Positions 1 to 64,000 of a stretch of DNA of 64,000 bases are shown piece by piece. The stretch covers positions 193,179-257,178 of IMG/VR virus record IMGVR_UViG_3300011113_000805. One strand, written 5' to 3'. Both the position numbers and the translations under genes were made by a program. Every line of letters starts with the position of its first letter. The first letter of the stretch is position 1. Under the pieces are notes generated by a model. The model was given only the letters and a program-made list of their open reading frames with translations, was not told the origin of the DNA and searched no databases.

Positions 1-114
1 ATATTACGAATCTCGGACTTAAGTTTTGCAATCTCAGGATCAACAGTTGATGATCTTCGAATGTCATCACTGGCAGATTTTATGCTACGCAGTGCTCGAG
101 TTAGCCAGATTTTC

Positions 115-471
115 TCATTCTCTTCCACGAATCTCCTCCTCGGCTTTAATCTTTCTTGTAGCTCTCAGCAATCCTATAGGATCTTCGGTGTCTGGTAAAA
201 ATTCCTCACCTGGATCTTCGTAAGGATTTCGAAAGTAAGTAGAGCGGAGTGAGTATGATGCCTCTGTTAACTCGCGAATTATCTCACGAACTGTGAGTCT
301 TATGATCGACTCCTTAGGACCTTCGATGGCGGCAATCTGGCCTTGCGCCTTCTTCCTCGATGTATGACAATTCGAATGTCTTTTTCCCTTCTTGTCCGTG
401 TAAGAGAGAACGTAGTTGCCACTGTCACCATCTGACTGCTTGCACTTTTGTTTTTTGATCTTGTAGGGCAT
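115..471 (-). CDS. Hypothetical virion-associated protein; basic N-terminus plus internal leader-like motif (IIRLTVREIIRELTE)
   Basis: ORF track; ATACTTA motif just upstream on the minus strand. Confidence 0.6.
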   Translation of the reverse strand: MPYKIKKQKCKQSDGDSGNYVLSYTDKKGKRHSNCHTSRKKAQGQIAAIEGPKESIIRLTVREIIRELTEASYSLRSTYFRNPYEDPGEEFLPDTEDPIGLLRATRKIKAEEEIRGRE

Positions 472-568
472 GAATTTAAGTATGCCTTACGTGGAAGCTT
501 ATTGGTGACTCTTATAGACAAGGAATAGGAAGAAAAGAAGTCAAAACATCGCAGGAATAATTATGCAT

Positions 569-925
569 TTACATCCGCCCCTTGTGATTAGGATTTCCAC
601 CCCATTCGCCAACTTTCTGAGCACCATAAGTGTCCATAGAGATTGTGGTGGTATTACCAATTTGGCATGACTTGCCTTTATTATGTCCTGTGCTGTGTCG
701 CCAAGCTTGCATGTATGCATCTGCTCGCTGTCGATCAGGAAATCGAAGGACTGTGACACCAGCCATCTTGCCTTCACCGGCAGTGACGCCAATGAGGACA
801 GGAGCATGCTCAGTACCAAGTTCCTCTACGCAATCAGGGCACTCGTTAATGCGTCCTCCTACACGCCGCTTATGCGCAGAATCAAGAGAAAACTCAGAGC
901 CGCAGTGCTTACATTCACGAAGCAT
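569..925 (-). CDS. Zn-ribbon hypothetical protein
   Basis: CKHC...CPDC pairs. Confidence 0.6.
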   Translation of the reverse strand: MLRECKHCGSEFSLDSAHKRRVGGRINECPDCVEELGTEHAPVLIGVTAGEGKMAGVTVLRFPDRQRADAYMQAWRHSTGHNKGKSCQIGNTTTISMDTYGAQKVGEWGGNPNHKGRM

Positions 926-928
926 AAA

Positions 929-1141
929 TCACTCATCCCAGTCATAGAGTTCATCGTCAATTTCATTGCGACAGATGAGACGATTCGCCTCTTTTACTCT
1001 GTCCAATTGGACACTTCGAATTCCGCGCCAATCAGAAAGTGACCCACCGGTGGCAAAGTGAAGTTTACGATCATAGCCGCGTTGACGCTTGCTATGCTCA
1101 ATTAGATCGGTAGCATGATTATTTTGATATCGTTTTGACAT
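929..1141 (-). CDS. Hypothetical protein
   Basis: Packed in the minus-strand gene run. Confidence 0.55.
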   Translation of the reverse strand: MSKRYQNNHATDLIEHSKRQRGYDRKLHFATGGSLSDWRGIRSVQLDRVKEANRLICRNEIDDELYDWDE

Positions 1142-1144
1142 GTC

Positions 1145-1375
1145 TCACACCGGAAGTTCGAAGAAATCTTCATACCCGCCGGCAAGAAGACCCTGCTCGA
1201 CCATTTCGGCAAGAAATTCCTGAGTTAGCGTATATGAGTTAGGACCACCAAAGAACGTGGGGAAAATCTCTGCTAGGCGGGACTCTGCATCTTCAACAGT
1301 GAATTCACCACCAAGCTCCTCGGCCATAAGGAGAATTTCATCTTGCATCTGGACATGAATATCAGACATTGACAT
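1145..1375 (-). CDS. Acidic hypothetical protein
   Basis: Packed ORF with GAGG RBS. Confidence 0.6.
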   Translation of the reverse strand: MSMSDIHVQMQDEILLMAEELGGEFTVEDAESRLAEIFPTFFGGPNSYTLTQEFLAEMVEQGLLAGGYEDFFELPV

Positions 1376-1376
1376 G

Positions 1377-1577
1377 TTACACCTCTTTTTCAGTAGGAAC
1401 TAGAATATCGACGTCGACCTGCAATCGACCTTCCTTAAATAGGACTGTCGCCTCTGTCCAATGATCCCTAAAGTCCTCGAAGGCGTCGATGAGGCCTACT
1501 ACCTTTCCAAGGGATCCACTAAGTGGATGACCTGGTAATGAAATGGTGACAGTATCACCAATAGAGATTGCCATCAA
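1377..1577 (-). CDS. Small KOW/SH3-like hypothetical protein
   Basis: IGDTV motif; ATGA overlap with the upstream gene. Confidence 0.55.
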   Translation of the reverse strand: MMAISIGDTVTISLPGHPLSGSLGKVVGLIDAFEDFRDHWTEATVLFKEGRLQVDVDILVPTEKEV

Positions 1578-1801
1578 TTGCTCCGAAGATCAAGGCTTAA
1601 CCAAGTGTCAATCACATTTTCTGAGGCTCGACCATTGATAGCGGCCTGGGCGATAGGAATGTGTTTACAGTTTCGACCAAAAGATCGAAATCCATCACAC
1701 TCGCACTCCCACTCTCGCCGTTGACCACGCCAGTAGCCTACATGATAAACACCGGTGCTACCACGAACAATAACAAGTGCAGTAGGCTCAGATGGAAACA
1801 T
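1574..1801 (-). CDS. SWIM zinc-finger protein
   Basis: WECECDGF...CKHI (CxC-xn-CxH); GGAG RBS; type A promoter upstream. Confidence 0.7.
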   Translation of the reverse strand: MFPSEPTALVIVRGSTGVYHVGYWRGQRREWECECDGFRSFGRNCKHIPIAQAAINGRASENVIDTWLSLDLRSN

Positions 1802-1818
1802 CGTATTCTCCTAATAGG

Positions 1819-1849
1819 AATATAATCCCTTCATAGGAATTTGAACAGG
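1819..1849 (-). promoter_or_regulatory. Type A sigma70-like early promoter (TGTTCA...TATATT)
   Basis: Same motif recurs at about 10711, 20482, 21897, 23352, 28350 and 47653, always just upstream of a minus-strand start. Confidence 0.65.
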
Positions 1850-1873
1850 TCTATGATTAACAAAATTGCAAAA

Positions 1874-2197
1874 TTATACTAGTGGCAGCAGATCACCATC
1901 TTTAATTTCTGCTGTTAGCAACATTCCGTCAATCAAAAGAACGACATAAATCGATTTTCCTGGACGGTACCATCCTGTTGTAGCAGAAACTTTAGGTCTA
2001 TCAAAGATGTCAAACTGATTCGAATTAGTATCTATCAGTAGCACAGGATAACCAATTGGCCATTGACTGCTGCTATCCGTGGTGACCATAGGGCGATTTA
2101 GTGTCACCAATTTTCCTACTAATCGCTTAGTCAGGTGGTCATTATCGCCAAATAGTCTTTCCAAGCAGCTTTTTAGTAGCCCTATTAGTCTTCCCAT
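1874..2197 (-). CDS. Hypothetical protein (SH3-like beta family)
   Basis: Ends VVLLIDG..., as in the 11.3-13.1 kb family. Confidence 0.5.
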   Translation of the reverse strand: MGRLIGLLKSCLERLFGDNDHLTKRLVGKLVTLNRPMVTTDSSSQWPIGYPVLLIDTNSNQFDIFDRPKVSATTGWYRPGKSIYVVLLIDGMLLTAEIKDGDLLPLV

Positions 2198-2334
2198 TCG
2201 GAATGCTCATGCTGAGTGACAGGCGGCCACAGCACAATTCGATCTCCTTCCTGACGTGCAAGTGGCTCATAAAGCCAAGCCTGTTCTGCAACCGCAATAA
2301 GAATTTCAGGATCTAGGTGAGACATTTTTACCTC

Positions 2335-2949
2335 TTAGATGTCATCATCGTTTTTGCTTTCGTGCTGTTCTAGCATCTCCAACATGGAGATCGAGTGCTC
2401 AACAGTTTCAATTGCCCAAGTTTTTTTGGCAATGTTCGTACGATATGATTTTAGGAGTTTTTCAAATTTCTCCATATGCCGCTTATTGAACGCAATCGCC
2501 TTAGGCCATCCACCAACTCCAACACGAGCAAGATGAATCGTGTCATGTGCCCGAGAGCCTAACATTGTTTGTGCGAACATCGTTGCCGTTACAATGTTAG
2601 GTGCAGATACCCAACCAAGCGTCTCAAATAGAGAGACATTTTCAGTCGTATCTACTGGATACGAATTGCCGGCAATGTGCGGATACTTTTCGTTACGGGA
2701 AGCTACGTACATATCCCATGTAACCTTCCACACTGAATTAGGAATATAGTCATGGGGGTCAGGCTTAAGTGTATTACAAACCTGTTTCCAAATAACGTTA
2801 ACCCGACGTGTAATGCCAGTTGGCTGCAATGTTGGCCAACATTTTTCAGCCTGAGCTTTTACAATATCTTTGCTGATTAGGTTATTCTCGTGCAACTCAG
2901 CATAGCTGACTGGTCGCTTCTTCAGGATTTTTTCAAGAATGTTTTCCAT
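2335..2949 (-). CDS. Hypothetical protein
   Basis: 204-aa ORF with AGG RBS. Confidence 0.6.
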   Translation of the reverse strand: MENILEKILKKRPVSYAELHENNLISKDIVKAQAEKCWPTLQPTGITRRVNVIWKQVCNTLKPDPHDYIPNSVWKVTWDMYVASRNEKYPHIAGNSYPVDTTENVSLFETLGWVSAPNIVTATMFAQTMLGSRAHDTIHLARVGVGGWPKAIAFNKRHMEKFEKLLKSYRTNIAKKTWAIETVEHSISMLEMLEQHESKNDDDI

Positions 2950-3145
2950 TATTACACCTATTTACTACCAAAGAAAGCTGTTATCGGCAAAACTAGAAAC
3001 AATCCTACCATCCACCAAAAAATCATACTAGTTTCATTAACAGGGCTATTCAACATATCGATGATATGTTTCATCATCATGATGATCTCCATAATGATCT
3101 ATTATTATGGTTTTTGACAGCTGAACACTAGTTTTTGTCAAATAC

Positions 3146-3421
3146 TTACAAAATTTTTAGACCATCAGGTTTCATACGAAAGTTACGAACATATCCACCT
3201 GATAAAACTTCGAAACTTAGTAAGTCATCATGCGGGCTACATATTTGAGTCCCTGCCGCTAAACCACCAGCTCTCCAATCGCAGCATTTTAGAACTATGA
3301 CAGTAGTTCCTGCAGAAATGACTATTTCTGCAGAGCCATATAGGTGTACATCATACAGAATACTAAATACTTCACCCCTCTTAGAGTTGAAGTATTGAAT
3401 CCATTCCGTGTTTGTTCTCAT
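3146..3421 (-). CDS. Hypothetical protein
   Basis: ORF track. Confidence 0.5.
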   Translation of the reverse strand: MRTNTEWIQYFNSKRGEVFSILYDVHLYGSAEIVISAGTTVIVLKCCDWRAGGLAAGTQICSPHDDLLSFEVLSGGYVRNFRMKPDGLKIL

Positions 3422-3458
3422 AATTCATTATACATGAGAAACCAGAGATTGATAAGTG

Positions 3459-4844
3459 TTAGTGGCCCATTAAGTGACGCAAAAGTGTTTGCGTCTCTAT
3501 GGCGAGATTTTTGCGAAGTTGTTTTGATTCATTAACGACTATAACTTTTGAAAAGTTCTTTCCTTTATGCCACTGAACATACTTGTTGTCTGTGAATCGA
3601 AGCTCGACCCTTAGCACGTCTTCAAAAAGACCATTAGAATTTTGCAGATCTACAAAATAAGCTATACCAAAATTTTTCCCTTCACGTAAAATGACTTTTG
3701 AAGAGTCATTTCCATCAGGAAGGGTTACATTTGGAATATTCTTTCTGTTAAATTGCACAATTGCATACGAAGCAGCACCATCGATAATTCCAAGCCATTC
3801 ACGTGCCTCAAAAAGGAGTGAATTTTCCCAATCCGGATTTTGAGCCATCTTTTCATGCACGGTCACCAATGAAGGTTCAATAGGTGCTCTTCCTTTGATT
3901 GGGTTCTTGTCTCTTCTCCAAGTAATACCGGTATCAGGTTCACGTGAGACAGATTTGAAAATTTCACTCGAGGACTTCAGGCCATTGTTGATTTTCAATC
4001 GAGAACCACCCAATCTTTTTGTGTCACCCCACTTGACAGAAATGTCAACCTTTTCTCCATTTGAAAGAATTGCAATCATGTCAACAACACCACTTCCACC
4101 AGCAGGTGGATTTCCTGTGACATTTGCACCCTCAAGTGCACCTAAATTGCTGGTTAAATTACTTGTCATGACTCTAATTGCATTAATGAAAATTTCACGA
4201 TCATTAATTCTAGAGTTTGCCCATGCATCGGAAATACGTGTATCTTTAACAAAAAGTTTCTCATCTTCCAAAGATGATGAAACAAATTCATCAAATCCTT
4301 CATTACGACCTGTGGGGGTTTGCTCACCACCTAAAGAAAACCAAACCGCCCACTCAGCGGCATATCCCATCATTTTGTCGCTGGTTAGTGTGCTTTTCCC
4401 ACCTTTTCCTAAGATTGGAATAAATGGTACAACATACATTCCTGATGTCAAATCAGGATGTTGTGTGATCGTGATAAGAAGAGACTCATATTTTCCAGAT
4501 CCTACACCAGATTTTGGCGCAGGATTAGTTCCATCCCATTTTTGAATCTCGATTCCTGGGTTTTTTGCAGCATCTTTAAGGCCGGAAAAAGTCTCTTCGA
4601 ATGTATCCCATGCTGAGACTTTTCCTATTTGAACCGGTGATCCAGGACTAAGGTCTGTCTGTAGTCTTCCTCTATTTGCTGTAACAGGAACGACAATGCC
4701 ACCTGAAAGTTCTGATAGTTTTAATACCACCTCTCTGTGTTGCTTGGTTCCTTCAGCATAAACTTTAAAGCCCTGACTATTGGGGTTTATTGAAGACTCA
4801 TTAAGCTGCTTTAAAAGGATCCGGCAAAGCTCGATTTCTTTCAT
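3459..4844 (-). CDS. Putative PD-(D/E)XK nuclease-like protein with leader motif
   Basis: VDMIA...VDISVKWG; N-terminal LCRILLKQLNE. Confidence 0.4.
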   Translation of the reverse strand: MKEIELCRILLKQLNESSINPNSQGFKVYAEGTKQHREVVLKLSELSGGIVVPVTANRGRLQTDLSPGSPVQIGKVSAWDTFEETFSGLKDAAKNPGIEIQKWDGTNPAPKSGVGSGKYESLLITITQHPDLTSGMYVVPFIPILGKGGKSTLTSDKMMGYAAEWAVWFSLGGEQTPTGRNEGFDEFVSSSLEDEKLFVKDTRISDAWANSRINDREIFINAIRVMTSNLTSNLGALEGANVTGNPPAGGSGVVDMIAILSNGEKVDISVKWGDTKRLGGSRLKINNGLKSSSEIFKSVSREPDTGITWRRDKNPIKGRAPIEPSLVTVHEKMAQNPDWENSLLFEAREWLGIIDGAASYAIVQFNRKNIPNVTLPDGNDSSKVILREGKNFGIAYFVDLQNSNGLFEDVLRVELRFTDNKYVQWHKGKNFSKVIVVNESKQLRKNLAIETQTLLRHLMGH

Positions 4845-4915
4845 CTTGTTATCCTAACATATTTGCTAATTATGCATTACCGTAACATACAACAAGCGTG
4901 CACCTTAAAATGATC

Positions 4916-5019
4916 TTCCTGTTGTTCCTGATTAAATCATGTGATATCAGGAACAACAGGAAATAGGTATATCCATTGCTTTGCCACAATTCCCTGATAA
5001 CAACGTTGTTATCAGGGAA
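4916..5019. repeat. 17-bp inverted repeat followed by a 30-bp perfect palindrome
   Basis: 4916-4932 pairs with 4946-4962; ttccctgataacaac|gttgttatcagggaa at 4990-5019. Confidence 0.85.
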
Positions 5020-5021
5020 CC

Positions 5022-5399
5022 TTATCTGTCGTTTCGTCTTGCTGCCTTATATGCTTGACGTGCAGCAGTCTGCAATGATTCTGCATAACCATCATCAGAT
5101 CCGCCATAAACATCGTCAATTAGAACCCACCCAAACTTCCATGGCTTGCTGGCAGAATCCATTCTTGCTTCATCTGCATATGCATTGTCACCATTAATGT
5201 CAAACACAACTGCAGTTGAGTCCAATCCAATTTGATTAAAATCTATTCTCCACACTTTGTCATCAGTGCTATCATATTCCAGGGTTACTTCACCGATGTT
5301 TGGAATATGAACCCTTGTATCTGCGCTCTCTAATACTAATCTCTTTATTTCATTACGCACAATTTCACGAATCTTTGACTCACTAATGAGAACAGACAT
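5022..5399 (-). CDS. Leader-bearing hypothetical protein
   Basis: ISESKIREIVRNEIKRLVLE. Confidence 0.7.
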   Translation of the reverse strand: MSVLISESKIREIVRNEIKRLVLESADTRVHIPNIGEVTLEYDSTDDKVWRIDFNQIGLDSTAVVFDINGDNAYADEARMDSASKPWKFGWVLIDDVYGGSDDGYAESLQTAARQAYKAARRNDR

Positions 5400-5427
5400 T
5401 TTATGTCTCCTTTCATGCTATATAGAC

Positions 5428-6714
5428 TTAACAAGCCTTAATTTCTTCACGAATAAGCAACCGAAGAAGATTCACGGCATTTCGACCCTCAGCAACAGGA
5501 GGCGGTTTTGAGCTTCCTTTACCGTACTTAAAGATCCCTAGGATCATGTTTGCTGCCGCAAAGCTTCCTGTGAATTTATAAGCATTTCCCTTATAAATAA
5601 AGACAACTCCCTCCACAGGTGTTGTCACGTTATCAACAGATCCTAACTTTTCAAGTTGAGACTGAAGAAAACTCATCGATCCAGCATCACCGGCTGCTCT
5701 AATATTTGCGATTGCATTACTGACTTCCTGCCGAAGACGAACAACCTCAGCGTCATTGTCATTGATAAGAGTAGACTTAAGTCCTCTTAGAAGTTCAACA
5801 GCAAATTCATTGATTGCTAATTCAATAGGCCTAACACAGGCCTTAAGAATCTTTGGTGACTCCTTGACAAAATTATTGACTCTTGTATAAACCTCAGGTG
5901 TCAAATTTTTCTTGATATCCGCCAAAGAAGGAGCACCTGGCATCTTTACACAACGTGCAATCACCATTTCTTCCATTCGTGGTTGCAGTGCCAATTGACC
6001 AATCTCGCGCTTAATGCAAGCAGCTAAATATTGTGCCATGGTTGCTGAGTCATCTAATCCTGTAGAAGACAGTGATTGATCAATTACCGATGTTACCCTA
6101 TCTAGGATCCTACCATCAGAGATGGCACGAAGCCTGGCAATTGCAGGTCCCTTTACCTGCCAAGATTTATCAGATACTGTGTCCTGCATCTGATTTACAT
6201 AGCCATCAAGAATATCAACACTTCCATCAGCATCCGGGCCTGCCTCTACTTCACCACCGGAAACATTAAAAACAGGCCAACCGTGAAAGACCAAGGTGTT
6301 CTTGTCATAGTTAATGACATTAGGATTTTTCGTGTAAATGACTTCCATAGAGAACCATCGATCTCCGGATGGGCCAAAAATTCTCGTCCGTTTCTCAGGT
6401 GGGATTACACGAAGTGCCTTGGAAAGAATGCTGAATGCTGAGTCGAAAGCATCCTTAATATTGCCACGACCTTCAAATTTTGCTGCCAATTCCTCAGCAT
6501 TCATTCCGCCACGTTTAATGTCACCACCCGCTCGAGCAACTTTCACATTGCCTTGCTGCTCATCCCAGGTGAAAACAAGGTTCATGCCATCAAGCTTTTC
6601 TGTTGCAGATGTCAGTTTTCCTGACGCAGCGGCAGACAGAATGTCTTTCATCTCCCAAAAGTGAAGATCAGGATTATCATACAAATGCATCAAGTGACCA
6701 ACTGCACCGCCCAT
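5428..6714 (-). CDS. ATP-dependent ligase-superfamily (RNA ligase-like) nucleotidyltransferase
   Basis: Motif I TEKLDG, motif IV EGVVF, motif V YKFTG; C-terminal LLRLLIREE. Confidence 0.6.
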   Translation of the reverse strand: MGGAVGHLMHLYDNPDLHFWEMKDILSAAASGKLTSATEKLDGMNLVFTWDEQQGNVKVARAGGDIKRGGMNAEELAAKFEGRGNIKDAFDSAFSILSKALRVIPPEKRTRIFGPSGDRWFSMEVIYTKNPNVINYDKNTLVFHGWPVFNVSGGEVEAGPDADGSVDILDGYVNQMQDTVSDKSWQVKGPAIARLRAISDGRILDRVTSVIDQSLSSTGLDDSATMAQYLAACIKREIGQLALQPRMEEMVIARCVKMPGAPSLADIKKNLTPEVYTRVNNFVKESPKILKACVRPIELAINEFAVELLRGLKSTLINDNDAEVVRLRQEVSNAIANIRAAGDAGSMSFLQSQLEKLGSVDNVTTPVEGVVFIYKGNAYKFTGSFAAANMILGIFKYGKGSSKPPPVAEGRNAVNLLRLLIREEIKAC

Positions 6715-6763
6715 TTACCTTTACCCTCCAAAATTATATCACGTGATTTACAAATTTCAATAC

Positions 6764-7264
6764 TTAATTTTTCTGCTTAACCAACTGAGTTCCACCATAA
6801 TTTTTCTTGAGCCAATTATTTAACTGCACATCAGCGTCAGGTAAAGTGGCATCATCAGGAAGTGATTCAATATCTTTGCCAAGGTCAATGAGAAACTTGT
6901 CCTCAACACCGTTGTCTAAGATATCAGAAACATCTGGATCAATTGTAAGAAAGTCCCAAAGCGGACTAGATTCTTTCTCTTTTGGTTTTAGATTTTTTAC
7001 AATATCAAGGAGATCCTTAATTTCTGCACCGGCTTCAATTGCATCACTTACAAATGAGGCACCTGGGATAAGAGATAGGGCACCTTTAAGACCTAGAACA
7101 CCTAACTTTTTTGCCGCATGGGCACCGGTATCTTTAAGTTTCTTACCTCTAGCGGCACGAAGCTGATTGCGAAGTTCTCCCACTTGGATGTCTTCCTGCA
7201 TTATTCGCAAAGCTTCATCACGAATTACCTTACGTAGAGCTGCCTCTGTGATTCTCATAGTCAT
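6764..7264 (-). CDS. Leader-bearing hypothetical protein
   Basis: MRITEAALRKVIRDE. Confidence 0.7.
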   Translation of the reverse strand: MTMRITEAALRKVIRDEALRIMQEDIQVGELRNQLRAARGKKLKDTGAHAAKKLGVLGLKGALSLIPGASFVSDAIEAGAEIKDLLDIVKNLKPKEKESSPLWDFLTIDPDVSDILDNGVEDKFLIDLGKDIESLPDDATLPDADVQLNNWLKKNYGGTQLVKQKN

Positions 7265-7881
7265 AACCCCTTTGGCATGTCGCTGCCGGCCTTAATCATT
7301 CCAAGATCCCTTAGCTTAATTATGACCGAGGGATTGTTTTTTAAGTATCGTTTGGAGAGAGGCGAATCTTCCCAGGCAACATCAGCATCGTATTCAGCTG
7401 AATCTTGCTGACAGTTATCTTCATCGGTATCAGGTGTCAGCTCATTTTGTAAGTTGTCAAGCTGACGCTTTTCGATATCACTCCTGCCGGCATATTTTTG
7501 CCAGACATGACGAGCTCTTTGTGACACTTCAGCCCGGTCTGACATGAGACCACCACCCTCAAGTGTCGCAATCTCCATTGCAATGTCGTAGAGGAGAGGA
7601 CCAAGTTTAGGAATCTCCGAGAGTGACCAAGTGACTTCCCAGGCATCATTGCACACACCCTGCTTCTTAGTAGTTTTAGCAATGTTTATGATGGCTTGGC
7701 TGTATGTGCCATGAGTTTTCATGTTGGCTATGATTGACCATTGTGGACGGGAACTAGTGCCAGATGATTTCATTATTCTAAACTCGATACCCATTTCCTG
7801 AGCTAGCTCAGGTGTCACAGCGGTCTCTCGAAGGAGCTCACGTCTTACCATGCGGCGAAGTCTTGTCTCTGTGATTCTCAT
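7261..7881 (-). CDS. Leader-bearing GNAT-like protein (paralog family G)
   Basis: Start moved to MRITETRLRR; KLGPLLYDIAME and LMSDR..VS..A..VW motifs. Confidence 0.6.
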   Translation of the reverse strand: MRITETRLRRMVRRELLRETAVTPELAQEMGIEFRIMKSSGTSSRPQWSIIANMKTHGTYSQAIINIAKTTKKQGVCNDAWEVTWSLSEIPKLGPLLYDIAMEIATLEGGGLMSDRAEVSQRARHVWQKYAGRSDIEKRQLDNLQNELTPDTDEDNCQQDSAEYDADVAWEDSPLSKRYLKNNPSVIIKLRDLGMIKAGSDMPKGL

Positions 7882-8027
7882 ATGACGAAATCTTCCCCTG
7901 CAGCTTGTATGTATGCCAGGTGAGATAAAACGTGTAATGAAAATTGACAATGGGGGATTATAATCCCCCACGTCATAAATCAGAGACTTAGGCTTGTATG
8001 CTTTGTCCCGTTATGAGCTCTTGTGCC

Positions 8028-8282
8028 TCAAAGATATTCCGGGCCGGCGACATCATTGAGGTAACCCTCACACCATCCACGGACTTCATCCTGCATCATG
8101 GCACAAGCATCTTCAGGATCGATCCCTGCCATTGTCATCTGATCCATGTATTCTTCCATTGCATTGGACAGTGCCTCAGTCGCGGCTGCCTGGGATTCAT
8201 TGAGCCGACGTCCTCTCCGGAACTTTCCTGCTTCTTCACGAACAATACGACGAAGTGTCGCCTCAGTAAGCTTAACGGCCAT
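8028..8282 (-). CDS. Leader-bearing hypothetical protein
   Basis: VKLTEATLRRIVREE; GGAG RBS. Confidence 0.7.
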   Translation of the reverse strand: MAVKLTEATLRRIVREEAGKFRRGRRLNESQAAATEALSNAMEEYMDQMTMAGIDPEDACAMMQDEVRGWCEGYLNDVAGPEYL

Positions 8283-8442
8283 TGTATCTCCTTTGGGGGT
8301 CTATATGTTGCCCCAGTTTCTATCTATGCAGCACCCGTAGGAAAGGGCTCAAAAGACCCAAAACTATCCGAGCGCTTGTTGCAAGTGGTGCTTAACAGCT
8401 ACAGCACCTACTCACGTCTGCTCGGATAGTTGATCCCTATCG

Positions 8443-9042
8443 TCAAATCCCGGGTGGCATATCACTGTCGGCAGTGAGCTGACCAGAATTTTTGAGCTGG
8501 ATTAATGCAGAGGGACTCCTTATTATGTATCGGTACCGGTATATACTATCCTTCTCCCAAGGATTGTTCTTGAGCGTGATCTTTTGGGCACCACTTTCAC
8601 CACTCATAAACAGACGCCAAAGATCCTCATCATAGACATCATCGGCATATAAGCCGTGTTCCGCAACGGCTCCTTTACCTACAAGCGATGCAATTTCGAT
8701 TCCAAGCGTCCAGAGGAAGACCCTTAGAGAATGTGGTGCATCGTCATATCCCATGCTCCTAATCTCCCAGGCACCATCAAGGCCCGCAGTATCTGCACTA
8801 CTGTTATCGATAATGATACCGGCTACCATATGAGCACCTAGATGATCGGCGCGCGGGGTCCCGTTGTATACCCTCACGTCATAGTATCCCGGCCACTTTG
8901 TAAAATATTTGATTCGGAATATGTAATTACCCGGCACACCCGCCCCGGTTGTGCTGCCACCTGGCAGCTGCTCGCCTGCCTCTCGAAGGATTTCGCTTCT
9001 TACCATACGACGAAGTACTGCCTCAGTAAGTTTAACTGTCAT
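8443..9042 (-). CDS. Leader-bearing divergent family G (GNAT-like) protein
   Basis: KLTEAVLRRMVRSEILRE; AWEI and C-terminal SDMP shared with 7261..7881. Confidence 0.55.
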   Translation of the reverse strand: MTVKLTEAVLRRMVRSEILREAGEQLPGGSTTGAGVPGNYIFRIKYFTKWPGYYDVRVYNGTPRADHLGAHMVAGIIIDNSSADTAGLDGAWEIRSMGYDDAPHSLRVFLWTLGIEIASLVGKGAVAEHGLYADDVYDEDLWRLFMSGESGAQKITLKNNPWEKDSIYRYRYIIRSPSALIQLKNSGQLTADSDMPPGI

Positions 9043-9133
9043 TTTGCCTCCCTTAAGGGCCCATATGTTGGCCTAGTCTTATATCTATGCAGTCACCGGC
9101 TGTGGTGATCCCAAAAGACCCAAAACTACATTG

Positions 9134-9451
9134 TCACCACGTGCCTTGCCTGGGCATCCACTGATCAATGAATCCGTGCTCGTCGATATCAAGACTAGGA
9201 TGATTTTGTACGGCTTTGATTACGTCATGTGGAGAAACTTTCTTTCCGATTTTCGGAGTCAGAAAATCTGCCATACTTTCAGGAGTCCATGGACCAGGAT
9301 CCCCTTCCATTAATTCGTCTAGAATCATTCCACCAATTTCACCGGTGAATGTGTCATATCCTTCATTACCATATGATGGATCAGCATATGCCTCCTTTAG
9401 AATTTCCTGCCTAACAATCTTTCTTAGATGTGACTCTGTGATTCTCGTCAT
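9134..9451 (-). CDS. Leader-bearing hypothetical protein
   Basis: RITESHLRKIVRQEILKE. Confidence 0.7.
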   Translation of the reverse strand: MTRITESHLRKIVRQEILKEAYADPSYGNEGYDTFTGEIGGMILDELMEGDPGPWTPESMADFLTPKIGKKVSPHDVIKAVQNHPSLDIDEHGFIDQWMPRQGTW

Positions 9452-9783
9452 GCCTCCTTTACTACTAGTGGATCAGCAGAAGTGCCCCAGCAAAAGAGCC
9501 CCTTATGGTAATAAGCTTCCCATTGTTCCCCATTCTCGCTGTCGCGGAACAATAGAACTGTCTGCTGGGCTGGAACGCCTATCCTGGCTTCCTCACCAGA
9601 TTCAGTGAACCAGCCAACAAATTCGTTAACTCCCGTCATTCCTGAGACATGGTATTTGTTTCCAATCTCCAGGTGCACAAAATTCCGTGTGTTGACTTCT
9701 TCTTCCACTTCACCTGTTGATTCATGCAGCTTTCGAATCTCGTTGCGTACGATTCTACGAAGTTGTGACTCTGTGATTCTCAT
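9448..9783 (-). CDS. Leader-bearing hypothetical protein
   Basis: MRITESQLRRIVRNEI. Confidence 0.7.
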   Translation of the reverse strand: MRITESQLRRIVRNEIRKLHESTGEVEEEVNTRNFVHLEIGNKYHVSGMTGVNEFVGWFTESGEEARIGVPAQQTVLLFRDSENGEQWEAYYHKGLFCWGTSADPLVVKEA

Positions 9784-10163
9784 TTAGCTCTCCTATGCAA
9801 GCTTGCAATGTGTCCTAGTCTCTATCTATACTCTTCGCGTGATTCTGTCGGTATCATGGAGAAATATGACTAAAAAAGCCCGGGTTTTATTTTTCAGCAT
9901 GACCCTCCCCACCCAGGCGCGCGCGGAGGAAAATTGGGTTGCGGCAAGGAGAGAGGGCACTTTCGGATTTGGAGTGTACACTGGTAACACGGGTAAACGG
10001 TTTTGGGTCGGCGGGAAGGTACTCGGGAAAAAATTTTACTTGCCTTAGGCCCAGAAGACCCACCCGGGAGCCACTGAATATAGCCCCCAGAGATAGCCCT
10101 CAGAAGGGCCCTCGGAAGGGCCCCCAAAATGGGCCCCTTAGACCGGCCCCGGGGAGAGCCCTG

Positions 10164-10406
10164 TCAGCCGGTCCTGCCAGAACCGCCGGCCCCATTTATC
10201 CTTCGGGCGACAGTATCCGTTGCAACGGCCATTGTGACGGCTAGCCAAACTAGCAATACAAATCCTAGCATCCCCAGCAAGGCACCCAACACCGGAAGAA
10301 ACCCCTTCACCACCCCAGGCGAAATGAGATAAATGAGGGTCTCCCAAAACTGGGCAACAAAATCATTCCAAGAAGCAGCAAGAATCATCACTTTCCGTTC
10401 CTCCAA
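10164..10406 (-). CDS. Small membrane protein
   Basis: Long hydrophobic stretch. Confidence 0.45.
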   Translation of the reverse strand: MEERKVMILAASWNDFVAQFWETLIYLISPGVVKGFLPVLGALLGMLGFVLLVWLAVTMAVATDTVARRINGAGGSGRTG

Positions 10407-10666
10407 CCGCTCACCAGATTCTTCAGTCCCTCTTGCAGGTCGGAGGCGTTCTCCATAACCTGAGACTTTGCTTTCAGGTCAAGAAGTTCGGTCTCCTGAT
10501 CGGCACTCAGAACTTTGCACGCCTGCAAAAAGTTCTGCACGAGACGGAAGGCCTCCCGATTCTTCTTTTTGAGTGCGGAAAGCTCCTTGGAAACCCTCTC
10601 AGGGGGATATTCGTTATAATCGATTCCGTCGAAACCTTGCCAATCGTACGATTCGAAATCCGTCAT
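10388..10666 (-). CDS. Hypothetical coiled-coil protein
   Basis: Start MTDFES after GGAG; type A promoter at about 10711-10743. Confidence 0.6.
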   Translation of the reverse strand: MTDFESYDWQGFDGIDYNEYPPERVSKELSALKKKNREAFRLVQNFLQACKVLSADQETELLDLKAKSQVMENASDLQEGLKNLVSGWRNGK

Positions 10667-10775
10667 CGTCACTCCATCTTGGTTCCCTAGGGAATGTCTC
10701 CCCAACATGAAGAACATAATCACTTTTGGGTCAACCGGACAGGTACCGGGAGCACATTTTGAACTTATTTTCTGA

Positions 10776-11291
10776 TCAAGAACCAGATCGAATGTGACTC
10801 AGAAACCATGTCGACAAGGCTTCCTTGGCATCTAAATATTCTGGAAGGTACACTAAATTGTCGACCAATTGACTAGCTGTGATCTTGGCATTCTCCGGCT
10901 TCATTGTCCCAATGAGCAAATTGCGGATTTTCACCTGGAGCCTGGAGCCTGTAATAGAGCATGCTCCCCGTTCGGGCATGTCCAGGATCCACGCGGCAGA
11001 GATGCTCCCGGGATCTTCTACCCATTGATCGATGAGGGCCAAGTCGTTGCGAGCCTCAGCATCCAACGGAATGCCTGCGCAGCCGGTGTGGGTACATACA
11101 CATTCAGTCATGATCTTATCAATGCACCAGCGTCCAATGAGCACAATGTCACGATGTGTGACGATGCCGACATGGGCTCCCTCGGGGTCGAAGAGCACAT
11201 GACCCGGCCGAGCAAGTCCACCCAAGGCGAGCCTCGTCGATGGAAACTTATCGCCCGTTTCCAGGTTGATGAAATAGTAATCGGTGTGCAT
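10776..11291 (-). CDS. Divergent member of the Ala-rich Imm5-like family (Ala tract replaced)
   Basis: HVGIVTHRDIV..RWC, LIDQWVEDP and WFLSHIRSG match the family core. Confidence 0.7.
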   Translation of the reverse strand: MHTDYYFINLETGDKFPSTRLALGGLARPGHVLFDPEGAHVGIVTHRDIVLIGRWCIDKIMTECVCTHTGCAGIPLDAEARNDLALIDQWVEDPGSISAAWILDMPERGACSITGSRLQVKIRNLLIGTMKPENAKITASQLVDNLVYLPEYLDAKEALSTWFLSHIRSGS

Positions 11292-11296
11292 CTGTC

Positions 11297-11340
11297 CTCC
11301 GTATATGATCTGTTATTATGCCGGCAGTGCTTTGTACAGG
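11297..11340 (-). promoter_or_regulatory. Type B repeated promoter/RBS element
   Basis: Minus strand CCTGTACAAAG-N10-TAATAACAGATC...CGGAG. Other copies at about 12224, 12567, 13733, 14454, 16376 (partial), 16921, 17473, 18025, 18573, 19182, 22448, 23677, 24082, 24665, 25204, 30023, 30581, 31159, 31776, 32334, 33534, 52670. Confidence 0.75.
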
Positions 11341-11359
11341 TCACCGTTGCAAATAGTTG

Positions 11360-11653
11360 CTAATTTTTTGATGTGTCTCGTTCAATGAAAGTAACGTCTT
11401 CCTCAACGATGCATATCCACTGAGGAGTTCCGTTGATGAGAAGATGAGCGTAACGCCGCGACATCGTACGGATGTGGGCCATTCTGGTCCAGGCATTCCA
11501 GAAGATATCTCGGCCTCGGCCAGTATATGCGGCATCCAACAGAAGACAGATACGATCTGTCTCATTGTCCCAGCCTCGATCACGCCAATAAAGCATGCCC
11601 CTGAGCAGGATGAGCTCACCAATATGGTCGTTGAGGCGACTAATGAAAGTCAT
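11360..11653 (-). CDS. SH3-like paralog family H protein
   Basis: H.G.LI.L...LYW...RGWD.ETDRIC.LLD...LLI.G.P.W. Confidence 0.7.
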   Translation of the reverse strand: MTFISRLNDHIGELILLRGMLYWRDRGWDNETDRICLLLDAAYTGRGRDIFWNAWTRMAHIRTMSRRYAHLLINGTPQWICIVEEDVTFIERDTSKN

Positions 11654-11934
11654 TCAGCGTCTCCATCGATGAGTTCTATGTTATCAAGCTTCAAGCATAC
11701 CCACCGAGGGATTCCATCAATGAGAAGATGAGCGTAATAATTGTTGTCTCCACCCGGGGTACTCGCGTCAAAGTCGAAATCGTAACTCGTTTGATCCATA
11801 TGAAGAACATCCAGCAGCACACAGATACGATCTGTCTCATCGTCCCAGCCTCGACCTCCCCACCAGTAAAGCTCGGTATTGAGACGGATGAGGCCGCCGG
11901 CGTGGGCCTTGAACCGGTCAAACCTGTGGGTCAT
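11650..11934 (-). CDS. Paralog family H protein
   Basis: Same motifs; ATGA overlap. Confidence 0.7.
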   Translation of the reverse strand: MTHRFDRFKAHAGGLIRLNTELYWWGGRGWDDETDRICVLLDVLHMDQTSYDFDFDASTPGGDNNYYAHLLIDGIPRWVCLKLDNIELIDGDAE

Positions 11935-12218
11935 TCAGCACCTTCATGGAGGAGCTCGATGTCATCCATGTCATGAATCTGGATCCACCGCGGTGCGTCA
12001 TAGATGAAGATCTTTGCGTACGTAAAGGTACGACTGTTCCCGGCTGCGGTCACAGCCTCGACCAGGCCGGGCATGTTGGAGGTCTCCAACAGGAGACAGA
12101 TCGTATCTGTCTCATTGTCCCAGCCTCGACCTCCCCACCAGAAGATCTTGACGTTGAGGCGAATAAGACCACCGGCGTGCGCCTTCAGATCTGAAAGGCA
12201 GACCGTATTCCGTGCCAT
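11931..12218 (-). CDS. Paralog family H protein
   Basis: Same motifs; degenerate type B element upstream. Confidence 0.7.
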   Translation of the reverse strand: MARNTVCLSDLKAHAGGLIRLNVKIFWWGGRGWDNETDTICLLLETSNMPGLVEAVTAAGNSRTFTYAKIFIYDAPRWIQIHDMDDIELLHEGAE

Positions 12219-12269
12219 GAAATCTCCGTGATGTGATCTGTTATGGCGCGGCGACGTTAACGTACATGT

Positions 12270-12560
12270 TCAAGCCTTCTCCTTCCCCTCCACAGTCTTG
12301 CCAGTGACGGGATTGACATAGGACACGTTGAAGTACACCGTGTCCTCATGGGACCATTCGGCGCCAATGATCGTGGCCCGAATGTTGTGACGGCTCCGGA
12401 TTCCATTGATAGGGTCGATGAGGTTTCTTTCAATCATCATCGTCTTGCCCAGCAATGGGGCAATCTGCTTCCGAAGGATCTTGTTCCGGGCGTTCTCGAG
12501 GTCGACCAGCACCGCGTTGCTGAATTCGTCGATATCAGTATCAGTGATCAAACTGGACAT
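12270..12560 (-). CDS. Hypothetical protein
   Basis: Start MSSLITD after the type B GGAG. Confidence 0.65.
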   Translation of the reverse strand: MSSLITDTDIDEFSNAVLVDLENARNKILRKQIAPLLGKTMMIERNLIDPINGIRSRHNIRATIIGAEWSHEDTVYFNVSYVNPVTGKTVEGKEKA

Positions 12561-12654
12561 GTTTCTCTCCGTGATGTGATCTGTTATTATAGTGCCGGCA
12601 CTTTGTACAGGCACTTTGTGCAAAAAGTGCAAAATTTAGGTCACATCACGTGTC

Positions 12655-12739
12655 ACCAGAATGATCCAGGATGTATCATGCCGGCAACCAATGGTAACAT
12701 ATGGATATCTAGCTATGATACATCCTGGATCATTCTGGT
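12655..12739. repeat. 25-bp perfect inverted repeat (hairpin copy 1)
   Basis: accagaatgatccaggatgtatcat / atgatacatcctggatcattctggt. Confidence 0.85.
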
Positions 12740-12788
12740 ACAACAGTGTGATATTCGTGTATGCCATGAGACATGCGCCTTGAACCGG

Positions 12789-13112
12789 TCAAGACCGAAG
12801 GTCATCAGCACCTTCATGGAGGAGTTCAACATCGCAAAAACGGATCTGGACCCACTTAGGTGCACCATCGATGAGAAGGTGCAAGCAATGGCGTGCGTAG
12901 AAGTCACCATGCTGCGCCGCCCACAGGCAATATCGACCCTCGGCATCGACCAAGACGTCTTGGTCGATGCCGGCGGTGTTCAACAGAACACAGATACGAC
13001 CGTGTTTTCGATCAAAGAAGGAGCCTCCTCGCCAGAAGAGATCGGTGCTGAGCCGGACGAGACCGCCGATATGGGACTTGAGCTGCTCACGATTAGGCGC
13101 ATGATCAGTCAT
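12789..13112 (-). CDS. Paralog family H protein
   Basis: SHIGGLVRL...RICVLL...LLIDGAPKW. Confidence 0.7.
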   Translation of the reverse strand: MTDHAPNREQLKSHIGGLVRLSTDLFWRGGSFFDRKHGRICVLLNTAGIDQDVLVDAEGRYCLWAAQHGDFYARHCLHLLIDGAPKWVQIRFCDVELLHEGADDLRS

Positions 13113-13245
13113 TCAAGGTCTCCTTGAATGAGTTCAGCATCATCTTCATGAAGACGCACCCTTCGAGGCTGCATGACGATCGACCACCAGGAAAGGCGCC
13201 TTGTTGCTCGATATCGAGTCGCTCCAAATACGGAGCTGGCCAGGT

Positions 13246-13524
13246 TCAATCCTCATTGAGGTTATACGATCTGCCAGCATCCGGATCGACCCATGGCACG
13301 TCACAACGCGCCTTGGAGGCGTCGCCGTCCATCTCGGGCGTCCAGTCCTGATGGAGCTGGTGCTGATGCTTCAGAGAGTAGATGATGCTATCCACAACAG
13401 CATCAAACTCCGGCGTGTTGAGCGGAACAGGGATCAGCCGCCGGTTGATGAGATCCCAAGCAATGCGGAGTGCAAGGGTTTCGAAGTGATCCACATGGAC
13501 CACCAGGGTATCGATGTTCTGCAT
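13246..13524 (-). CDS. Hypothetical protein
   Basis: Packed ORF with GGAGG RBS. Confidence 0.55.
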   Translation of the reverse strand: MQNIDTLVVHVDHFETLALRIAWDLINRRLIPVPLNTPEFDAVVDSIIYSLKHQHQLHQDWTPEMDGDASKARCDVPWVDPDAGRSYNLNED

Positions 13525-13725
13525 TTACCACCTCCGCCGAGCTGCACCGCCGGCACGTGCGATGTCGTCGAGAGTACAGGCGATCCCGCCCTCCGCGGAG
13601 GTGGTCCATTCCCGGATCTCTTTATTGAGATCACCCTCGTCGAGGATGATGTTGAGCCGCTCCTTGAGGTCAGTGAGGGCGGCATGGATAGCGGTGAGTT
13701 CGGCTTCGAGCTGGGAGTTCGTCAT
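13525..13725 (-). CDS. Hypothetical protein
   Basis: Start MTNSQLE after a type B element. Confidence 0.6.
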   Translation of the reverse strand: MTNSQLEAELTAIHAALTDLKERLNIILDEGDLNKEIREWTTSAEGGIACTLDDIARAGGAARRRW

Positions 13726-13819
13726 ATTCCTCTCCGTGATGTTATCTGTTATTATGGTGACGTCACTTTGTACAGGCACTTTGTGCAAAAAGCACAAATT
13801 TTTGATCACATCACAGTTA

Positions 13820-13904
13820 ACCAGAATGACCCAGGATAGGTTGCAAATTGCGGCCATGGTAACCTATGGATAGGTGCCTGCAATACATCCTGGGTCATTC
13901 AGGT
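13820..13904. repeat. Hairpin copy 2 (covarying homolog of 12655..12739)
   Basis: gaatgacccaggat / atcctgggtcattc; conserved loop ATGGTAAC.TATGGATA. Confidence 0.8.
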
Positions 13905-14189
13905 GCAACAGCGTTGACTTACATGGCCGACTCAAAGCTTCGGATTATCTATCCCTTCTGGCCCCGGAACAGCACCTCCATGAGGGATCAGGTGATGTTC
14001 GAGTTCTCAGCAGCTCGAGCGGCAGAAAGAAAGCTGAGCAGCCCCAGCGGAATCCAGGCAACATGCCAAGGTGCCGGGGCACCAATGGCGAAAAGGATCG
14101 CTCCGGAGGCGAAGAAGGCGCACATCACAGCATTGATATTCATGAGATTCCACAGAGTGATGAATGTTGTTATCGAGATATGCACGTCA

Positions 14190-14447
14190 TCAATCTGTGA
14201 TGATTGCACGGGCCTCGGCGATCGCCCCGATGACGGGCCAGGGGATGGTGACGGCCGAAGTAGGCGGTCCTTCCCAACCCTTCACCCAGATTCCCGTCTC
14301 CCAGACTTCAACCTCCACACCGTAGTACGAGTACGGTGAGAAGACCTGGATCCGGTTCCACTTACACTCAGGGGACCGGATTCGGACTTCCCATCCCTCG
14401 TGGGTGAAGATCTGAGCGCCATACTCATTGGTGATCCAGTTGGTCAT
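14190..14447 (-). CDS. Hypothetical protein
   Basis: Start MTNWITNE after a type B element. Confidence 0.6.
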   Translation of the reverse strand: MTNWITNEYGAQIFTHEGWEVRIRSPECKWNRIQVFSPYSYYGVEVEVWETGIWVKGWEGPPTSAVTIPWPVIGAIAEARAIITD

Positions 14448-14547
14448 ATTCCTCTCCGTGATGAGATCTGTTATTACGGTGCCGGTCATTTGTACAGGCA
14501 CCGCGAGCAAATAGTCGAAAGTTTTTGTCTCACCACGGGACGAGGTA

Positions 14548-15894
14548 TCAATTGCCAGGAAGGGGCTTCTTCATGTAGATGGCGGTCTCACGAGCATCCG
14601 GCTCACCCCAGGCAAGCTTCTGCCCAGGAACCAGAACCCAGGCCCGCCGGATCCGGGAGGCCGCCGGCTTCGAAGCGCCACCGTCGGTGAGGATGATGTA
14701 CCCCTCACACTTCGTCTTGTGGGCGTGCTTCGTCGGTGCATCGAAGTCGGTGCCTCCACAGCGGGTACGGAGGGTCTTCGGCACCGTGCCACGCTTCCAG
14801 GCCAGGGCGTTCTTCTCGTCCACCTCGGTGTCGAAGTAGTAGAGCATGAAGTTCACCCGATGGGAGAGGTGGGCAAGCTCACCGAAGAGGAGGGCGATGT
14901 CATCGTCGGACATGGAACCCGACTGGTCCAGGTAGACGTTGATGGTCGGGACATAGTCCCGGGTGGTGCCCGGGTGAATGCCCGGGTACTTCTTGTTGAG
15001 GCGGAAGACCGACGTCATCCGGTCGGCCCGCTGGGTGCAACCGACGAACTGCCGGAGGACTGCACGCCAGTCGATCTCCCCGATGACCTTCTTCCGGATC
15101 TCCTCCCGCATGGAGACAGGCACCGACCCCCAGGAGTTCTTGGCATCGGCACGCTCGGTCGCCGACTTCACGATCTGGCGCATCTTCCCGGCGACGAACT
15201 CACGATCCTCGTCACTGAGCTCATCCCATCCCTCATGAGAGTCCATCTCGCCGAGGCCGCCTTCACTCTCGCCGGCGCCAGAAGCCTGAGTGTACTCCTT
15301 GAAGTCGGGGTCCTGCATGAGACGAGCGAAGTACTCCTCGCTGGAGAGGTCACGAGGGAGACTCTGCACCAGAGTGCTTACCCGCTTGAGGAGGTCCTGT
15401 CGCTCCTGGGGGAGGGAGGCCATGTCCTTGGGCATCTTCAGCGCACGACCCGGAAGAAGACCACAGGCCGGCATCTCGTCTGCCGAGAGGGTGCAGTTGA
15501 TGGCGAGATCGGTGGCCCAGTTCCAGGCCAGGTGGGGCTGGTACCGGCGGGTCGTGGTGTGCTCGAGCGCGAGGTGCAACGCCTCGTGCTTCAGGATGCC
15601 TCGAACACCAGCCTCCGAGTAGGCCGCCAGGAAGAGCGGGTTCCACCAGAACCGCATGATGCCCTCCTTGAAGAGGACGCCGGCAGTGGGGATGCCTTCG
15701 GTCGCCTCCTTGTGGAGGCTCCGGACGATGTCGGCGTAGAAGGGCTCACGGAAGAGCAAGGCAACGAGATGGGCATCGATGTCGAACCCCGCCGCATCGG
15801 CCTTGAGGCGCTCGATGCTGCGCTCGGGGAAGTCAGGATGCTCAAAGTTGCCCTTGCGGACGAGGGTTTCAGCGGTGCCGGTGTCGTTGGCCAT
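14548..15894 (-). CDS. DUF2201-type putative metallopeptidase + VWA domain protein
   Basis: HEALH (HExxH), WNWATDLAIN, DQSGS (MIDAS), GGTDF, IILTDG. Confidence 0.85.
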   Translation of the reverse strand: MANDTGTAETLVRKGNFEHPDFPERSIERLKADAAGFDIDAHLVALLFREPFYADIVRSLHKEATEGIPTAGVLFKEGIMRFWWNPLFLAAYSEAGVRGILKHEALHLALEHTTTRRYQPHLAWNWATDLAINCTLSADEMPACGLLPGRALKMPKDMASLPQERQDLLKRVSTLVQSLPRDLSSEEYFARLMQDPDFKEYTQASGAGESEGGLGEMDSHEGWDELSDEDREFVAGKMRQIVKSATERADAKNSWGSVPVSMREEIRKKVIGEIDWRAVLRQFVGCTQRADRMTSVFRLNKKYPGIHPGTTRDYVPTINVYLDQSGSMSDDDIALLFGELAHLSHRVNFMLYYFDTEVDEKNALAWKRGTVPKTLRTRCGGTDFDAPTKHAHKTKCEGYIILTDGGASKPAASRIRRAWVLVPGQKLAWGEPDARETAIYMKKPLPGN

Positions 15895-15986
15895 GTTGCT
15901 TTCCTCTCGGTGATGATATCTATTATTCACTTTTGAGCCCGGAGGACACCCCTCGGCACACCTTTTTTGCAACTATTTTTAGAGGA

Positions 15987-16310
15987 TCAATCACCCAATT
16001 GATGGCCGGGCGGGACAATGCAGGTGTTGCCATTGGCGATGGCTGTGAGCTGCCCACTGTGGTAGAGGGCAATCCGACGGGCCGCGACCAGGTGCTTCCC
16101 GCTGAGCCGGCGGCCGGAACGGACCCACTCGGCATAGTAGGAACCAGACCGGCTGCTCCACCCAGCAAACCCACGACCATTGTGATGGCTGGCCGTCTGG
16201 GCAATCTGCTCATCGGCCGTTTGACGTTCCCAAAGAGCCACCATCGCACGCTCGACCCATCGATCCTGAGTTGAAAGCTTTTCTTCGATAGCTTCGCGGG
16301 TCCACTTCAT
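15987..16310 (-). CDS. Hypothetical phage protein
   Basis: Start MKWTRE after GGAG; RQTADEQ...NGRGF. Confidence 0.65.
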   Translation of the reverse strand: MKWTREAIEEKLSTQDRWVERAMVALWERQTADEQIAQTASHHNGRGFAGWSSRSGSYYAEWVRSGRRLSGKHLVAARRIALYHSGQLTAIANGNTCIVPPGHQLGD

Positions 16311-16421
16311 GTGATGTCTCCTGTGAAGTTGGTTAGATGCGAAAGTCGACCAGGCTTGGTCCTTCATGGAGGCGTCATTAGTATCGGCACTTTGTACAGG
16401 CGCCGAGAGAAAATAGCTGAA

Positions 16422-16913
16422 CTATTTTCCGGACTGGAGGTGTTCAACCAGCCACTTAGCTTGGACTTCGTACGAAGTAGCCTCGGCAGCCCGAGCAGCC
16501 CGAGCAGCAGCTCCAGCAGCACGAGCAGCCTCAGCAGCAGCCCAAGTAGCCCCAGCATCAGCAGCAGCAGCAGCCCAAGCAGCACGAGCAGCCCAAGCAG
16601 CAGCCCGAGCAACACGAGCAGCCCAAGCAGCAGCTTCCAGCTCCTCAGAAGTGATGCTCTTCTCATCCTCCAGCCACCGGTCCACCAAGGACAGGGCATG
16701 TGTCACACTCTGATCCGGCTCACGTCCTGATCGAGCCAGTGCCTCACCGGCACACCATCGGGAAAATGACACCAGGTCCCGATGGGTGATGATACCAATG
16801 TGCTCCCGGCCTTGCAGGAGGATGCAGTTGAGCTGGAGGTTTCGTGTCAGCTCTGCCTCAGACAGAGTCGTCTGCTCACCGGTGACGGGATCAACCAGGA
16901 CGTACTGGGTCAT
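16422..16913 (-). CDS. Ala-rich Imm5-like paralog
   Basis: GIITHRDLV.F.RWCA / VDRWLED / AAW-AAR tract / QA.WLVEHLQSGK. Confidence 0.8.
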   Translation of the reverse strand: MTQYVLVDPVTGEQTTLSEAELTRNLQLNCILLQGREHIGIITHRDLVSFSRWCAGEALARSGREPDQSVTHALSLVDRWLEDEKSITSEELEAAAWAARVARAAAWAARAAWAAAAADAGATWAAAEAARAAGAAARAARAAEATSYEVQAKWLVEHLQSGK

Positions 16914-16920
16914 GAGATAT

Positions 16921-16994
16921 CTCCGTGATGAGATCTGTTATTACGGTGCCGGCACTTTGTACAGGCACCGAGAGAAAATAGCTGAACTATTTTC
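16921..16994 (-). promoter_or_regulatory. Type B element with UP-region inverted repeat GAAAATAG-N5-CTATTTTC containing the upstream stop codon
   Basis: Representative full-length copy; palindromic spacer gtgccggcac. Confidence 0.75.
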
Positions 16995-17466
16995 CGGACT
17001 GGAGGTGCTCCACAAGCCACTTGGCTTGGGTTTCATATGAAGCAGCCTCAACAGCCCAAGCAGCCCGAGCAGCAGACCGAGCAGCCCAAGCAGCATCAGC
17101 AGCCCAAGTAGCATCAGCTGCAGCCCAAGCAGCCCAAGCAACATCAGCAGCATCAGCAGCAGCAGCCTCAGCAGCCCCAGCAGCAGCTTCCAGCTCCTCA
17201 GGAGTAACACTCTGCTGGTCCTCCAGCCATCGATCGACCATGGTCAGAGCATGGATCGACCTCTGATCAGGCTCATCCACCAGCAGCGTCAGCATCTCAC
17301 CGGCACACCACCGAGCAAATGCGACCAAGTCTCGGTGGGTGATGATGCCAATGTGCTCCCGGCCTTGCAGGAGCACGCAATTCTGTCTGAGGTTTCGTAT
17401 CAGTTCGACCTCAGGCAGAATCGACTGCTCACCGGTGACGGGATCGATCAAAGTGTACTGGTGCAT
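16987..17466 (-). CDS. Ala-rich Imm5-like paralog
   Basis: Family motifs; start MHQYTL. Confidence 0.8.
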   Translation of the reverse strand: MHQYTLIDPVTGEQSILPEVELIRNLRQNCVLLQGREHIGIITHRDLVAFARWCAGEMLTLLVDEPDQRSIHALTMVDRWLEDQQSVTPEELEAAAGAAEAAAADAADVAWAAWAAADATWAADAAWAARSAARAAWAVEAASYETQAKWLVEHLQSGK

Positions 17467-17538
17467 GTCGAGCTCCGTGATGAGATCTGTTATTATGGCT
17501 AAGCCACTTTGTACAGGTCCTGGGAGCAAATAGTTGAA

Positions 17539-18018
17539 CTATTTTCCGGACTGGAGGTGTTCAACCAGCCACTGAGTTTGAACTTCATATGAAGTAGCCC
17601 TGGCAGCAGTCTGAGCAGTCCGAGCAGCCCAAACAGCAGCCTCAGCAGCCCGATCAGCAGCCATGGTAGTAGTCCAAGAAGCAGCCTCAGCAGCCCGATC
17701 AGCAGCCATGGTAGCAGTCCGAGCATCATAAGCAGCAGCTACCAGCTCCTCAGAAGTGACGCTCTTCTCGTTCTCCAGCCACCGGTCCACCAAGGACAGG
17801 GCATGTGTCACCTTCAGGTCAGGCTCATCCACCAGCAGCGTCAACGTCTCACCGGCACACCATCGAGCAAAGGCGACCAGGTCCCGGTGGGTGATGATGC
17901 CCAGATGCTCATTCCCTCGAAGAAGGATGCAGCTGAGCTGGAGGTTTCGGGTGAGCTCAAGCTCCGACAGAGTCGTCTGCTCACCGGTGACGGGATCGAT
18001 CAAAGTGTACTGGTGCAT
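17539..18018 (-). CDS. Ala-rich Imm5-like paralog
   Basis: Family motifs; start MHQYTL. Confidence 0.8.
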   Translation of the reverse strand: MHQYTLIDPVTGEQTTLSELELTRNLQLSCILLRGNEHLGIITHRDLVAFARWCAGETLTLLVDEPDLKVTHALSLVDRWLENEKSVTSEELVAAAYDARTATMAADRAAEAASWTTTMAADRAAEAAVWAARTAQTAARATSYEVQTQWLVEHLQSGK

Positions 18019-18090
18019 GTCAAGCTCCGTGATGAGATCTGTTATTATGGCTGAGCCACTTTGTACAGGTCCTGGGAGCAAATAGTTGAA

Positions 18091-18567
18091 CTATTTTCCG
18101 GACTGGAGGTGCTCCACAAGCCACTGAGCTTGAGACTCGTACAAAAGCCCACGACTCCCAGCATCCCAAGCAGCCCCGGCAGCAGCCCAAGCAGCAGCCC
18201 CAGCAGTCCGAGCAGCCTCAGCAGCCTCAGCAGCAGCCCGAGCAGCCCGAGCAGCCTGAGCAGCCCGAGCAGCAGCCCCAGCAGCAGCTTCCAGCTCCTC
18301 AGGTGTAACACTCTGCTGATCCTCAAGCCACTGGTCCACCAAGGACAGGGCATGTGTCACCTTCAGGTCAGGCTCATCCACCAGCAGCGTCAGCGTCTCA
18401 CCGGCACACCATCGAGCAAAGGCGACCAGGTCCCGGTGGGTGATGATGCCCAGATGCTCATTCCCTCGAAGAAGGATGCAGCTGAGCTGGAGGTTTCGGG
18501 TGAGGTCGATCTCAGACAGAAAAGTTTGCTTACCGGTGACAGAATCAACCAAGGTGTACCGGGACAT
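18091..18567 (-). CDS. Ala-rich Imm5-like paralog
   Basis: Family motifs. Confidence 0.8.
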   Translation of the reverse strand: MSRYTLVDSVTGKQTFLSEIDLTRNLQLSCILLRGNEHLGIITHRDLVAFARWCAGETLTLLVDEPDLKVTHALSLVDQWLEDQQSVTPEELEAAAGAAARAAQAARAARAAAEAAEAARTAGAAAWAAAGAAWDAGSRGLLYESQAQWLVEHLQSGK

Positions 18568-18638
18568 GAGAACTCCGTGATGAGATCTGTTATTTCGGCT
18601 GAGTCGCTTTGTACAGGCGCCGACGGAAAATAGCTGAA

Positions 18639-19172
18639 CTATTTTCCGGACTGGAGGTGCTGCTCAAACCACTGAGCTTGGACTTCGTATGAAGTAGCTC
18701 CGGCAGCAGCTCCAGCAGCCCGAGCAGCCCAAACAGCAGCCTCAGCAGCCCGATCAGCAGCCATGGTAGCAGCCCAAGAAGCAGTCTGAGCAGCAGCATG
18801 AGCAGCCCAAGCAGCAGTCTGAGCAGCAATATGAGCAGCCCAAGAAGCCCGAGCAGCAGCCCAAGCAGCCTGAGCAGCTGCTTCAGCAGCGTCTTTCAGC
18901 TCCTCATTGCTGAGGCTCCTCTCATCCTCCAGCCACCGGTCCACCAAGGACAGGGCATGTGTCACCTTCAGGTCAGGCTCATCCACCAGCAGCTTCAGCA
19001 TCTCACCGGCACACCATCGAATGAAGATGACCAGGTCCCGGTGGGTGATGATGCCCAGATGCTCATTCCCTCGAAGAAGGAGGTAGCCAATCTGGAGGTT
19101 TCGGGTGAGCTTAAGCTCCGACAGAGTCCACTGCCGGCCGGTGGCAGGATCAATCAAAGTGTATTTAGGCAT
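18639..19172 (-). CDS. Ala-rich Imm5-like paralog
   Basis: Family motifs. Confidence 0.8.
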   Translation of the reverse strand: MPKYTLIDPATGRQWTLSELKLTRNLQIGYLLLRGNEHLGIITHRDLVIFIRWCAGEMLKLLVDEPDLKVTHALSLVDRWLEDERSLSNEELKDAAEAAAQAAWAAARASWAAHIAAQTAAWAAHAAAQTASWAATMAADRAAEAAVWAARAAGAAAGATSYEVQAQWFEQHLQSGK

Positions 19173-19260
19173 TTCCGAAGCTCCGTGATGAGATCTGTTA
19201 TTATGGCTGAGCCACTTTGTACAGGTCCCGGGAGCACTTTTCTAAAAATGTTTACTCCTT

Positions 19261-19425
19261 CGCTAGTACCGTACGAAGTTTCAACTGTGCATAAAAACCT
19301 CAGTGATGTCTGGATCGCGGTACGAGGTTAGCCTTACCGGTGGTTACCCTCACCGGTGAAAACATTTTCCAGTCAATGTTTTCAATTAAGGTGTCAATCG
19401 GAAACCCGATGACTGGTAACACGAA
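19261..19425 (-). ncRNA. Candidate structured non-coding RNA
   Basis: ORF-free 165 nt with four stems and two loop-bulge pairings; strand inferred from context. Confidence 0.35.
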
Positions 19426-19427
19426 GC

Positions 19428-19613
19428 TCAGCTAGCTGATACTCCGGAGGCCTTGATCTTCAGAAGGAGGGCAGCGTTGGCTGCAATGATGCCACCAACA
19501 ATCGGCAGCAGTACCGGTGCTGAAGGGAGAAGAAGTTGGATGAAACACCACCAACCAAAACCTGCGCCGGTGCCAATGAGGGTGCCAAGAATATGCGACT
19601 TCAGCGTTTCCAT
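19428..19613 (-). CDS. Small two-TM membrane protein
   Basis: Start METLKSH after GGAG; two hydrophobic segments. Confidence 0.55.
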   Translation of the reverse strand: METLKSHILGTLIGTGAGFGWWCFIQLLLPSAPVLLPIVGGIIAANAALLLKIKASGVSAS

Positions 19614-19628
19614 GCTCTCTCCTTTGAA

Positions 19629-19713
19629 TGGTAGCCCCAGCCGGACTCGAACCGGCACGCTCAATGAACAAGAGATTTTGAGTCTCTCGCGTCTTCCGTT
19701 CCGCCATGGGGCC
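19629..19713 (-). tRNA. trnL: tRNA-Leu(CAA)
   Basis: Cloverleaf, long variable arm, CT-CAA-AA loop, GTTCGA, CCA. Confidence 0.92.
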
Positions 19714-19720
19714 AATGAAG

Positions 19721-19795
19721 TGGTGGGTCATCCGAGACTCGAACTCGGAACTAACGGATTAAGAGTCCGCTACTCTACCATTGAGTTAATGACCC
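19721..19795 (-). tRNA. trnK: tRNA-Lys(CTT)
   Basis: CT-CTT-AA loop, T arm, CCA. Confidence 0.95.
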
Positions 19796-19800
19796 GAAGA

Positions 19801-19876
19801 TGGTGGGTTGTCTGGGGCTTGAACCCAGGGCCTACGGATTAAAAGTCCGCTGCTCTACCGACTGAGCTAACAACCC
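19801..19876 (-). tRNA. trnK: tRNA-Lys(TTT)
   Basis: CT-TTT-AA loop, CCA. Confidence 0.95.
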
Positions 19877-19880
19877 ATAA

Positions 19881-19968
19881 TGGAGGAAGCGGTGGGATTC
19901 GAACCCACGATCCCTTTCAGGATGCCGGTTTTCAAGACCGGAGCCTTAAACCGCTCGGCCACGCTTCC
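19881..19968 (-). tRNA. trnS: tRNA-Ser(TGA)
   Basis: CT-TGA-AA loop, long variable arm, CCA. Confidence 0.95.
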
Positions 19969-19972
19969 AAGA

Positions 19973-20047
19973 TGGTACTCCCAACGGGAATCGAACCCGT
20001 GTTACCGGAGTGAAAATCCGGTGTCCTGACCGTTAGACGATGGGAGC
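19973..20047 (-). tRNA. trnE: tRNA-Glu(TTC)
   Basis: TT-TTC-AC loop, CCA. Confidence 0.95.
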
Positions 20048-20050
20048 GAA

Positions 20051-20124
20051 TGGTTGGGGTGGTAGGATTCGAACCCACATAGCCTGATCCAAAGTCAGGC
20101 GTCCTGCCGTTGGACGACACCCCA
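20051..20124 (-). tRNA. trnQ: tRNA-Gln(TTG)
   Basis: CT-TTG-GA loop, U1-A72, CCA. Confidence 0.95.
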
Positions 20125-20141
20125 GTAATGAAAGAATGAAG

Positions 20142-20218
20142 TGGTGCTGAAGGTGGGAATCGAACCCACGGCCTGCGGTTTACAAGACCGCTGCTCTGGC
20201 CAACTGAGCTACTTCAGC
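20142..20218 (-). tRNA. trnT: tRNA-Thr(TGT)
   Basis: CT-TGT-AA loop, CCA. Confidence 0.95.
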
Positions 20219-20460
20219 ATTTTCTCGGCCGTCGCCAGCGACTCATTCACATGAACCCAGCTGCCCTCCCGCAGGAGGATGACACAACCTCCGATAGGCC
20301 AATCCAACAGGGTCGGCGGCAACATGTTCCAGCTGCTCACCCCTGGAGGAAGAGGGTAAGGAATGCAGGTGAGGATCTCATCCCGAGTAAAGACCCGTTC
20401 GGGATAAGTCCACCCGCCGCCGGGGCCAGGGGTAACAATGCTGAAGGTGAGCTCTTCCAC
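20209..20460 (-). CDS. Hypothetical protein inside the tRNA cluster
   Basis: GTG start after GAGG; type A promoter at about 20482-20510; stop lies within tRNA-Thr. Confidence 0.5.
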   Translation of the reverse strand: MEELTFSIVTPGPGGGWTYPERVFTRDEILTCIPYPLPPGVSSWNMLPPTLLDWPIGGCVILLREGSWVHVNESLATAEKMLK

Positions 20461-20542
20461 GTCGACGTCCTCAGGATTAGAATATAATCACTTTGGTGAT
20501 TTTGAACAGGCGGTGCCTGCACTTTCTTCAACTTTTCTTGAG

Positions 20543-20618
20543 TGGCTCCGGCAACAGGACTCGAACCTGTGACCCGCGGATTAACAGTCCGCTGCTCTAC
20601 CGACTGAGCTATGCCGGA
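20543..20618 (-). tRNA. trnN: tRNA-Asn(GTT)
   Basis: CT-GTT-AA loop, CCA. Confidence 0.95.
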
Positions 20619-20623
20619 ATAAG

Positions 20624-20700
20624 TGGTCTCCTCGACAGGACTTGAACCTGTGACCCCCGCGTTAGGAATGCGGTGCTCTATCCAACTGAGCTACGAGGAG
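20624..20700 (-). tRNA. trnR: tRNA-Arg(CCT)
   Basis: TT-CCT-AA loop, A31-C39 mismatch, CCA. Confidence 0.9.
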
Positions 20701-20740
20701 GGGTCGACCACCACCAGGCCCGGTGGTCATGGGCCACGAC

Positions 20741-21835
20741 TCACTTCTTCTTGTCGTTGATGGCCTGGGCGGCCTGGATGACGCTCATGATCTGGTCCTT
20801 CACCAGACCGTGAAACATCTTGATGTTGTTGCTGTTGCCGCTGCTCATGACACCGCTGTGCAGCGCCATCTTGCACTCACCGGTGAGGATGTCGAAGAAC
20901 TTCTTGAGGTTCCCCGCCTGGGCCAGGGTCCACTTGTTCTCCTTCGAGTGGTCCTTGATCTTTTCGATGATCGCCATCTTGCGCTCGGTGCTGAGCTCAC
21001 CGATACGGGCCTCCACCTTGGACCACCGGTTGAGGACGTCCTCCGCCGTGATGACGCTGCTGTAGTTCTTGACAAAGTCGACCAGGGCCGCGGAGGCCTC
21101 GACACCAACGAACCCCAGGGAGAGGGGGTAGAGGATGGCAGGAGGATTGCCACCGCATTCGGTGAGCTCGATGGCGGCCGCCTTCAGAGCACGGTCGAGC
21201 ATCGCCCAGGAGCGCTGGCTGGGAGCCACCTTGCCGGGCTCCACGGCCTTGGTGGGGCGGAGGTGAGCAGGCTGCAGCCGAATGAAGTCGATCAGCAGTT
21301 CATTGATGTCGCCCTCGGTCTTCGCCCAAACGAGCCAGTCCTCCACCGAGGGCTTGAACTCGACCACCCAGAACCGGCTCAGGAGGGCCGGGTCCATCTC
21401 GGAGACGGTGTAGTCACCGCCCCAGTTCACTGCCGCAACCACCTGGGTGCCCGGGTGCAGGCGCTTGGGCTTGCCGTCGGGACCGGACCCGAGCTCACGA
21501 TCCAGGACGATCTGGAACATGCTGTTCAGCACGCCGGGCAGGCCGCGGTTGAGCTCATCGAGGAAGAGGACGCAGGGCTCGTTGCAGGCCCGAACGTACC
21601 ACGACGGCAGCGCGAAGGAGGCGACACCGGTTTCCTTCGTACGCTCGAGGTCGGGGTAGCCGACGACATCACCTTCGGACATCGTGGAGGCACGCACGTC
21701 GATGAGCTCGAGGCCGCGGCGGTGGGCGAGCTGGTGAACGAGCTGGGACTTGCCAACACCGTGGTCGCCGCGGATGAGCACAGCCTGTGCGGCCGGGAGT
21801 GCATTGAGGCAGGTGACGAGGGTCTTCGCGTCCAT
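20741..21835 (-). CDS. MoxR-like AAA+ ATPase
   Basis: Walker A GDHGVGKS, Walker B LFLDELNR, MDPALLSRF. Confidence 0.88.
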   Translation of the reverse strand: MDAKTLVTCLNALPAAQAVLIRGDHGVGKSQLVHQLAHRRGLELIDVRASTMSEGDVVGYPDLERTKETGVASFALPSWYVRACNEPCVLFLDELNRGLPGVLNSMFQIVLDRELGSGPDGKPKRLHPGTQVVAAVNWGGDYTVSEMDPALLSRFWVVEFKPSVEDWLVWAKTEGDINELLIDFIRLQPAHLRPTKAVEPGKVAPSQRSWAMLDRALKAAAIELTECGGNPPAILYPLSLGFVGVEASAALVDFVKNYSSVITAEDVLNRWSKVEARIGELSTERKMAIIEKIKDHSKENKWTLAQAGNLKKFFDILTGECKMALHSGVMSSGNSNNIKMFHGLVKDQIMSVIQAAQAINDKKK

Positions 21836-21947
21836 GATGACGTCCTTTTCCTGAGGGTTTGTGGGGTTTCGGAACCATTCCGCCCCAACAAGATGAATAT
21901 AATCACTTTCGGTCAAGTTGAACAGGTACCGGAGCACCTTTTTGCAA

Positions 21948-22250
21948 CTATTTTCCGATCAACTTGAAATGCCTGATGTGCAACTCGAGGATCTCGCCCT
22001 CGTACATGACCTTCACATACACGTTGCGGAGGGCAAGGTTATCGGTGGCCACCATCCCCAGCCCGAAGATCCAGACCGTCGGCCCTTCGACAATGACGCC
22101 AATGGCGCCGCGACCCATGTGGGGAATCGAAACCAACGCGCCGGGAACCCAGGCTTTGTTGGTGATCGTCCGGTTCTGTCCAGGACCCTTCTGGTGAACC
22201 ACCCGTTTCTTGGGCTGAATGGGCTTTTCACTCAGTGTGCGACGCTTCAT
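21948..22250 (-). CDS. Hypothetical protein
   Basis: ORF whose TAG lies in the UP element of the next promoter. Confidence 0.55.
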   Translation of the reverse strand: MKRRTLSEKPIQPKKRVVHQKGPGQNRTITNKAWVPGALVSIPHMGRGAIGVIVEGPTVWIFGLGMVATDNLALRNVYVKVMYEGEILELHIRHFKLIGK

Positions 22251-22441
22251 CAGGGGCTCCTCGAATAGAAACGTATGCGATTTTTCGTCAGAGAGCAGGA
22301 CATCTTGTGTCCACCGCGCGGATATTGTTCAGATGCTCCCTCGCGCCGACCAGGACATCCTGGGCAGTCTTCGTGCTCAGGCCAGTCCTTGCCATCCGCC
22401 TGCCGGGTGGCCTTGTTGTCGAAGTCATCTTCGTCGTTCAT
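22250..22441 (-). CDS. Small hypothetical protein
   Basis: Type B element upstream. Confidence 0.5.
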   Translation of the reverse strand: MNDEDDFDNKATRQADGKDWPEHEDCPGCPGRREGASEQYPRGGHKMSCSLTKNRIRFYSRSP

Positions 22442-22538
22442 ATTCCTCTCCGCGATGATATCTGTTATTATGGTCGGAGGGTTTTGTACAGGTCCGGGGA
22501 CACCTTTTTTGAAGGAATTTTCCCCGGACCTGCACCGG

Positions 22539-23288
22539 TCAGGACTCCTCGGAAGCCGCCACCTCGAAGCCGTGACGGCCCAGGCTCAGCCAGCTGGTCC
22601 GACCGGTACCGCCGAAGCGGTTCTTGGTCACCTCGAACTTGCGATGACCGATGAGGGTCTTGTCCTTCTTCTCCCAGCCGAGGTGGATGTGGCAGTCGAT
22701 CATGTGCTTCATCTTGTTGCTGCCGGCGAAGGTGCCGCCCTTCGTCACCTGGCCGATGGTGATGACGTTGGTGAAGTTCTCCTTCGCCCAGGTGGTGAGC
22801 TTCTCCAGGGAGCGCTCGGCGGTCCAGCAGGTGATCCGGCCGGTGTCGAACTTGCCATCATCCAGGCACTGGAGGGAGTCGACCATGAGGAAGAAGGGCT
22901 TGCCCTTGTTCTCGGGACGATTGCGGATGGCGTCCGCCGCCTCGATGAGCTTGTCGACGTGGGTCTCACCGCCGACGAGGAAGTTGGGGTCGATGCCGAG
23001 GCGGTCCACGGTGCGCTTCACCTGGAAGAGGCTCTCCTCCGCCGTGTTGAAGAGGACCACGCTGCCGTTCTCGGTGAGGCCGGAGGCCATCGTCAGGAGG
23101 GCCGTGGTCTTGCCGGCGCCGGGCTCGCCGGTGAACATCGTCACCATCGACGGGGTGAACCCCTCGCCACCGAGGCCCTCATCGATCCACTCGATGCCGG
23201 AGAGGTGACGCTTCAGGAGCTCCATCGGCACGCGAACGTCGTTGATGTTGGTACCAACCGCGAAGGTGTCGGAGAACGAGATACGCAT
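22539..23288 (-). CDS. radA: RadA/Sms-like RecA-fold ATPase (no Zn finger, no Lon-like domain)
   Basis: GEPGAGKT, AEES, VDSLQ, GQVTKGG.FAG, KNRFG signature. Confidence 0.8.
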   Translation of the reverse strand: MRISFSDTFAVGTNINDVRVPMELLKRHLSGIEWIDEGLGGEGFTPSMVTMFTGEPGAGKTTALLTMASGLTENGSVVLFNTAEESLFQVKRTVDRLGIDPNFLVGGETHVDKLIEAADAIRNRPENKGKPFFLMVDSLQCLDDGKFDTGRITCWTAERSLEKLTTWAKENFTNVITIGQVTKGGTFAGSNKMKHMIDCHIHLGWEKKDKTLIGHRKFEVTKNRFGGTGRTSWLSLGRHGFEVAASEES

Positions 23289-23434
23289 GTGTATGATGTC
23301 CTTTTCCTGAGGGTTTGTGGGGTTCCGGAACCATTCCGCCCCAACAAGATGAATATAATCACTTTCGGGTCAGTGGGACAGGTCTCCGGAGCACCTTTTT
23401 GCACATTTTTGTGCAGTGCTCCGGAGATAGCGTG

Positions 23435-23638
23435 TCACCGCCGGCGCCCGACAGAACCGGCAGAGGCATTGAGAATGGACTCGTACTCCCGATCATCATC
23501 GTCCTGGAGCGCTCGAAGCGCGGAGATAATGCGATCGAGGTCCCCGCTTTCGAGGTGGCCATCAGTCGACAGACTGACATAGCCTTCCTTGTCACGATCG
23601 ATGTACACAATCACAGAACCAATGGGCATGTTCTTCAT
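23435..23638 (-). CDS. Hypothetical protein
   Basis: Start MKNMPIG after GGAG. Confidence 0.55.
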   Translation of the reverse strand: MKNMPIGSVIVYIDRDKEGYVSLSTDGHLESGDLDRIISALRALQDDDDREYESILNASAGSVGRRR

Positions 23639-23784
23639 GAGACGCTCCGGCGCAGGGAGGAACCATTCCGCCCCAACATGTACTGTTATTTCGGTGGGTG
23701 CACTTTGTACAGGTCTCCGGAGCACCTTTTTGCACATTTTTGTGCAATGCTCCGGAGATAGCATGTCACCGACGACGCCCTATG

Positions 23785-24045
23785 TTAGTAGAGCTGCTTG
23801 ACCGTGCCGTCGTCATCGAGCTTGAGGAGGATCGACATGGTGCCATCCATGCACCAGTCCGATCCGAAGGCGAGACCCCGCCCGACGAGGAGGGCGGTCA
23901 TGGGATGAACAGCCTCGTCCAGTTCGAACTTGAAGGTGCTCGCATTGTGGTGCTCCAGCGCGCCGGTCTGGAAGGCTTCGTAGAGGTCGTCATTATGATC
24001 GAGGCTGCCGTCGAGGGCGGCGATAACGAAGATGTACTTCTGCAT
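23785..24045 (-). CDS. Hypothetical protein
   Basis: Start MQKYIF after GGAG; type B element upstream. Confidence 0.6.
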   Translation of the reverse strand: MQKYIFVIAALDGSLDHNDDLYEAFQTGALEHHNASTFKFELDEAVHPMTALLVGRGLAFGSDWCMDGTMSILLKLDDDGTVKQLY

Positions 24046-24140
24046 TGCTGACTCCGTATGTGAGAGGAAACCATCAACCAACATGATCTGTTATTATGGT
24101 GTCGGCACTTTGTACAGGCACCGTGAGCAAATAGTTGAAA

Positions 24141-24659
24141 CTATTTTCCGGACTGGAGATGCTCGACCCACCACTGGGCCTGGGCTTCATATGAAGTGTA
24201 ATCCCGAGAAACCTGAGAAGTAGCCATGGCTGCATTTGAAGCCCCGTCACCATACACAGCTGCACGCTGCGCGGCAGCCTGGGCAGTCCAAGTGGCAGTT
24301 CGGGCAGCAACAAAAGCAACCAGTGGCGCAGCATCAGTAATAGCAGGAGCAGCAGCCCAAGCAGCAGCACGAGCAGCCGCTTCCAGCTCCTCAGAAGTGA
24401 CGCTCTTCTCATCTTCAAGCCACCGGTCCACCAAGGACAATGCATGGGCCACCCTCTGATTAGGCTCGCCTTTCAATCGAGCCAGCGTCTCATTGGTGCA
24501 CCATCGAGCGAAGAGAACTAAGTCTCGGTGAGTGACGATACCGAGGTGCTCCTGGTCTCGGAAGAGAATACAGTTGAGCCTGATATTTTGGGTAAGCTCA
24601 AGCTCCGACAGCGTGTGCTGCTCGCCGGTGACAGGATCGATCAGGGTGTACCGGGCCAT
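24141..24659 (-). CDS. Ala-rich Imm5-like paralog
   Basis: Family motifs; start MARYTL. Confidence 0.8.
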   Translation of the reverse strand: MARYTLIDPVTGEQHTLSELELTQNIRLNCILFRDQEHLGIVTHRDLVLFARWCTNETLARLKGEPNQRVAHALSLVDRWLEDEKSVTSEELEAAARAAAWAAAPAITDAAPLVAFVAARTATWTAQAAAQRAAVYGDGASNAAMATSQVSRDYTSYEAQAQWWVEHLQSGK

Positions 24660-24733
24660 GAGAACTCCGTGATGAGATCTGTTATTATGGTGCCCGCACT
24701 TTGTACAGGCTCCGGAGCACCTTTTTGCAAAAA

Positions 24734-25198
24734 TTATTGAGCCGACCTCAGGTGCTCCACCAGCCATTGGGCTTGGGCTTCGAAGGAAACACCGGCAGAG
24801 TTATTAGCAGCCCATGCAGCAGACCCAGCAACATCAGCAGCGCCGGCAGCACTAGAAGCAGCCCAAGCAGCCCGCGCAGCAACAGCACCAGGGCAAGCAA
24901 CATCAGCAGCGGCAGCAGCCTGTTTCAGCTCCTCACTGGAGGCAGAACCCGGGTCGATCAGCCACTTGTCGACCAGGCCCAGCGCAGTATAGACTTCAGG
25001 GGGAACCGTGTGACACTGAGCAAGAGTCTTCTCAACACACCACCGACAGAAGGAGACAACATCGCGATGTGTGATGACGCCGATGTGTTCATCCCCACGA
25101 AGGAGGATATGATTGACCCGCATATGATGTGTCAGTTCCGACGCAGCTACCGTCGACGTGCCACCGGTGAATGGATTCAGGAGGGTATACCGGGTCAT
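24734..25198 (-). CDS. Ala-rich Imm5-like paralog
   Basis: Family motifs; start MTRYTL; TAA stop. Confidence 0.8.
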   Translation of the reverse strand: MTRYTLLNPFTGGTSTVAASELTHHMRVNHILLRGDEHIGVITHRDVVSFCRWCVEKTLAQCHTVPPEVYTALGLVDKWLIDPGSASSEELKQAAAAADVACPGAVAARAAWAASSAAGAADVAGSAAWAANNSAGVSFEAQAQWLVEHLRSAQ

Positions 25199-25316
25199 GA
25201 GGGCTCCGTGATGAGATCTGTTATTACGGTGCCGGCACTTTGCACAGGTCCCTGTGCAACTTTTTTGTGAAAATAGTTGCAGGCCTCCCGTGCGCGCGTA
25301 ATAGGAGATTGCCGTC

Positions 25317-25682
25317 CTAGGGCCCTGCCGGCTCATGGACTAGCTGGTCACGACGAATCCACATGTGAATGGGCCGGTCCCACATGAAGAGGCACACCCC
25401 GACGCTAGGGCCGGCCCATCCACCCAGACTGACGACATAGTTGTCAGCAACAACTACAGGCAGAGACTGTGTTTCAGGATGAAAGACCTCCAGAAGAATG
25501 CATGCGATCTGTGACTCCGGAGCTAGTAAGAGGCCGCCGGCGCCAGCAGAGGTCAGGGGCCCCTTAACGAATATGACATCACCCCTCTTTCTTATCAGCT
25601 CTGAATAAAATGATTCCCTCTTCTGAAGACTCACAGCTCGTCCCTTGCCCTGGACATGATGGGGCCCTTTATTTTGTTCCAT
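25317..25682 (-). CDS. Hypothetical protein (distant family H)
   Basis: G.VI.V.GPL...ACILL pattern. Confidence 0.5.
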   Translation of the reverse strand: MEQNKGPHHVQGKGRAVSLQKRESFYSELIRKRGDVIFVKGPLTSAGAGGLLLAPESQIACILLEVFHPETQSLPVVVADNYVVSLGGWAGPSVGVCLFMWDRPIHMWIRRDQLVHEPAGP

Positions 25683-25995
25683 TTTTGAGCTCCAAAATGT
25701 CGCGATGTGTGACCCTAGCTAGCATCACAGAGCCATCTAATACTATGTTAATGTAAAAGGAGCGTATCCACGCAGAGACACAGCTATTGCTCAAGACATG
25801 CACGTCTCCGACGTCTTTGAGATCACGATCATTTTGATGGTAAGACACAAGGATGACATGTGTATGCGCATCTCGATGACCAAGCCACTTTCTCTGCTTA
25901 ACGAGATATAGGGGCCCTACCAATGTGATGACATTCCCCAACATTGACGTCAATGTCAGCAAATGTTTGTCTTTGTTATCCGTCCTATCCGTCAT
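25669..25995 (-). CDS. Hypothetical protein (distant family H)
   Basis: LGNVITL.GPLY...IVLDG. Confidence 0.5.
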   Translation of the reverse strand: MTDRTDNKDKHLLTLTSMLGNVITLVGPLYLVKQRKWLGHRDAHTHVILVSYHQNDRDLKDVGDVHVLSNSCVSAWIRSFYINIVLDGSVMLARVTHRDILELKNGTK

Positions 25996-26043
25996 CGAAT
26001 GCTTCCTATCGACTCTTTATGCCCCCGTGTGTACGCATGCACA

Positions 26044-26185
26044 CGGGCCCCCTATGCATAGTGTCACATACACCCGGGCCCCCTGGTCATATGCACGGGC
26101 CCCCTGGTCATATGCACGGGCCCCCTGACTGTACGCGGGCCCCCTAGGGGCACACGGCCCCCTGTATATGCTTGGGCGCCCTAGG
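26044..26185. repeat. GGGCCCCCT-cored direct repeats (21-bp period at 26075, 26096, 26117)
   Basis: cgggccccctggtcatatgca twice, plus degenerate copies. Confidence 0.85.
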
Positions 26186-26242
26186 TGCATGTGAAGGTCA
26201 AAGAAGATGCATGGGGGCCCGGAAATAATCATCTTGCAAGGG

Positions 26243-26542
26243 TTAATCAAAGAATATGACGCTGCTAGCGTATACCTCAGCTGAATGAATCTTTCCGTCA
26301 TGCATGAACTGGATTATGCATGCCTCTTCTGAGGACTTATCGATCGACAAGATGAAATCAATCGGTGAGCACTCATGGGCATGCTTAGCAACACCGGTGA
26401 GGACGCATGTAAAATCCGGTATACATTTCAAAGTATGCCAACTCACCAACTCACGAAGTGTGATCACGTTTCCAATATTCTCTCGGAGACGATCAGCAAA
26501 TGGGCCGTCAAATTGAATATTCGGTACCGGGAATTTCGACAT
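26243..26542 (-). CDS. Hypothetical protein (distant family H)
   Basis: IGNVITL...FMHDG. Confidence 0.55.
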   Translation of the reverse strand: MSKFPVPNIQFDGPFADRLRENIGNVITLRELVSWHTLKCIPDFTCVLTGVAKHAHECSPIDFILSIDKSSEEACIIQFMHDGKIHSAEVYASSVIFFD

Positions 26543-26551
26543 ATGCCTTGC

Positions 26552-26872
26552 TCACAGGGGGCTCAGGTTACCGGATGATGTATAGAATCTGTATAGCCTA
26601 TCACGCAAGAAGCCAATCAGCATAATATAGCGATCGCGTAGGTTTGCGTAAGAATTCTTAGTGTACAACAGGGGAATATGACGCTCCTCTTCACTGCTGC
26701 ATAGGGGAGATATTCCAACCACGTGGGTGGAATTTCCACCCACACCTACGACAAGAATGATGTGCTGCTCTTCATTTGTGAATTCTTCAAAATTGGCAAT
26801 GCTAGGCCTGTCGGCACAAAGACCACCGGTGTGCACAACCATGTCTCCAACCTTGATGTCATATGCATGCAT
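26552..26872 (-). CDS. Hypothetical protein
   Basis: IKVGDMV motif. Confidence 0.5.
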   Translation of the reverse strand: MHAYDIKVGDMVVHTGGLCADRPSIANFEEFTNEEQHIILVVGVGGNSTHVVGISPLCSSEEERHIPLLYTKNSYANLRDRYIMLIGFLRDRLYRFYTSSGNLSPL

Positions 26873-26895
26873 GTGTGGATTAGACCTCTAGAGCG

Positions 26896-27366
26896 TTATG
26901 CGATATTTTCAGCACTTTCGATGTACGACTCGCGAGTGAAGATGCGATAGACACCAGACCCAATAAGCGCAGTCACAATGATCTCCCGGTCGGCTGGTTC
27001 ATAAGGCTCATATGAGTCATAGGAATCGTCACTGTATGAATTCGTGCTTGAGACGAGTGAGTCATCGATAATGTAGGTAAAGGCGTCATAACATTCATTG
27101 ATGTCGGTATGTTTAACAGCATCCAAGATGACAATGAGATGAGGGCTGAAATCCTCGGTGTCGACGATTGGGATGTTCCGGCGAGGGTTTCTAGTGCCAG
27201 GCTCAAGCCAGAGAAGGGCGCCCTTAAGGAAGAAAAGGCCACCGGGGTTCTGTTTAATGGCTTCAAGCATCATTTGGGTATCGCATCCTTTAAAGGATCT
27301 ATCCAGAGCGGGGGTCGAAGTCAATGATTTTTCTATCCCGCCGAGTAGGTTATCATCAGTGATCAC
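26896..27366 (-). CDS. Hypothetical protein (start uncertain)
   Basis: ORF track; 5' end overlaps the tandem repeat. Confidence 0.5.
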   Translation of the reverse strand: MITDDNLLGGIEKSLTSTPALDRSFKGCDTQMMLEAIKQNPGGLFFLKGALLWLEPGTRNPRRNIPIVDTEDFSPHLIVILDAVKHTDINECYDAFTYIIDDSLVSSTNSYSDDSYDSYEPYEPADREIIVTALIGSGVYRIFTRESYIESAENIA

Positions 27367-27530
27367 TGTGTCACATTGTGCCGGATCGAATGAAAGTATC
27401 TATCCAGAGCGGGGGTCGGAGTCAATGATTTTTCTATCCCGGGGGCCCTAGGATTCTGGTGGATCGCTGTGTCACATTGTGCCGGATCGAATGAAAGTAT
27501 CTATCCGGAGCGGGGGTCGGAGTCAATCAT
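27297..27530. repeat. 101-bp-period tandem repeat (about 2.3 copies)
   Basis: atctatccRgagcgggggtcgRagtcaat at 27297, 27398, 27499. Confidence 0.85.
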
Positions 27531-27873
27531 CCTCTGAAGGGAGCTCCCGGATATCATTGGCATCGATAAGAAGGTATCGGGGCGCGCCATCAACCATTAC
27601 CCATGCTTTAATTCCTGGCATGGGAGTACTCCCGGGTGGCATGCCCATTGCTGATGTGAATGTTTCTCCATGGGCCTGAGATCTCAATGGTGGATGATTC
27701 TGTCTTTCAGGTGTATCTTCACCTAGCCATATGGCATACCGGCTCACAGTATCATCAAATCCGCCATTGGGCCAGAACCAGAAGATCTGACCTCGAATCT
27801 CGAAAACGTCACCGGTCTTAAGATTTGCAAGGGGGCTCGGGCTCTTGTTCTTGTGCATGATCTTATCGGCCAT
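27523..27873 (-). CDS. Hypothetical protein (distant family H)
   Basis: FWFWP.GGFD...VMVDGAPRY. Confidence 0.55.
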   Translation of the reverse strand: MADKIMHKNKSPSPLANLKTGDVFEIRGQIFWFWPNGGFDDTVSRYAIWLGEDTPERQNHPPLRSQAHGETFTSAMGMPPGSTPMPGIKAWVMVDGAPRYLLIDANDIRELPSEDD

Positions 27874-27907
27874 TGTTCATCCTTGCACATCATTGAACAT
27901 TTTTAGC

Positions 27908-28087
27908 GTTCCCTATAGCTATCCACAACCACCTTGTCAATTTGTCAGTTGTGTAATATCAAATTACACATTTGCTTTTAATACTGACATAATTTCGGAC
28001 GTTGACAGAGTGCCAAAATAGGCGGTTCCCTATAGCTATCCACAACCACCTTGCTGGTTTGTCAGTTGTGTAATATCAAATTACACA
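27908..28087. repeat. 63-bp direct repeat pair with DnaA-box-like CTATCCACA and an 8-bp inverted repeat
   Basis: 27908-27970 and 28025-28087. Confidence 0.85.
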
Positions 28088-28323
28088 GTTCCTGGAGAAA
28101 CCCATGCACTTGGAAGATTCGTGATGATGAGCTCGGCATGAACCGGGATAACAGGCTCGAGCCATGAGATATCACGAACCTCACCGGAGGCGAGATCGAG
28201 CACTTCGAGATTATTGATCTTCATGCAAACGGCGCCTCCGAAGTCAGGCACCAGGAAAATGTCACCGATGACGAAGTCCTCGAACTTGTGGGTGTTGAAA
28301 ACGGTACGATTTGTGATCTTCAT
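28081..28323 (-). CDS. Hypothetical protein (paralog of 44504..44701)
   Basis: MKI...F.D...G..F...MKI..V.L.SG; GGAGG RBS; type A promoter. Confidence 0.65.
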   Translation of the reverse strand: MKITNRTVFNTHKFEDFVIGDIFLVPDFGGAVCMKINNLEVLDLASGEVRDISWLEPVIPVHAELIITNLPSAWVSPGTV

Positions 28324-28863
28324 GGGTCATTTCCTCCATTGTTGTCTGTAATATAATCACTCTGTGACAGGATGAACAGGTGACGGGAGCACTTTTGTGA
28401 AAGATTTTTAGGGGGCCCTAGGGGACTTGGGCGCCCGCCAACTATAGTCAACTTCCGCCAACTTTATTCTCACACACGCCGCGGCAAAATGTTCAAAAAG
28501 AAACCCCTAAATCTCCCATCCCATGGGAAAAATGTTTCACCTGATTCAACCAGTACCCATTTAAAAGTTCTCCGGAGAGACATGGTGGAATGCCGCCTGG
28601 ACCCCGGGCATGCCCACAGAATGAGCGGCCCTATGCCTAAAGAGAGTCTCCTGAAGCCTCGTCACATGTACAAAGATACATGCAAGTGGCAAGAAAATGT
28701 GTCACAGGAGTCAACTAATGACGAGACATAGCAAGAATTTGCATGGCCAGGAAGGGTCTTTCCCGGGGGCCCTAGGGTCTTCCTCGGGGGCCCTATGCGC
28801 TGCCGGCGCCGGTGACAGGGTTCCTTTAAAGGGTGGAATCTATTGGGACAGATGGAGTCTTAT

Positions 28864-29259
28864 TTAATCCACTCCAGTCCTGATGTATTTTCCGACAAAC
28901 TCTTTTAAAGCTTCTTCCATTTCATCTTCATTAATGATATCATCCCATGGGACACCATCAGGACCAAGATAGCCATAGCGACTAGTGAATTCTTCTTCGC
29001 CCAGGTTTTGATTGATCAAGACTGAAGAGTGAGCACGGTTAATCACAATCTTAAGGCTATTAATTAGTTCTGCTGTAATCATAGACGGCCAATTAGATCG
29101 CACAATCTCATGGATTTCTGAAAGTGCATCAAAACCAAAGTAATGAAGAATCGCCAGATGGCCTACACCAATATTTTCGATTAGATTGGTCGTCTCTCCG
29201 TCTTCGTATATCGAAAAATAAACATTGCTTGTCACAGACACTTTGCCTCGCTTTTCCAA
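28864..29259 (-). CDS. Acidic hypothetical protein
   Basis: ORF track. Confidence 0.55.
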   Translation of the reverse strand: MEKRGKVSVTSNVYFSIYEDGETTNLIENIGVGHLAILHYFGFDALSEIHEIVRSNWPSMITAELINSLKIVINRAHSSVLINQNLGEEEFTSRYGYLGPDGVPWDDIINEDEMEEALKEFVGKYIRTGVD

Positions 29260-29529
29260 GCAGCATATTCTTCTTCATTCAGATAAATAGAGCTTTCTTC
29301 TTCTAGCATAAGACTCTTTATAAAGTCTGGCACTTCTGCATAAGTCCAGTTTTGTGCTTCGATTCTGCTCTGGAGCGGTGCATTTTCTAAGAAATAATGG
29401 AGTCTTGAGGAGTGGCTGAGACATTCAATGCATTCTTCATTTAGTTTTGCGCCACACTCATTGCAAGGACAAAAGCATTGACTGGATTATTCAGCATCAA
29501 TCCTGCTCCGGAGAGTACATTTTGCATCT
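29232..29529 (-). pseudogene. 5'-disrupted Cys-rich (Zn-finger-like) gene remnant
   Basis: Open frame CPCNECGAKLNEEC...WKSEAKCL preceded by an in-frame TAA and no start. Confidence 0.4.
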
Positions 29530-30015
29530 TTATTGACCGGACTGGAGGTGTTCAACCAGCCACTGAGCTTGGGCTTCATATGAAACAGCCCAAGTAGCAC
29601 GAGCAGCCCAAGTAGCATGAACAGTAGCCCGAGCAACATCAGAAGCAGCCCAAGCAGCCCGAGCAGCAGCCCAAGCAGTAGCCCGAGCAGCAGCCCGAGC
29701 AGTAGCCCCAGCATCCCAAGCATCAAAAGCAGCAGCTACCAGCTCCTCAGAAGTGATGCTCTTCTCATTCTCCAGCCACCGGTCCACCAAGGACAGGGCA
29801 TGTGTCACAGTGTGATCCGGTTCACATTTCAGTCGAGCCAAAATCTTACCAGCGCACCACCGAGTGAAGATGACTAGGTCCCGGTGGGTGATGATTCCCA
29901 AATGCTCCCGGCCTTGAAGAAGAACGCAATTGAGCTGAAGGTTTTGGGTGAGCTCTGCCTCAAACAGAGTCGTCTGCCGGCCGGTGACCGGATCAATCAA
30001 TGTGTATTGGGCCAC
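29530..30015 (-). CDS. Ala-rich Imm5-like paralog
   Basis: Family motifs; GTG start. Confidence 0.8.
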   Translation of the reverse strand: MAQYTLIDPVTGRQTTLFEAELTQNLQLNCVLLQGREHLGIITHRDLVIFTRWCAGKILARLKCEPDHTVTHALSLVDRWLENEKSITSEELVAAAFDAWDAGATARAAARATAWAAARAAWAASDVARATVHATWAARATWAVSYEAQAQWLVEHLQSGQ

Positions 30016-30088
30016 GTCAAATCTCCGTGATGAGATCTGTTATTTCAGCACCGGCACTTTGTACAAGCGCCGAGAGAAAATAGCTGAA

Positions 30089-30574
30089 CTATTTTCCGGA
30101 CTGAAGGTGTTCAACCAGCCACTGAGCCTGAGACTTGTAAGAAAGCCCACGATCCTCAGCAGACCGAGCAACATCAGCAGCAACCCAAATAGCCCGAGCA
30201 GCCCGAGCAGCAGCCCAAGCAGCATCAGCAGCAGCCCAAATAGCCCGAGCAGCGTCAGCAGCATCAACAGCAGCCCAAGCAACCTCAGCGACGGCTTCCA
30301 GCTCCTCAGGAGTAACTCTCTTTTCATCCTCCAGCCACCGATCGACCAGGGTCAAGGCATACTGTGCCTCAGGAGTCGATGTGCCCTTCGCTCGAGCAAT
30401 TGCCTCCATGGCACACCACCGAGCAAAGGCGACCAAGTCTCGGTGGGTGATGATACCAATGTGCTCCCGGCCTTGCAGGAGGATGTAGTTAGGAGCGAGG
30501 TTTTGTGTCAGCTCGACCTCAGACAGAGTCGTCTGCTGGCCGGTAATAGGATCGATCAGTGTGTACAGGTGCAT
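30089..30574 (-). CDS. Ala-rich Imm5-like paralog
   Basis: Family motifs; start MHLYTL. Confidence 0.8.
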   Translation of the reverse strand: MHLYTLIDPITGQQTTLSEVELTQNLAPNYILLQGREHIGIITHRDLVAFARWCAMEAIARAKGTSTPEAQYALTLVDRWLEDEKRVTPEELEAVAEVAWAAVDAADAARAIWAAADAAWAAARAARAIWVAADVARSAEDRGLSYKSQAQWLVEHLQSGK

Positions 30575-30647
30575 GTCGAGCTCCGTAATGAGATCTGTTA
30601 TTACAGTGCCGGCACTTTGTACAGGCACCGCGAGCAAATAGTCGAAA

Positions 30648-31151
30648 CTATTTTTCGGACCGCAGATGCTCCACCAGCCACTGAGCTTGGACTTCGTACG
30701 AAGCAGTCTGAGTAGCCCGAGTAACCCAAGCAGTCCGAGCAGCAGCCCGAGTAGCCCAAGCAACAGCCTCAGCAGCAGCCCAAGCAGCCCCAGCAACAGC
30801 CTCAGTAGTAGCTCCAGCAGCCCAAGCAACAGCCTCAGCAGCCTGAGCAGCCCCAGCAGCCCGAGCAGCAGCTTCCAGCTCCTCAGGAGTAACACTCTGC
30901 TGGTCCTCCAGCCACCGGTCCACCAAGGACAGGGCATGTGTCACCTTCAGGTCAGGCTCATCCACCAGTCGAGCCAGCATCTTACCAGCGCACCACCGAG
31001 CAAAGGCGACCAAGTCTCGGCGGGTGATGATGCCAATGTGCTTCCTATCTTGAAGAAGAATGCAATTGAGCTGAAGGTTTCGTGTCAGCTCTGCCTCAGA
31101 CAGAGTCGTCTGCTGGCCGGTGGCAGGATCGATCAGTGTGTATTGGGCCAT
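30648..31151 (-). CDS. Ala-rich Imm5-like paralog
   Basis: Family motifs. Confidence 0.8.
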   Translation of the reverse strand: MAQYTLIDPATGQQTTLSEAELTRNLQLNCILLQDRKHIGIITRRDLVAFARWCAGKMLARLVDEPDLKVTHALSLVDRWLEDQQSVTPEELEAAARAAGAAQAAEAVAWAAGATTEAVAGAAWAAAEAVAWATRAAARTAWVTRATQTASYEVQAQWLVEHLRSEK

Positions 31152-31225
31152 GTCAAATCTCCGTGATGAGACCTGTTATTTCAGTACCGGCACTTTGTAC
31201 AGGTCCTGGGAGCAAATAGTCGAAA

Positions 31226-31768
31226 CTATTTTCCGGACTGGAGGTGTTCAACCAGCCAACATGCTTGGGCTTCATATGAAGCAATCTCAGTAGCCTCAGC
31301 AGCCCAAGCAGCCCGAGCAGCAGCCCAAGCAGCCTGAGCAGCAAACCGAGCAGCCTCAGCAGCAGCCCAAGCAGCCTCAACAGCCCAAGCAGCCCGAGCA
31401 GCAGCCCAAGCAGCCCCAGCAACAGCCTGAGCGGCAGTCCAAGCAGCAGCCTCAGCAGTCCGAGCAGCCCAAGCAGCATCAGCAGCAGCTTTCAGCTCCT
31501 CAGGAGTAACACTCTGCTGATCCTCCAGCCACTGGTCGACCATGGTCAGAGTATGTGTCACCTTCAGGTCAGGCTCATCCACCAGTCGAGCCAGCATCTT
31601 ACCAGCGCACCACCGAGCAAAGGCGACCAAGTCTCGATGGGTGATGATGCCAATGTGCTCCCCATCTCGAAGGAGGATGCAGCCAATCTGGAGGTTTCGG
31701 GTGAGCTCTACCTCAGACAGAGTCGTCTGCCGGCCGGTGGCAGGATCGATCAGTGTGTATTGGGCCAT
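31226..31768 (-). CDS. Ala-rich Imm5-like paralog
   Basis: Family motifs. Confidence 0.8.
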   Translation of the reverse strand: MAQYTLIDPATGRQTTLSEVELTRNLQIGCILLRDGEHIGIITHRDLVAFARWCAGKMLARLVDEPDLKVTHTLTMVDQWLEDQQSVTPEELKAAADAAWAARTAEAAAWTAAQAVAGAAWAAARAAWAVEAAWAAAEAARFAAQAAWAAARAAWAAEATEIASYEAQACWLVEHLQSGK

Positions 31769-31841
31769 GTCAAATCTCCGTGATGAGACCTGTTATTTCA
31801 GTACCGGCACTTTGTACAGGTCCCGGGAGCAAATAGCTGAA

Positions 31842-32327
31842 CTATTTTCCGGACTGGAGGTGCTCAACAAACGTTTGTGCTTGAGCTTCATAAGTGATGA
31901 TAGCATGATAATCAAGTGACCAGGCTATTTCAGCAATAATCTCCAAGGCCCAATTAGCATTGGCAATAACCCGCACCGGAGAAGCAATAATCCAATCCGG
32001 TGACCATATAGAAGTCTCACCATTGGTGATCACATATCCTGCAATGAAGTCAAGTTGTTCACAGGACAGGCTATTTGGATCCTCTAACCATTGATCGGCT
32101 AGCTGTATAGCATACAAAGAATCTGGTTCCGGTAGTTCGATCATCCGATTCTTTATCACATCTGCACACCGTCGAGCGAAGACGACCAAGTCTCTATATG
32201 TAACGACACCAATATGGTTATTCCCTTGAAGAAGAATGCAATTAAGCATAAGATTTTGCAATAGCTCGGTTTTAGGTACAGTTTTGCTAAAGCCTGTGAA
32301 AGGATTGATTAGAGTGTAATGGATCAT
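31842..32327 (-). CDS. Divergent Imm5-like paralog (non-repetitive middle)
   Basis: Family N- and C-termini; Ala tract replaced by AT-rich sequence. Confidence 0.75.
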   Translation of the reverse strand: MIHYTLINPFTGFSKTVPKTELLQNLMLNCILLQGNNHIGVVTYRDLVVFARRCADVIKNRMIELPEPDSLYAIQLADQWLEDPNSLSCEQLDFIAGYVITNGETSIWSPDWIIASPVRVIANANWALEIIAEIAWSLDYHAIITYEAQAQTFVEHLQSGK

Positions 32328-32399
32328 AGGAATTCCATGATGAGATCTGTTATTACAGTGCCGGCACTTTGTACAGGCACCGCGAGCAAATAGTCGAAA

Positions 32400-32525
32400 C
32401 TATTTTTCGGACCGCAGATGCTCCACCAGCCACTGAGCTTGAGACTTGTTGTGCTCCTCATCTCGAAGGAGGATGCAATCCTGCCTGAGGTTTCGTGTCA
32501 GCTCGACCTTGGACAGGTCGCCCAC
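32400..32525 (-). pseudogene. In-frame deletion remnant of an Imm5-like paralog
   Basis: LSKVELTRNLRQDCILLRDEEH fused to KSQAQWLVEHLRSEK*. Confidence 0.7.
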
Positions 32526-32533
32526 CGGCCGGG

Positions 32534-32959
32534 TCAGGCCACCCTCTTCGATCCGCCCTTCTTGGGGGCAACCGGGCCGCGGAAGACCAGGGTGTTGACC
32601 ACTCCCAAGTACCCGATCGGCTCCCCCTCAGCAGCCTTCTGCATCGCCTCGGAGGCTACCTCGTCGAGGCCTTCGGACCCTGGCACGGAGAATGCCACGT
32701 CCACGTCAGAGTCGTCACGGAACCTGTTCCTCTCAAGAACGGAGCCGATGATCCACACGGACACCTCCTCCGCTGGGAGGTCGAGGACCTCCGCGGCCAG
32801 TTCCTTGAGGGAGGGTGCGGCGCCGGCCACGGCGCGGATGGCATCCTTTCTGTACGCGTCGAGGTCGGGGTCTTGGGAGGCAAGGACCTCGTTGAGGGAA
32901 TGTGTCACTTCTTCACGGATGATAGACTTGAGCTTGGATAACTTTATCTTCATGGGCAA
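32534..32959 (-). CDS. Leader-bearing minimal nucleotidyltransferase (Pol-beta/MNT fold)
   Basis: IIGSVL...DSDVDV; leader LSKLKSIIREEV...LNE. Confidence 0.75.
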   Translation of the reverse strand: MPMKIKLSKLKSIIREEVTHSLNEVLASQDPDLDAYRKDAIRAVAGAAPSLKELAAEVLDLPAEEVSVWIIGSVLERNRFRDDSDVDVAFSVPGSEGLDEVASEAMQKAAEGEPIGYLGVVNTLVFRGPVAPKKGGSKRVA

Positions 32960-33042
32960 TAAGTATGTCTGCCGCCGAGAAACCCATTAAAGAATAAAAG
33001 CGGGTCAAGTCGTGCGGGCTGTTTGGAGCAACTTTTGTATCT

Positions 33043-33525
33043 TTATTGACCAGACTTCAGGTGTTCCACAAACCACTGTGCCTGAGACTTGTAAGAAAGC
33101 CCACGATCCTCAGCAGACCGAGCAACATCAGCAGCAGCCTCAGCAGCGTCAGCAGCATCAACAGCAGCCCAAATAGCCTCAGCAGCAGCCCAAGCAGCCC
33201 GAGCAGCAGCCTCAGCACCAGCCCGAGCAGCAGCCTTAGCAGCGTCTTTCAACTCCTCAGAAGTGATGCTTAGCTCATCATCCAGCCACTGGTCGACCAT
33301 GGTCAGAGCATGCGTCACCTTCAGGTCAGGCTCATCCACCAGTCGAGCCAGCATCTTACCAGCGCACCACCTAGCAAAGGCGACCAAGTCTCGGTGGGTG
33401 ATGATGCCAATGTGCTCCCCATCTCGAAGAAGGATGCAGTTGAGCTGGAGGTTTCGTGTCAGCTCGACCTCAGACAGAGTCGTCTGCCAGCCGGTGGCAG
33501 GATCAATCAAAACATAGTCAGGCAT
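33043..33525 (-). CDS. Ala-rich Imm5-like paralog
   Basis: Family motifs. Confidence 0.8.
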   Translation of the reverse strand: MPDYVLIDPATGWQTTLSEVELTRNLQLNCILLRDGEHIGIITHRDLVAFARWCAGKMLARLVDEPDLKVTHALTMVDQWLDDELSITSEELKDAAKAAARAGAEAAARAAWAAAEAIWAAVDAADAAEAAADVARSAEDRGLSYKSQAQWFVEHLKSGQ

Positions 33526-33600
33526 GTCCAGGACTCCGTGATGAGATCTGTTATTTCGGCTGAGTCGCTTTGTACAGGCACCGCGAGCAAATAGTCGAAA

Positions 33601-34092
33601 CTATTTTTCGGACCGCAGATGCTCCACCAGCCAACGTGCTTGGGCTTCATATGAAGCAATCTCAGCAGCAATCTCGACAGCAGCCCAAGTAGCATGAGCA
33701 GCGGCCTGAGCAGCCGTGGTAGCAGCCCAAGCAGCCCGAGCAGCAGCCCAAGCAGTAGCCCGAGCAGCAGCCCGAGCAGCAGCCCCAGCATCCCAAGCAT
33801 CAAAAGCAGCAGCTTCCAGCTCCTCATTGCTGACGCTCTGTTGGTCCTCCAACCACCGGTCGACCAGGATCAAGGCATACTGCGTCTCAGGAGCAGGTGT
33901 GCCCTTCACTCGAGCCAGTGTCTCAACTGCTAGCCATCGAACAAAGACAACCAGATCCCTATGGGTAACAATGCCAATATGCTCATTCTCTCGAGCAAGA
34001 ATGTCATTGCTGGCTATTTTTCGTGTTAGATCATGCTCTTGTACAATTTTGTTCATTCCCGTAATGGGATTAATTAGTGTATACTCTGTCAT
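33601..34092 (-). CDS. Ala-rich Imm5-like paralog
   Basis: Family motifs. Confidence 0.8.
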   Translation of the reverse strand: MTEYTLINPITGMNKIVQEHDLTRKIASNDILARENEHIGIVTHRDLVVFVRWLAVETLARVKGTPAPETQYALILVDRWLEDQQSVSNEELEAAAFDAWDAGAAARAAARATAWAAARAAWAATTAAQAAAHATWAAVEIAAEIASYEAQARWLVEHLRSEK

Positions 34093-34158
34093 GGCATTTT
34101 CCTTAAAGGATTATACCAATCAAGGTCTCACATTTACAAATTTGAACACCTAACGCTT

Positions 34159-34755
34159 TCACTCGAACTTAATCAATCCCAAACCGGTGAGAGCATCGAT
34201 GGTTGGTGTTCCTTTCTTTCTATAAACTTTGGAAAGTGGTGATCCCTGCCACGTTTCGCCAGGCTGTAGTTTCGCATTAGATGACCTTTGAATACAGTCA
34301 TCCTCTTCTATGTCAGGTGTGATTGTGCCTGGCTTTGAATCAAGCTGTTGATAATGAACATCCGAACGATTGTCATAGTAATACTGCCATACCCTTTTTG
34401 CATCAGGTGAAATAATTTTTCTGTCAGACATCAAGCCAGCAGGACCGGCCAGCTCCATAGCTATATCATAGAGGAGTGGACCCAGCCCGCGGATTCTTGT
34501 GTCAGAAGTGTTAACTTCGTATGCACCTAAGCAATTCCCGTAGTCTGGCATAGGACGAGCCATTGACAAGGTTCCAACTGAATTGTAGGCATCTTCGAAT
34601 TTCTCAGCTATAATACGATACCCGCCTAGTCCAAATTTTGTTTTTGTTACTTTAAAATGTATTCCAAGTTCTGCAGCTTTCTTCGGGGTTAGTGCTGCCT
34701 CGACAAGAAGGGTCTCACGGATGAGCTGTCGAAGCCTATGCTCAGTGATTCTCAT
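34159..34755 (-). CDS. Leader-bearing GNAT-like protein (family G)
   Basis: MRITEHRLRQLIRE; RGLGPLLYDIAME. Confidence 0.6.
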   Translation of the reverse strand: MRITEHRLRQLIRETLLVEAALTPKKAAELGIHFKVTKTKFGLGGYRIIAEKFEDAYNSVGTLSMARPMPDYGNCLGAYEVNTSDTRIRGLGPLLYDIAMELAGPAGLMSDRKIISPDAKRVWQYYYDNRSDVHYQQLDSKPGTITPDIEEDDCIQRSSNAKLQPGETWQGSPLSKVYRKKGTPTIDALTGLGLIKFE

Positions 34756-35849
34756 GATACACTCACAATTTCCATCCAGTCGGCCCAAATTGTTCCAAGA
34801 CCGATGACTTCCTTTTCACTTGAGAAGTCTTCAAATTCATCAAGGTCCACACCGTAGAAACCCTCAGCATCGAGGAATTTACCAGGATTATTCGCTTTGC
34901 TGGCAGCAAAGACTACGGCATACAAATTCTTTCCTCTCCTATGCCTATTACGTAATGAGAATTCCTTGGCAATCTCATATGAGGATGACCATGAGGAGGA
35001 AAATCTGTCTTCAAGTGGCTTAATCTCGAATTTCCCCTTCATCTCCTGCGTCTTGATGCTTGAATCAATTTTCGTGATATCAATCCCCATTCTTTCAAGA
35101 TCATCGATGTTGAGCAACATTCCTCGATAGTAGGTACCAGAAGGAGGTTCCATGAAGATGTCTGGGTAGAGGTTGTCCTTTATAAAGCTCATGGCAAGTT
35201 GTGATTGCTGGCGAGAAAGGGAACGTTTTCCTAAGAAGTGATTACGGATTGAACGAAGAAGGGCGTTCTCAATACTAGTGTTCTTCTCCATTGGAGGAGG
35301 ACGGGCATTCATCATCTGTCTTTGCGGTGAGAATGCATACTTGCCAAGTGGGGATTCAGGTGGTGCCTTGGGCTCATATGCAGCCTCATACTCGGCAGCT
35401 CTACGACTCTCATCATCAGCTTCGCGACTTCTCTTCTCCTTTGTGATGGAGTCCGCATCCTTCCGGAGACGGTTTCCCACCCTCTTGATTCCCCTGGAAG
35501 CTCTCAGGTTCTTCCTATCATCGTTGTTGATGAACCTGACAAGCTGTCGGTAGATCCTAGCTAGGAATTTCCCGCCCGGTGTCTCTTTAAGAACGCTGTC
35601 GATGACATCATCAGGAGACTCATTGGCACCGTAGTCGAACCTGAAACCGGGTACAGACTCCTCGATGATACCAGCAAACTCACCATATGTCGGCCATCGA
35701 CCGTTGATCACCTCGAAGCTGGATCGAATCGTGAACTTCCAATAGTCAAAGACGCCATGGATGGAGTCACCGTCAGAATAGTTGATCCTCGCCTCCGTTA
35801 GTAACGTCTCGCGGACGAGCTGTCGAAGCCTAGACTCAGTGATTCTCAT
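34752..35849 (-). CDS. Leader-bearing R-S-E ADP-ribosyltransferase
   Basis: YYRG / SSSWS / EKEV. Confidence 0.7.
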   Translation of the reverse strand: MRITESRLRQLVRETLLTEARINYSDGDSIHGVFDYWKFTIRSSFEVINGRWPTYGEFAGIIEESVPGFRFDYGANESPDDVIDSVLKETPGGKFLARIYRQLVRFINNDDRKNLRASRGIKRVGNRLRKDADSITKEKRSREADDESRRAAEYEAAYEPKAPPESPLGKYAFSPQRQMMNARPPPMEKNTSIENALLRSIRNHFLGKRSLSRQQSQLAMSFIKDNLYPDIFMEPPSGTYYRGMLLNIDDLERMGIDITKIDSSIKTQEMKGKFEIKPLEDRFSSSWSSSYEIAKEFSLRNRHRRGKNLYAVVFAASKANNPGKFLDAEGFYGVDLDEFEDFSSEKEVIGLGTIWADWMEIVSVS

Positions 35850-36325
35850 GGCAGCTCTCCCTTGTAATAATGACTTCCTTTATCTTCCGGAAGTTCACTG
35901 AGATCTCGTCTCTCACCCTCTCGGAAGCCAGCAGCAATAAAGGCTCTTTGCGACTCTTTGTTTATATCTGCAATCCAAACCCTTGCTGGTAAATGCGAAG
36001 GATCGTTAAAGAACTCACTGATTGCCTTTCTTGCATAGCCTTTGCCTCTTGCCGATGGATCGACGTAAATTGCCCCAGCACGCCAATAGCCTCTATCAAA
36101 TCTAGGAGTCATAAATCCTACAGGGTTACCGGAATCATCAAGTATTACGAAACGCGCTGCATCCTTTTCAGGCCCCTTTACGAGGTTCAATCCGGCAAAC
36201 TCAGGATGCCTGTCTGCATCATTAAGGAGACTGTTGAGACGTTCTATGCCTTGATTACCAAGTGATGCTGGTTTAGTCAGTTCCTCCCTAATAAGCTGTC
36301 GAAGGAGCGTTTCTATGATGTGCAT
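35846..36325 (-). CDS. Leader-bearing GNAT acetyltransferase
   Basis: IYVDPSARGKGYA (motif A), N..S..AF..AGF. Confidence 0.8.
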   Translation of the reverse strand: MHIIETLLRQLIREELTKPASLGNQGIERLNSLLNDADRHPEFAGLNLVKGPEKDAARFVILDDSGNPVGFMTPRFDRGYWRAGAIYVDPSARGKGYARKAISEFFNDPSHLPARVWIADINKESQRAFIAAGFREGERRDLSELPEDKGSHYYKGELP

Positions 36326-36326
36326 T

Positions 36327-36851
36327 CTAATCATTGTCCTTAAATGATAGACTCCTGGTAACACTTGGCATTGTACTTGTCGCTTTCCTGAAAGCATTCA
36401 TGTATTCTTTTGATGTTACATTGTGCCGTCTATTTTTGTAATCAGGGAAGCCTTCATCTGCCATCACCCGTTCCATATGAGACTCATCCTCACCGGCCTC
36501 CAAGCGAACCTTGTTAAGATGCTCAATTGTTCCAGTGTATGGACTATATCGACTACTAAATCCAACAAGACTCTTTGTTAGTGTTTGTGCAGGTTCCTGA
36601 ATCCACTCATCATCACGTTTAATGTATTGTTCATAAACTACCCGACCACCGTCATCAGCATTGTCATCCCGTTGCATCTCAATTACACGCGCAATCTGAC
36701 CTGCATCACCCGAGAATATGAATAAGTCTGAAAAGTGCGGTGTGAGAGTCTTTCGAGAACGCTTTAACTTAAAGTCGACTGGAACAACATCACCTTCATG
36801 GATGAGCTCTTCCCTAACAATGCGTCTTAAGATTTTTTCTGAAATTATCAT
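36327..36851 (-). CDS. Leader-bearing hypothetical protein
   Basis: ISEKILRRIVREELIHE. Confidence 0.65.
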   Translation of the reverse strand: MIISEKILRRIVREELIHEGDVVPVDFKLKRSRKTLTPHFSDLFIFSGDAGQIARVIEMQRDDNADDGGRVVYEQYIKRDDEWIQEPAQTLTKSLVGFSSRYSPYTGTIEHLNKVRLEAGEDESHMERVMADEGFPDYKNRRHNVTSKEYMNAFRKATSTMPSVTRSLSFKDND

Positions 36852-36884
36852 AGCTACCCTCCTCGAAAATTTATGTCACTATAT

Positions 36885-37514
36885 CTATGCATAAACGATT
36901 AGATCAAGCTCGAGCAACGCATCAAGGGTAGATGTTTGTCCATCAGCACGTTTGTAAGCTTTAGACAAAGACGACTCAGGCCACATTTCTTCGGTACCAT
37001 ACATGTCATCTGACCATATTCTTGCGCTGGATTGCACACAGTCGTCTTCTGGGTCTTTTGTCCGAGGTGCCTCTATATCATCGAGTTGTTGTGACCTGAT
37101 ATCAGGCCTTTTGGCATGATAATAATCCCAGACACGATGTGCGTTATGAGATACATTTACACGGTCCGAGGTAAGTGGGTCAGGATTGACAAGGTCAATC
37201 ATAAGGTCATACATAAGTGGACCAAGACCATCAATGTATACATAAGATCCATCAATTGACCAAGCACCTAAACATGGATCATTTTCCTTGTGACAAGATA
37301 AAAATCCGGCTGTGGTATTATCATTTCGATAATATGCTCGGATTTCAATATACTCTGCCTGACGTCTATCTTTGATCTTAAATTTTATGCCTTTTCTTTG
37401 TGCATCACTTGGACTTAAAGCAGCCTCGGTTAGAAGATAAAACTCACGAATGAGTTGACGCAGTTTACGCTCTGCTAGTTTGATGTTGCATCTCAAGTTA
37501 GGGATATTTCTCAT
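36885..37514 (-). CDS. Leader-bearing GNAT-like protein (family G)
   Basis: ERKLRQLIRE..LLTE; GLGPLMYDLM. Confidence 0.6.
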   Translation of the reverse strand: MRNIPNLRCNIKLAERKLRQLIREFYLLTEAALSPSDAQRKGIKFKIKDRRQAEYIEIRAYYRNDNTTAGFLSCHKENDPCLGAWSIDGSYVYIDGLGPLMYDLMIDLVNPDPLTSDRVNVSHNAHRVWDYYHAKRPDIRSQQLDDIEAPRTKDPEDDCVQSSARIWSDDMYGTEEMWPESSLSKAYKRADGQTSTLDALLELDLIVYA

Positions 37515-37664
37515 GACTATTTTCCCTTGCCTGTAGTTTGAATAGCTTTTGTTTCTCAAACGTGGGATCTGTCGCATCTGAAGTGTACTGAAGCTCTTGT
37601 GTTCTTTTCGCAAATCCCGCAAAGTCCTCAAGTAGAATTTCATGAATCAGATTTCTAATAGTGT

Positions 37665-38444
37665 TCATGTGATTCTCACAATATACATGTGATCTAGCTT
37701 GATAGATCCAATGCTAATAACTTCTTGCTCACGTGTATAAATGCCTCCTATGCCACCAATGCCATACAATGACTTAGCATCTAAAAACTTATAACGGTTA
37801 TCAGCAGGTGATGCACAAAGAATTACGTTATACAAATGCTTTGAACCTGCAGGCATAGACCAATATCCTCTATTTGCAAATTCGGTGGCAATTTTAGCGC
37901 TGATTGTCCATGAAGACACAGGGCGATTATCCTTATTTGTGATCACGGTATTGGTGTCATATCGTTCAGCAATTTTTCTCAAATCTTCTGTGGTCTCGAT
38001 TTCAAATGAATCTTTTGCTTCAAGAGTCTCGACATCAGAAAACAGATTAGGTGGAAGCATTTTTCTTAATGTGTCGATTGATAGCAAAACACCTCTATAG
38101 ACAACGTCTTCCTCAGGTTCCTTAAAAACGTCTGAGTATTTTCCTTTTTTCAAGAAATCAGAAACGATGTTGGCATATTCAGAATTTTTTGTAAATGATT
38201 GGCTGCTTTCCGGATCGGAGAAGTGCATATACAAAGACCAAAAGAGTTTTTGTTCGAAATCCGTATTTGGTTCTTGCGGAGGACGTGGTAGAGGTGCCGG
38301 GGGCCCTTGACGCTGTGGAGAAAAAGCGTACCTCCCTAGTGGCTCATCAGCTGTCATATTGGCAAGAGCCTTTTCGTCTGATTCACTCTCAGCCAATAGG
38401 ATCTGACGTATAATATGACGAATGTTTTTCTCACTCATCATCAT
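37665..38444 (-). CDS. Leader-bearing R-S-E ADP-ribosyltransferase
   Basis: VYRG / SSWT / EQEV. Confidence 0.7.
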   Translation of the reverse strand: MMMSEKNIRHIIRQILLAESESDEKALANMTADEPLGRYAFSPQRQGPPAPLPRPPQEPNTDFEQKLFWSLYMHFSDPESSQSFTKNSEYANIVSDFLKKGKYSDVFKEPEEDVVYRGVLLSIDTLRKMLPPNLFSDVETLEAKDSFEIETTEDLRKIAERYDTNTVITNKDNRPVSSWTISAKIATEFANRGYWSMPAGSKHLYNVILCASPADNRYKFLDAKSLYGIGGIGGIYTREQEVISIGSIKLDHMYIVRIT

Positions 38445-39198
38445 AAGACTCCTCCTTTATTCTGCAGGCCAAAACACTATTGACCTGAATTGTTCCTGTC
38501 CCAATGACTTCTTCTTCATAATCATAGGAACTAATCTCTCTAAGACGATAAAGTCCTTCACAGTCTATAAATTTTCCTGGATTGTTTTCGATTTTGGCAC
38601 AGAAAACAATGCAAATATCATCTTCAACTGCATTCTTTAGGGAAAATTTGACTGCTGTAGAAAGCGCTTTAGTCCAAGATGTTGTATATTTCCCACCCCT
38701 GTTTGTGATATCAATTTTCATGTTAAGCTTTTTCATTCTCTTGCCAATGGCATCAAAATCACCATCGTAATTCATGCCACCAATTGTATTGGGTATGTTG
38801 ACAAAAGGAATTTTTTCAATGTCAATATTTGGCAAAACGCTCTTTATGCTTGAAGAACCTTCGAAATGAATTCCACGGTAAATTGTAGCTGCAGGTGGCT
38901 CCGCAAAGATATCAGAATAGAGGCCGACTCTAATGAATTCCTTGATTTGATTAACAGTTTCCTGAGGTATTGGCAAATTATTTCGAAAATGAGAAACTAA
39001 CTGTAAACGTAAGCCCTCTTCATCTGTCGTGTTTTGCTCATAGGGAGGTAATGGTGATCGTGCCCAATGACGATTCGATGCATCGGCAAATGCATACTTT
39101 CCAAGTGGGGCATCAATAGGTGCCTCTGGTTTGTAAGAGTCAACAGCTTCGGTCAAAAGAATATGACGTATAAGCTGTAGGATTGTGGAATCATTCAT
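38431..39198 (-). CDS. Leader-bearing R-S-E ADP-ribosyltransferase
   Basis: IYRG / TSWT / EEEV. Confidence 0.7.
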   Translation of the reverse strand: MNDSTILQLIRHILLTEAVDSYKPEAPIDAPLGKYAFADASNRHWARSPLPPYEQNTTDEEGLRLQLVSHFRNNLPIPQETVNQIKEFIRVGLYSDIFAEPPAATIYRGIHFEGSSSIKSVLPNIDIEKIPFVNIPNTIGGMNYDGDFDAIGKRMKKLNMKIDITNRGGKYTTSWTKALSTAVKFSLKNAVEDDICIVFCAKIENNPGKFIDCEGLYRLREISSYDYEEEVIGTGTIQVNSVLACRIKEESYDDE

Positions 39199-39223
39199 CG
39201 CATGTTTCCTTTTAATGGCTTGT

Positions 39224-39964
39224 TCATGAACTAATAATTTTCTTCGTGACAAATATCTTGTTCACTCGAATCGTATCTACGCCAATAATTTCCCGTTCAT
39301 CCTTAAATGGTTCGAAATCTCGAAGCCAATACAGGGGTGACATGTCAATAAACTTTAAAGGGTTCTCTTCCACATCAGCACACAAAATAACCGCATAACC
39401 ACTTTCACCTTGCGCCAAATTTAGTTTGTCTAAGTTTCGAATGGCAAATTTCTCAGCTATCTGCTTGCTTTTTGACCATGAGGACGAATATCTGGCTTCT
39501 GTATTTGTAATGTCAATATTGACATCAATTTCTATTTCTTTGTGAGGTGGCATGTTAAGTATTTGAGATGACTCTACATCAGCCGGCATCCATTTCATCA
39601 ATGAATTGCTGCTCACGGCTATACCTCGATGTGCTATGACAAATATTGAAGGTTCCGCAAAAATATCAGAATAGAGCCCATTACGAATGAACTCCATAAT
39701 TTGATTAGCGTATTGATAAGGAAGTGCATGTTTTCCAACTTCTGTGTGCAATTGCAATGCCCCCAATAGCTTCAATTCTGCGGCATTGTTTCTTTCCCAT
39801 GGTGGTTTAGGTCTTTGCAGTCTTTGGTGTAATCCACTGGGCAGATGTGTACCAGCAAATGCATATTTCCCAAGAGGTGCATCAGCAGATTCCTCAGGAT
39901 CATAAGGCGTAGCAGATTCAGCCAAAAGGATTTGATGCACAAGAGAACGGAGGTACGTCTTCAT
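39224..39964 (-). CDS. Leader-bearing R-S-E ADP-ribosyltransferase
   Basis: MKTYLRSLVHQILLAE; HRG / SSWS / EREI. Confidence 0.7.
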   Translation of the reverse strand: MKTYLRSLVHQILLAESATPYDPEESADAPLGKYAFAGTHLPSGLHQRLQRPKPPWERNNAAELKLLGALQLHTEVGKHALPYQYANQIMEFIRNGLYSDIFAEPSIFVIAHRGIAVSSNSLMKWMPADVESSQILNMPPHKEIEIDVNIDITNTEARYSSSWSKSKQIAEKFAIRNLDKLNLAQGESGYAVILCADVEENPLKFIDMSPLYWLRDFEPFKDEREIIGVDTIRVNKIFVTKKIISS

Positions 39965-40669
39965 TTAGACGACCCTTCTTACCGTAACAGCACTTGCTCG
40001 AATAGGTCCCAGACCGATCACTTCACTCTCAGATCGAAATTCTTCTTCAAAGTCAGCATCGAAATTGAGAATATAAAGTGGTTCTGCATCAATAAATCTG
40101 CCAGGGTTATCTACCGATTGCGCCTCAAAAACGACTGAATACATAGGGCCCCATCGGGATTTATGCTTCTCGGAAAACACGGATGCATCAATGGATGAGA
40201 ATCTATCAGTCACACTTCTTATCTGCGACCAAGACGATGCAAACCTATCCTTAAGCGGGGCAATGAGATAATTGCCGGTTCCTTTCCATGTCTCACCAAC
40301 ATCTAATGATGGCAGGTCAGGAACCATGCTCAATAGTTCGGGTGTGATTAGGCGCATTCCACGATAACAAGTTCCTTCAAAAGGATGAAAGACATCTTTG
40401 TAGATGCCTTTCTTAACAAAGTCAACGATTGCTTCACCATAAGCTTTCGTAAGAGGTCTCATTCCAAAAAAATGATCACGAATTGCACGTAAAAATGCAC
40501 TTTCCTTAGGATTGTTTTTCTCTAAAGGAGGTGGTTTCTGAATGCCTTGTCTCTGGGGTGAGAATGCATATTTGTCAAGAAGGGATCCCGCAGGAGCAGC
40601 TTCAATGTCACTCTCTAGAGACTCACATAAGATCTCCTTTATCAAAAGCCTTAAATCTCTTTCATTCAT
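39965..40669 (-). CDS. Leader-bearing R-S-E ADP-ribosyltransferase
   Basis: CYRG / SSWS / ESEV. Confidence 0.7.
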   Translation of the reverse strand: MNERDLRLLIKEILCESLESDIEAAPAGSLLDKYAFSPQRQGIQKPPPLEKNNPKESAFLRAIRDHFFGMRPLTKAYGEAIVDFVKKGIYKDVFHPFEGTCYRGMRLITPELLSMVPDLPSLDVGETWKGTGNYLIAPLKDRFASSWSQIRSVTDRFSSIDASVFSEKHKSRWGPMYSVVFEAQSVDNPGRFIDAEPLYILNFDADFEEEFRSESEVIGLGPIRASAVTVRRVV

Positions 40670-40756
40670 TATTGAACTATGCATATGCAACAACCCTTAG
40701 GCTTTACTATTTAGGTGGTGGCATGCAAAGCATTTAAAGATTGTGCCGAATGTAAA

Positions 40757-40915
40757 TTATCCGGAAATTCTACTACAAATGGCACATGAGTATTCGGTGG
40801 AACCAATCACAGGAATGATAGCATTCCACCCGCACTTATCACAATATTCCAAAGAACGCTGTTGCAAAAGAAGGTACTGCTTAAGCAATTGCTTGTACTT
40901 TTTCTTCCACTTCAT
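40757..40915 (-). CDS. Small Zn-ribbon protein (52 aa, below track cutoff)
   Basis: Hand translation: CDKCG...CAIC; ATGA overlap. Confidence 0.5.
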   Translation of the reverse strand: MKWKKKYKQLLKQYLLLQQRSLEYCDKCGWNAIIPVIGSTEYSCAICSRISG

Positions 40916-41370
40916 TCAAGATCACCATCATTTGAGGTATATGTTTCCATGCTCCATGGACCATTCCAATCTGGACCCATTTCAAAAATGGAATTAAATC
41001 GTGCCTTTTCGTCAAGAAATGATGGAGACTTGTACTTGTCGTTCATAGTATTGCACCACCACAAGTCGATATCATAGAAACAATATCCATCGGCGGTATT
41101 AATGATCGGCAAAGACAAGTACCTTCCAATAAAACGACCTTTTCTACCAGAATTAATGTTTGTCCATCGGTGCTTGAATGAGGAAATTGTGGTCCACGTA
41201 TCACGATAAACATTGTAGAATGGATCACCAATATTCAACATTCGAATATGCTTCATAAGCATATCATATGTCCTGTTGCTATAGGTGCATCCATCAACAT
41301 GATGGAATTTTACATACTTGTTAAGTTTATGAAGAGGTTGATCAGACCACCAAGCTTTACTAGTAGGCAT
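40912..41370 (-). CDS. Hypothetical protein
   Basis: ORF track. Confidence 0.55.
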   Translation of the reverse strand: MPTSKAWWSDQPLHKLNKYVKFHHVDGCTYSNRTYDMLMKHIRMLNIGDPFYNVYRDTWTTISSFKHRWTNINSGRKGRFIGRYLSLPIINTADGYCFYDIDLWWCNTMNDKYKSPSFLDEKARFNSIFEMGPDWNGPWSMETYTSNDGDLE

Positions 41371-41419
41371 TTATTCGTCCTGCCATATGTTCGTGGTTTC
41401 TCCTTAATTGTGCGAGTTC

Positions 41420-41689
41420 CTAAATGTTCTTTAGCAATTTCCTTGCTTCAGCGGAAGTTTGAAAACTTCCAACTGGTGTATCGACATATCCATAAACTGC
41501 CAGGATTTCCCCTCGCTTAGCGTAATGTGTAAGAGTCTTATTCTTTACACGATAAATAACACCATCTATCGAGTAGATCCCATCAGCTTTGGTTTTTGCC
41601 TTTTCGGCAAGTTTATCACGAATTTTATCTTCCTTAAGAAGATTCTCAACTTCTTCCTTAACTAAAGTTCTTAGTACAGATTCATTCAT
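41420..41689 (-). CDS. Leader-bearing hypothetical protein
   Basis: MNESVLRTLVKEEV..LLKE. Confidence 0.65.
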   Translation of the reverse strand: MNESVLRTLVKEEVENLLKEDKIRDKLAEKAKTKADGIYSIDGVIYRVKNKTLTHYAKRGEILAVYGYVDTPVGSFQTSAEARKLLKNI

Positions 41690-41730
41690 GTGCTTACCTC
41701 TCTCTGCATTATACTTATCATCATCAGGAT

Positions 41731-41904
41731 TTATAAGGGGCGAAGCTCGTGAAGTGGAATGTATAGGATCTTCCCGTCGACGAGAGTCGGGAATCGTGTG
41801 GTCGACCATGATGGGATGGGTCCCACGATCATGCCGATCTGTGGTGGTCCGGAAGAGTAGTATCCGCCGTGATCGATGATCTCGGCGAGGTCACCGGGCT
41901 TCAC
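41731..41904 (-). CDS. KPGDL-family small protein (57 aa)
   Basis: Hand translation: VKPGDLAEII...LVDG. Confidence 0.55.
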   Translation of the reverse strand: MKPGDLAEIIDHGGYYSSGPPQIGMIVGPIPSWSTTRFPTLVDGKILYIPLHELRPL

Positions 41905-42100
41905 TGATCACCTCCAACCGGTCCTCAGGCATGCGCCAGTGGGGACTCCCATTGACCATCAACCAGAAGTACCTCACATTTAGGTCGTTGAAGTCGTACG
42001 GTTCACGCGCCTCTCTGAGGATCAGGCCCACAAGTCCATCATAGCGATCGGGCTCATCATCCTCATCGGGAATCAGGCGGACGAGATCACCCGGCTTCAT
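41891..42100 (-). CDS. KPGDLV (KOW/SH3-like) small protein
   Basis: MKPGDLVRL. Confidence 0.65.
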   Translation of the reverse strand: MKPGDLVRLIPDEDDEPDRYDGLVGLILREAREPYDFNDLNVRYFWLMVNGSPHWRMPEDRLEVISEAR

Positions 42101-42371
42101 CGATCACCTCCACATTAGCCTCGTCCACCCAGACCCAGCGAGGTAAACCGTCGATCAGGAGGAGGGCAGCGTCCACGGACGGCTCGTTGGCGGCGGGAAG
42201 GGCGGAGGCGGTGGCTCGTAGACGGGCACTGGGGAAGTCGGCGGCGGAGTCCAAGATGAGGCAGATCCGACCTGGGCTCTTGTCCCAGCCTCTGCCATCA
42301 TACCAGAAGAGCTGGGATTTGATTTGAAGCAGGCCGCCCTTGTGGGCTTGAAGGGTCTCAAGAAGGGTCAT
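42087..42371 (-). CDS. Paralog family H protein
   Basis: AHKGGLL...RGWD...RICLILD...LLIDGLPRW. Confidence 0.7.
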   Translation of the reverse strand: MTLLETLQAHKGGLLQIKSQLFWYDGRGWDKSPGRICLILDSAADFPSARLRATASALPAANEPSVDAALLLIDGLPRWVWVDEANVEVIDEAG

Positions 42372-42762
42372 GTCCCATCCCTGCGAGGCACCCCTTCAAC
42401 CAAGAAAGCCATTCCGTTTCGCACCCGATGTGATCCGCTGGATTGATGATCGATGGGAATCCGGCCGACTGAAGGGTGGCCAGCATCTCCTCACGGACAC
42501 CCTCGAGGCCTGTGGTGGAGGTGATGATGACAGGAGTCCCGGAATACCACTCTTCAGCGACCCAGCGTGCCCACATCCTTCCGTCCTGATGAGGCATATC
42601 GTGATCGAGAAGGATCCCATCGAACTGTGTGCGGCCTTCGAGGATGAATGTTTCAGCAAACTCCGGGTCGCAGGTGATGATCCACCGGTGCTTCTCCCGG
42701 TCCAGCATTTGGGTGAACTCGTCATAGCGGGATGGACAATCATCGATGATAAGAAAACGCAT
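42358..42762 (-). CDS. Stand-alone receiver-like domain protein
   Basis: FLIIDD...ILLDHDMP..DG...PVIITS. Confidence 0.7.
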   Translation of the reverse strand: MRFLIIDDCPSRYDEFTQMLDREKHRWIITCDPEFAETFILEGRTQFDGILLDHDMPHQDGRMWARWVAEEWYSGTPVIITSTTGLEGVREEMLATLQSAGFPSIINPADHIGCETEWLSWLKGCLAGMGHDPS

Positions 42763-42814
42763 GTTAGGTCCTTTGTGTTTTACTATACCACATGGGCGGA
42801 TGGGTTGCATAGGT

Positions 42815-43048
42815 TCACGAGATCACCTCCGAGAAATCCTCGAGCTCTGCGTCGGTTCGCTCATCAATCAACCCATCCCGAAGGATCGACCAGAGGCGAA
42901 CATGTGATCCTCCATGAAGTCCCAACTGGATCGGCGTGACCATCCTGTGATCGAGGATGAGAAACACCTTTCCGTCCAACGATGAAAGACGCTTGTTCCA
43001 TCGGCGAAGCTGGCCCTTCTCGATCACTTTCCCTCCATCATTACACAC
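42815..43048 (-). CDS. Hypothetical protein
   Basis: IEKGQLRRW. Confidence 0.55.
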   Translation of the reverse strand: MCNDGGKVIEKGQLRRWNKRLSSLDGKVFLILDHRMVTPIQLGLHGGSHVRLWSILRDGLIDERTDAELEDFSEVIS

Positions 43049-43481
43049 AACTTGGGCAGTAATGCCACTCGAGCTAATCAGCTCCGTGTTCGCAGTGCGT
43101 TCCTTTCTTTATCCATCCCGACTGGGAGATCTAGGGGTGGTTTGATGCGGGCATCGCAAGAGTTGCATTGGATCTCGACCAAGATTCGCTTTTTGTTGTC
43201 TTCACGAACCGCATAGATTTTCACTTTCCCTCCATCTCAGCCTTCCGCTCCAGGATCCTCTCCCGCTTCTTCTTGAGTGACCGGATGTTGGAGCGGCACT
43301 CCTTCACATTGAGGAGGGCGCACCTCAGTCGGGATTCCTCCTCCCTCAAGTCGGCCTCGCAGACCTTCAGCATCGTGTTGATCTGCCAGGCATCGAGCGG
43401 GACCTTCCTCGAGGGAATTGTGGAATCGGAGGCTTGTTCCTAACGCCAGTTCTCGATGGTCTCCTGGTCAAAGTTGGGCAT
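43041..43481 (-). pseudogene. Two adjacent decayed genes (coiled-coil gene with in-frame TAG; Zn-ribbon gene with frameshift and TAG)
   Basis: Hand translation of 43221..43481 and 43041..43224. Confidence 0.5.
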
Positions 43482-43795
43482 TACTCCTCCAACCCGAGTA
43501 CCCGCATTGCCCGGCGCTTTCCACGAAGCCAGAACTCATTCGTCTCCTCCCAGTCGCCGCCCTCGTTGGTGTCATCGTTCTCGACGTACCAGCGGAGGCA
43601 CTCATTGATCTTCTTGAGCTCCTTGTCCCGCTCGTTCAGGAGGACATTGAGTCGACCGATCTCGGCGTAAAGTGAGGCCCATGCGGATTGTTCGGGCATC
43701 GGGATCGAATCGGGCAGGGGATTGATGCCCCAGTAAGTGTGATTCGGGCAGCTGACATTGTTTCCGGCGATTCCGCAACTGGGACAGGTGGTCAT
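43481..43795 (-). CDS. Hypothetical protein with Cys motif and coiled coil
   Basis: GGAG RBS; CPSC. Confidence 0.6.
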   Translation of the reverse strand: MTTCPSCGIAGNNVSCPNHTYWGINPLPDSIPMPEQSAWASLYAEIGRLNVLLNERDKELKKINECLRWYVENDDTNEGGDWEETNEFWLRGKRRAMRVLGLEE

Positions 43796-43804
43796 GGGTT
43801 CTCC

Positions 43805-44092
43805 TTAGTATCCAAAGATTCCAAAGATCAGATTCAATTGGCCAATCGAGCAGTCCTTATCGTGACCCTGATTGGTGTACCCCGAACAGCAGAAGTATGG
43901 ATCGTAGATTCGACCGTAACCCCCATCACGATTGTACTCGATGAAGGAAGGCATGTCACCAACGAGGACCTCGATCCTCTTAAGGAGTTCACGACACTGG
44001 GAATCGGTGAGGTCATCAATCTTCACGTTGTAGAACTCGGTGGTCATTCTTCCTCCTTTCCGTTGTCCAGGATTTCCAGGTCCTTCTCCCAT
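43805..44092 (-). CDS. Hypothetical protein
   Basis: ORF track; likely start MTTEF. Confidence 0.55.
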   Translation of the reverse strand: MGEGPGNPGQRKGGRMTTEFYNVKIDDLTDSQCRELLKRIEVLVGDMPSFIEYNRDGGYGRIYDPYFCCSGYTNQGHDKDCSIGQLNLIFGIFGY

Positions 44093-44304
44093 CCCCAGAA
44101 CGTGAAGTGCTCAAGCTCACCAGGTTCGAGGTAGTACTTTTCTACAGTGAGAAGCTCAATCTCGATCGATCCATGATTTTCCGGTGAAAGTGGACCGTCA
44201 TCCTCCCAGAGGCTGATGTCTCGAACGATGCCGGTCCAGCGGTCTCCCCTCTTGTAGAAGTAAGAACCCTTCTTCGGGGCGACAGTGTCTCCGACCTTGA
44301 TCAT
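44044..44304 (-). CDS. KOW/SH3-like small protein
   Basis: MIKVGDTV. Confidence 0.6.
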   Translation of the reverse strand: MIKVGDTVAPKKGSYFYKRGDRWTGIVRDISLWEDDGPLSPENHGSIEIELLTVEKYYLEPGELEHFTFWGWEKDLEILDNGKEEE

Positions 44305-44507
44305 TCCTCCTCCTTTACGACCTTGATCTCATTCTTGGGAACATTCAGGACCAGGCGCATGTACTTCTGTGCATCCTCGAGGTCGTAGAACATGGCGCGG
44401 GCGGTCGGTCCGTCCTCATCCTCGGTGATGATCCAGTAGACATCGGAGTCATCGCAGTTGTACACATCGACCGGGGCGCACTCGATGTAGGGATTCGTCA
44501 TCCTCAC
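44301..44507 (-). CDS. Hypothetical protein
   Basis: Coupled ORF. Confidence 0.55.
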   Translation of the reverse strand: MRMTNPYIECAPVDVYNCDDSDVYWIITEDEDGPTARAMFYDLEDAQKYMRLVLNVPKNEIKVVKEEE

Positions 44508-44701
44508 TCCAATTTCAGGGAGGCGTTAGGAAGGTGATGGACAAGGGTGTCCTTGGGGAAATGATGTAGGTTGCCGGACTGGAGGTTCACGGCGGTGTCC
44601 TCGGCATCGACCTTCATGAATGGGCCACCAAAGTTGAACACCTCACCAACCTCCAGGTCCACGAAACGGGTCTCACCGGTTTCCTTGCGATTGATCTTCA
44701 T
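44504..44701 (-). CDS. Hypothetical protein (paralog of 28081..28323)
   Basis: Motif similarity. Confidence 0.6.
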   Translation of the reverse strand: MKINRKETGETRFVDLEVGEVFNFGGPFMKVDAEDTAVNLQSGNLHHFPKDTLVHHLPNASLKLE

Positions 44702-47034
44702 TCATTCTCCTTTGTGTTATCATACCCACCGTCATCGGGATTTACAACCTGCAGGTTCTCCTTCGCCCAGGGCTGGAGTTCCCCGTCGATCAGGACCCAC
44801 CAGTCGCACCAGGAGTTGATGGGATGGCCATCCTCAAGGGAAACAGGTTCCATGATAATGCCATAGAGGCCTAGAATGCCTGCGTCGATCTCATAGCCTT
44901 CCTTAGCATTTACCGTGACAACAAGATCACCTGGTTTCATCAAAGACATTGATCACATCAATTAAGGTTATTGGAAAATAGGGATGACTTAAGACATAAT
45001 TCGGAAACTTGATTTTGATATCAAAGAATTCTATTGTGCCGCCGCGCTGATTACAAGAGATAACAATTCCAAATTGACCTTGAACATCATATGCTCTATC
45101 TGGACCGGGTACAAGACGAACAAGATCTCCAACATTTACCTTCATAGGGTTTCACCTTTAGCAAGGAGAGTAATAATCAGATACCGGTTTTCCTTGAACA
45201 TCTAACAACCAATCTGTTGGTGTCCACATGAGTTTGTCATGCATAAAAATTTGGGACCATTTGACCATTTGAAGACCGGATCCAGTAAAATATCGCTGTA
45301 CTTCAATGACCAGCATGGATTCTTGAGCATTACATGAATGCATCATTATTGAACCATCTTCAATGTCCAATTCATCATAGAGTGGTGTGCCCTTAACTAG
45401 AGTTACTAGGTCACATAGCTCCATCAATAATCTCCAAATGACGGTCATAAATGTCATATGACACACCATTAAACATTACAGTTGATCCCATTACATCTAT
45501 GCCTGGCGATATAAATGACTTCCAGCCACCGATAACGATTCCAATGGTATCTCGTTCTGGACTATCTGTTAGTAGTCGAAACTTATGCGGTCTATACCAG
45601 AATTTGTAATCCTCATTGGGGGCTGGCCTGAACCTAACAAGAGTCCCAACGGGAAGATGGCCTTTGATGAACCTATAGAGCCAATAATAGATTTCATGAA
45701 AAATTTTCATTGATAGTCGCTAAGTATTCCTCATCAACCCAGCCAATTTGCCCATTATGCAGGACTTGCACCATTTCATTGACCGCGTCCCACCCTTTAA
45801 GTAGAATACCAATCTCGCCGCGCTCCCAGCTCTTCTTTTGCTTAGCATACAATCCTGTCGGGATTCGATCATAAATGTAGACAGAAGTGATAGGAACCCT
45901 ATAGGTGATGTTCCACTTGCGGATTGTAACAAGATCGCCGGGTTTCATGTGATTGCCTTCGAATCTTTGCAAAAAGGCATAGACAAAATTCAATTTTCAT
46001 TGGCACGCTATGAAAGCGTAAGGCTCCATTCACATTTTATGCAATCACTTCGAAATTTTCATAAACTAATAGCACACCTAAACAACCATTAACACTAAGC
46101 CTTCCATGTCTTGTTAACTCAGGCTTGGCTGGGAAATAGAAAAATCCACGACCTGTGATACGCATACCATTGGGCATCACAATTCCATCCGGATAATCAT
46201 GATGATCCCAATCAATATCCATAAGAATTGCGAAATCATCTTTGACTATTCCCATATGTTCTAAATCATCAACAATAACTCTGACAAGATCGCCGGGTTT
46301 CATAGTGGTTCATGCTCGTCACTGTATACCCAATGAATAGCACCATTCACAAGAATTTGAGACCGGTCTCTCTTCGTAAATCCGCCAGATATTGAGCCCA
46401 TGAAAACTGCGACAGTTCCGATTGGAACCCAATTCTTGTGAAAGGAAGGTTCGAATTGACCCAATAAAACCTTGTCTTGGTTTTTGTAGGATACTAATTT
46501 GATAAGATCACCAGGTTTCATGAAACCACTCTAGAGCTGATGGGCTGATATCAAAAATTTCTCCGTTAATAACACAAGAAATAAGACCAAGTTCGGAATT
46601 AAACATATCACTTGAACGGCCTAATACAAGACAGATTGTTCCTGATTTTGTGCCTCGCACACCTAATGGATAACGAAGTGTAACCAGGTCACCAGCTCTT
46701 ACAGGCTGTGTGCAACCATATTGGGATTCAGTGGTCCAAAAGATAATCGGCGCATCGCTCATGTGATCACCTTAACACGACAATCAAATTTCCTAACTTT
46801 CCACCTGGGAATGCAATCAATCAAATTATTGTCAACTAGAACTGTGTAATAACGTCTTAACGACGAACCAGTGATTTTGATTATAAGTCCTGGAAACCAA
46901 TCTTGTTCTTCTGTAACCCAAACCCAGCAAATATCACCAGGGCTGATGTCTGTTTCATGATTGATTACATTCAAACTAAATGTGCTCGAGATGGTATTCA
47001 GATACCCAGATAATCTCACCTGTAGTAAAATCAA
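44698..47034 (-). other. Run of overlapping small KPGDLV/KOW-SH3-like genes (44698, 44927, 45158, 45411, 45694, 46037, 46300, 46508, 46759)
   Basis: Repeated (K/V/S)(P/V)GDL(V/I) motifs and a C-terminal hydrophobic-NG/DG turn. Confidence 0.6.
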
Positions 47035-47326
47035 AAATCTCTACAGCGGATGATGTGGAAAAACCATGAGGAGCACGAATTCGACCCTTCATAACACAAT
47101 AGACACGGTCGCGGAACACTTCAACTGATTTTGTCCTGGGAGGTAGATGAGTCTCACCGGCATCATCATGTGGAAGGATTTTGCCTGTCAGAATGTCTTT
47201 GCGTAGTTTCTCGCGCCAATATTCAATCTCACTATCGGTAAGGGCTTTCCAACCAATAAATCCCGAATGAAAGTTTGGGATGGGCCTAACAAGATCATTC
47301 TTATGAAATTTGAACCGTTTCCCCAT
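46976..47326 (-). CDS. Hypothetical protein
   Basis: ORF track; GAGG RBS. Confidence 0.55.
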   Translation of the reverse strand: MGKRFKFHKNDLVRPIPNFHSGFIGWKALTDSEIEYWREKLRKDILTGKILPHDDAGETHLPPRTKSVEVFRDRVYCVMKGRIRAPHGFSTSSAVEIFDFTTGEIIWVSEYHLEHI

Positions 47327-47362
47327 TGTATAAATCCTCAGGAGTTAATTCATATAGCGAAA

Positions 47363-47638
47363 CTATAGTTCTTCAAGATTTTCAATCTTTGCAAGGAAGA
47401 TCTTCCCATTGCAAATGACAGCAATTGGATCACTGCGTTCCCTTGACTTCCATGGAATGATCATGCAAATGTCATTTTCCCTTGGAAATGTTGCTGAGTC
47501 GATTGATTGCTGAATCTGCTCAATAAGAGTTCCGGAATAGAAGTACTTGACGAGTGTTCCAGGCGGATATGTTCCATACACAAGAAGGTATGCATGCCTC
47601 TGCACTTGGACAACAAGTCTATGAAAGAATTCTTTCAT
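47363..47638 (-). CDS. Hypothetical protein
   Basis: GGAGG RBS; type A promoter at about 47653-47682. Confidence 0.6.
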   Translation of the reverse strand: MKEFFHRLVVQVQRHAYLLVYGTYPPGTLVKYFYSGTLIEQIQQSIDSATFPRENDICMIIPWKSRERSDPIAVICNGKIFLAKIENLEEL

Positions 47639-47696
47639 AACTGCCTCCTAAATAATATAATCACCTCAGAACAGGTTGAACACTATTTTGAAGCAA

Positions 47697-47966
47697 TTAA
47701 GATACCACCCTCAGCATATCGGATGTCAGGTAGTGTTTTCCTAAGATATGGGTTTCGCGATAATAATGCAACAATGTGAATATGGCAACAAGATCATTCT
47801 TTTCATTGCAATATTGGTCTGGAGCTTGCTTGACATTCAACACCATGGAAAGGCAACTTCCAGAGGAAACAAACTTTCCTCCAATACTGATGCTGACCAA
47901 TACCTCGCAAATTTGTCCCAAGAATTGTTCCCTGATTTCTTCAAATTTAAGCATGGTAATTACCAT
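47697..47966 (-). CDS. Hypothetical protein
   Basis: ORF track. Confidence 0.45.
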   Translation of the reverse strand: MVITMLKFEEIREQFLGQICEVLVSISIGGKFVSSGSCLSMVLNVKQAPDQYCNEKNDLVAIFTLLHYYRETHILGKHYLTSDMLRVVS

Positions 47967-48026
47967 TTATACGCAAATGAAGTATCATCTAGATCATTCT
48001 GGTGTTCTGGCAGACTACACGGTGCC

Positions 48027-48347
48027 TTAGTCTAGGTCATCACTGTCAGATGTAGGAGTTGGATTTCGATTGGGACCTGACTTTACCTTTTGAATGCATT
48101 TTGCTGGTAGAAAATACCACTCGAGACCGTTCTTGCCAACAACATGAACCCAAAACCATGGTTGATTTGGGAATTTCGCGGCTGAAATTGGAAAGCTATC
48201 AGGCATTCTGGCTTCATGAGGTGGCATGGCTCCTTGAGCCTTAACGTCAATCAATATAACATGGCCTAACGTTGGGATCTTGACAAGCTCACCGATAAAA
48301 TTAAGAAGCCGCTTTCTTGCAGCATCCCTCTCATTTTGAGTAGGCAT
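48027..48347 (-). CDS. Hypothetical protein
   Basis: ORF track. Confidence 0.55.
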   Translation of the reverse strand: MPTQNERDAARKRLLNFIGELVKIPTLGHVILIDVKAQGAMPPHEARMPDSFPISAAKFPNQPWFWVHVVGKNGLEWYFLPAKCIQKVKSGPNRNPTPTSDSDDLD

Positions 48348-48352
48348 AGCGC

Positions 48353-48622
48353 TTACCTGGGCATACTTCGAAGTTTTCCCATCGATGGCGGCTTCAGTGC
48401 AAAACTTTCCAAGTTTTCATTTGTGAGATACGGAAGATAAGCCTTTAGCATCATGTTGAAGCTTGATTCCGGAACTTGTCTATGTGAGAGACTATTGCTC
48501 TGTTGGTAAGATGCCAAGGCCTGATTAATCGTGTAAAGTCCATTCCCTTGCAACACCATTTTGTAAATGATGAGACGCTCGGCAGGAGACCAATTTCTTC
48601 CACGAGGTAGGCGTTTACTCAT
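48353..48622 (-). CDS. Possible helix-turn-helix protein
   Basis: RNWSPAER...G...INQAL. Confidence 0.4.
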   Translation of the reverse strand: MSKRLPRGRNWSPAERLIIYKMVLQGNGLYTINQALASYQQSNSLSHRQVPESSFNMMLKAYLPYLTNENLESFALKPPSMGKLRSMPR

Positions 48623-48820
48623 TGTTCTTCTTCCTCAGGTGGTCCTAAAACCAATTCAAGTCCTTGATAAACAGCATCGAGAATATCCTCCTCAGGAATT
48701 CCCTCGGCTGCAGCCTGAATAACTAGCTCATTGATCTTGTTAAGTAAGTCATTTGAGAATGTCATCAATTTGGCTCCTCCTGATTATAGGACACTGTGCA
48801 CAGTGTACAACTATTTACCA

Positions 48821-49555
48821 TCAACGTTGATATACTTCATCAAAGATACACGCCAACTGTTTTCCCATCAATCTAGGCATTCTATCAATAGGAAATCCCA
48901 TTTTGCTTAATGCGACGCGGGCTTCATTGTGCCTTGCTTCAAGTTGGGACAAACCGTTAGGTTCAGTCTTAATTTTGTATTTGTAATTAAGCCATTGTCG
49001 ATCTTGCAATTTGCAGTCATCTTCGATTGGAGGGGTTTGAGGATCCTCATAATTGTCAAACTCTAGTGCCTCTATTTCACCACTCTTTGCGCGATTATTA
49101 TAGTTCTTCCAAATTTTGGCAGCTGAGTCACTCGTTTCGCTTCTATCTGATGTGAGTCCGCCATAGTACCACATTGCAGCTTCATATGCAGCAGGTCCCA
49201 TTCCTGTTCCTGGCCACGCAGCTGAGAACTCAACATAGTAAGAACCTAAACACTCAGCATTCCAACTCAATTTATTCACTTTTCTAACAAAAACACCTGA
49301 TTTGACAATGGGATTACCTAATTCTAAAGACTCCTCAATAGCAAAAGGTATTGCCTCTGTGGCCCTGGCATATCTCACACTTTCGATTAGCAGATTTGGA
49401 TCATAGATTGCAACCCCCTCCAGCTCGTTTTTATGGCCGCGATGCATGATATCGCAAATTGCATATCCCATACTAACAGCACGTGAAATCGGCGATGTTG
49501 ATTCAGTCAGCATCATGTGAAGTATTGTTTCTCGAATAAATTCCCTTAGGATCAT
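48821..49555 (-). CDS. Leader-bearing GNAT-like protein (family G)
   Basis: MILREFIRE..LTE; GTGMGPAAYE, LTSDR..TS..A.KIW. Confidence 0.6.
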   Translation of the reverse strand: MILREFIRETILHMMLTESTSPISRAVSMGYAICDIMHRGHKNELEGVAIYDPNLLIESVRYARATEAIPFAIEESLELGNPIVKSGVFVRKVNKLSWNAECLGSYYVEFSAAWPGTGMGPAAYEAAMWYYGGLTSDRSETSDSAAKIWKNYNNRAKSGEIEALEFDNYEDPQTPPIEDDCKLQDRQWLNYKYKIKTEPNGLSQLEARHNEARVALSKMGFPIDRMPRLMGKQLACIFDEVYQR

Positions 49556-50265
49556 GTGATTTTTACACCTCTAACTGTGATGGGAAGCACCAATGACCAA
49601 TTGCCGCTAGCGGCTAGTTGCAGCATTGCATCAGGCCTATAGACCGTCTTTCGAACCAAGCTATTTTTGCTTCTTAAAAGCCAGTCTTTGCGAGCCCTAA
49701 GATAAGCAGTCACCCAGGCTTTTTCATCACCTCCATTTCTTGGGGAAGCTTCTGGAAACGCTGCTCGATGTGTTGCTACCCTACCAGGACCACTGTGAAT
49801 GCAGGTATCGTAGATCGCTAAAACACCTAGCGCAGTCGATATACCAGCGCTCGCTGCATGATTAAGAGCCGGCTGGAAGTAGTCCTCATCAAAGACTTCA
49901 TCCTGGGCACGCCACATAATGGGATCAGGCCCTGCTTCACGAAGAAGCCTGATCAACTGTATCACTTCATCTCCCCAAGGACCCTTAGGTGGGACACGCG
50001 TTGAGGTATTCGAGCCAAGAGCAGGAAGAAAAGCTGCCAGTTCATTTGAAAGTTTTCCACCCAATCGGATGTAAGTTCGAACCACTCTATCTAAAGATCC
50101 AGATCGATCTGTAGACTGATGCTTTCCATATGAGATACCGGCTCCATCTGCAAGTATTGTGCAAGTCGAATACGAGCTAGGGCTCGGGATTCTGCCTGTT
50201 TCGAAAATAGAAAGAACGGAGTCAATAACACGCTTTTGTTCTGTGGTAAGCACTGGTAATGTCAT
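49552..50265 (-). CDS. Chitosanase (GH46)/lysozyme-fold hydrolase, putative endolysin
   Basis: SIFETG, DGAGISYG.HQ.T, YDTCIHSG. Confidence 0.65.
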   Translation of the reverse strand: MTLPVLTTEQKRVIDSVLSIFETGRIPSPSSYSTCTILADGAGISYGKHQSTDRSGSLDRVVRTYIRLGGKLSNELAAFLPALGSNTSTRVPPKGPWGDEVIQLIRLLREAGPDPIMWRAQDEVFDEDYFQPALNHAASAGISTALGVLAIYDTCIHSGPGRVATHRAAFPEASPRNGGDEKAWVTAYLRARKDWLLRSKNSLVRKTVYRPDAMLQLAASGNWSLVLPITVRGVKIT

Positions 50266-50927
50266 GCAGTCATTCCTGCAGCTTCTGCAAGAGCTATTAC
50301 GTGATCTTCACGAACTTTAAACACAACCTGATGATTGACACGTTCAACCCATCCTACATTAAAAAATCTGGGAATTCCGTTCTCTTTTGTGATCCAATGC
50401 TCATTTGAAAGTTTCTGATCGGGAACACAATTTTCTATTGCGGTCCATCGATCGCTATCCGACCACCCAATTTCATCACCATATTCATCAAATTCTGTGT
50501 TGTGTTCCTCATATGCCTTCCAGCTGAAGTCTGGGCCGTAAGGATTGCGAGGGGAGTTTGGGCACCACCACCCAATTGGCTTGAATAATTTCGCATCCTT
50601 TGCGGCATAAACATAATGTCTCGAATACACATCTTCTTCATTTAACCCTTTAAGGCAACCTTGAATTGTTGGGGCGACAGACATTCTGGGAGTTGTTTCA
50701 TCCTCAATCACATTTCCATGCATGTCCTCGTATGGAGAACTTGGCACTTGTAGTCGTGGCATAAATGAATCACCAAGCCATTTAGTGGTTAGGTGAAATG
50801 CATTAAACCTCTTCTCAAATTTTGCAATCTTCCTAGGTTGACGCATGCGTCTCTTTGTGTACAGAGGAATTTCAGTCTCTTCAAGATTGAGGGTTTCAAC
50901 TAATGACAATATTCTTGAATTTCTCAT
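50262..50927 (-). CDS. Hypothetical protein, possible ART-like fold
   Basis: FHLT...ED.TTPR..VAPTI.GCL...VPD....EHW. Confidence 0.4.
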   Translation of the reverse strand: MRNSRILSLVETLNLEETEIPLYTKRRMRQPRKIAKFEKRFNAFHLTTKWLGDSFMPRLQVPSSPYEDMHGNVIEDETTPRMSVAPTIQGCLKGLNEEDVYSRHYVYAAKDAKLFKPIGWWCPNSPRNPYGPDFSWKAYEEHNTEFDEYGDEIGWSDSDRWTAIENCVPDQKLSNEHWITKENGIPRFFNVGWVERVNHQVVFKVREDHVIALAEAAGMTA

Positions 50928-51733
50928 GTATCCCCCGTCCATTTATGAACAAGTTGCTTCCATTCATTCTGCGCCATTGTTTGCATTGTGCTGTTGAAAA
51001 CTGGTAATCCTGTTTTTTCAATTAATTCGATTATGTGCAGAGGGTCATGTCTATGCAAGCTTGTATCGCGTCTATTCCAATCTTCAATAATAATTCCTAT
51101 AGGACTCCAGTTATCTACAATGAGTTCATTCGATCCATGCATGTTTTCATCGAACGTTTCCTTGCCAAGGATATAGTAATCGGCTGTCTCATCAAATCCT
51201 CCTGCAGGATCAGATAAAAAAATGTTTGGTCGTTTTGGCAAGCCAGATGAAGCATACTTTGCAAAGTTTAAAGGCTTGACATGCTTATGATACCCAGAAA
51301 CAACTGCGTCCATATCATTGGCGGCCAGCGTTGTTCTTCCTTGAATGACAATTCCAATGGGACCCCACCCACTCATGCGGGTAAGAATCTTTTTTCCAGG
51401 AAGATAAGCCATAGTTGACACCTCGTTCTTCCTGCTCATGGAGAGAAATCTTCCTATATCAGCAGGCTTAACCCAGTGAACTTTAACAAGGGACTTCATA
51501 AATTCATGGTCAGCCTCAGCATTCCAAGCTCTCTTCACATCTTTGGCACCCTTTTTCAACCAAGAGGGACTTGTATCAAAAAAAGGATCATTTATCCAAT
51601 AATCAGGTTCTGATTCCTGATCTATGAATGAGCTTGCATAGACTCTATTATAATTGATGTTACTAGTTCTAGATTTGAAGCCCTGACGATCTTCAGCTAA
51701 GAACTCACGTATAAGTGTAAGCACAGTCTTCAT
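50924..51733 (-). CDS. Leader-bearing hypothetical protein
   Basis: MKTVLTLIREFLAE. Confidence 0.6.
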   Translation of the reverse strand: MKTVLTLIREFLAEDRQGFKSRTSNINYNRVYASSFIDQESEPDYWINDPFFDTSPSWLKKGAKDVKRAWNAEADHEFMKSLVKVHWVKPADIGRFLSMSRKNEVSTMAYLPGKKILTRMSGWGPIGIVIQGRTTLAANDMDAVVSGYHKHVKPLNFAKYASSGLPKRPNIFLSDPAGGFDETADYYILGKETFDENMHGSNELIVDNWSPIGIIIEDWNRRDTSLHRHDPLHIIELIEKTGLPVFNSTMQTMAQNEWKQLVHKWTGDT

Positions 51734-51776
51734 TCTTGGCAGCACCTTGCTATGTACTACATAGGCATTACATGTG

Positions 51777-52367
51777 TCAGTCTTCATCAAGCAAGGTGTA
51801 TGTAAATGACTTGAAGCCGTTCACGGCAACTTGTCGCTTGCAAAGCTTCATGAACTCTTCGAAGTCCTTGTCCATTGCCCAAACCTGACATCCTGCGCTC
51901 CATTTATCGACATTTGTAGAGTTACGACCGGCACGATGCAAATTGATGCCGTAAAGACCCTCTGTAATAGTTTTAGGATCTAGATTAAGGACATCATCCT
52001 TGTTGTTGTCACGATAAGTCTTTACTGGCTTTACCTGCCTAAGGGCTTCCTTTCCGCTATGAAGACCAATTTCCCAGCCACCACGATACTGACCAGGAAC
52101 CAACGCAGCGCACCCTTTGGAGTTCATGGTTGTCTTCATCCAATAAAGACCTGGGTCGGTAGTCGCTACCCAGCTCCAGAGCCTCATTGCACCGGTATCA
52201 TCCTTGCATGCAACAAAGATGCGATCATCGAACTTGTTAACGGTGCCAGTTTTCCTTCGAACACCAACAATATTCAGGTCCCAACTCTTTGTTTCAAAGG
52301 TGACATAACCCTTTGACTTTACCCAATCAAGTAGCTGTTGTGGTGTTTTTATGTCTTCAATTTTCAT
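51777..52367 (-). CDS. L,D-transpeptidase-like cell-wall enzyme
   Basis: GINLHRAG...WSAGCQV (His/Cys dyad motif). Confidence 0.6.
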   Translation of the reverse strand: MKIEDIKTPQQLLDWVKSKGYVTFETKSWDLNIVGVRRKTGTVNKFDDRIFVACKDDTGAMRLWSWVATTDPGLYWMKTTMNSKGCAALVPGQYRGGWEIGLHSGKEALRQVKPVKTYRDNNKDDVLNLDPKTITEGLYGINLHRAGRNSTNVDKWSAGCQVWAMDKDFEEFMKLCKRQVAVNGFKSFTYTLLDED

Positions 52368-52385
52368 CTTTATGAATCCTTAGTG

Positions 52386-52658
52386 CTATGTATCACTTTC
52401 GTAAGGAAATGGCATCAAATATTTCTCTGAAGCCCACGTGAAAGTATGATCTTCAATGCCGTACACAAGGTATTCGTTGGCAAGTTGATACTTTTCAATA
52501 AAGATAGAATTGTTATCCCTTGCACTGCAAATGTGTGATCCACCACAATGATCAAGCCTGACATTCAAAATCATAACTACTGGCGGATTACGAACAAGGT
52601 CAGAGATTGAATATCGACAAGAAAACACTGCCAGATCACCTTTAGAGAACCTGGACAC
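52386..52658 (-). CDS. Hypothetical protein
   Basis: FSKGDL; degenerate type B element upstream. Confidence 0.55.
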   Translation of the reverse strand: MSRFSKGDLAVFSCRYSISDLVRNPPVVMILNVRLDHCGGSHICSARDNNSIFIEKYQLANEYLVYGIEDHTFTWASEKYLMPFPYESDT

Positions 52659-52732
52659 TGCGTCCTCCCTATGATATGATCTGTTACTATAGCACTAGCA
52701 TTTAGTACAGGACAAAGATAAACTTTTGCTAA

Positions 52733-53497
52733 TTATTTATTTCCAGAAAGTTTTCTAATTCTTCTTATAGATTGCCCCTGTTTTCGAAGTTCACGAGCAC
52801 GATTTACTCTATCCTTTGCATCTGATGACTCATCACCGGTGATGCTATTGATCACAGTAATTTTTGTGATAGGTGTTACGACTCGTTTCACTTCATCAAG
52901 ATTTCTAATGTCATCATCATAGAAGTAAATTTCATCGTACACATGCGCTGGAATTCCGCCATTGATAAAGGCTTTTCCTTTGCTTCGATGTGTTGAATCA
53001 CCCCAGCCTCCAACGCAAATAATTCTGGCAATTGGAACTTTGACACCGGCATGCTGAAGAATAAAACTGGCAATTCCACTTTCGTCCCCTGACTTTCTCC
53101 CTGTGAGAACCCAAATGTCACTGCCGGTCTGACTGGCATCCTGCAAGTGTCGAATACCATTAGCAATGGGCTTTGCAGACGTGTGATCAACATGCACGAT
53201 GTCGCTGAAGTCTAGGGCAACAACATGTCCATCGATGAGATCACCGCCATGCTGGATTGATTTGACACCATGCGAGTCCATTGCCTGCGAGAGATCTGCA
53301 AACTCTCGGCTAGTGAGAGAATATCGAAGAGCATTTGGCAAATATTCCAGGCGAGAATGACGAGTTTTCTCAAGGCCTGGAATACGATGAATCTCTACGG
53401 GATCTCCCTGAAAGTAGGGGTGTGCATAAATCATCGCATCCGAGTGCGACAGGGTGTCATCAAAGTCAAAGACATGTGCAGTTTTCATTGCCGGCAT
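52733..53497 (-). CDS. HAD-superfamily phosphatase (RNA-repair type)
   Basis: FDFDDTL, LTGR, K, FYDDD..N. Confidence 0.75.
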   Translation of the reverse strand: MPAMKTAHVFDFDDTLSHSDAMIYAHPYFQGDPVEIHRIPGLEKTRHSRLEYLPNALRYSLTSREFADLSQAMDSHGVKSIQHGGDLIDGHVVALDFSDIVHVDHTSAKPIANGIRHLQDASQTGSDIWVLTGRKSGDESGIASFILQHAGVKVPIARIICVGGWGDSTHRSKGKAFINGGIPAHVYDEIYFYDDDIRNLDEVKRVVTPITKITVINSITGDESSDAKDRVNRARELRKQGQSIRRIRKLSGNK

Positions 53498-53516
53498 CGC
53501 TCATTGCATTAAGTAT

Positions 53517-53732
53517 TCACTCACATCGCATGGTCTCATCTGCCGGAACTTGAATTAGGGATCCATCCCTGTCAAGCCGAATGGTTGCCCACATTCTTTG
53601 CTGCGCTGCTCCACCAACGAGATGCATATCTGTCTGATGAAATGTGAGCTCCACAACTGTTCCAACTTGGTTCATGTTGAAAACTGGGTGAACCCTATCA
53701 TTGATTTTTACCATCTTTCTTCTCCGAAACAA
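53517..53732 (-). CDS. KOW/SH3-like small protein
   Basis: KINDRV...GTVV. Confidence 0.5.
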   Translation of the reverse strand: MFRRRKMVKINDRVHPVFNMNQVGTVVELTFHQTDMHLVGGAAQQRMWATIRLDRDGSLIQVPADETMRCE

Positions 53733-53827
53733 TATTTTACTTTTGCTATTTAATAGGATATGGCGATTTTTAACAATGTTTAGCTTAAACTCTCACAAAT
53801 GATACATAGACTTATAGGAGTTTTGTC

Positions 53828-54166
53828 ATGTTGGACTACACCGAAGTCATTGTTGGTGCACTAACTACCGCAGGAACAGTTCTTGGAAGCTCAGCTGCCT
53901 GGAAGTTCTGGGAGAAGAGAGCTGGTGAGAAGGCAAAACAAGCTGAGATGGATCGAAAGGATGATAACCTCTTCAGAGATGATCTTCGTGAAAGGGTCGC
54001 AGCTCTAGAGGCAAAGCTTGAGAAGTCAGACAAAGAGAAGCAAAGTCTCCAGAAAGAAGTCATCAAGCTTGTGGAGAAAATCGCAATGCTATCTGTTGAA
54101 GTAGATTTCCTAAGAAAGGAAAACACAGAGTTGCGTGAAAAATTAGGCTATGCAGGAAATGATTAA
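53828..54166 (+). CDS. N-terminal TM + coiled-coil protein (holin-like candidate)
   Basis: Hydrophobic N-terminus, heptad tail; AGGAG RBS; ATACATA upstream. Confidence 0.55.
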   Translation: MLDYTEVIVGALTTAGTVLGSSAAWKFWEKRAGEKAKQAEMDRKDDNLFRDDLRERVAALEAKLEKSDKEKQSLQKEVIKLVEKIAMLSVEVDFLRKENTELREKLGYAGND

Positions 54167-54196
54167 CCATTTCATTCCTTGCAAGATTAAGATCAT

Positions 54197-55321
54197 TCAC
54201 CTTGTTAGGTAACCGGTACCAACCAGCTTATAGCTAATTTTTTCGTTTAGCTGTAGGCCTGGAGAAATTTCAATTGGATAATCACCTCGAATTACAATTC
54301 CTTCCCTCACGTGATTTGCGCCTGGGATATGGGTGGATCCTTCACTAAGGCTAATAATTTCAGAAGGAATTCCCTTCTCGGTGTTCCATGTTGTTTCAGA
54401 CAAAATCGGCACCATGGGAATGTCAAGTTCATTGCAAAAATTTACAAGCTCGGCAAAGGTTAGCCATGTTTTGCTATTTGAATTCCAGCAATCGAAAGCC
54501 CTAAATTCGGCGCCCTCTTCAACACCATATTTTAGGTCTTGCACTTGCCCATACACTTCACCATATAGAAGGTAGCCGGGCTTTGACTTAAGCTTTTCTT
54601 TAAGATTAAACTTTTCTGCCACATCCCACCACAAACCACCAGAGCTTCCTTCTTCAGGCTCCTTCTTAAACAAGGTTCGAGATCGGACCCAAAACTTCAA
54701 ATCACCATGATGGCTAAGCCAGCCATATGATGAATTTGCTCCATGGATCTTCTCGGTTACCCATACCTGAGTTCCATTTGGAATGTTTTTCCAATTTTTG
54801 CTAAGAGAGTCAACATCATATTTTTCACAAGGCAATAGACCGACTGGACCGGAAACGGCTAGTCCTGGCTTAAATTTGCCACCTGCCTTGCCGGCATGCA
54901 TGTTTAGTTCATGCTTTTTGATTTGGAGTGCATCTGAAATTTCTTTATTTGTTTTTCCGATGTACGCAGAATCAAACGGAACAATAAGCCCCCTGCTCAT
55001 AATTCCACGAAGCTTCATTGCTTTAATTTTTGCATAACCATCGGACTTTGCATTTTTTGCAAGAAATGCAAATAGTGGATTAGAAACAGGCACCATAGGC
55101 TCGTTGACAGAATCCAGCCACAGTGCAATGTCACCCTTTTTGAAGGTACCACTCTTCACAATGGCAAAATTAACATTCGAACCATCAGGAGACACCAAAT
55201 CCAGTGCATCAGCGTTTGGATGCTTAAAGACATCTTCAATTGAAATAATCTCTACCAAAGGATTTGCTTCAGAAAAGGAGGGGATTTCATCAACAGGTTC
55301 ATCATTTACATGCGGATTCAT
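54197..55321 (-). CDS. RNA ligase, DRB0094 family
   Basis: HPNADAL OB-fold N-terminus, LRGIMSRGL, TEKIHG, YGE, FRAFD, REGIVI. Confidence 0.85.
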   Translation of the reverse strand: MNPHVNDEPVDEIPSFSEANPLVEIISIEDVFKHPNADALDLVSPDGSNVNFAIVKSGTFKKGDIALWLDSVNEPMVPVSNPLFAFLAKNAKSDGYAKIKAMKLRGIMSRGLIVPFDSAYIGKTNKEISDALQIKKHELNMHAGKAGGKFKPGLAVSGPVGLLPCEKYDVDSLSKNWKNIPNGTQVWVTEKIHGANSSYGWLSHHGDLKFWVRSRTLFKKEPEEGSSGGLWWDVAEKFNLKEKLKSKPGYLLYGEVYGQVQDLKYGVEEGAEFRAFDCWNSNSKTWLTFAELVNFCNELDIPMVPILSETTWNTEKGIPSEIISLSEGSTHIPGANHVREGIVIRGDYPIEISPGLQLNEKISYKLVGTGYLTR

Positions 55322-55425
55322 TTTAACTTATCCTCTTGATTAATTGGTGTGTATTCTAATGATAACCTGGCAACTGCAAATTTAATACGAAATTCCTAAC
55401 CAACATCTTCAAGCTGAAAATGCAA

Positions 55426-55992
55426 TCATAATGAAGCCGGCTTCCACCATGATGGTTCAGGTCCGTGTCGCCACTTCGCAAATCTCACCTTAGATCCCAG
55501 GTAGTAATTACGATAACTTTGGACAGGATCACCTGGCACTTTGTATTCTTCAGGCATTGCCAAGGCAAATGATGTAAGACCACTACCTGTTGATGCCCAT
55601 GCCGGTGGCTGTGTGTCAATCGCCCATTGAGTGACAGATTCAGATTTGATAATCTTTCCATATCGTGCAGTATATTCGTGACAAAGTCCTAATCCGTGCT
55701 TTGCTAACCAAGCATAATTCTCAGGTGTTTGTCGGGCCCAAACAGAGCAAGGATGATTTACATGTGTCATACTATAGGGTGGAACAAGATCAGGATCTGG
55801 AATATTGATAGCTAGCCACTCCTTTAGCTTCTTGCCGCGAAGCTCAACAGGCGGTGACAGCATCTTTTGCCAGCCTACCCAATGAACTGAGCATAAAACT
55901 TGGCAAGTTTCAAGTGACATTTTGCAAATATGCTTATCACATAGATCTTTTGCAGCTAGAATCGGATCCAGGTTGGTCACAAAGATATTCAT
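55426..55992 (-). CDS. Pyrimidine-dimer DNA glycosylase-like (DenV superfamily) protein
   Basis: MNIF..DP..AA..LCDKH..KM.LE..Q.L; NHPCSVW; EYT.RYGK. Confidence 0.75.
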   Translation of the reverse strand: MNIFVTNLDPILAAKDLCDKHICKMSLETCQVLCSVHWVGWQKMLSPPVELRGKKLKEWLAINIPDPDLVPPYSMTHVNHPCSVWARQTPENYAWLAKHGLGLCHEYTARYGKIIKSESVTQWAIDTQPPAWASTGSGLTSFALAMPEEYKVPGDPVQSYRNYYLGSKVRFAKWRHGPEPSWWKPASL

Positions 55993-56049
55993 TCATTCCT
56001 CTATGAGTATGTGATATCGAATTGTATTCATCCGATAGAATAATTTCAA

Positions 56050-56961
56050 TCAAGTGGTAGGAACAAACTTCTTGATATAATCCATCACAGCAAGCTCCTT
56101 TGCCTTTGCCTCGATGACAACATCAATATCGGCATTAAGATGCCGATAAGGACTATGAATATAGTCACTGTGAGCCGAGGGGGCAACAGATTTACCCTCA
56201 GTATTTCGGGCTGAGTTGGAGAGGTGAAAGACGGGCCGAATACCGCTAGGCCAGGTACTCATTGCAAGGCGAAATGCTTCCTCGTATGAGGTGTCACCGT
56301 GATTGTTGGCCACCTCAAAGTGATGAGAGTCGAAGACGATGGGAACCCCAAGGCGCTGATGGACAATGGCAAGATCATTGACGCTGTAGAGGGAGCCCTT
56401 GTCATCGTTTTCAAGGGTGATTCGTGCTTTCACGGATTCGGGCAAGAGATCCCAGTTCTTGCACCATCGGTCAATTGCTGATGCTTTGTCACCGAACGAG
56501 CCACCCATATGAATGTTGATCTTGGATTCACGAGACCGAGGAAGGCCCATTGCATCCATGATCTCACCATGAATGCGAAGGTCGCGAACACAATTGAGAA
56601 CAACTTTCTCACGAGGAGAGGTGAGGCAATTAAACTGCCCTGGATGAAAGGTGAGACGCTGGCCACCGCGCTTCGCAATGGCCGCGGCACGTTCCAGGTT
56701 GGAACGAATCGTTCGCCAATCAGGAAGATTCTCAAGCTCATATTCGGAAGCCCAAGGAAGGATCTCAGAACTCATTCGATAGAGCTTGATGCCATTCCGA
56801 TTATTCCAGTCAATGATCTTGCAGAGGTTCTCGGTATTTTCCACCCCAAGGCGTGAGGCCCAGGAGATACCCTCACGTTCCCAGGTTCGCTTGATCATAT
56901 GCCTGAAACCGCCCTGACGACCCAAGGTAAGATTGAGACAGGCGTAACCGAAGCGAATCAT
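56050..56961 (-). CDS. uvsE: UV DNA damage endonuclease
   Basis: FGYAC, YRMSS, HPGQF..L.S, INIH.GG, LENDD, FDSHH, AHSDYI, EAKAKE. Confidence 0.92.
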   Translation of the reverse strand: MIRFGYACLNLTLGRQGGFRHMIKRTWEREGISWASRLGVENTENLCKIIDWNNRNGIKLYRMSSEILPWASEYELENLPDWRTIRSNLERAAAIAKRGGQRLTFHPGQFNCLTSPREKVVLNCVRDLRIHGEIMDAMGLPRSRESKINIHMGGSFGDKASAIDRWCKNWDLLPESVKARITLENDDKGSLYSVNDLAIVHQRLGVPIVFDSHHFEVANNHGDTSYEEAFRLAMSTWPSGIRPVFHLSNSARNTEGKSVAPSAHSDYIHSPYRHLNADIDVVIEAKAKELAVMDYIKKFVPTT

Positions 56962-57007
56962 TTGAACCTCCTGAAAAATTATACCACAGGTGAGTGCCTA
57001 TTTACAA

Positions 57008-57763
57008 ATGAGGTGTAAATTGACGGCAAAAAGAAATCCTGCATATCATAAGGGACTCTCAAAATCGACACAGGACAAGCGTCAGCATCAATTCAACAAG
57101 CAAGCAAAAAAGCACTGGGATGATCCATCGGCTTACAAGAAGGCGCCAGGTGATTCTAAAAAGACAAAGCCCTCAAAGTGGAACGAGAAGTTCAAGAAGA
57201 TGTATGGTGAATCGGATGGTATCGATGAGATGCTTGGAAATCCTCCAGGTGGAAATTTTACAGGAGAGAGTGAAATGAGAGAAGATGATTGCTACGAGTG
57301 TGGAATGTCAGAGGCGGAATTCGAAGAGTCTGACTTCACCTGGGCTGCCGCAAATGCTGCAGTGGCTGGAAAGAAAACGTTTACATTTGGCGGTGAGGAA
57401 CATCCTGTCAAGATGTCTGTAGGAAGGGCGAAGGAGATCCTGGGTGAGCTTGATGAGCTACGTGAGGCCATCGCCCTGGTCTCTGAAATGCTGGATGAGG
57501 ATGAGGCACTCGAAGAGGCACTGTCGGCAAAGACGAGAAAGGCTCTAAAGAACAAGGCTGAGAAGGCAAGGGCTCCAATGGGTGCCTTGACAACCGTCTA
57601 TAATAAGGGCCTAGCCGCCTGGAGAACCGGACACAGGCCAGGAGCGAGTCAGCACGCCTGGGCAATGGCAAGAGTAAATAGTTTCCTTGCCGGCGGTCCA
57701 GCCCGAAAGGTGGATGCCACCCAGTGGAAGCAAGTTCAGAAGCACAGGAAAAAGAAGAAGTAG
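57008..57763 (+). CDS. DUF5824-like protein with basic ends and acidic core (start uncertain)
   Basis: VYNKGLAAWRTGHRPGASQHAWAMARVNSF. Confidence 0.6.
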   Translation: MRCKLTAKRNPAYHKGLSKSTQDKRQHQFNKQAKKHWDDPSAYKKAPGDSKKTKPSKWNEKFKKMYGESDGIDEMLGNPPGGNFTGESEMREDDCYECGMSEAEFEESDFTWAAANAAVAGKKTFTFGGEEHPVKMSVGRAKEILGELDELREAIALVSEMLDEDEALEEALSAKTRKALKNKAEKARAPMGALTTVYNKGLAAWRTGHRPGASQHAWAMARVNSFLAGGPARKVDATQWKQVQKHRKKKK

Positions 57764-57793
57764 TTCCTTGCAATTTCTGTAAACAAATCTAGC

Positions 57794-58438
57794 TTAGATC
57801 ATGTTAAAGTCACCAAATGTATACGAGCTTAGTTTAAACTTGCTATAGCGAACTAATCCAAAACTTTCAAGTTTATCGAGAGCAGGTGTGCCTCCTCCCT
57901 TTCTACGATAAGCTCTAGACAGTGAGCTTCCCCACCAATTTTCTTCATTATAGTCCATCGATGACTCTTGCCTGCAGTTATCGTCAAGTGCAGGTGTCTT
58001 TTCATTTTTCATATTATCAAGCAGCACAGATTCGACATCTGGGCGAGACCTCAGATAGAAGTCCCAGATTCGCAGGGCATCCGGCTTGACATCAAATCTG
58101 TCACATGTCAGCGGATCTGGCGACACAAGGTCCATCATCAAGTCGTACACAAGCGGTCCTAATCCTTTCAATTTTGGACTCATATTTGCCCATGTTACCG
58201 ACCAAGCAGCTGAGCATGGACCGTCACTTTCTGAATCCCTTCTTGCCGAAAATTCACCAGCTATTTCTGGAGGCATGTCTTCACTAATAGACATAACTCG
58301 TATAGCAATTTGTCCTTCTTCTTTATTGTTAACAATAAATTGCACACCTTTTTCGTCGGCCATTTCAGGTGTCCAAGCGGCCTCTCGAAGGATCTCACTG
58401 CGAACAAGGGATCTTAATCTAGATTCAGTAATTCTCAT
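57794..58438 (-). CDS. Leader-bearing GNAT-like protein (family G)
   Basis: MRITESRLRSLVRSEILRE; KGLGPLVYDLM. Confidence 0.6.
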   Translation of the reverse strand: MRITESRLRSLVRSEILREAAWTPEMADEKGVQFIVNNKEEGQIAIRVMSISEDMPPEIAGEFSARRDSESDGPCSAAWSVTWANMSPKLKGLGPLVYDLMMDLVSPDPLTCDRFDVKPDALRIWDFYLRSRPDVESVLLDNMKNEKTPALDDNCRQESSMDYNEENWWGSSLSRAYRRKGGGTPALDKLESFGLVRYSKFKLSSYTFGDFNMI

Positions 58439-58447
58439 TGCAGTGTC

Positions 58448-59293
58448 TCAAGAAAGATTGTTCATGAATTCTACGTTATTGACAATTGACTCATGCCTCT
58501 TACGAAGCTTTGATGCAATTGTCTGAAGTTCCACTGTCCACTGATTCAATAGTTTCCCCATTCTGCGATCATCTAGCTCACCAGATACCTCATCATCACA
58601 CTGATTAATGAGAGCCTCAATTTTGTTCCATGGAACACTCATGAAATTTTTAGCAGCGACCTTAAGGTCAGAATGGATAAAAACATATCCTGCGTCAGTT
58701 CCTGGCGTGAGCATTGTTCTCATCTCGCTTGGTTCATCCGAGAATCGTGATCCTTTGCGACTTCCTTGAGCGCGAAATGTCAAGGCGCCACCAGGATCGA
58801 TCCTCACAGGACGACCTGATGGATTAATGATAACATTCCCAGGACCAACAACATCCCAGTTGGCAAGAAAAATATCCACATAGACACCGGCAGACATCGC
58901 TCGAGCAAGTTCTGTAGGTTTTATTGTGAAAGATTTTCCTCCATCAACTCCTAAGGTGGCTAATCCAACTCTCTTCTTGGTCCTGTCATAGACAAGTTCA
59001 ATCTTTCCTGGCAGATCAACGTCGGGGTAGAGCGAGTAAATCTTATATGCTAGCCACTCAACGAGGATCTGAAGTGATGGGTCAATGCCAGGATCGTAGA
59101 GTTCTGTATCCGAGAACTTGAGATAGAACTTGTCACCTCCAATATAGCAGGTGTTCATCACGTGTGTTGAGCCACGTGTCATACATACACCTTGAAGATC
59201 TTCATAATCGACTTCATTTAGAAGTGACTCATAAAGTAGCTCATTTATAACATGACGAAGAAAATCTGTGGCTTTCGTCATGGATCGATTCAC
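58448..59293 (-). CDS. Leader-bearing kinase-like protein (HipA/PI3-4K-like)
   Basis: FYLKF, VEWLA, DIFLANWD...GN, RIDPG. Confidence 0.55.
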   Translation of the reverse strand: MNRSMTKATDFLRHVINELLYESLLNEVDYEDLQGVCMTRGSTHVMNTCYIGGDKFYLKFSDTELYDPGIDPSLQILVEWLAYKIYSLYPDVDLPGKIELVYDRTKKRVGLATLGVDGGKSFTIKPTELARAMSAGVYVDIFLANWDVVGPGNVIINPSGRPVRIDPGGALTFRAQGSRKGSRFSDEPSEMRTMLTPGTDAGYVFIHSDLKVAAKNFMSVPWNKIEALINQCDDEVSGELDDRRMGKLLNQWTVELQTIASKLRKRHESIVNNVEFMNNLS

Positions 59294-59814
59294 CTGATAT
59301 CAGGATGCATTTCAGCAAGTTCTGCCAGAGTTAGCCTAACAGCATGGTCAGGTGTATTGGTAGTTTCACGCTTTGCAAGGTAAAGCTCCAAAACTGTCTC
59401 AGCTCCAAGTGCTTCAATATACTTTGTGAGCTCGCCATCTTGCATGTATGATCCTGAACGATAGCCTAGTTGAGCTTCTTTAAGAACTTCTTTGCGAATC
59501 ATGTTTCTCAAGTTGCGATTCGTGATTCTCATTTTACCTTTCTCCTCTGTGATTTCTATTTTAAGTTTACCATCACCACGAATGACCCTGTGCCATTTTC
59601 GTGCAGGTATATTGTATGTATGCCCTTCAACGAGTTCTAGTGGCAATCCCACATCCATTTGCAAACACCACCCACCAGATTCAATAACTCTTACTTTACG
59701 ATATCTTAGATCTTGGTGCCAAACAAGTTCATCATTAGGAACAGTTGGTAAAAATTCCCTAATGAGTGTATTTCGATTAATTCTTATTTGTGTATAAGGT
59801 TTTGAACTTAACAT
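59290..59814 (-). CDS. Cupin-like domain plus internal leader-bearing C-terminal part
   Basis: VWHQD...IP..KWHRVI; MRITNRNLRNMIRKE at 59532. Confidence 0.6.
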   Translation of the reverse strand: MLSSKPYTQIRINRNTLIREFLPTVPNDELVWHQDLRYRKVRVIESGGWCLQMDVGLPLELVEGHTYNIPARKWHRVIRGDGKLKIEITEEKGKMRITNRNLRNMIRKEVLKEAQLGYRSGSYMQDGELTKYIEALGAETVLELYLAKRETTNTPDHAVRLTLAELAEMHPDIR

Positions 59815-59909
59815 AATCTATTGCTCACTGATAATATGTATGACAGTGATCAGCCACTGTGAGCTTTTCCAGAAGGAGTGTTTATGAACAAGAGATCGAA
59901 GAAGAGGTA

Positions 59910-60920
59910 TCACATTAGTTTATACCTAAGATGCTTAGGTACTTTGTCCCAATATTTGTGATTGAAACCGTAGATCTCATATTCCACCTGTAAATCATCT
60001 GGAAGGGAGGTGATGCCTGTGCCGGTGAGGTAGAGACTGCCACCTACCTTGAGCCCTTTAGGAAGAGAGATGATAATAGGATTGTAGGAGAGAACGAGAC
60101 TACCCTTCACGTGAAGCCCTTCAGGAAGGGAGGCAATAGAAGTCTTCTCAAGGTCTAGATCACAATCCGCTACTCTTTGGTCTTTTGGCAAATTCTTAAG
60201 TCGTTCTATTAATTCTGTGTTAAGTAAAGATGTAATATCTCTGGACAACCTAATCATAACTTCACTAACCCGAATTGTGCCGGCAGCAACAACTTCATTT
60301 TCATCCTTAAAATCATCAATGCCTTCCAATTCATAAAGTCCCTCACAGTCAATCCATTTTCCAGGACTGTCTTCTACTGCGGCACAGAGAATAATAGCAA
60401 AATCAGAAGAATCATCGCCAGCAAACCCCTTAGCCTTTTTAAGGCTCTTTGTCCAAGATGCTGTGTATCTTTCATTTATGTTTGTCAAGTCAAGCTGTGT
60501 TTTGAAACTAGCAAAATCTTCACCTGTCTCTATAATCTGTCTCCAGGCATCATTAAATGCGCTTCCCTTTGGTAGAAATTTCTTCGCAACGCTCTCAGAA
60601 GAGATGGCTAACCCCCGATAGAGGGTGCCTGGTGGCGGTGCCCTGAAGATATCGGCATAGAGCCCCTGATCGATAAAGTCTAAAACTTGATCAGTGATCT
60701 CTTTCGAGAGTGGCCTATTACCATTAAAATGAGAGAATAATGCTCTATACAGCGCATTCTCAACCTGAGTATCTTCCTCCGGAGGCGGTTTGGGTGAACC
60801 TAGCCGAACGTTAGCAAAGGCATACTTTCCCAAAGGGGCATCGGCCGGGGCTTCTGGCTTATAGGCACCATTAGACTCGAGAAGAACTTGATGAATGAGT
60901 GAGCGGAGAAGGTGAGTCAT
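59910..60920 (-). CDS. Leader-bearing R-S-E ADP-ribosyltransferase + 3 LRR-like repeats
   Basis: LYRG / ASWT / ENEV; I.SLP.GL.V.G.L.L. Confidence 0.7.
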   Translation of the reverse strand: MTHLLRSLIHQVLLESNGAYKPEAPADAPLGKYAFANVRLGSPKPPPEEDTQVENALYRALFSHFNGNRPLSKEITDQVLDFIDQGLYADIFRAPPPGTLYRGLAISSESVAKKFLPKGSAFNDAWRQIIETGEDFASFKTQLDLTNINERYTASWTKSLKKAKGFAGDDSSDFAIILCAAVEDSPGKWIDCEGLYELEGIDDFKDENEVVAAGTIRVSEVMIRLSRDITSLLNTELIERLKNLPKDQRVADCDLDLEKTSIASLPEGLHVKGSLVLSYNPIIISLPKGLKVGGSLYLTGTGITSLPDDLQVEYEIYGFNHKYWDKVPKHLRYKLM

Positions 60921-62182
60921 CTTAGTTTATCCTTGAGATGTTCTGGAACATCCTCCCAGTATTTGCGATCGAGGCCGTAGATAACACCGCGCACCTGGAG
61001 GTCTGTTGGAAGGGAGGTGATACCCGTGCTGCCGAGGACGAGATCGCCACCCACGTGGAGGCCTGTCGGGAGGGAGGTGATGGGAGTTCGAGTGAGGAAG
61101 AGATCACCGCCCACATGGAGTCCTGTTGGAAGGGAGGTGATGGGAGTGAAGGAGAGGTAGAGTCTGCCGCCCACTCGGAGGCCTGTCGGGAGGGAGGTGA
61201 TGCGTGAGAAGCTGAGGTCGAGATATCCGCCCACTCGGAGGCCTGTCGGGAGGGAGGTGACAGGAGTGCTGTCGAGGTTGAGGTCTCCGTTCACCTGGAG
61301 TCCTTCTGGGAGTTTAATGAGTCTTTTGTTGCCGCCGAGCAAGAGAGATCCATTCACGTGGAGACCTGCTGGGAGGGAGGTGATGTCCGTGCCGGTGAGG
61401 TCGAGATCCCCCTTCACGACCCTCTGGTCTTTGGGCAGACGTTCGAGACTCTTCAGAATCTTCAGATTCACTGGATTCCACTTCCCAGCCTCGAAGTCAC
61501 CCGCTGCCGATCGACGGAGGGCTGACTGCTGCATGGGTCGACCCTCTCTGTCGCTGACATCAGGACGCTCAAGAGGTGTGAGAAGCTTCGATCTGTCGAC
61601 GGGTGTCCAGGGCTCAGTGACGGGGTCCCCGTTGCGAGCGACCCGCTTCCACGCCATCGGGACCGCTGTCGTCGGGTCGTAAACAACGGCTACATGGCCA
61701 TCATTCCTGCCCGTGAAGACGATACCCTTCACTTCGCGCTGGAGAGACTCGTAGACGCTCAGCGCCGAATCTGAAGTGAACGCGTCTCCCCTCGGTGGTT
61801 TAACCCCCTCCAGCACCTTGATGACTGTCTCACTGTAGCCGACTTCCTGGGCTTGCCCAGCAGGTGTGAGCGGGTGCTTATAGACCTTCAGGGCGATCTC
61901 AGGATCAAAGATGATGTACCCGTAGAGGTTCACTTTGAGCTTGATGACGTGGTCACCGTAGTAACCTCTTTCAGTCTTCGTATCTTTAAGGTCGTAGACT
62001 GTGTAGAGGCCCTTTCCGTACATTGCACCGGCACCGGCACCTGGTGTGAACTTGTCCTGCAACAGAGCGTCGATGAGAGCTTGAGGGTTAGCTCCTGTTC
62101 CATGGTAGACGACAGCCTGAGCACCGTAGACTTCCTCCAGGAGCAGGTTTTCACGAATGAGAGAGCGAAGGAGATGTGTCAT
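60917..62182 (-). CDS. Leader-bearing H-Y-type ADP-ribosyltransferase + 7 LRR-like repeats
   Basis: VYHGT...MYGKGLY...AVVYDP; 22-aa repeats. Confidence 0.7.
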   Translation of the reverse strand: MTHLLRSLIRENLLLEEVYGAQAVVYHGTGANPQALIDALLQDKFTPGAGAGAMYGKGLYTVYDLKDTKTERGYYGDHVIKLKVNLYGYIIFDPEIALKVYKHPLTPAGQAQEVGYSETVIKVLEGVKPPRGDAFTSDSALSVYESLQREVKGIVFTGRNDGHVAVVYDPTTAVPMAWKRVARNGDPVTEPWTPVDRSKLLTPLERPDVSDREGRPMQQSALRRSAAGDFEAGKWNPVNLKILKSLERLPKDQRVVKGDLDLTGTDITSLPAGLHVNGSLLLGGNKRLIKLPEGLQVNGDLNLDSTPVTSLPTGLRVGGYLDLSFSRITSLPTGLRVGGRLYLSFTPITSLPTGLHVGGDLFLTRTPITSLPTGLHVGGDLVLGSTGITSLPTDLQVRGVIYGLDRKYWEDVPEHLKDKLR

Positions 62183-63297
62183 CTTAGTTTATCCTTGAGG
62201 TGCTGAGGGACACCTGCCCAGTACTTGCGATCGAAGCCGTAGATAGCACCGCGAACCTGGAGATCTGCTGGGAGGGAGGTGATGGGAGTGCCTGTGAGAT
62301 TGAGATATCCACCCACGTGGAGTCCTGCCGGGAGGGAGGTGATGCCTGTGCGGTTGAGGTAGAGACTGCCACCTACCTTGAGATCTGTAGGAAGGGAGGT
62401 GATGCCTGTGTCGGAGAGGTCGAGACTGCCGTCCACCTTGAGACCTGACGGGAGTTCAATGAGGCTTTTGCTGCCATTGAGGAAGAGAGCGCCGGTCACG
62501 TGAAGACCTACTGGAAGGGAGGTGATACCTGTGTTACTGAGGTCGAGATTGCCCTTCACGATCCTCTGATCTTCAGGCAGGCGCTCTAGACGTTTGATGT
62601 TCATCAACAGGCTCCACTTCCCAGCTTCAAAGTCACCCATTGCCGAACGACGAAGAGCCGATTGCTTCACAGGTCGACCCTCTCTGTCACTGACATCAGG
62701 ACGGTCAATGGGTGCGAGAAGAGCTGCTCTGTCAACGGGTGTCCAGGATTTAGAATCAACCCGCTTCCACGCCATTGGGACCGCGGTCGTTGGGTCATAA
62801 ACGACGGCGACCCTGCCGTCGCGCCTACCGGTGAAGACAATGCCCTTTACTTCGTACTGAAGGGCCTTGCTGGCCCTCAAAGCGGTGTCAGAAGTGAATC
62901 TACCTGTCGGCACTCTCATAGAGCGCAACACCTTAATGGCATCTTCATTGTACCCAACTTCCTGGGCTTGCTCAGCAGGTGTGAGCGGTTTCTTGTAGAC
63001 TTTTAGAGCAACATCAGGGTCAAAAATGATGTACCCGTAGAGATTCACTTTCAATTTGATGACGTGTTTGCCATAGTCACCCTTTTCCGTCTTCGTGCCC
63101 TTAAGATCGTAGACTGTGTAGAGGCCCTTTCCGTACATTGCGCCGGCACCGGAACCTGGTGTGAACTTGTCCTGCAGCAGAGCGTCGATGAGAGCCTGAG
63201 GGTTAGCTTCCGTTCCATGGTAGACGACAGCCTGGGCGCCGTAGACTTCCTCCAGGAGTAGGGTTTCACGAATGAGAGAGCGAAGAAGGTGAGTCAT
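62179..63297 (-). CDS. Leader-bearing H-Y-type ADP-ribosyltransferase + 5 LRR-like repeats
   Basis: Same motifs as 60917..62182. Confidence 0.7.
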   Translation of the reverse strand: MTHLLRSLIRETLLLEEVYGAQAVVYHGTEANPQALIDALLQDKFTPGSGAGAMYGKGLYTVYDLKGTKTEKGDYGKHVIKLKVNLYGYIIFDPDVALKVYKKPLTPAEQAQEVGYNEDAIKVLRSMRVPTGRFTSDTALRASKALQYEVKGIVFTGRRDGRVAVVYDPTTAVPMAWKRVDSKSWTPVDRAALLAPIDRPDVSDREGRPVKQSALRRSAMGDFEAGKWSLLMNIKRLERLPEDQRIVKGNLDLSNTGITSLPVGLHVTGALFLNGSKSLIELPSGLKVDGSLDLSDTGITSLPTDLKVGGSLYLNRTGITSLPAGLHVGGYLNLTGTPITSLPADLQVRGAIYGFDRKYWAGVPQHLKDKLR

Positions 63298-64000
63298 TCT
63301 AGCTTGTTTTTGAGGTGTTTGGGAACATTCGCCAAATACTTGCGATCAAAGCCACTGATATACCTACCTACACTGAGGTCTGCTGGAAGGGAGGTGATGC
63401 CGCGGCCGAGAAAGAGATCGATGCCCACCTTGAGATCTGTTGGGAGGGAGGTGATGCCTGTGCCGGTGAGATAGAGAATGCCATCTACCTTGAGACCTGC
63501 TGGAAGGGAGGTGATGCGTGTGAAGCTGAGGTCAAGCTTGCCGGTCACATGATGGAAACCTGCCGGGAGGGAGGTGATACCTGTGAAGCTGAGGTCGAGA
63601 TCGCCACCTACACTGAGATCTGCCGGGAGGGAGGTGATGCCTGTGCCGCCGAGAAAGAGACCGCCACCTACCTTGAGACCTGCCGGGAGGGAGGTGATGC
63701 CTGTGCTACCAAGGCTAAGATCGCCACCTACCTTGAGACCTGCCGGGAGGGAGGTGATGCCTGTTTCGGTGAGGTCGAGCCAGCCGTCCACCTTGAGACC
63801 TGATGGGAGTTTAATAAGGCTTTTGTTGCCGCCGAGCAAGAGAGATCCATTCACGTGGAGACCTGCTGGGAGGGAGGTGATGCCTGAGTAGGTGAGGTCG
63901 AGATCACCCTTCACGATCCTCTGATCTTTAGGTAAGCGCTTTAGACGTTTGAGAATCATTATCGGGTCACACTTCCCAGTTTCGAAATCGCCCATTGCCT
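63294..64000 (-). CDS. Third paralog, 5' end outside the window; 9 LRR-like repeats
   Basis: MGDFE.GK linker matches the neighbours; 66-bp DNA repeats. Confidence 0.7.
   Translation of the reverse strand, partial: AMGDFETGKCDPIMILKRLKRLPKDQRIVKGDLDLTYSGITSLPAGLHVNGSLLLGGNKSLIKLPSGLKVDGWLDLTETGITSLPAGLKVGGDLSLGSTGITSLPAGLKVGGGLFLGGTGITSLPADLSVGGDLDLSFTGITSLPAGFHHVTGKLDLSFTRITSLPAGLKVDGILYLTGTGITSLPTDLKVGIDLFLGRGITSLPADLSVGRYISGFDRKYLANVPKHLKNKLE

What the first reader, a model, noticed from the sequence alone, without database searches (positions are those of the whole stretch)
19261..19425. Candidate double-pseudoknot ncRNA downstream of the tRNA operon
Pairings on + coordinates: gtaccg 19266-71 with cggtac 19318-23, crossing aacctc 19296-301 with gaggtt 19324-29; hairpin 19336-42/19351-57; hairpin 19358-66/19375-83, whose loop ccagtc matches gactgg 19411-16 bulged from a further stem (19391-19422). 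The region is ORF-free. Phage tRNA clusters often carry structured RNAs (known). I do not recognise the family.
Basis: partly seen in the sequence, partly recalled or inferred. Interest (0 to 1): 0.6.

Follow-up and report, generated by a model that had tools for sequence, protein, structure and literature searches.

The report
Structured pseudoknot RNA after phage tRNA operon
The spacer after a jumbo phage's tRNA cluster encodes a conserved, folded RNA of about 170-200 bases on the minus strand, with several hairpins and one pseudoknot kept by compensatory mutations in three phage lineages; it matches no described RNA family and its function is unknown.

Summary
Within this one sequence they barely exceed chance: six stems of 6 bp or more against 2.7 expected, and folding z-scores of -2.1 to -2.5. 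The comparative evidence is what makes the element real.

The window is the end of a 257-kb uncultivated freshwater jumbo phage. All genes here are on the minus strand. The spacer is the 3' untranslated region of a 61-aa membrane-protein gene that directly follows nine tRNA genes.

Relatives from three lineages are about 50% identical at silent codon positions.

G.U pairs favour the minus strand.

No Rfam family matches, and ARAGORN calls no tRNA or tmRNA there. Contigs from two metatranscriptome libraries span the element, which fits transcription but does not prove it.

My best reading is a folded 3'-terminal domain of the tRNA-ORF61 transcript, acting in RNA stability or processing and perhaps released as a stable RNA. 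This is a new RNA family of narrow distribution.

The parts
19629..20700 (-). Cluster of nine tRNA genes (Arg, Asn, Thr, Gln, Glu, Ser, Lys, Lys, Leu), interrupted by an 83-aa ORF; this is the upstream part of the same transcription unit.
   Evidence: ARAGORN and Rfam tRNA hits. The same cluster is present in relatives L012, L022, L024 and L033.
19431..19613 (-). ORF61, a 61-aa protein with two hydrophobic segments. An AAGGAG ribosome-binding site sits 7 nt upstream of its ATG, 15 nt after tRNA-Leu; the stop codon TGA is at 19428-19430. The element is its 3' UTR.
   Evidence: Homologues are 75-98% identical in protein while third codon positions are only 46-56% identical, so it is a real coding gene. 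There is no Pfam family, and the family is a single cluster in 1.84 billion representatives.
19393..19413 (-). Hairpin H1: 19406-19413 pairs with 19393-19401, with one bulged U and a 4-nt loop.
   Evidence: It is in the minimum-energy fold of all 7 variants. Window against L022 shows two double compensatory changes and one C-G to U.G change. Lineage C has a 9-bp hairpin of unrelated sequence at the same place, with U.G/G.U variants.
19357..19384 (-).
   Evidence: It is in the minimum-energy fold of all 7 variants. Stem sequences differ in each lineage (four double changes between window and L022), while the loop CUGG is invariant.
19336..19357 (-).
   Evidence: RNAalifold finds it on the unbiased alignment. 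Pairs 94-97/112-115 are invariant, so it is conserved but has no covariation.
19296..19329 (-). Stem-loop B/D. Stem B is 19324-19329 with 19296-19301. Inner stem D is 19314-19317 with 19304-19307, with loop CCAGAC at 19308-19313. The 5' side of the internal loop (19318-19323) is the pseudoknot strand. A run of U follows the stem in all lineages.
   Evidence: B has 2 pairs with double changes and D has 2. Two of the three SNPs of the near-identical L012 type turn a C.A in D into U.G, and the third gives G.U in B.
19266..19323 (-). Pseudoknot helix A: 19318-19323 (GUACCG, internal loop of B/D) pairs with 19266-19271 (CGGUAC, loop of hairpin C).
   Evidence: paired in 100% of cells in 7 variants. 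Two pairs have changes on both sides (G-C to A-U and A-U to G-C) and one changes from C-G to U.G. With the partner slid by 1-3 columns, 34-60% of cells over all four helices of the 3' domain pair and 0-1 pairs show a double change.
19279..19295 (-). Conserved single-stranded linker (U-run, then CAGUUGAAAC). Positions 19287-19290 may pair with 19419-19422 as long-range helix F, closing the multi-helix junction.
   Evidence: Columns 165-174 are invariant. Helix F is 92.9% paired, with 2 double changes between two lineages, and is half broken in L022.
19258..19278 (-). Hairpin C: a 6-bp stem (19273-19278 with 19258-19263) and a 9-nt loop, six of whose bases form helix A.
   Evidence: 100% paired, with one double change (U-A to C-G) and two single changes through G.U.
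19231..19257 (-). Hairpin E: an A/T-rich inverted repeat with flanking GGAG/CUCC. It is the counterpart of the hairpin that starts every copy of the repeated cassette unit, so it probably marks the boundary rather than part of the fold.
   Evidence: It is invariant in all lineages, so uninformative for covariation. Comparison of 18 cassette copies is.
19173..19236 (-). One copy of the promoter/5'-UTR-like cassette repeat (CTGTACAAAGTG, 8 nt, ATAATAACAGATCTCATCACGGAG, then the ATG of the paralog gene at 19172). This is the downstream boundary of the element.
   Evidence: About 20 copies, all on the - strand. No sigma-70-like site was found.

Best explanation
The spacer encodes a genuine, evolutionarily maintained RNA structure read from the minus strand. 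It is about 170 nt (19427 to 19258), or about 200 nt with the boundary hairpin to 19231.

It is the 3' untranslated part of one transcription unit: ATPase gene, nine tRNAs, then the 61-aa membrane-protein gene. It ends just before the next cassette promoter.

The fold has two parts. The first is a fast-evolving 5' half made of hairpins H1, H2 and H3, with an extra hairpin over the stop codon in two lineages. The second is a sequence-conserved 3' half. There the 5' side of the internal loop of stem-loop B/D pairs over 6 bp with the loop of hairpin C, forming the pseudoknot. A 17-nt linker between them includes a 10-nt invariant core.

Shown: the structure, its conservation, the strand, single copy per genome, restriction to one small phage clade, and absence from Rfam.

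Inferred: the element works in cis as a compact 3'-terminal domain of the tRNA-ORF61 transcript. It would define and protect the 3' end against exonucleases and guide processing after the tRNAs are cut out. It may survive as a stable small RNA, as RNA C and RNA D do in phage T4.

I put the structural claim at about 0.85-0.9 and this functional reading at about 0.4.
For: Context: the tRNAs and all nearby genes are on the - strand.

Homologous loci were found through ORF61 and a DNA pattern. They give 7 distinct variants in 3 lineages from different metagenomes.

Divergence is near saturation: third codon positions of ORF61 are 46-56% identical and the 5' half of the element 44-55%. The 3' half is 70-83% identical.

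Independent minimum-energy folds recover H1 and H2 in all 7 variants. RNAalifold on an unfitted MAFFT alignment recovers H2, H3, B+D, C and E, with 13 pairs showing compensatory change.

For the 3' domain, 92.9% of cells pair and 7 of 22 pairs show double changes. None of 500 shuffles reaches the observed covariation score or the observed percentage paired. Slid controls give 34-60% paired and 0-1 double changes. The pseudoknot helix is 100% paired with 2 double changes.

Strand: 14 G.U cells against 1 C.A cell in the 3' domain, or 6 if the doubtful pair 122-155 is counted. Further G.U pairs occur in H1 and H2 of the relatives.

All three SNPs of the near-identical L012 type fall in helices B and D and keep or improve pairing.

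The link to the upstream unit is strict, while the gene downstream differs between lineages and even between near-identical contigs.

Two metatranscriptome libraries hold contigs spanning the element. One of 1802 nt covers 19180-20975 and one covers 19180-19578. Their depth is 2-4 times that of contigs on the flanking protein genes, whereas DNA run X1 is flat at about 45-53 from the element through the ATPase gene, rising only over the tRNA bins and the repeat-rich paralog gene.
Against: - Only three deep lineages exist, so the compensatory changes trace to few branches. No R-scape-type test was possible.
- Transcription, RNA ends and strand are not shown. Only assembled contigs of RNA libraries were available, DNA carry-over cannot be excluded, and contig depth is a poor measure.
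- A merely protective 3' UTR would not need 10 invariant unpaired bases in the linker and a pseudoknot. That pattern is more typical of a binding site or a catalytic core.
- H3 and E have no covariation.
- The U-run after stem B could mean that many transcripts end before hairpin C, which would make the pseudoknot irrelevant for them.
- The folding z-score of the single sequence is modest.
Confidence: 0.42

Rival explanations
1. A trans-acting phage non-coding RNA cut out of the operon transcript. It would bind and titrate a host or phage protein, for example a nuclease, a defence sensor or an RNA chaperone, or it would pair with other RNAs. T4 RNA C and RNA D are the nearest precedent (late small RNAs of unknown function; that they lie in the T4 tRNA region is from my memory).
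For: The unpaired sequence is invariant (CAGUUGAAAC in the linker, CUGG in the H2 loop, CAG in the D loop) alongside covarying helices. This pattern is typical of RNAs that are recognised by a partner. The element sits at the end of a tRNA operon. T4 RNA C and D are described as RNAs of unknown function in PMC9697503. The linker resembles the core of the hairpins that follow the cassette genes, which could allow RNA-RNA contacts.
Against: There is no evidence of a discrete small RNA, because no raw reads were available. No partner is known. No processing site was identified.
Confidence: 0.2
2. A row of plain hairpins serving as terminators or decay barriers, with no higher-order fold. Stem B/D plus its U-run would be the intrinsic terminator of the operon, and the pseudoknot complementarity would be incidental.
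For: A run of 4-5 U follows stem B in every lineage. Hairpins H0-H3 evolve freely in sequence, as stabiliser hairpins do. The cassette genes nearby also end in a hairpin.
Against: - Helix A is paired in all 7 variants through four pairwise-compensating substitutions.
- Hairpin C and the linker lie beyond the U-run, yet they are the most conserved part of the element.
- The terminator scan did not call stem B, whose loop is 22 nt.
Confidence: 0.12
3. A cis-regulatory leader, either riboswitch-like or a protein-binding attenuator, that controls the cassette promoter or gene lying downstream.
For: The architecture is aptamer-like, with a pseudoknot and invariant unpaired bases. A perfectly conserved Shine-Dalgarno-like AAGGAG is half buried in stem C and hairpin E. 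The element lies upstream of a gene.
Against: - The downstream gene differs between lineages and between near-identical contigs, whereas the upstream unit is constant.
- A complete cassette unit of the kind that precedes about 20 other genes lies between the element and the gene.
- No start codon stands at a conserved distance, and a 1-nt indel shifts any upstream reading frame.
- No Rfam riboswitch matches.
Confidence: 0.1
4. A self-cleaving ribozyme that cuts the operon transcript. The 3' domain has the helix topology of a pistol ribozyme with its P1 hairpin moved to the 3' side. It also has the B-A-D-B-A strand order of the HDV-like nested pseudoknot.
For: A 6-bp pseudoknot joins a hairpin loop to the junction between two stacked helices. 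The opposite junction strand is a 2-nt invariant CU, and the helix lengths are close to those of pistol (pistol description in PMC6154101). Pistol ribozymes are often near phage genes.
Against: No Rfam ribozyme model matches, even at E up to 10, in the window or in two relative lineages. The strand order differs from pistol. No unpaired purines lie between the pseudoknot strand and stem D, where pistol has its catalytic bases. The junction dinucleotide is CU, not GU. There is no candidate catalytic C before the 3' pseudoknot strand, as HDV-like ribozymes have. The resemblance is one of topology only.
Confidence: 0.06
5. No RNA function: the complementarity is chance, or the inverted repeats act in DNA, for example as protein-binding palindromes or recombination sites next to the shuffling cassettes.
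For: The single-sequence statistics are weak. The region borders a recombination-prone cassette array.
Against: Hairpins and long-range helices are kept while neutral sites are near saturation. The compensatory changes lie 50 nt apart. There are many G.U pairs that would be A.C mismatches in DNA or on the other strand.
Confidence: 0.04

Closest known systems
Phage T4 RNA C and RNA D (small stable RNAs of the T4 tRNA region)
   Same: Both are phage-encoded small RNAs of unknown function (PMC9697503). From my own knowledge, not tested here, they are encoded next to the phage tRNA genes and made from the same precursors.
   Different: No sequence or structure comparison was possible because no model is held. 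The element here follows a protein-coding gene as its 3' UTR. A discrete RNA species has not been shown.
Pistol self-cleaving ribozyme (Rfam RF02679) and the pseudoknot-containing hammerhead of the same connectivity
   Same: Both have three helices plus a 6-bp pseudoknot between a hairpin loop and the junction strand joining two stacked helices. Both have a very short opposite junction strand and occur near phage genes (PMC6154101; PMC11300833; helices).
   Different: Here the hairpin lies 3' of the two-helix arm, so the order is circularly permuted. The conserved pistol core bases and the GU cleavage dinucleotide are absent. The hammerhead core CUGANGA is not kept (columns 153-154 vary and covary in stem B). 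No covariance-model match was found. Catalysis is untested.
HDV-like ribozymes (nested double pseudoknot)
   Same: The strand order B5'-A5'-D hairpin-B3'-...-A3' equals P1-P2-P3-P1-P2.
   Different: There is no P1.1 and no P4 hairpin in two of the three lineages. The 3' pseudoknot strand sits inside a hairpin loop. No unpaired C lies before it. No Rfam match was found.
Structured bacterial and phage 3' UTRs with stabiliser hairpins or intrinsic terminators
   Same: The position is right after a stop codon. There is a series of stable hairpins whose sequences drift while the pairing is kept, and a U-run after one stem.
   Different: Ordinary 3' UTR hairpins have no covarying pseudoknot and no 10-nt invariant single strand.
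Promoter-plus-stem-loop cassettes of T4-type phages (PeSL elements; from memory)
   Same: The unit bordering the element is a hairpin followed by a conserved promoter-like block. It is repeated about 20 times before small variable genes, and neighbouring genes are exchanged between near-identical genomes.
   Different: This concerns the flanking repeat, not the element itself. The boxes are not sigma-70-like.

Membership tests
Any Rfam 15 family (4227 models) | Covariance-model score at or above the gathering threshold, or at least a consistent weak match in several homologues | tested here: not met
   The window at the gathering threshold gives only the 9 tRNAs. Window 19100-19650 at E up to 10 gives three chance hits, all outside 19231-19430. 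Relatives L023, L025 and L026 at E up to 10 give no hit inside the element.
tRNA / tmRNA | Cloverleaf or tRNA-like domain recognised by ARAGORN or the Rfam tRNA clan | tested here: not met
   ARAGORN and Rfam call nothing between 19173 and 19628.
Pistol ribozyme | A 6-bp pseudoknot between the loop of hairpin P1 and the junction strand joining P2 and P3 | tested here: met
   Helix A (6 bp, covarying) joins the loop of hairpin C to the 5' junction strand between stems B and D. The definition is from PMC6154101.
Pistol ribozyme | Strand order P1 hairpin, linker, P2-P3 arm | tested here: not met
   Here the two-helix arm (19296-19329) comes first and the hairpin (19258-19278) last on the RNA strand.
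Pistol ribozyme | About 10 highly conserved core nucleotides, including purine 32, G40 and the G-U cleavage dinucleotide in the P3-P2 junction | tested here: not met
   There are no unpaired bases between helix A and stem D, and the 3' junction is an invariant C-U. The Rfam pistol model gives no match.
Pistol ribozyme / any self-cleaving ribozyme | Site-specific self-cleavage | not testable with these tools
   This needs an in-vitro transcript and a cleavage assay. Assembled contigs cannot show RNA ends.
Hammerhead ribozyme | Invariant core CUGANGA and GAAA around a three-way junction | tested here: not met
   CUGAG (columns 148-152) and GAAAC (169-173) are invariant. However, the positions that would be G8 and A9 (columns 153, 154) vary and covary as pairs of stem B. 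No conserved stem II lies between them. A172 faces G194, not U.
HDV-like ribozyme | Nested double pseudoknot P1/P2/P3 with P1.1, P4 and an unpaired catalytic C before the 3' strand of P2 | tested here: not met
   The order B-A-D-B-A fits P1-P2-P3-P1-P2. However, the bases before 19271 are paired in stem C, no P4 hairpin is conserved, and no Rfam match was found.
Intrinsic (Rho-independent) terminator | G+C-rich hairpin directly followed by a U-run | tested here: inconclusive
   Stem B (5-6 bp, interrupted, 22-nt interior) is followed by 4-5 U at 0-2 nt in all lineages. The consensus scan does not call it. The conserved, covarying parts lie beyond it.
Group I intron | Match to the Rfam Intron_gpI model | tested here: not met
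   There is no match in the window. The model does find a real intron in a tRNA gene of relative L035 (57.5 bits), so the search works.
Type I toxin-antitoxin locus (small hydrophobic toxin with an antisense RNA over its 3' end) | Convergent promoter and an antisense RNA overlapping the toxin mRNA | tested here: inconclusive
   ORF61 is small and hydrophobic. No promoter-like site was found on the + strand, and G.U pairs favour the sense strand. Toxicity was not tested.
T4 RNA C / RNA D | A stable small RNA processed from the tRNA precursor transcript | not testable with these tools
   Only contigs of RNA libraries were available. There is no family model for comparison.

The most novel reading that the evidence does not exclude
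The conserved 3' domain (19258-19329) is the core of a new catalytic or ligand-binding RNA class. The most specific version is a naturally circularly permuted, pistol-like self-cleaving ribozyme. It would cut at the CU junction (19302-19303) and so form the 3' end of the tRNA-ORF61 transcript in a jumbo phage.
Probability: 0.06. Interest if true: 0.85.

Novelty: new variant of a known kind. Interest (0 to 1): 0.5.

Why it matters
Structured RNAs next to phage tRNA genes have been known since T4, and their functions are still open. This case comes with a base-pair model backed by covariation, a defined strand, clear boundaries and a pseudoknot. It is only about 170 nt, small enough to synthesise, probe and assay directly.

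If it is a processing or stability module, it shows how a jumbo phage ends a mixed tRNA-mRNA operon just before a shuffling array of gene cassettes. If it binds a partner or cleaves itself, it would be a new functional RNA class from uncultivated freshwater phages.

The narrow distribution limits its general importance. It occurs in one small clade, once per genome, and only three lineages are known.

Tried and rejected
- **Rfam.** Searched at gathering and at E up to 10, in the window and in two other lineages. Nothing fell in the element.
- **ARAGORN.** No tRNA or tmRNA there.
- **GenBank phages.** blastn gave no match. tblastn of the neighbouring ATPase gave only relatives of 33% identity or less.
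- **IMG/VR.** Two DNA patterns and the ORF61 profile found nothing beyond the own record. ATPase relatives of 36-39% identity (L009-L011) lack the element.
- **ATPase relatives of 67-75% identity (L035-L043).** These have no ORF61 and no element by nhmmer or by covariance model R1.
- **Own genome.** The element is single-copy.
- **ORF61 profile against 1.84 billion representatives.** Only its own cluster was found. The 83-aa ORF search added no usable locus; L045 is too short.
- **Pattern hits L029, L030 and L034.** These are chance matches inside coding regions of gut-bacterial contigs, two of them from a human-gut metagenome assembly. I set them aside and did not use them further.
- **Sigma-70 promoter or terminator scan.** Nothing in the element. 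A sigma-54-like reading of the H2 loop was rejected by eye because the -12 element is missing.
- **Stop-codon readthrough, SECIS or an upstream ORF from a conserved AUU.** Rejected, because the frames are not conserved across 1-2-nt indels.
- **Hammerhead core.** Rejected (see the membership test).
- **T7-like RNA polymerase gene.** None in the 76%-complete record, but the control genomes were also silent, so this is uninformative.
- **Structure-aware MAFFT (Q-INS-i).** Not installed. H1 and H2 were therefore compared by independent folding and by eye, not by a column-wise count. Their loop sizes differ between lineages, so one column register does not fit all.
Not kept in lineage C.
- **Protein folding and complex prediction.** Not used, as they do not bear on this finding.
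Full report
**Setting**

The window is the last 64 kb of a 257-kb linear IMG/VR virus record estimated at 76% complete. It has no close relative among GenBank phages.

Around the finding every gene is on the minus strand. An AAA_5/MoxR-type ATPase gene occupies 20741-21937. Nine tRNA genes occupy 20700-19629, interrupted by an 83-aa ORF. Fifteen bases after tRNA-Leu, behind an AAGGAG ribosome-binding site, comes a 61-aa ORF with two hydrophobic segments (19613-19431, stop at 19430-19428).

The finding is the spacer that follows this ORF. It ends at a repeat of about 60-75 nt that precedes the next gene (19172-18639). That repeat occurs about 20 times in the genome, always on the minus strand and always just before a start codon. 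On the transcribed strand the region is therefore a 3' UTR at the end of a tRNA-containing operon. It is not a free gene directly after the tRNAs.

**Observation**

The first two cross each other.

Taken alone they are not compelling. Dinucleotide shuffles of the 165 nt give on average 2.7 stems of 6 bp or more, against 6 observed (p about 0.055). They give 0.7 stems of 7 bp or more, against 3 observed. The minimum free energy lies 2.5 (+) or 2.1 (-) standard deviations below shuffles.

**Homologues**

The word search with ORF61 found three protein clusters of 98, 81 and 75% identity. Their contigs, plus a DNA-pattern scan of metagenomes, gave the homologous spacer in 7 distinct variants:
- the window;
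- a near-identical type with three SNPs (L012 and nine other contigs);
- L022/L023;
- four variants of a third lineage (L024, L026, L027, L033).

The lineages are well diverged. Third codon positions of ORF61 are only 46-56% identical, while the protein is 75-81% identical.

More distant phages lack the element. These are ATPase relatives of 67-75% identity (L035-L043) and of 36-39% identity (L009-L011). In most of the former the ATPase gene is followed directly or closely by a DUF2201 gene, and neither set has ORF61 or the element.

A profile search of ORF61 against 1.84 billion representative proteins returned only its own cluster. The element is single-copy in the genome. The family is real but narrow.

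**Structure**

Read on the minus strand, the variants share the following features.

- *H1* (19406-13 with 19393-401). Window against L022 shows two double compensatory changes and one C-G to U.G change. The third lineage has a 9-bp hairpin of unrelated sequence at the same place. Two of its variants differ by adjacent substitutions that give U.G and G.U.
- *H2* (19375-84 with 19357-66). It has 9-10 bp in every lineage, each with a different stem sequence (four double changes between window and L022), and an invariant CUGG in the loop.
- *H3* (19351-57 with 19336-42). It abuts H2 without a spacer. It is conserved in sequence and so gives no covariation information.
- *Stem B* (19324-29 with 19296-301), enclosing a short stem D (19314-17 with 19304-07).
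- *Hairpin C* (19273-78 with 19258-63).
- *Helix A*. Six bases of the internal loop of B/D (19318-23) pair with six bases of the loop of C (19266-71).

Two lineages have an additional hairpin over the stop codon, which the window lost through a 13-nt deletion.

H1 and H2 appear in the independent minimum-energy folds of all seven variants. RNAalifold on the unfitted MAFFT alignment recovers H2, H3, B+D, C and E.

For the 3' domain, which aligns with only two single-base gap columns, the pair count gives these results:
- 92.9% of cells are paired.
- 7 of 22 pairs have changes on both sides.
- 0 of 500 shuffles reach the observed covariation score or percentage paired.
- With the 3' partner slid by 1-3 columns, only 34-60% of cells pair and 0-1 pairs show a double change.

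Helix A is paired in every variant. GUACCG/CGGUAC in the window becomes AUGCUG/CGGCAU in the third lineage. That is four substitutions that compensate pairwise, plus one C-G to U.G change.

All three SNPs that separate the L012 type from the window lie in B and D. One makes A-U into G.U. The other two together turn a C.A mismatch into U.G.

A four-base long-range helix (19419-22 with 19287-90) would close H1, H2, H3 and B/D into one junction. It has two double changes but is half broken in L022, so I treat it as possible.

**Strand**

In the 3' domain 14 cells are G.U or U.G on the minus strand. These would be A.C on the plus strand. Only one C.A would go the other way, or six if the doubtful pair 122-155 is counted. 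H1 and H2 of the relatives add further G.U pairs. Together with gene orientation this points to a minus-strand RNA. It also argues against a DNA-level palindrome.

**What is not supported**

Only CCAG/CUGG is left, and it becomes CCGG/CUGG in the third lineage after a one-column shift. There is no double change.

CUGG has two other conserved CCAG-like partners: the loop of stem D and the linker. A second tertiary contact is possible, but its partner is undetermined.

**Boundaries**

The last hairpin (E, 19231-19257) is invariant. Comparison of 18 cassette copies shows that an A/T-rich inverted repeat of this kind begins every copy, normally right after the stop codon of the preceding gene. E is therefore the start of the next cassette unit. 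The element proper is the extra ~170 nt (19258-19427) inserted between the ORF61 stop codon and that hairpin.

**Conservation pattern**

The 5' half drifts as fast as silent sites (44-55% identity) yet keeps its helices. The 3' half is 70-83% identical, with ten invariant unpaired bases in the linker. One- and two-base indels between variants exclude a conserved reading frame.

**Expression**

Two metatranscriptome libraries from one freshwater-sediment study hold the L012-type sequence. One contig of 1802 nt runs from inside the cassette repeat (19180) through the element, ORF61 and all tRNAs into the ATPase gene (20975). A second contig covers 19180-19578.

The depth figures are:

| Run | Contigs over the element | Contigs on flanking protein genes |
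|---|---|---|
| X3 (RNA) | 17.2 | 3.1-10.7 |
| X11 (RNA) | 8.3 | 4.2-4.4 near the ATPase 5' end; none laid over most of the gene |
| X1 (DNA) | 52.6 | 44.8 through the ATPase gene; higher in the tRNA and paralog-gene bins |

This fits co-transcription of the element with the tRNA-ORF61 unit. However, contigs show neither strand nor ends, depth per contig is a poor measure, and DNA carry-over cannot be ruled out. Transcription is therefore likely, not shown.

**Comparison with known families**

No Rfam 15 model matches the element, even at E up to 10. This holds for the window and for two other lineages. The same search does find a real group I intron in a tRNA gene of a relative, so it has power.

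The hammerhead core is excluded, because its would-be G8 and A9 vary and covary in stem B.

The 3' domain has the helix topology of the pistol ribozyme: a hairpin loop forms a 6-bp pseudoknot with the junction between two stacked helices, and the opposite junction strand is very short (PMC6154101). But the hairpin is on the other side of the arm, the pistol core bases are missing, and the junction is CU rather than GU.

The strand order also resembles the P1-P2-P3-P1-P2 core of HDV-like ribozymes, but without P1.1, P4 or a candidate catalytic C.

These are resemblances of topology, not memberships.

By context the nearest precedent is T4 RNA C and RNA D, phage small RNAs of unknown function (PMC9697503). 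That they lie in the T4 tRNA region is from my own knowledge.

**Interpretation**

That this is a maintained RNA fold with one pseudoknot I hold at about 0.85-0.9.

For function, the strict link to the upstream tRNA-ORF61 unit matters. So does the free exchange of the downstream gene, even between near-identical contigs. Both argue for a role tied to the upstream transcript.

My best reading, at about 0.4, is a compact 3'-terminal domain that defines and protects the 3' end and guides processing, possibly persisting as a stable RNA.

The invariant single strands and the pseudoknot fit a binding or catalytic role better than simple protection. I therefore keep a trans-acting RNA (0.2), plain terminator hairpins (0.12), a leader for the downstream cassette (0.1) and a ribozyme (0.06) as rivals.

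Read laying was given 3301 letters. Two chance pattern hits came from a human-gut metagenome assembly; they are bacterial-looking coding sequence, and I set them aside and did not search further with them.

Noticed in passing
window 11300-33600 and 52710, minus strand (e.g. 19173-19257, 18022-18090, 17471-17540): There are about 18-20 copies of a ~75-nt cassette unit. Each has an A/T-rich inverted repeat right after the previous stop codon, then GCTCCnGG, CTGTACAAAGTG, 8 nt, ATAATAACAGATCTCATCACGGAG and the ATG. The boxes are not sigma-70-like. The unit looks like a phage-specific promoter plus 5' UTR, and recalls the promoter-stem-loop cassettes of T4-type phages.
   Followed up: partly
window ~10000-34000 (and 42000-45000): A high-G+C island (0.52-0.63) sits in a phage of about 0.40-0.45 G+C. 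It is filled with tandem paralogs of a ~160-180-aa protein: a conserved N-terminal domain plus an Ala/Trp-rich repeat tail ending in HLQSGK. No Pfam family matches.
   Followed up: partly
L012, L013, L014 downstream of position 3383: Contigs with an identical element and identical ORF61 carry different genes after the cassette repeat (140, 195 or 164 aa). The repeat therefore seems to act as a recombination joint for gene cassettes.
   Followed up: no
L035:3764-3965 (tRNA gene about 3740-4030): A relative with a 75% identical ATPase has a group I intron (Rfam 57.5 bits, threshold 50) inside a tRNA gene that ARAGORN did not call. Just upstream, at 3579-3668, is an odd long-arm tRNA-like sequence with a weak tRNA-Sec-like hit.
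   Followed up: partly
window 19279-19288 versus the cassette hairpins (e.g. 24117 and 30624 copies): The invariant linker AGUUGAAACU resembles the palindromic core TAGTT(N1-2)AACTA of the hairpins that follow the cassette genes, and so is complementary to it. This could be a shared protein site, an RNA-RNA contact or a remnant.
   Followed up: no
window 19413-19416, 19310-19313, 19286-19289 versus 19369-19372: CCAG (ACAG in the window's linker) occurs three times in the element. Each copy is complementary to the invariant CUGG of the H2 loop, so there are three alternative tertiary partners.
   Followed up: partly
window 19431-19613, minus strand: The 61-aa two-helix membrane protein sits directly behind tRNA-Leu. 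Its family is a single cluster at 50% identity among 1.84 billion representative proteins. Its function is unknown; a holin-like or toxin-like role was not tested.
   Followed up: partly
window 20741-21937 and relatives L038-L043: In more distant relatives the MoxR-type ATPase gene is followed directly or closely by a DUF2201/VWA gene. In this clade the tRNA cluster, ORF61, the element and the cassette array lie between the two genes.
   Followed up: no

Follow-up and report, generated by a model that had tools for sequence, protein, structure and literature searches.

ADP-ribosyltransferase-like genes in the window

A six-frame motif scan over the window, i.e., the whole 64-kb stretch of DNA that was analysed, used the presence of four motifs in a fixed order as criterion. 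Exactly six open reading frames (ORFs) carry all four, always in the same order and on the minus strand only. The initial annotation had described six paralogous ADP-ribosyltransferases (ARTs) sharing four motifs, four of them in tandem at 37.7-40.7 kb, and both observations hold: the four genes follow each other head to tail. In their extended form, the six ORFs span 34752-35849, 37665-38444, 38431-39252, 39224-39964, 39965-40693 and 59910-60920. Paralogs 3 and 5 probably start at the ATGs at 39198 (the TTG-extended ORF reaches 39252) and 40669, respectively. The genes and their predicted key residues are the following:

34752..35849, minus strand: ART paralog 1, 365 aa; leader (residues 1-19), then an extra domain of ~145 residues, then the ART domain; Arg242 at 35124-35126, Ser286 at 34992-34994, ExE from Glu345 at 34815-34817
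37665..38444, minus strand: ART paralog 2, 259 aa, first of the tandem four; Arg117, Ser178, ExE from Glu239
38431..39198, minus strand: ART paralog 3, 255 aa from the ATG; Arg108, Ser174, ExE from Glu228
39224..39964, minus strand: ART paralog 4, 246 aa, with HRG replacing YRG; Arg113, Ser162, ExE from Glu223
39965..40669, minus strand: ART paralog 5, 234 aa from the ATG, the copy used for the structure model; Arg103 at 40361-40363, Ser146 at 40232-40234, Glu214 at 40028-40030 and Glu216 two codons on
59910..60920, minus strand: ART paralog 6, 336 aa; leader, ART domain and C-terminal leucine-rich-repeat-like domain; Arg102, Ser155, ExE from Glu207

Over their whole length, the six proteins align with an identity of ~34%. 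Apparent internal stops in ART copies were traced to the extension of matches beyond the gene ends, and the six ORFs of the window are intact.

Predicted fold and catalytic residues

A first AF2 model, made for the C-terminal domain of paralog 1 from a six-sequence alignment, reached a pLDDT of 62, gave weak Foldseek matches and was superseded. The AF2 model of paralog 5 (39968-40669), built on a 50-sequence alignment with a mean column identity of ~22%, has a pLDDT of 91 and a pTM of 0.82. Its Foldseek matches are almost exclusively structures of the ART superfamily, and a Foldseek-independent search of 48,161 PDB representatives again returned almost only ARTs; the best 50 matches of each of the two structure searches are essentially all ARTs. 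Among the PDB representatives are TreX (8.0), PltA (7.5), pertussis S1 (7.4) and Vis (6.9), as well as Scabin, LT, HopU1, XopAI and Tre1. Matches in BFVD, from E 3e-6, comprise phage ARTs, minor-capsid fusions and T4-type ADP-ribosylases or ModB. The Swiss-Prot AFDB yielded DraT, Vis and Lart1, and the Atlas yielded PF01129 and PF03496 clusters. In the ART fold, two three-stranded units make up a split beta-sheet that has a cleft for NAD+, and BFVD, AFDB and Atlas agree in assigning the predicted structure of paralog 5 to this fold. Structure prediction thus returned the fold that the initial annotation had assumed.

The R-S-E signature proposed there is likewise supported, with the Arg, the Ser and the second Glu invariant in the 50 homologues. 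R103, G104, S146, W147 and E216 are invariant in this alignment, and E214 is at least 90% conserved. In the model, R103 lies in the strand 100-108 and takes the place of the conserved Arg of the first core strand; alignment ranges and offsets equate it with R7 of cholera toxin and LT and with R9 of pertussis S1. S146 and W147 belong to the strand 144-148, and the motif reads S-W-S/T: compared with S-T-S, it retains the first Ser and has Trp for the middle Thr. The E-x-E motif, found in all ten paralogs of the phage (see below), opens the strand 216-220, so that a [Q/E]-x-E motif stands at the start of the fifth strand. Fold and catalytic-type residues, as modelled, support a place for the family in the R-S-E (cholera-toxin-like) class. 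Judging from the ExE motif and the nearest folds (Vis, DraT, Lart1, LT and TreX), arginine is a plausible acceptor.

At the sequence level, Pfam, PHROGs and NCBIfam searches assigned the six window proteins to no recognised family, the best Pfam match being a non-significant one to SidE_mART (E 0.15), and a PDB profile search of the same proteins was negative. Profile comparison by hhalign gave no significant match to T4 ModA (E 0.0096, 4% probability), ModB (E 0.095) or Alt (E 0.32; probability at most 4% for the latter two). The parallel originally drawn with T4 Alt, ModA and ModB therefore stands for fold and motifs and falls for sequence, where Pfam, PHROGs, NCBIfam and hhalign fail to support it.

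Copy number, divergence and distribution

The initial count of six is correct for the window and too low for the whole phage record, which contains ten ART copies. The remaining four occupy record positions 180360-186171, immediately upstream of the window. In the tree, the ten copies do not form one clade, and each pairs with its own metagenomic orthologue with a support of 99-100%, which indicates that the duplications are old. A recent amplification of the tandem four was considered and rejected, as the tree resolves them as old, separately conserved lineages.

The copies differ most between the Arg and Ser motifs. This segment, 41-64 residues long, has a mean pairwise identity of 20% among the ten copies, versus 37-59% for all other segments, in line with the high variability noted at the outset.

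The genes are carried by a giant T4-like phage from fresh water, which is uncultured and occurs widely in lakes, rivers and reservoirs. With two family members as queries, tblastn found no match to the ART domain in GenBank phages; the sole match there, in Edwardsiella phage Edno5, concerned the repeat module described below. No relatives were found in plasmids or by a pattern scan over 185,579 species genomes, and a megablast of the locus versus phages found none. The ART family is virus-restricted and so far unannotated. Searches of the phage record for a macrodomain, an ADP-ribosylhydrolase or a NAPRTase found none.

The N-terminal leader and the prohead protease

All six ARTs of the window begin with a leader, as the initial annotation had stated, with the consensus L(R)xL(I/V)(R/H)xxLL(x)E. 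In the window, the leaders are found at the following positions:

60876..60920, minus strand: leader of paralog 6, 15 residues, with LLE at its end
35793-35849, 38388-38444, 39148-39198, 39917-39964 and 40622-40669, minus strand: leaders of the other five ARTs

The leader, 15-19 residues long, is present on all ten ART copies and on the metagenomic homologues. It ends in LL(x)E or LCE in the six window copies, and [LI]-x-E follows the leader core in 164 of 193 leader-bearing homologues, versus 6% expected. A leader HMM at i-E <=4e-4 (best reversed-sequence i-E 1.9) identified 17 strict-leader genes, namely the ten ARTs, six family-B genes and one family-C gene; looser forms occur on at least 11 further N-termini in the phage. 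The same or a very similar tag is carried by unrelated neighbour genes, also in related phage contigs. The leader is conserved at the protein level. A conserved nucleotide element was considered as an explanation and rejected, since synonymous positions differ.

The phage genome encodes a gp21-type prohead protease (Peptidase_S77, PF03420; E 2.9e-15) and a Gp23-type capsid protein (PF07068; E 1.6e-63), in which an A comes after ILKE near residue 62. In T4, gp21 cuts after L/I-x-E (PMC9026906), and internal proteins carry N-terminal targeting propeptides of 10-19 residues (PMC9026906; PMC3012670). The leaders share with such propeptides their length and unrelated cargo and their L/I-x-E end, in a genome with a gp21-type protease and a gp23-type capsid protein. 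The contrast first drawn with T4, which packages only Alt, is therefore real, and stronger than stated, considering the L/I-x-E end, the protease and the many unrelated tagged genes. We infer that the leader-bearing proteins may be packaged in the head.

Neighbouring leader-bearing genes and the repeat module

Several genes around the ARTs bear the leader or a similar N-terminus, and are listed here together with the repeats of paralog 6:

60917..62182, minus strand: family B, the second leader-bearing family, 421 aa; leader, then an N-terminal domain (~180 residues; motifs YHGT and GKGLY) and the repeat module
62179..63297, minus strand: second family-B copy of the window, 372 aa
35846..36397, minus strand: GNAT acetyltransferase whose N-terminus resembles the leader, located between ART paralogs 1 and 2 (Pfam Acetyltransf_1, E 1e-6)
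34159..34755, minus strand: member of a third leader-bearing family, its GNAT-like character being indicated only by language-model features and a predicted structure
7261-7881, 36885-37643 and 57794-58438: other copies of the third family
59913..60188, minus strand: C-terminal repeats of paralog 6, with a period of ~23 residues (SLPxGLxVxGxLxL type) and a conserved YW..VP.HL..KL tail

Family B is possibly an H-Y-type ART, which is given as a lead only. By language-model features, PF18760 occurs in 32 of its 100 nearest clusters, and the structure neighbours of a look-alike also point to ART-PolyVal or AcrIF11-like ARTs. Pfam gave no match of family B to PF18760 or another family, and PDB phmmer and PDB profile searches were negative.

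The repeat module also ends family B and the four ART copies outside the window, and a C-terminal leucine-rich-repeat-like domain is thus present in five of the ten ARTs. Pfam matches of a family-B copy to LRR_4, LRR_1 and DUF5649 are below the cut-off, and the NCBIfam match of the module to SlrP/XopAC is weak (E 3e-4) and far below it. Precomputed LRR_1 and LRR_4 matches exist for some close relatives.

Proposed role of the leader-bearing ARTs

The leader resembles the address label for head loading of T4, and the ARTs are therefore probably injected with the DNA. In the explanation that we favour, and hold to be slightly the better side of even, the ten copies are head-packaged, protease-trimmed and injected mono-ADP-ribosyltransferases with diversified targets. 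Each ART would be made with an amphipathic N-terminal propeptide of 15-20 residues, which the gp21-type prohead protease would cut off after the terminal L-x-E. The mature enzymes would be carried in the head, ejected into the host alongside the DNA, and would use NAD+ to ADP-ribosylate host macromolecules ahead of any phage gene expression, with arginines of host proteins as the most likely acceptors. As most of the difference among the paralogs falls in the insert from the Arg strand to the Ser strand, and five add the leucine-rich-repeat-like domain, a different target for each copy is probable, and the purpose may be host takeover or counter-defence. The absent sequence link to any described ART family counts against this explanation.

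A wider version, more tentative and somewhat short of an even chance, takes the leader as a general cleavable label that would load several dozen enzymes, about a tenth of the genes, into the head as an arsenal of injected effectors. It would comprise the ten R-S-E ARTs, at least six copies of the second, ART-like family, GNAT-like acetyltransferases and others, with repeat modules and hypervariable inserts aiming them at different host targets, as a phage counterpart of a type III effector repertoire.

That the ARTs are active and remain unpackaged, being expressed after infection like T4 ModA and ModB, is considered rather unlikely. The leader helix would then serve oligomerisation, binding of a common phage or host partner, localisation or stability control. 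The ART genes are located ~100 kb from the head-morphogenesis module, which speaks for this alternative and against packaging. The window contains a single T4 late-promoter motif TATAAATA, equal to chance expectation and without enrichment, which also favours it, as does the annotation of T4, where two of three ARTs are not packaged. Scans for sigma-70 promoters and terminators remained at chance level. Against this alternative, length and position of the leader are those of a T4 targeting propeptide, its L/I-x-E end is far above chance, a gp21-type protease is encoded, and the tag is common to many unrelated enzymes, like the T4 targeting sequence among internal proteins.

Less probable again is an ART fold acting on something other than protein arginine, such as nucleic acids (cf. 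Scabin, pierisin, DarT and Tpt1) or small molecules, or hydrolysing mainly NAD+ and thereby blunting NAD-dependent host defences. The top structural neighbours do include Tpt1/KptA (RNA 2'-phosphate), pertussis S1 (cysteine), Scabin (DNA guanine) and Arr (rifampicin), and these count against protein arginine. The invariant R / S / E-x-E triad is nevertheless the signature of cholera-toxin-like protein ARTs, the neighbours whose match extends over the entire domain with its N-terminal helices (Vis, HopU1, XopAI, Tre1, C3 and iota-like) are protein ARTs, and the appended leucine-rich-repeat-like domains suggest protein partners. The catalytic residues of Tpt1 and DarT also differ.

Finally, the proteins could have the ART fold, lack catalysis and be retained inside the head as structural or DNA-condensing components. 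This would fit the mostly non-enzymatic nature of the T4 internal proteins, and also the S-W-S/T motif in place of the classical S-T-S, which counts against active ARTs. It is highly improbable because, across long-separated paralogs of ~30% identity, the Arg, the Ser and the catalytic Glu never change and the first Glu hardly does, a pattern hard to explain without catalysis.

If the preferred reading of packaged ARTs is right, a battery of protein-modifying enzymes would be delivered at DNA entry, compared with the single Alt in T4, and the T4 principle of capsid targeting, so far a matter of a few small inhibitors, would be widened to a large repertoire of enzymes. The leader and its L-x-E would also be a simple sequence rule by which injected proteins could be predicted in T4-type giant phages that are uncultured. 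Because Pfam, PHROGs and NCBIfam fail to detect the family, it is overlooked when environmental phage genomes are annotated at present, and the wide occurrence of the phage in lakes, rivers and reservoirs makes the system ecologically relevant. The ten long-separated paralogs with their hypervariable insert form a natural series for studying the evolution of ART target specificity.

Comparison with known systems

T4 Alt is also an R-S-E-type ART of a T4-type phage, with a short N-terminal propeptide removed by gp21. It starts with MELITE (T4 record), and many leaders here start with MRITE. Alt enters the host with the DNA (PMC9026906). It has no detectable sequence homology to the present family by hhalign or Pfam, and is a single-copy protein of 682 residues, compared with ten diverged copies here (234-365 residues for the window paralogs), whose leader is longer and common to many other proteins. 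ModA and ModB are, like the present proteins, small ARTs (~200 residues), and hhalign aligns YRG/WRG, the Ser motif and ExE, with non-significant scores; unlike the present proteins, ModA and ModB are without a targeting leader and made after infection.

[quoted passage not shown] Their propeptide resembles the leader in length, position and L/I-x-E end, and is likewise common to unrelated, fast-evolving cargo. The cargo predicted here differs in being enzymatic (ARTs, GNAT-like) and far more numerous, with the strict leader on 17 genes and a looser form on at least 11 others.

ARTs are often delivered from myovirus heads, and giant phages show ART expansions (Iyer et al. 2022, PMC9503650), with at least 10 ARTs in Bacillus phage G (PMC9503650). 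Minor-capsid and portal fusions and phage G proteins are among the BFVD neighbours of the model. In contrast to MuF-ART and polyvalent head proteins, delivery here would use a cleavable tag instead of a MuF or portal fusion, and, unlike in other multi-ART jumbo phages, all ten copies belong to one family, for which tblastn found no ART-domain match in any cultured phage of the GenBank set.

The bacterial R-S-E ARTs (Vis, cholera toxin/LT, pertussis S1, TreX, Tre1, HopU1, XopAI, DraT and Lart1) are the best structural matches, with an equivalent position of the catalytic Arg and ExE before the fifth strand. They differ by an identity of 9-20% and by the S-W-S/T motif and the conserved N-terminal PLGKYAF...PPxExNT strap of the phage family, which is without immunity or B-subunit partners. 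The type III effectors with leucine-rich repeats (SlrP/IpaH/YopM type, XopAC) similarly combine an enzymatic domain with an LPX-like repeat module that could bind the target, in agreement with the weak NCBIfam matches; here, the enzyme precedes the repeats, the context is a phage, and those matches are far below cut-off. T4 Alt, the internal proteins of T4 and phage G already illustrate the principle, and what is new is the ART family and this variant of the principle.

ART Paralog Genes and Their Surroundings

The six-frame motif scan of the whole window recovered the four motifs of the ADP-ribosyltransferase (ART) family, in constant order, in exactly six open reading frames, all of them intact. 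The initial annotation had reported these six motif-sharing paralogs, and the number holds for the window; the whole virus record contains ten copies, the other four being located at record positions 180360-186171.

ART paralog ORFs identified by the motif scan (window coordinates)
34752-35849, minus strand, paralog 1
37665-38444, minus strand, paralog 2
38431-39252, minus strand, paralog 3, drawn from an upstream TTG
39224-39964, minus strand, paralog 4
39965-40693, minus strand, paralog 5, drawn from an upstream TTG
59910-60920, minus strand, paralog 6

The six paralogs show ~34% identity and can be aligned end to end. Four of them form a head-to-tail run in which the stop codon of one gene overlaps or abuts the start codon of the next, in agreement with the tandem arrangement described initially. 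For the two ORFs drawn from TTG, ATG 39198 and ATG 40669 are the likely starts because of the position of the N-terminal leader in the other copies.

The whole tandem array is spanned by DNA contigs from independent lakes, and near-identical array DNA is present in more than 15 independent metagenomes (lake, river, reservoir and aquaculture), showing that this phage is widespread in freshwater. Contigs from two freshwater-sediment RNA libraries also cover much of the array at 95-99% identity, except for 36.8-37.5 kb; because of possible DNA carry-over, they represent only weak evidence of transcription. One RNA-library contig from freshwater sediment joins 39418 to 39963, by which the first ~180 codons of paralog 4 are removed (39419-39962). 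This junction may correspond to a deletion strain or to an assembly artefact between paralogs. Searches of the virus record for a macrodomain, an ADP-ribosylhydrolase or an NAPRTase were negative.

Gene families abound in the window, which is a hyperplastic region. At least 12 copies of a paralog family of ~160 residues each, beginning with M..YTLIDP.TG.QT.LSE.ELTRNLQ...HIGIITHRDLV, are encoded at 10776-11291, 16422-19172, 24141-25336 and 31226-34092. Two more small tandem families, one starting with MKPGDLVR and the other having the motif W.GRGWD.ETDRIC.LLD, are located at 41891-46762 and also at 11360-13112 and 42087-42371. The G+C content varies within this single phage contig, from 40% at 36-41 and 46-48 kb to 60% at 14-24 kb (window 1-64000). 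A high-GC stretch (29487-30937) has ORFs consisting almost wholly of Leu-Gly repeats (LLGLLLG...), which may be spurious or encode a low-complexity protein.

Predicted Fold and Catalytic Residues

Sequence searches gave little indication of function. The best Pfam match was SidE_mART, with an E-value of 0.15 and in one of the six window copies only; PHROGs and NCBIfam returned no relevant match for the window paralogs, and a profile search of the PDB sequences with the ART family returned nothing. Metagenomic homologues are plentiful, but none of them has a name or a Pfam domain. Thousands of matches, in which the catalytic domain and the C-terminal repeat module are mixed, came from an exhaustive profile search against 1.8 billion representatives.

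The AlphaFold2 model of the 234-residue paralog 5, built from a 50-sequence alignment, reached a pLDDT of 91 and a pTM of 0.82. In a Foldseek-independent comparison with 48,161 PDB representatives, which agrees with Foldseek, its structural neighbours are almost only ARTs: TreX, KptA, PltA, pertussis S1, Vis, Scabin, LT, Arr, HopU1, XopAI, Tre1, C3, iota-like toxins, VIP2, ExoS, SpvB and PARPs. Significant matches in BFVD, starting at an E-value of 3e-6, are phage proteins, among them minor-capsid and portal fusions, several proteins of Bacillus phage G, and T4-type ADP-ribosylases or ModB. The Swiss-Prot models matched are DraT, Vis and Lart1; in the Atlas, the matches are PF01129 and PF03496 clusters.

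Eight residues (Y90, R103, G104, S146, W147, A183, Y199 and E216) are invariant among the 50 sequences, at a mean column identity of 22%, and E214 is at least 90% conserved. In the model, the first core strand carries R103 and the next one S146, and E214-x-E216 opens a later strand; this predicted layout is the one canonical for R-S-E sites. Judged by the alignment ranges, R103 is equivalent to R7 of cholera toxin and LT and to R9 of pertussis S1. The middle motif is S-W-S/T in this family, as opposed to S-T-S. The ART fold and R-S-E signature proposed initially are thereby supported by structure prediction: a predicted ART fold with an intact R-S-E site is well supported, and we infer that the paralogs are enzymatically active.

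Diversification of the Paralogs

Between the Arg and Ser motifs lies a segment of 41-64 residues whose mean identity among the ten copies is only 20%, compared to 37-59% for the other segments, as expected from its initial description as highly variable. Five of the ten copies, including 59910-60920, additionally carry ~23-residue repeats of the SLPxGLxVxGxLxL type followed by a conserved tail. The Pfam LRR models match this module below threshold only, NCBIfam gives weak SlrP and XopAC matches, and LRR_1 and LRR_4 matches are on record for some relatives.

In a maximum-likelihood tree of 57 sequences, the ten copies do not form one clade (nine label changes are needed), and every copy of the window groups with a metagenomic orthologue of its own (99-100% support). 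Some of the orthologues are almost identical and may represent one and the same phage species sampled elsewhere. Since the copies pair with their own orthologues and not with each other in one clade, the duplications are old and each lineage has been kept, which fits distinct targets rather than dosage.

The Phage and Its Head Genes

The window is the final 64 kb of a 257,178-bp IMG/VR virus record with an estimated completeness of 76%. Among the genes of the record are those for a major capsid protein of the Gp23 type (PF07068, E 1.6e-63) and for a prohead protease of the gp21 type (PF03420, E 2.9e-15), and the phage is thus a distant member of the T4 superfamily. The closest capsid proteins are those of Microcystis phage Mel-JY01 (35% identity), Flavobacterium 'immuto' phages (45%), two uncultured huge phages (484 and 595 kb) and Xanthomonas phage XacN1.

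Both head genes are located outside the window, on the stretch L007 of the same record. The capsid protein (L007:668-2590, record 82667-84592) has 641 residues, and its Pfam match falls into two parts (positions 3-83 and 126-356), interrupted by an extra Gly/Ser/Thr-rich sequence, across which only the Mel-JY01 protein aligns. The protease gene (L007:6368-8086, record 88367-90085) is a single 573-codon ORF, in which a ~1-kb insert separates two Pfam-matching parts. Features of the intein and LAGLIDADG-like kind (an initial Cys, LAEGH, and an HN-type terminus preceding Cys) suggest that the insert is probably an intein.

The two ends of the record (window 63294-64000 and record 3-824) both lie inside copies of leader/LRR family genes. 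These repeats are probably where the assembly broke, and the missing quarter of the genome may hold further copies.

An N-Terminal Leader and Predicted Packaging

All ten ART copies, and not only those of the window for which it had been noted, start with an amphipathic segment of 15-19 residues, L(R)xL(I/V)(R/H)xxLL(x)E. Conservation of this leader is at the protein level and not in the DNA, where synonymous codons vary freely. A leader HMM found 17 genes in the record at an i-E of 4e-4 or better, each match directly after the Met (best reversed-sequence score, 1.9). A looser form, M(R)ITE..LRxhhRxE, is found at the start of 11 or more further genes; internally it matches at a rate of 0.003 per 30 residues. 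The metagenomic ART homologues carry the same tag, and neighbouring genes in related phage contigs match the ART profile in the leader part only.

In T4, 10-19-residue N-terminal propeptides target the internal proteins to the prohead core and are removed by the protease gp21 (PMC9026906; PMC3012670), which cuts after L/I-x-E; Alt also loses a short N-terminal propeptide (PMC9026906). The leader of this phage has L-x-E at its end, and [LI]-x-E follows the core within ten residues in 164 of 193 leader-bearing homologues, compared to 6% expected from the remainder of the same proteins, a count that, the sequences being related, reads as conservation and not as independent occurrences. Alt starts with MELITE in the T4 record, many leaders of this phage with MRITE, and the capsid protein of the phage has, near residue 62, ILKE and then Ala, comparable to the propeptide site of T4 gp23. 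Overall, the best reading of the leader is a capsid-targeting propeptide removed by the protease, and packaging of the ARTs through it is predicted as likely. The ART genes do not adjoin the head module. Leader-like segments (..LLRRIVLEE.. and ..LKSLVKECLLE..) also occur in small ORFs that lie between the genes for protease and scaffold (L007; record 87616-87924 and 87928-88443), making these candidate prohead-core proteins with the same tag.

Other Leader-Tagged Genes

A second family, family B, comprises at least six genes in which the same leader is followed by a ~180-residue domain and by the same repeat module and tail as in the ART copies with LRR-like repeats.

Family B copies and other leader-tagged genes
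60917-62182, minus strand, family B
62179-63297, minus strand, family B
L001:3409-4731, L001:8172-9191 (L001, a stretch of the record outside the window) and record 3-2050, family B
35846-36397, GNAT acetyltransferase, Pfam-supported
34159-34755, 7261-7881, 36885-37643 and 57794-58438, four-copy family, GNAT-like by Atlas features and predicted structure only
5022-9783, 32534-32953, 36327-36851, 48821-49555 and 58448-59281, small genes with the looser leader (MRITE..LRxxVRxE and similar); bodies unrelated and unannotated

Pfam and PDB sequence searches with family B gave no match. Its domain has invariant YHG(T/S) and GxGxY (GKGLY) motifs and several other invariant residues, and this H...GxGxY pattern recalls H-Y-type ARTs. 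In an Atlas feature search, ART-PolyVal was found in 32 of the 100 nearest clusters, together with AcrIF11-type ART clusters; among the structure neighbours of a family B look-alike are RES and PARP clusters. Based on the Atlas features, family B is possibly a second ART family, of the H-Y type, which we regard as a lead.

Comparison with Alt, ModA and ModB of T4 and with Other Phages

Profile comparison of the ART family with the alt/mod genes taken from the T4 record was not significant for ModA (E 0.0096, 4% probability), ModB (E 0.095) or Alt (E 0.32, on an irrelevant stretch). The non-significant ModA and ModB alignments still pair the Arg motif, and that of ModA also the Ser motif and ExE. 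The initial comparison to T4 Alt, ModA and ModB is supported for the fold and the catalytic signature; since the profile comparison is not significant, the likeness is limited to these, and membership in the Alt/Mod sequence family is not supported at the profile level. The ExE motif and the arginine-specific nearest full-domain neighbours make arginine a plausible acceptor, but Tpt1/KptA, Scabin, Arr and pertussis S1 are structurally close as well, so the acceptor may be a different one.

Head delivery of a phage ART is established for T4 Alt (PMC9026906), and comparative genomics (MuF/portal fusions, polyvalent proteins and synteny) argues that it is common in myoviruses; ARTs are encoded by more than 40% of jumbo phages, with at least ten in Bacillus phage G (PMC9503650). 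The T-even internal proteins are an established case of diverse cargo carrying a conserved targeting sequence (PMC3012670). New here are an unannotated, apparently virus-restricted R-S-E ART family, the presence of ten old paralogs of it within one genome, and LRR-like modules on half of them. The leader-tagged ART paralogs are confirmed, and an internal-protein-type leader on every copy, shared as the same tag by many other enzymes, is likewise new.
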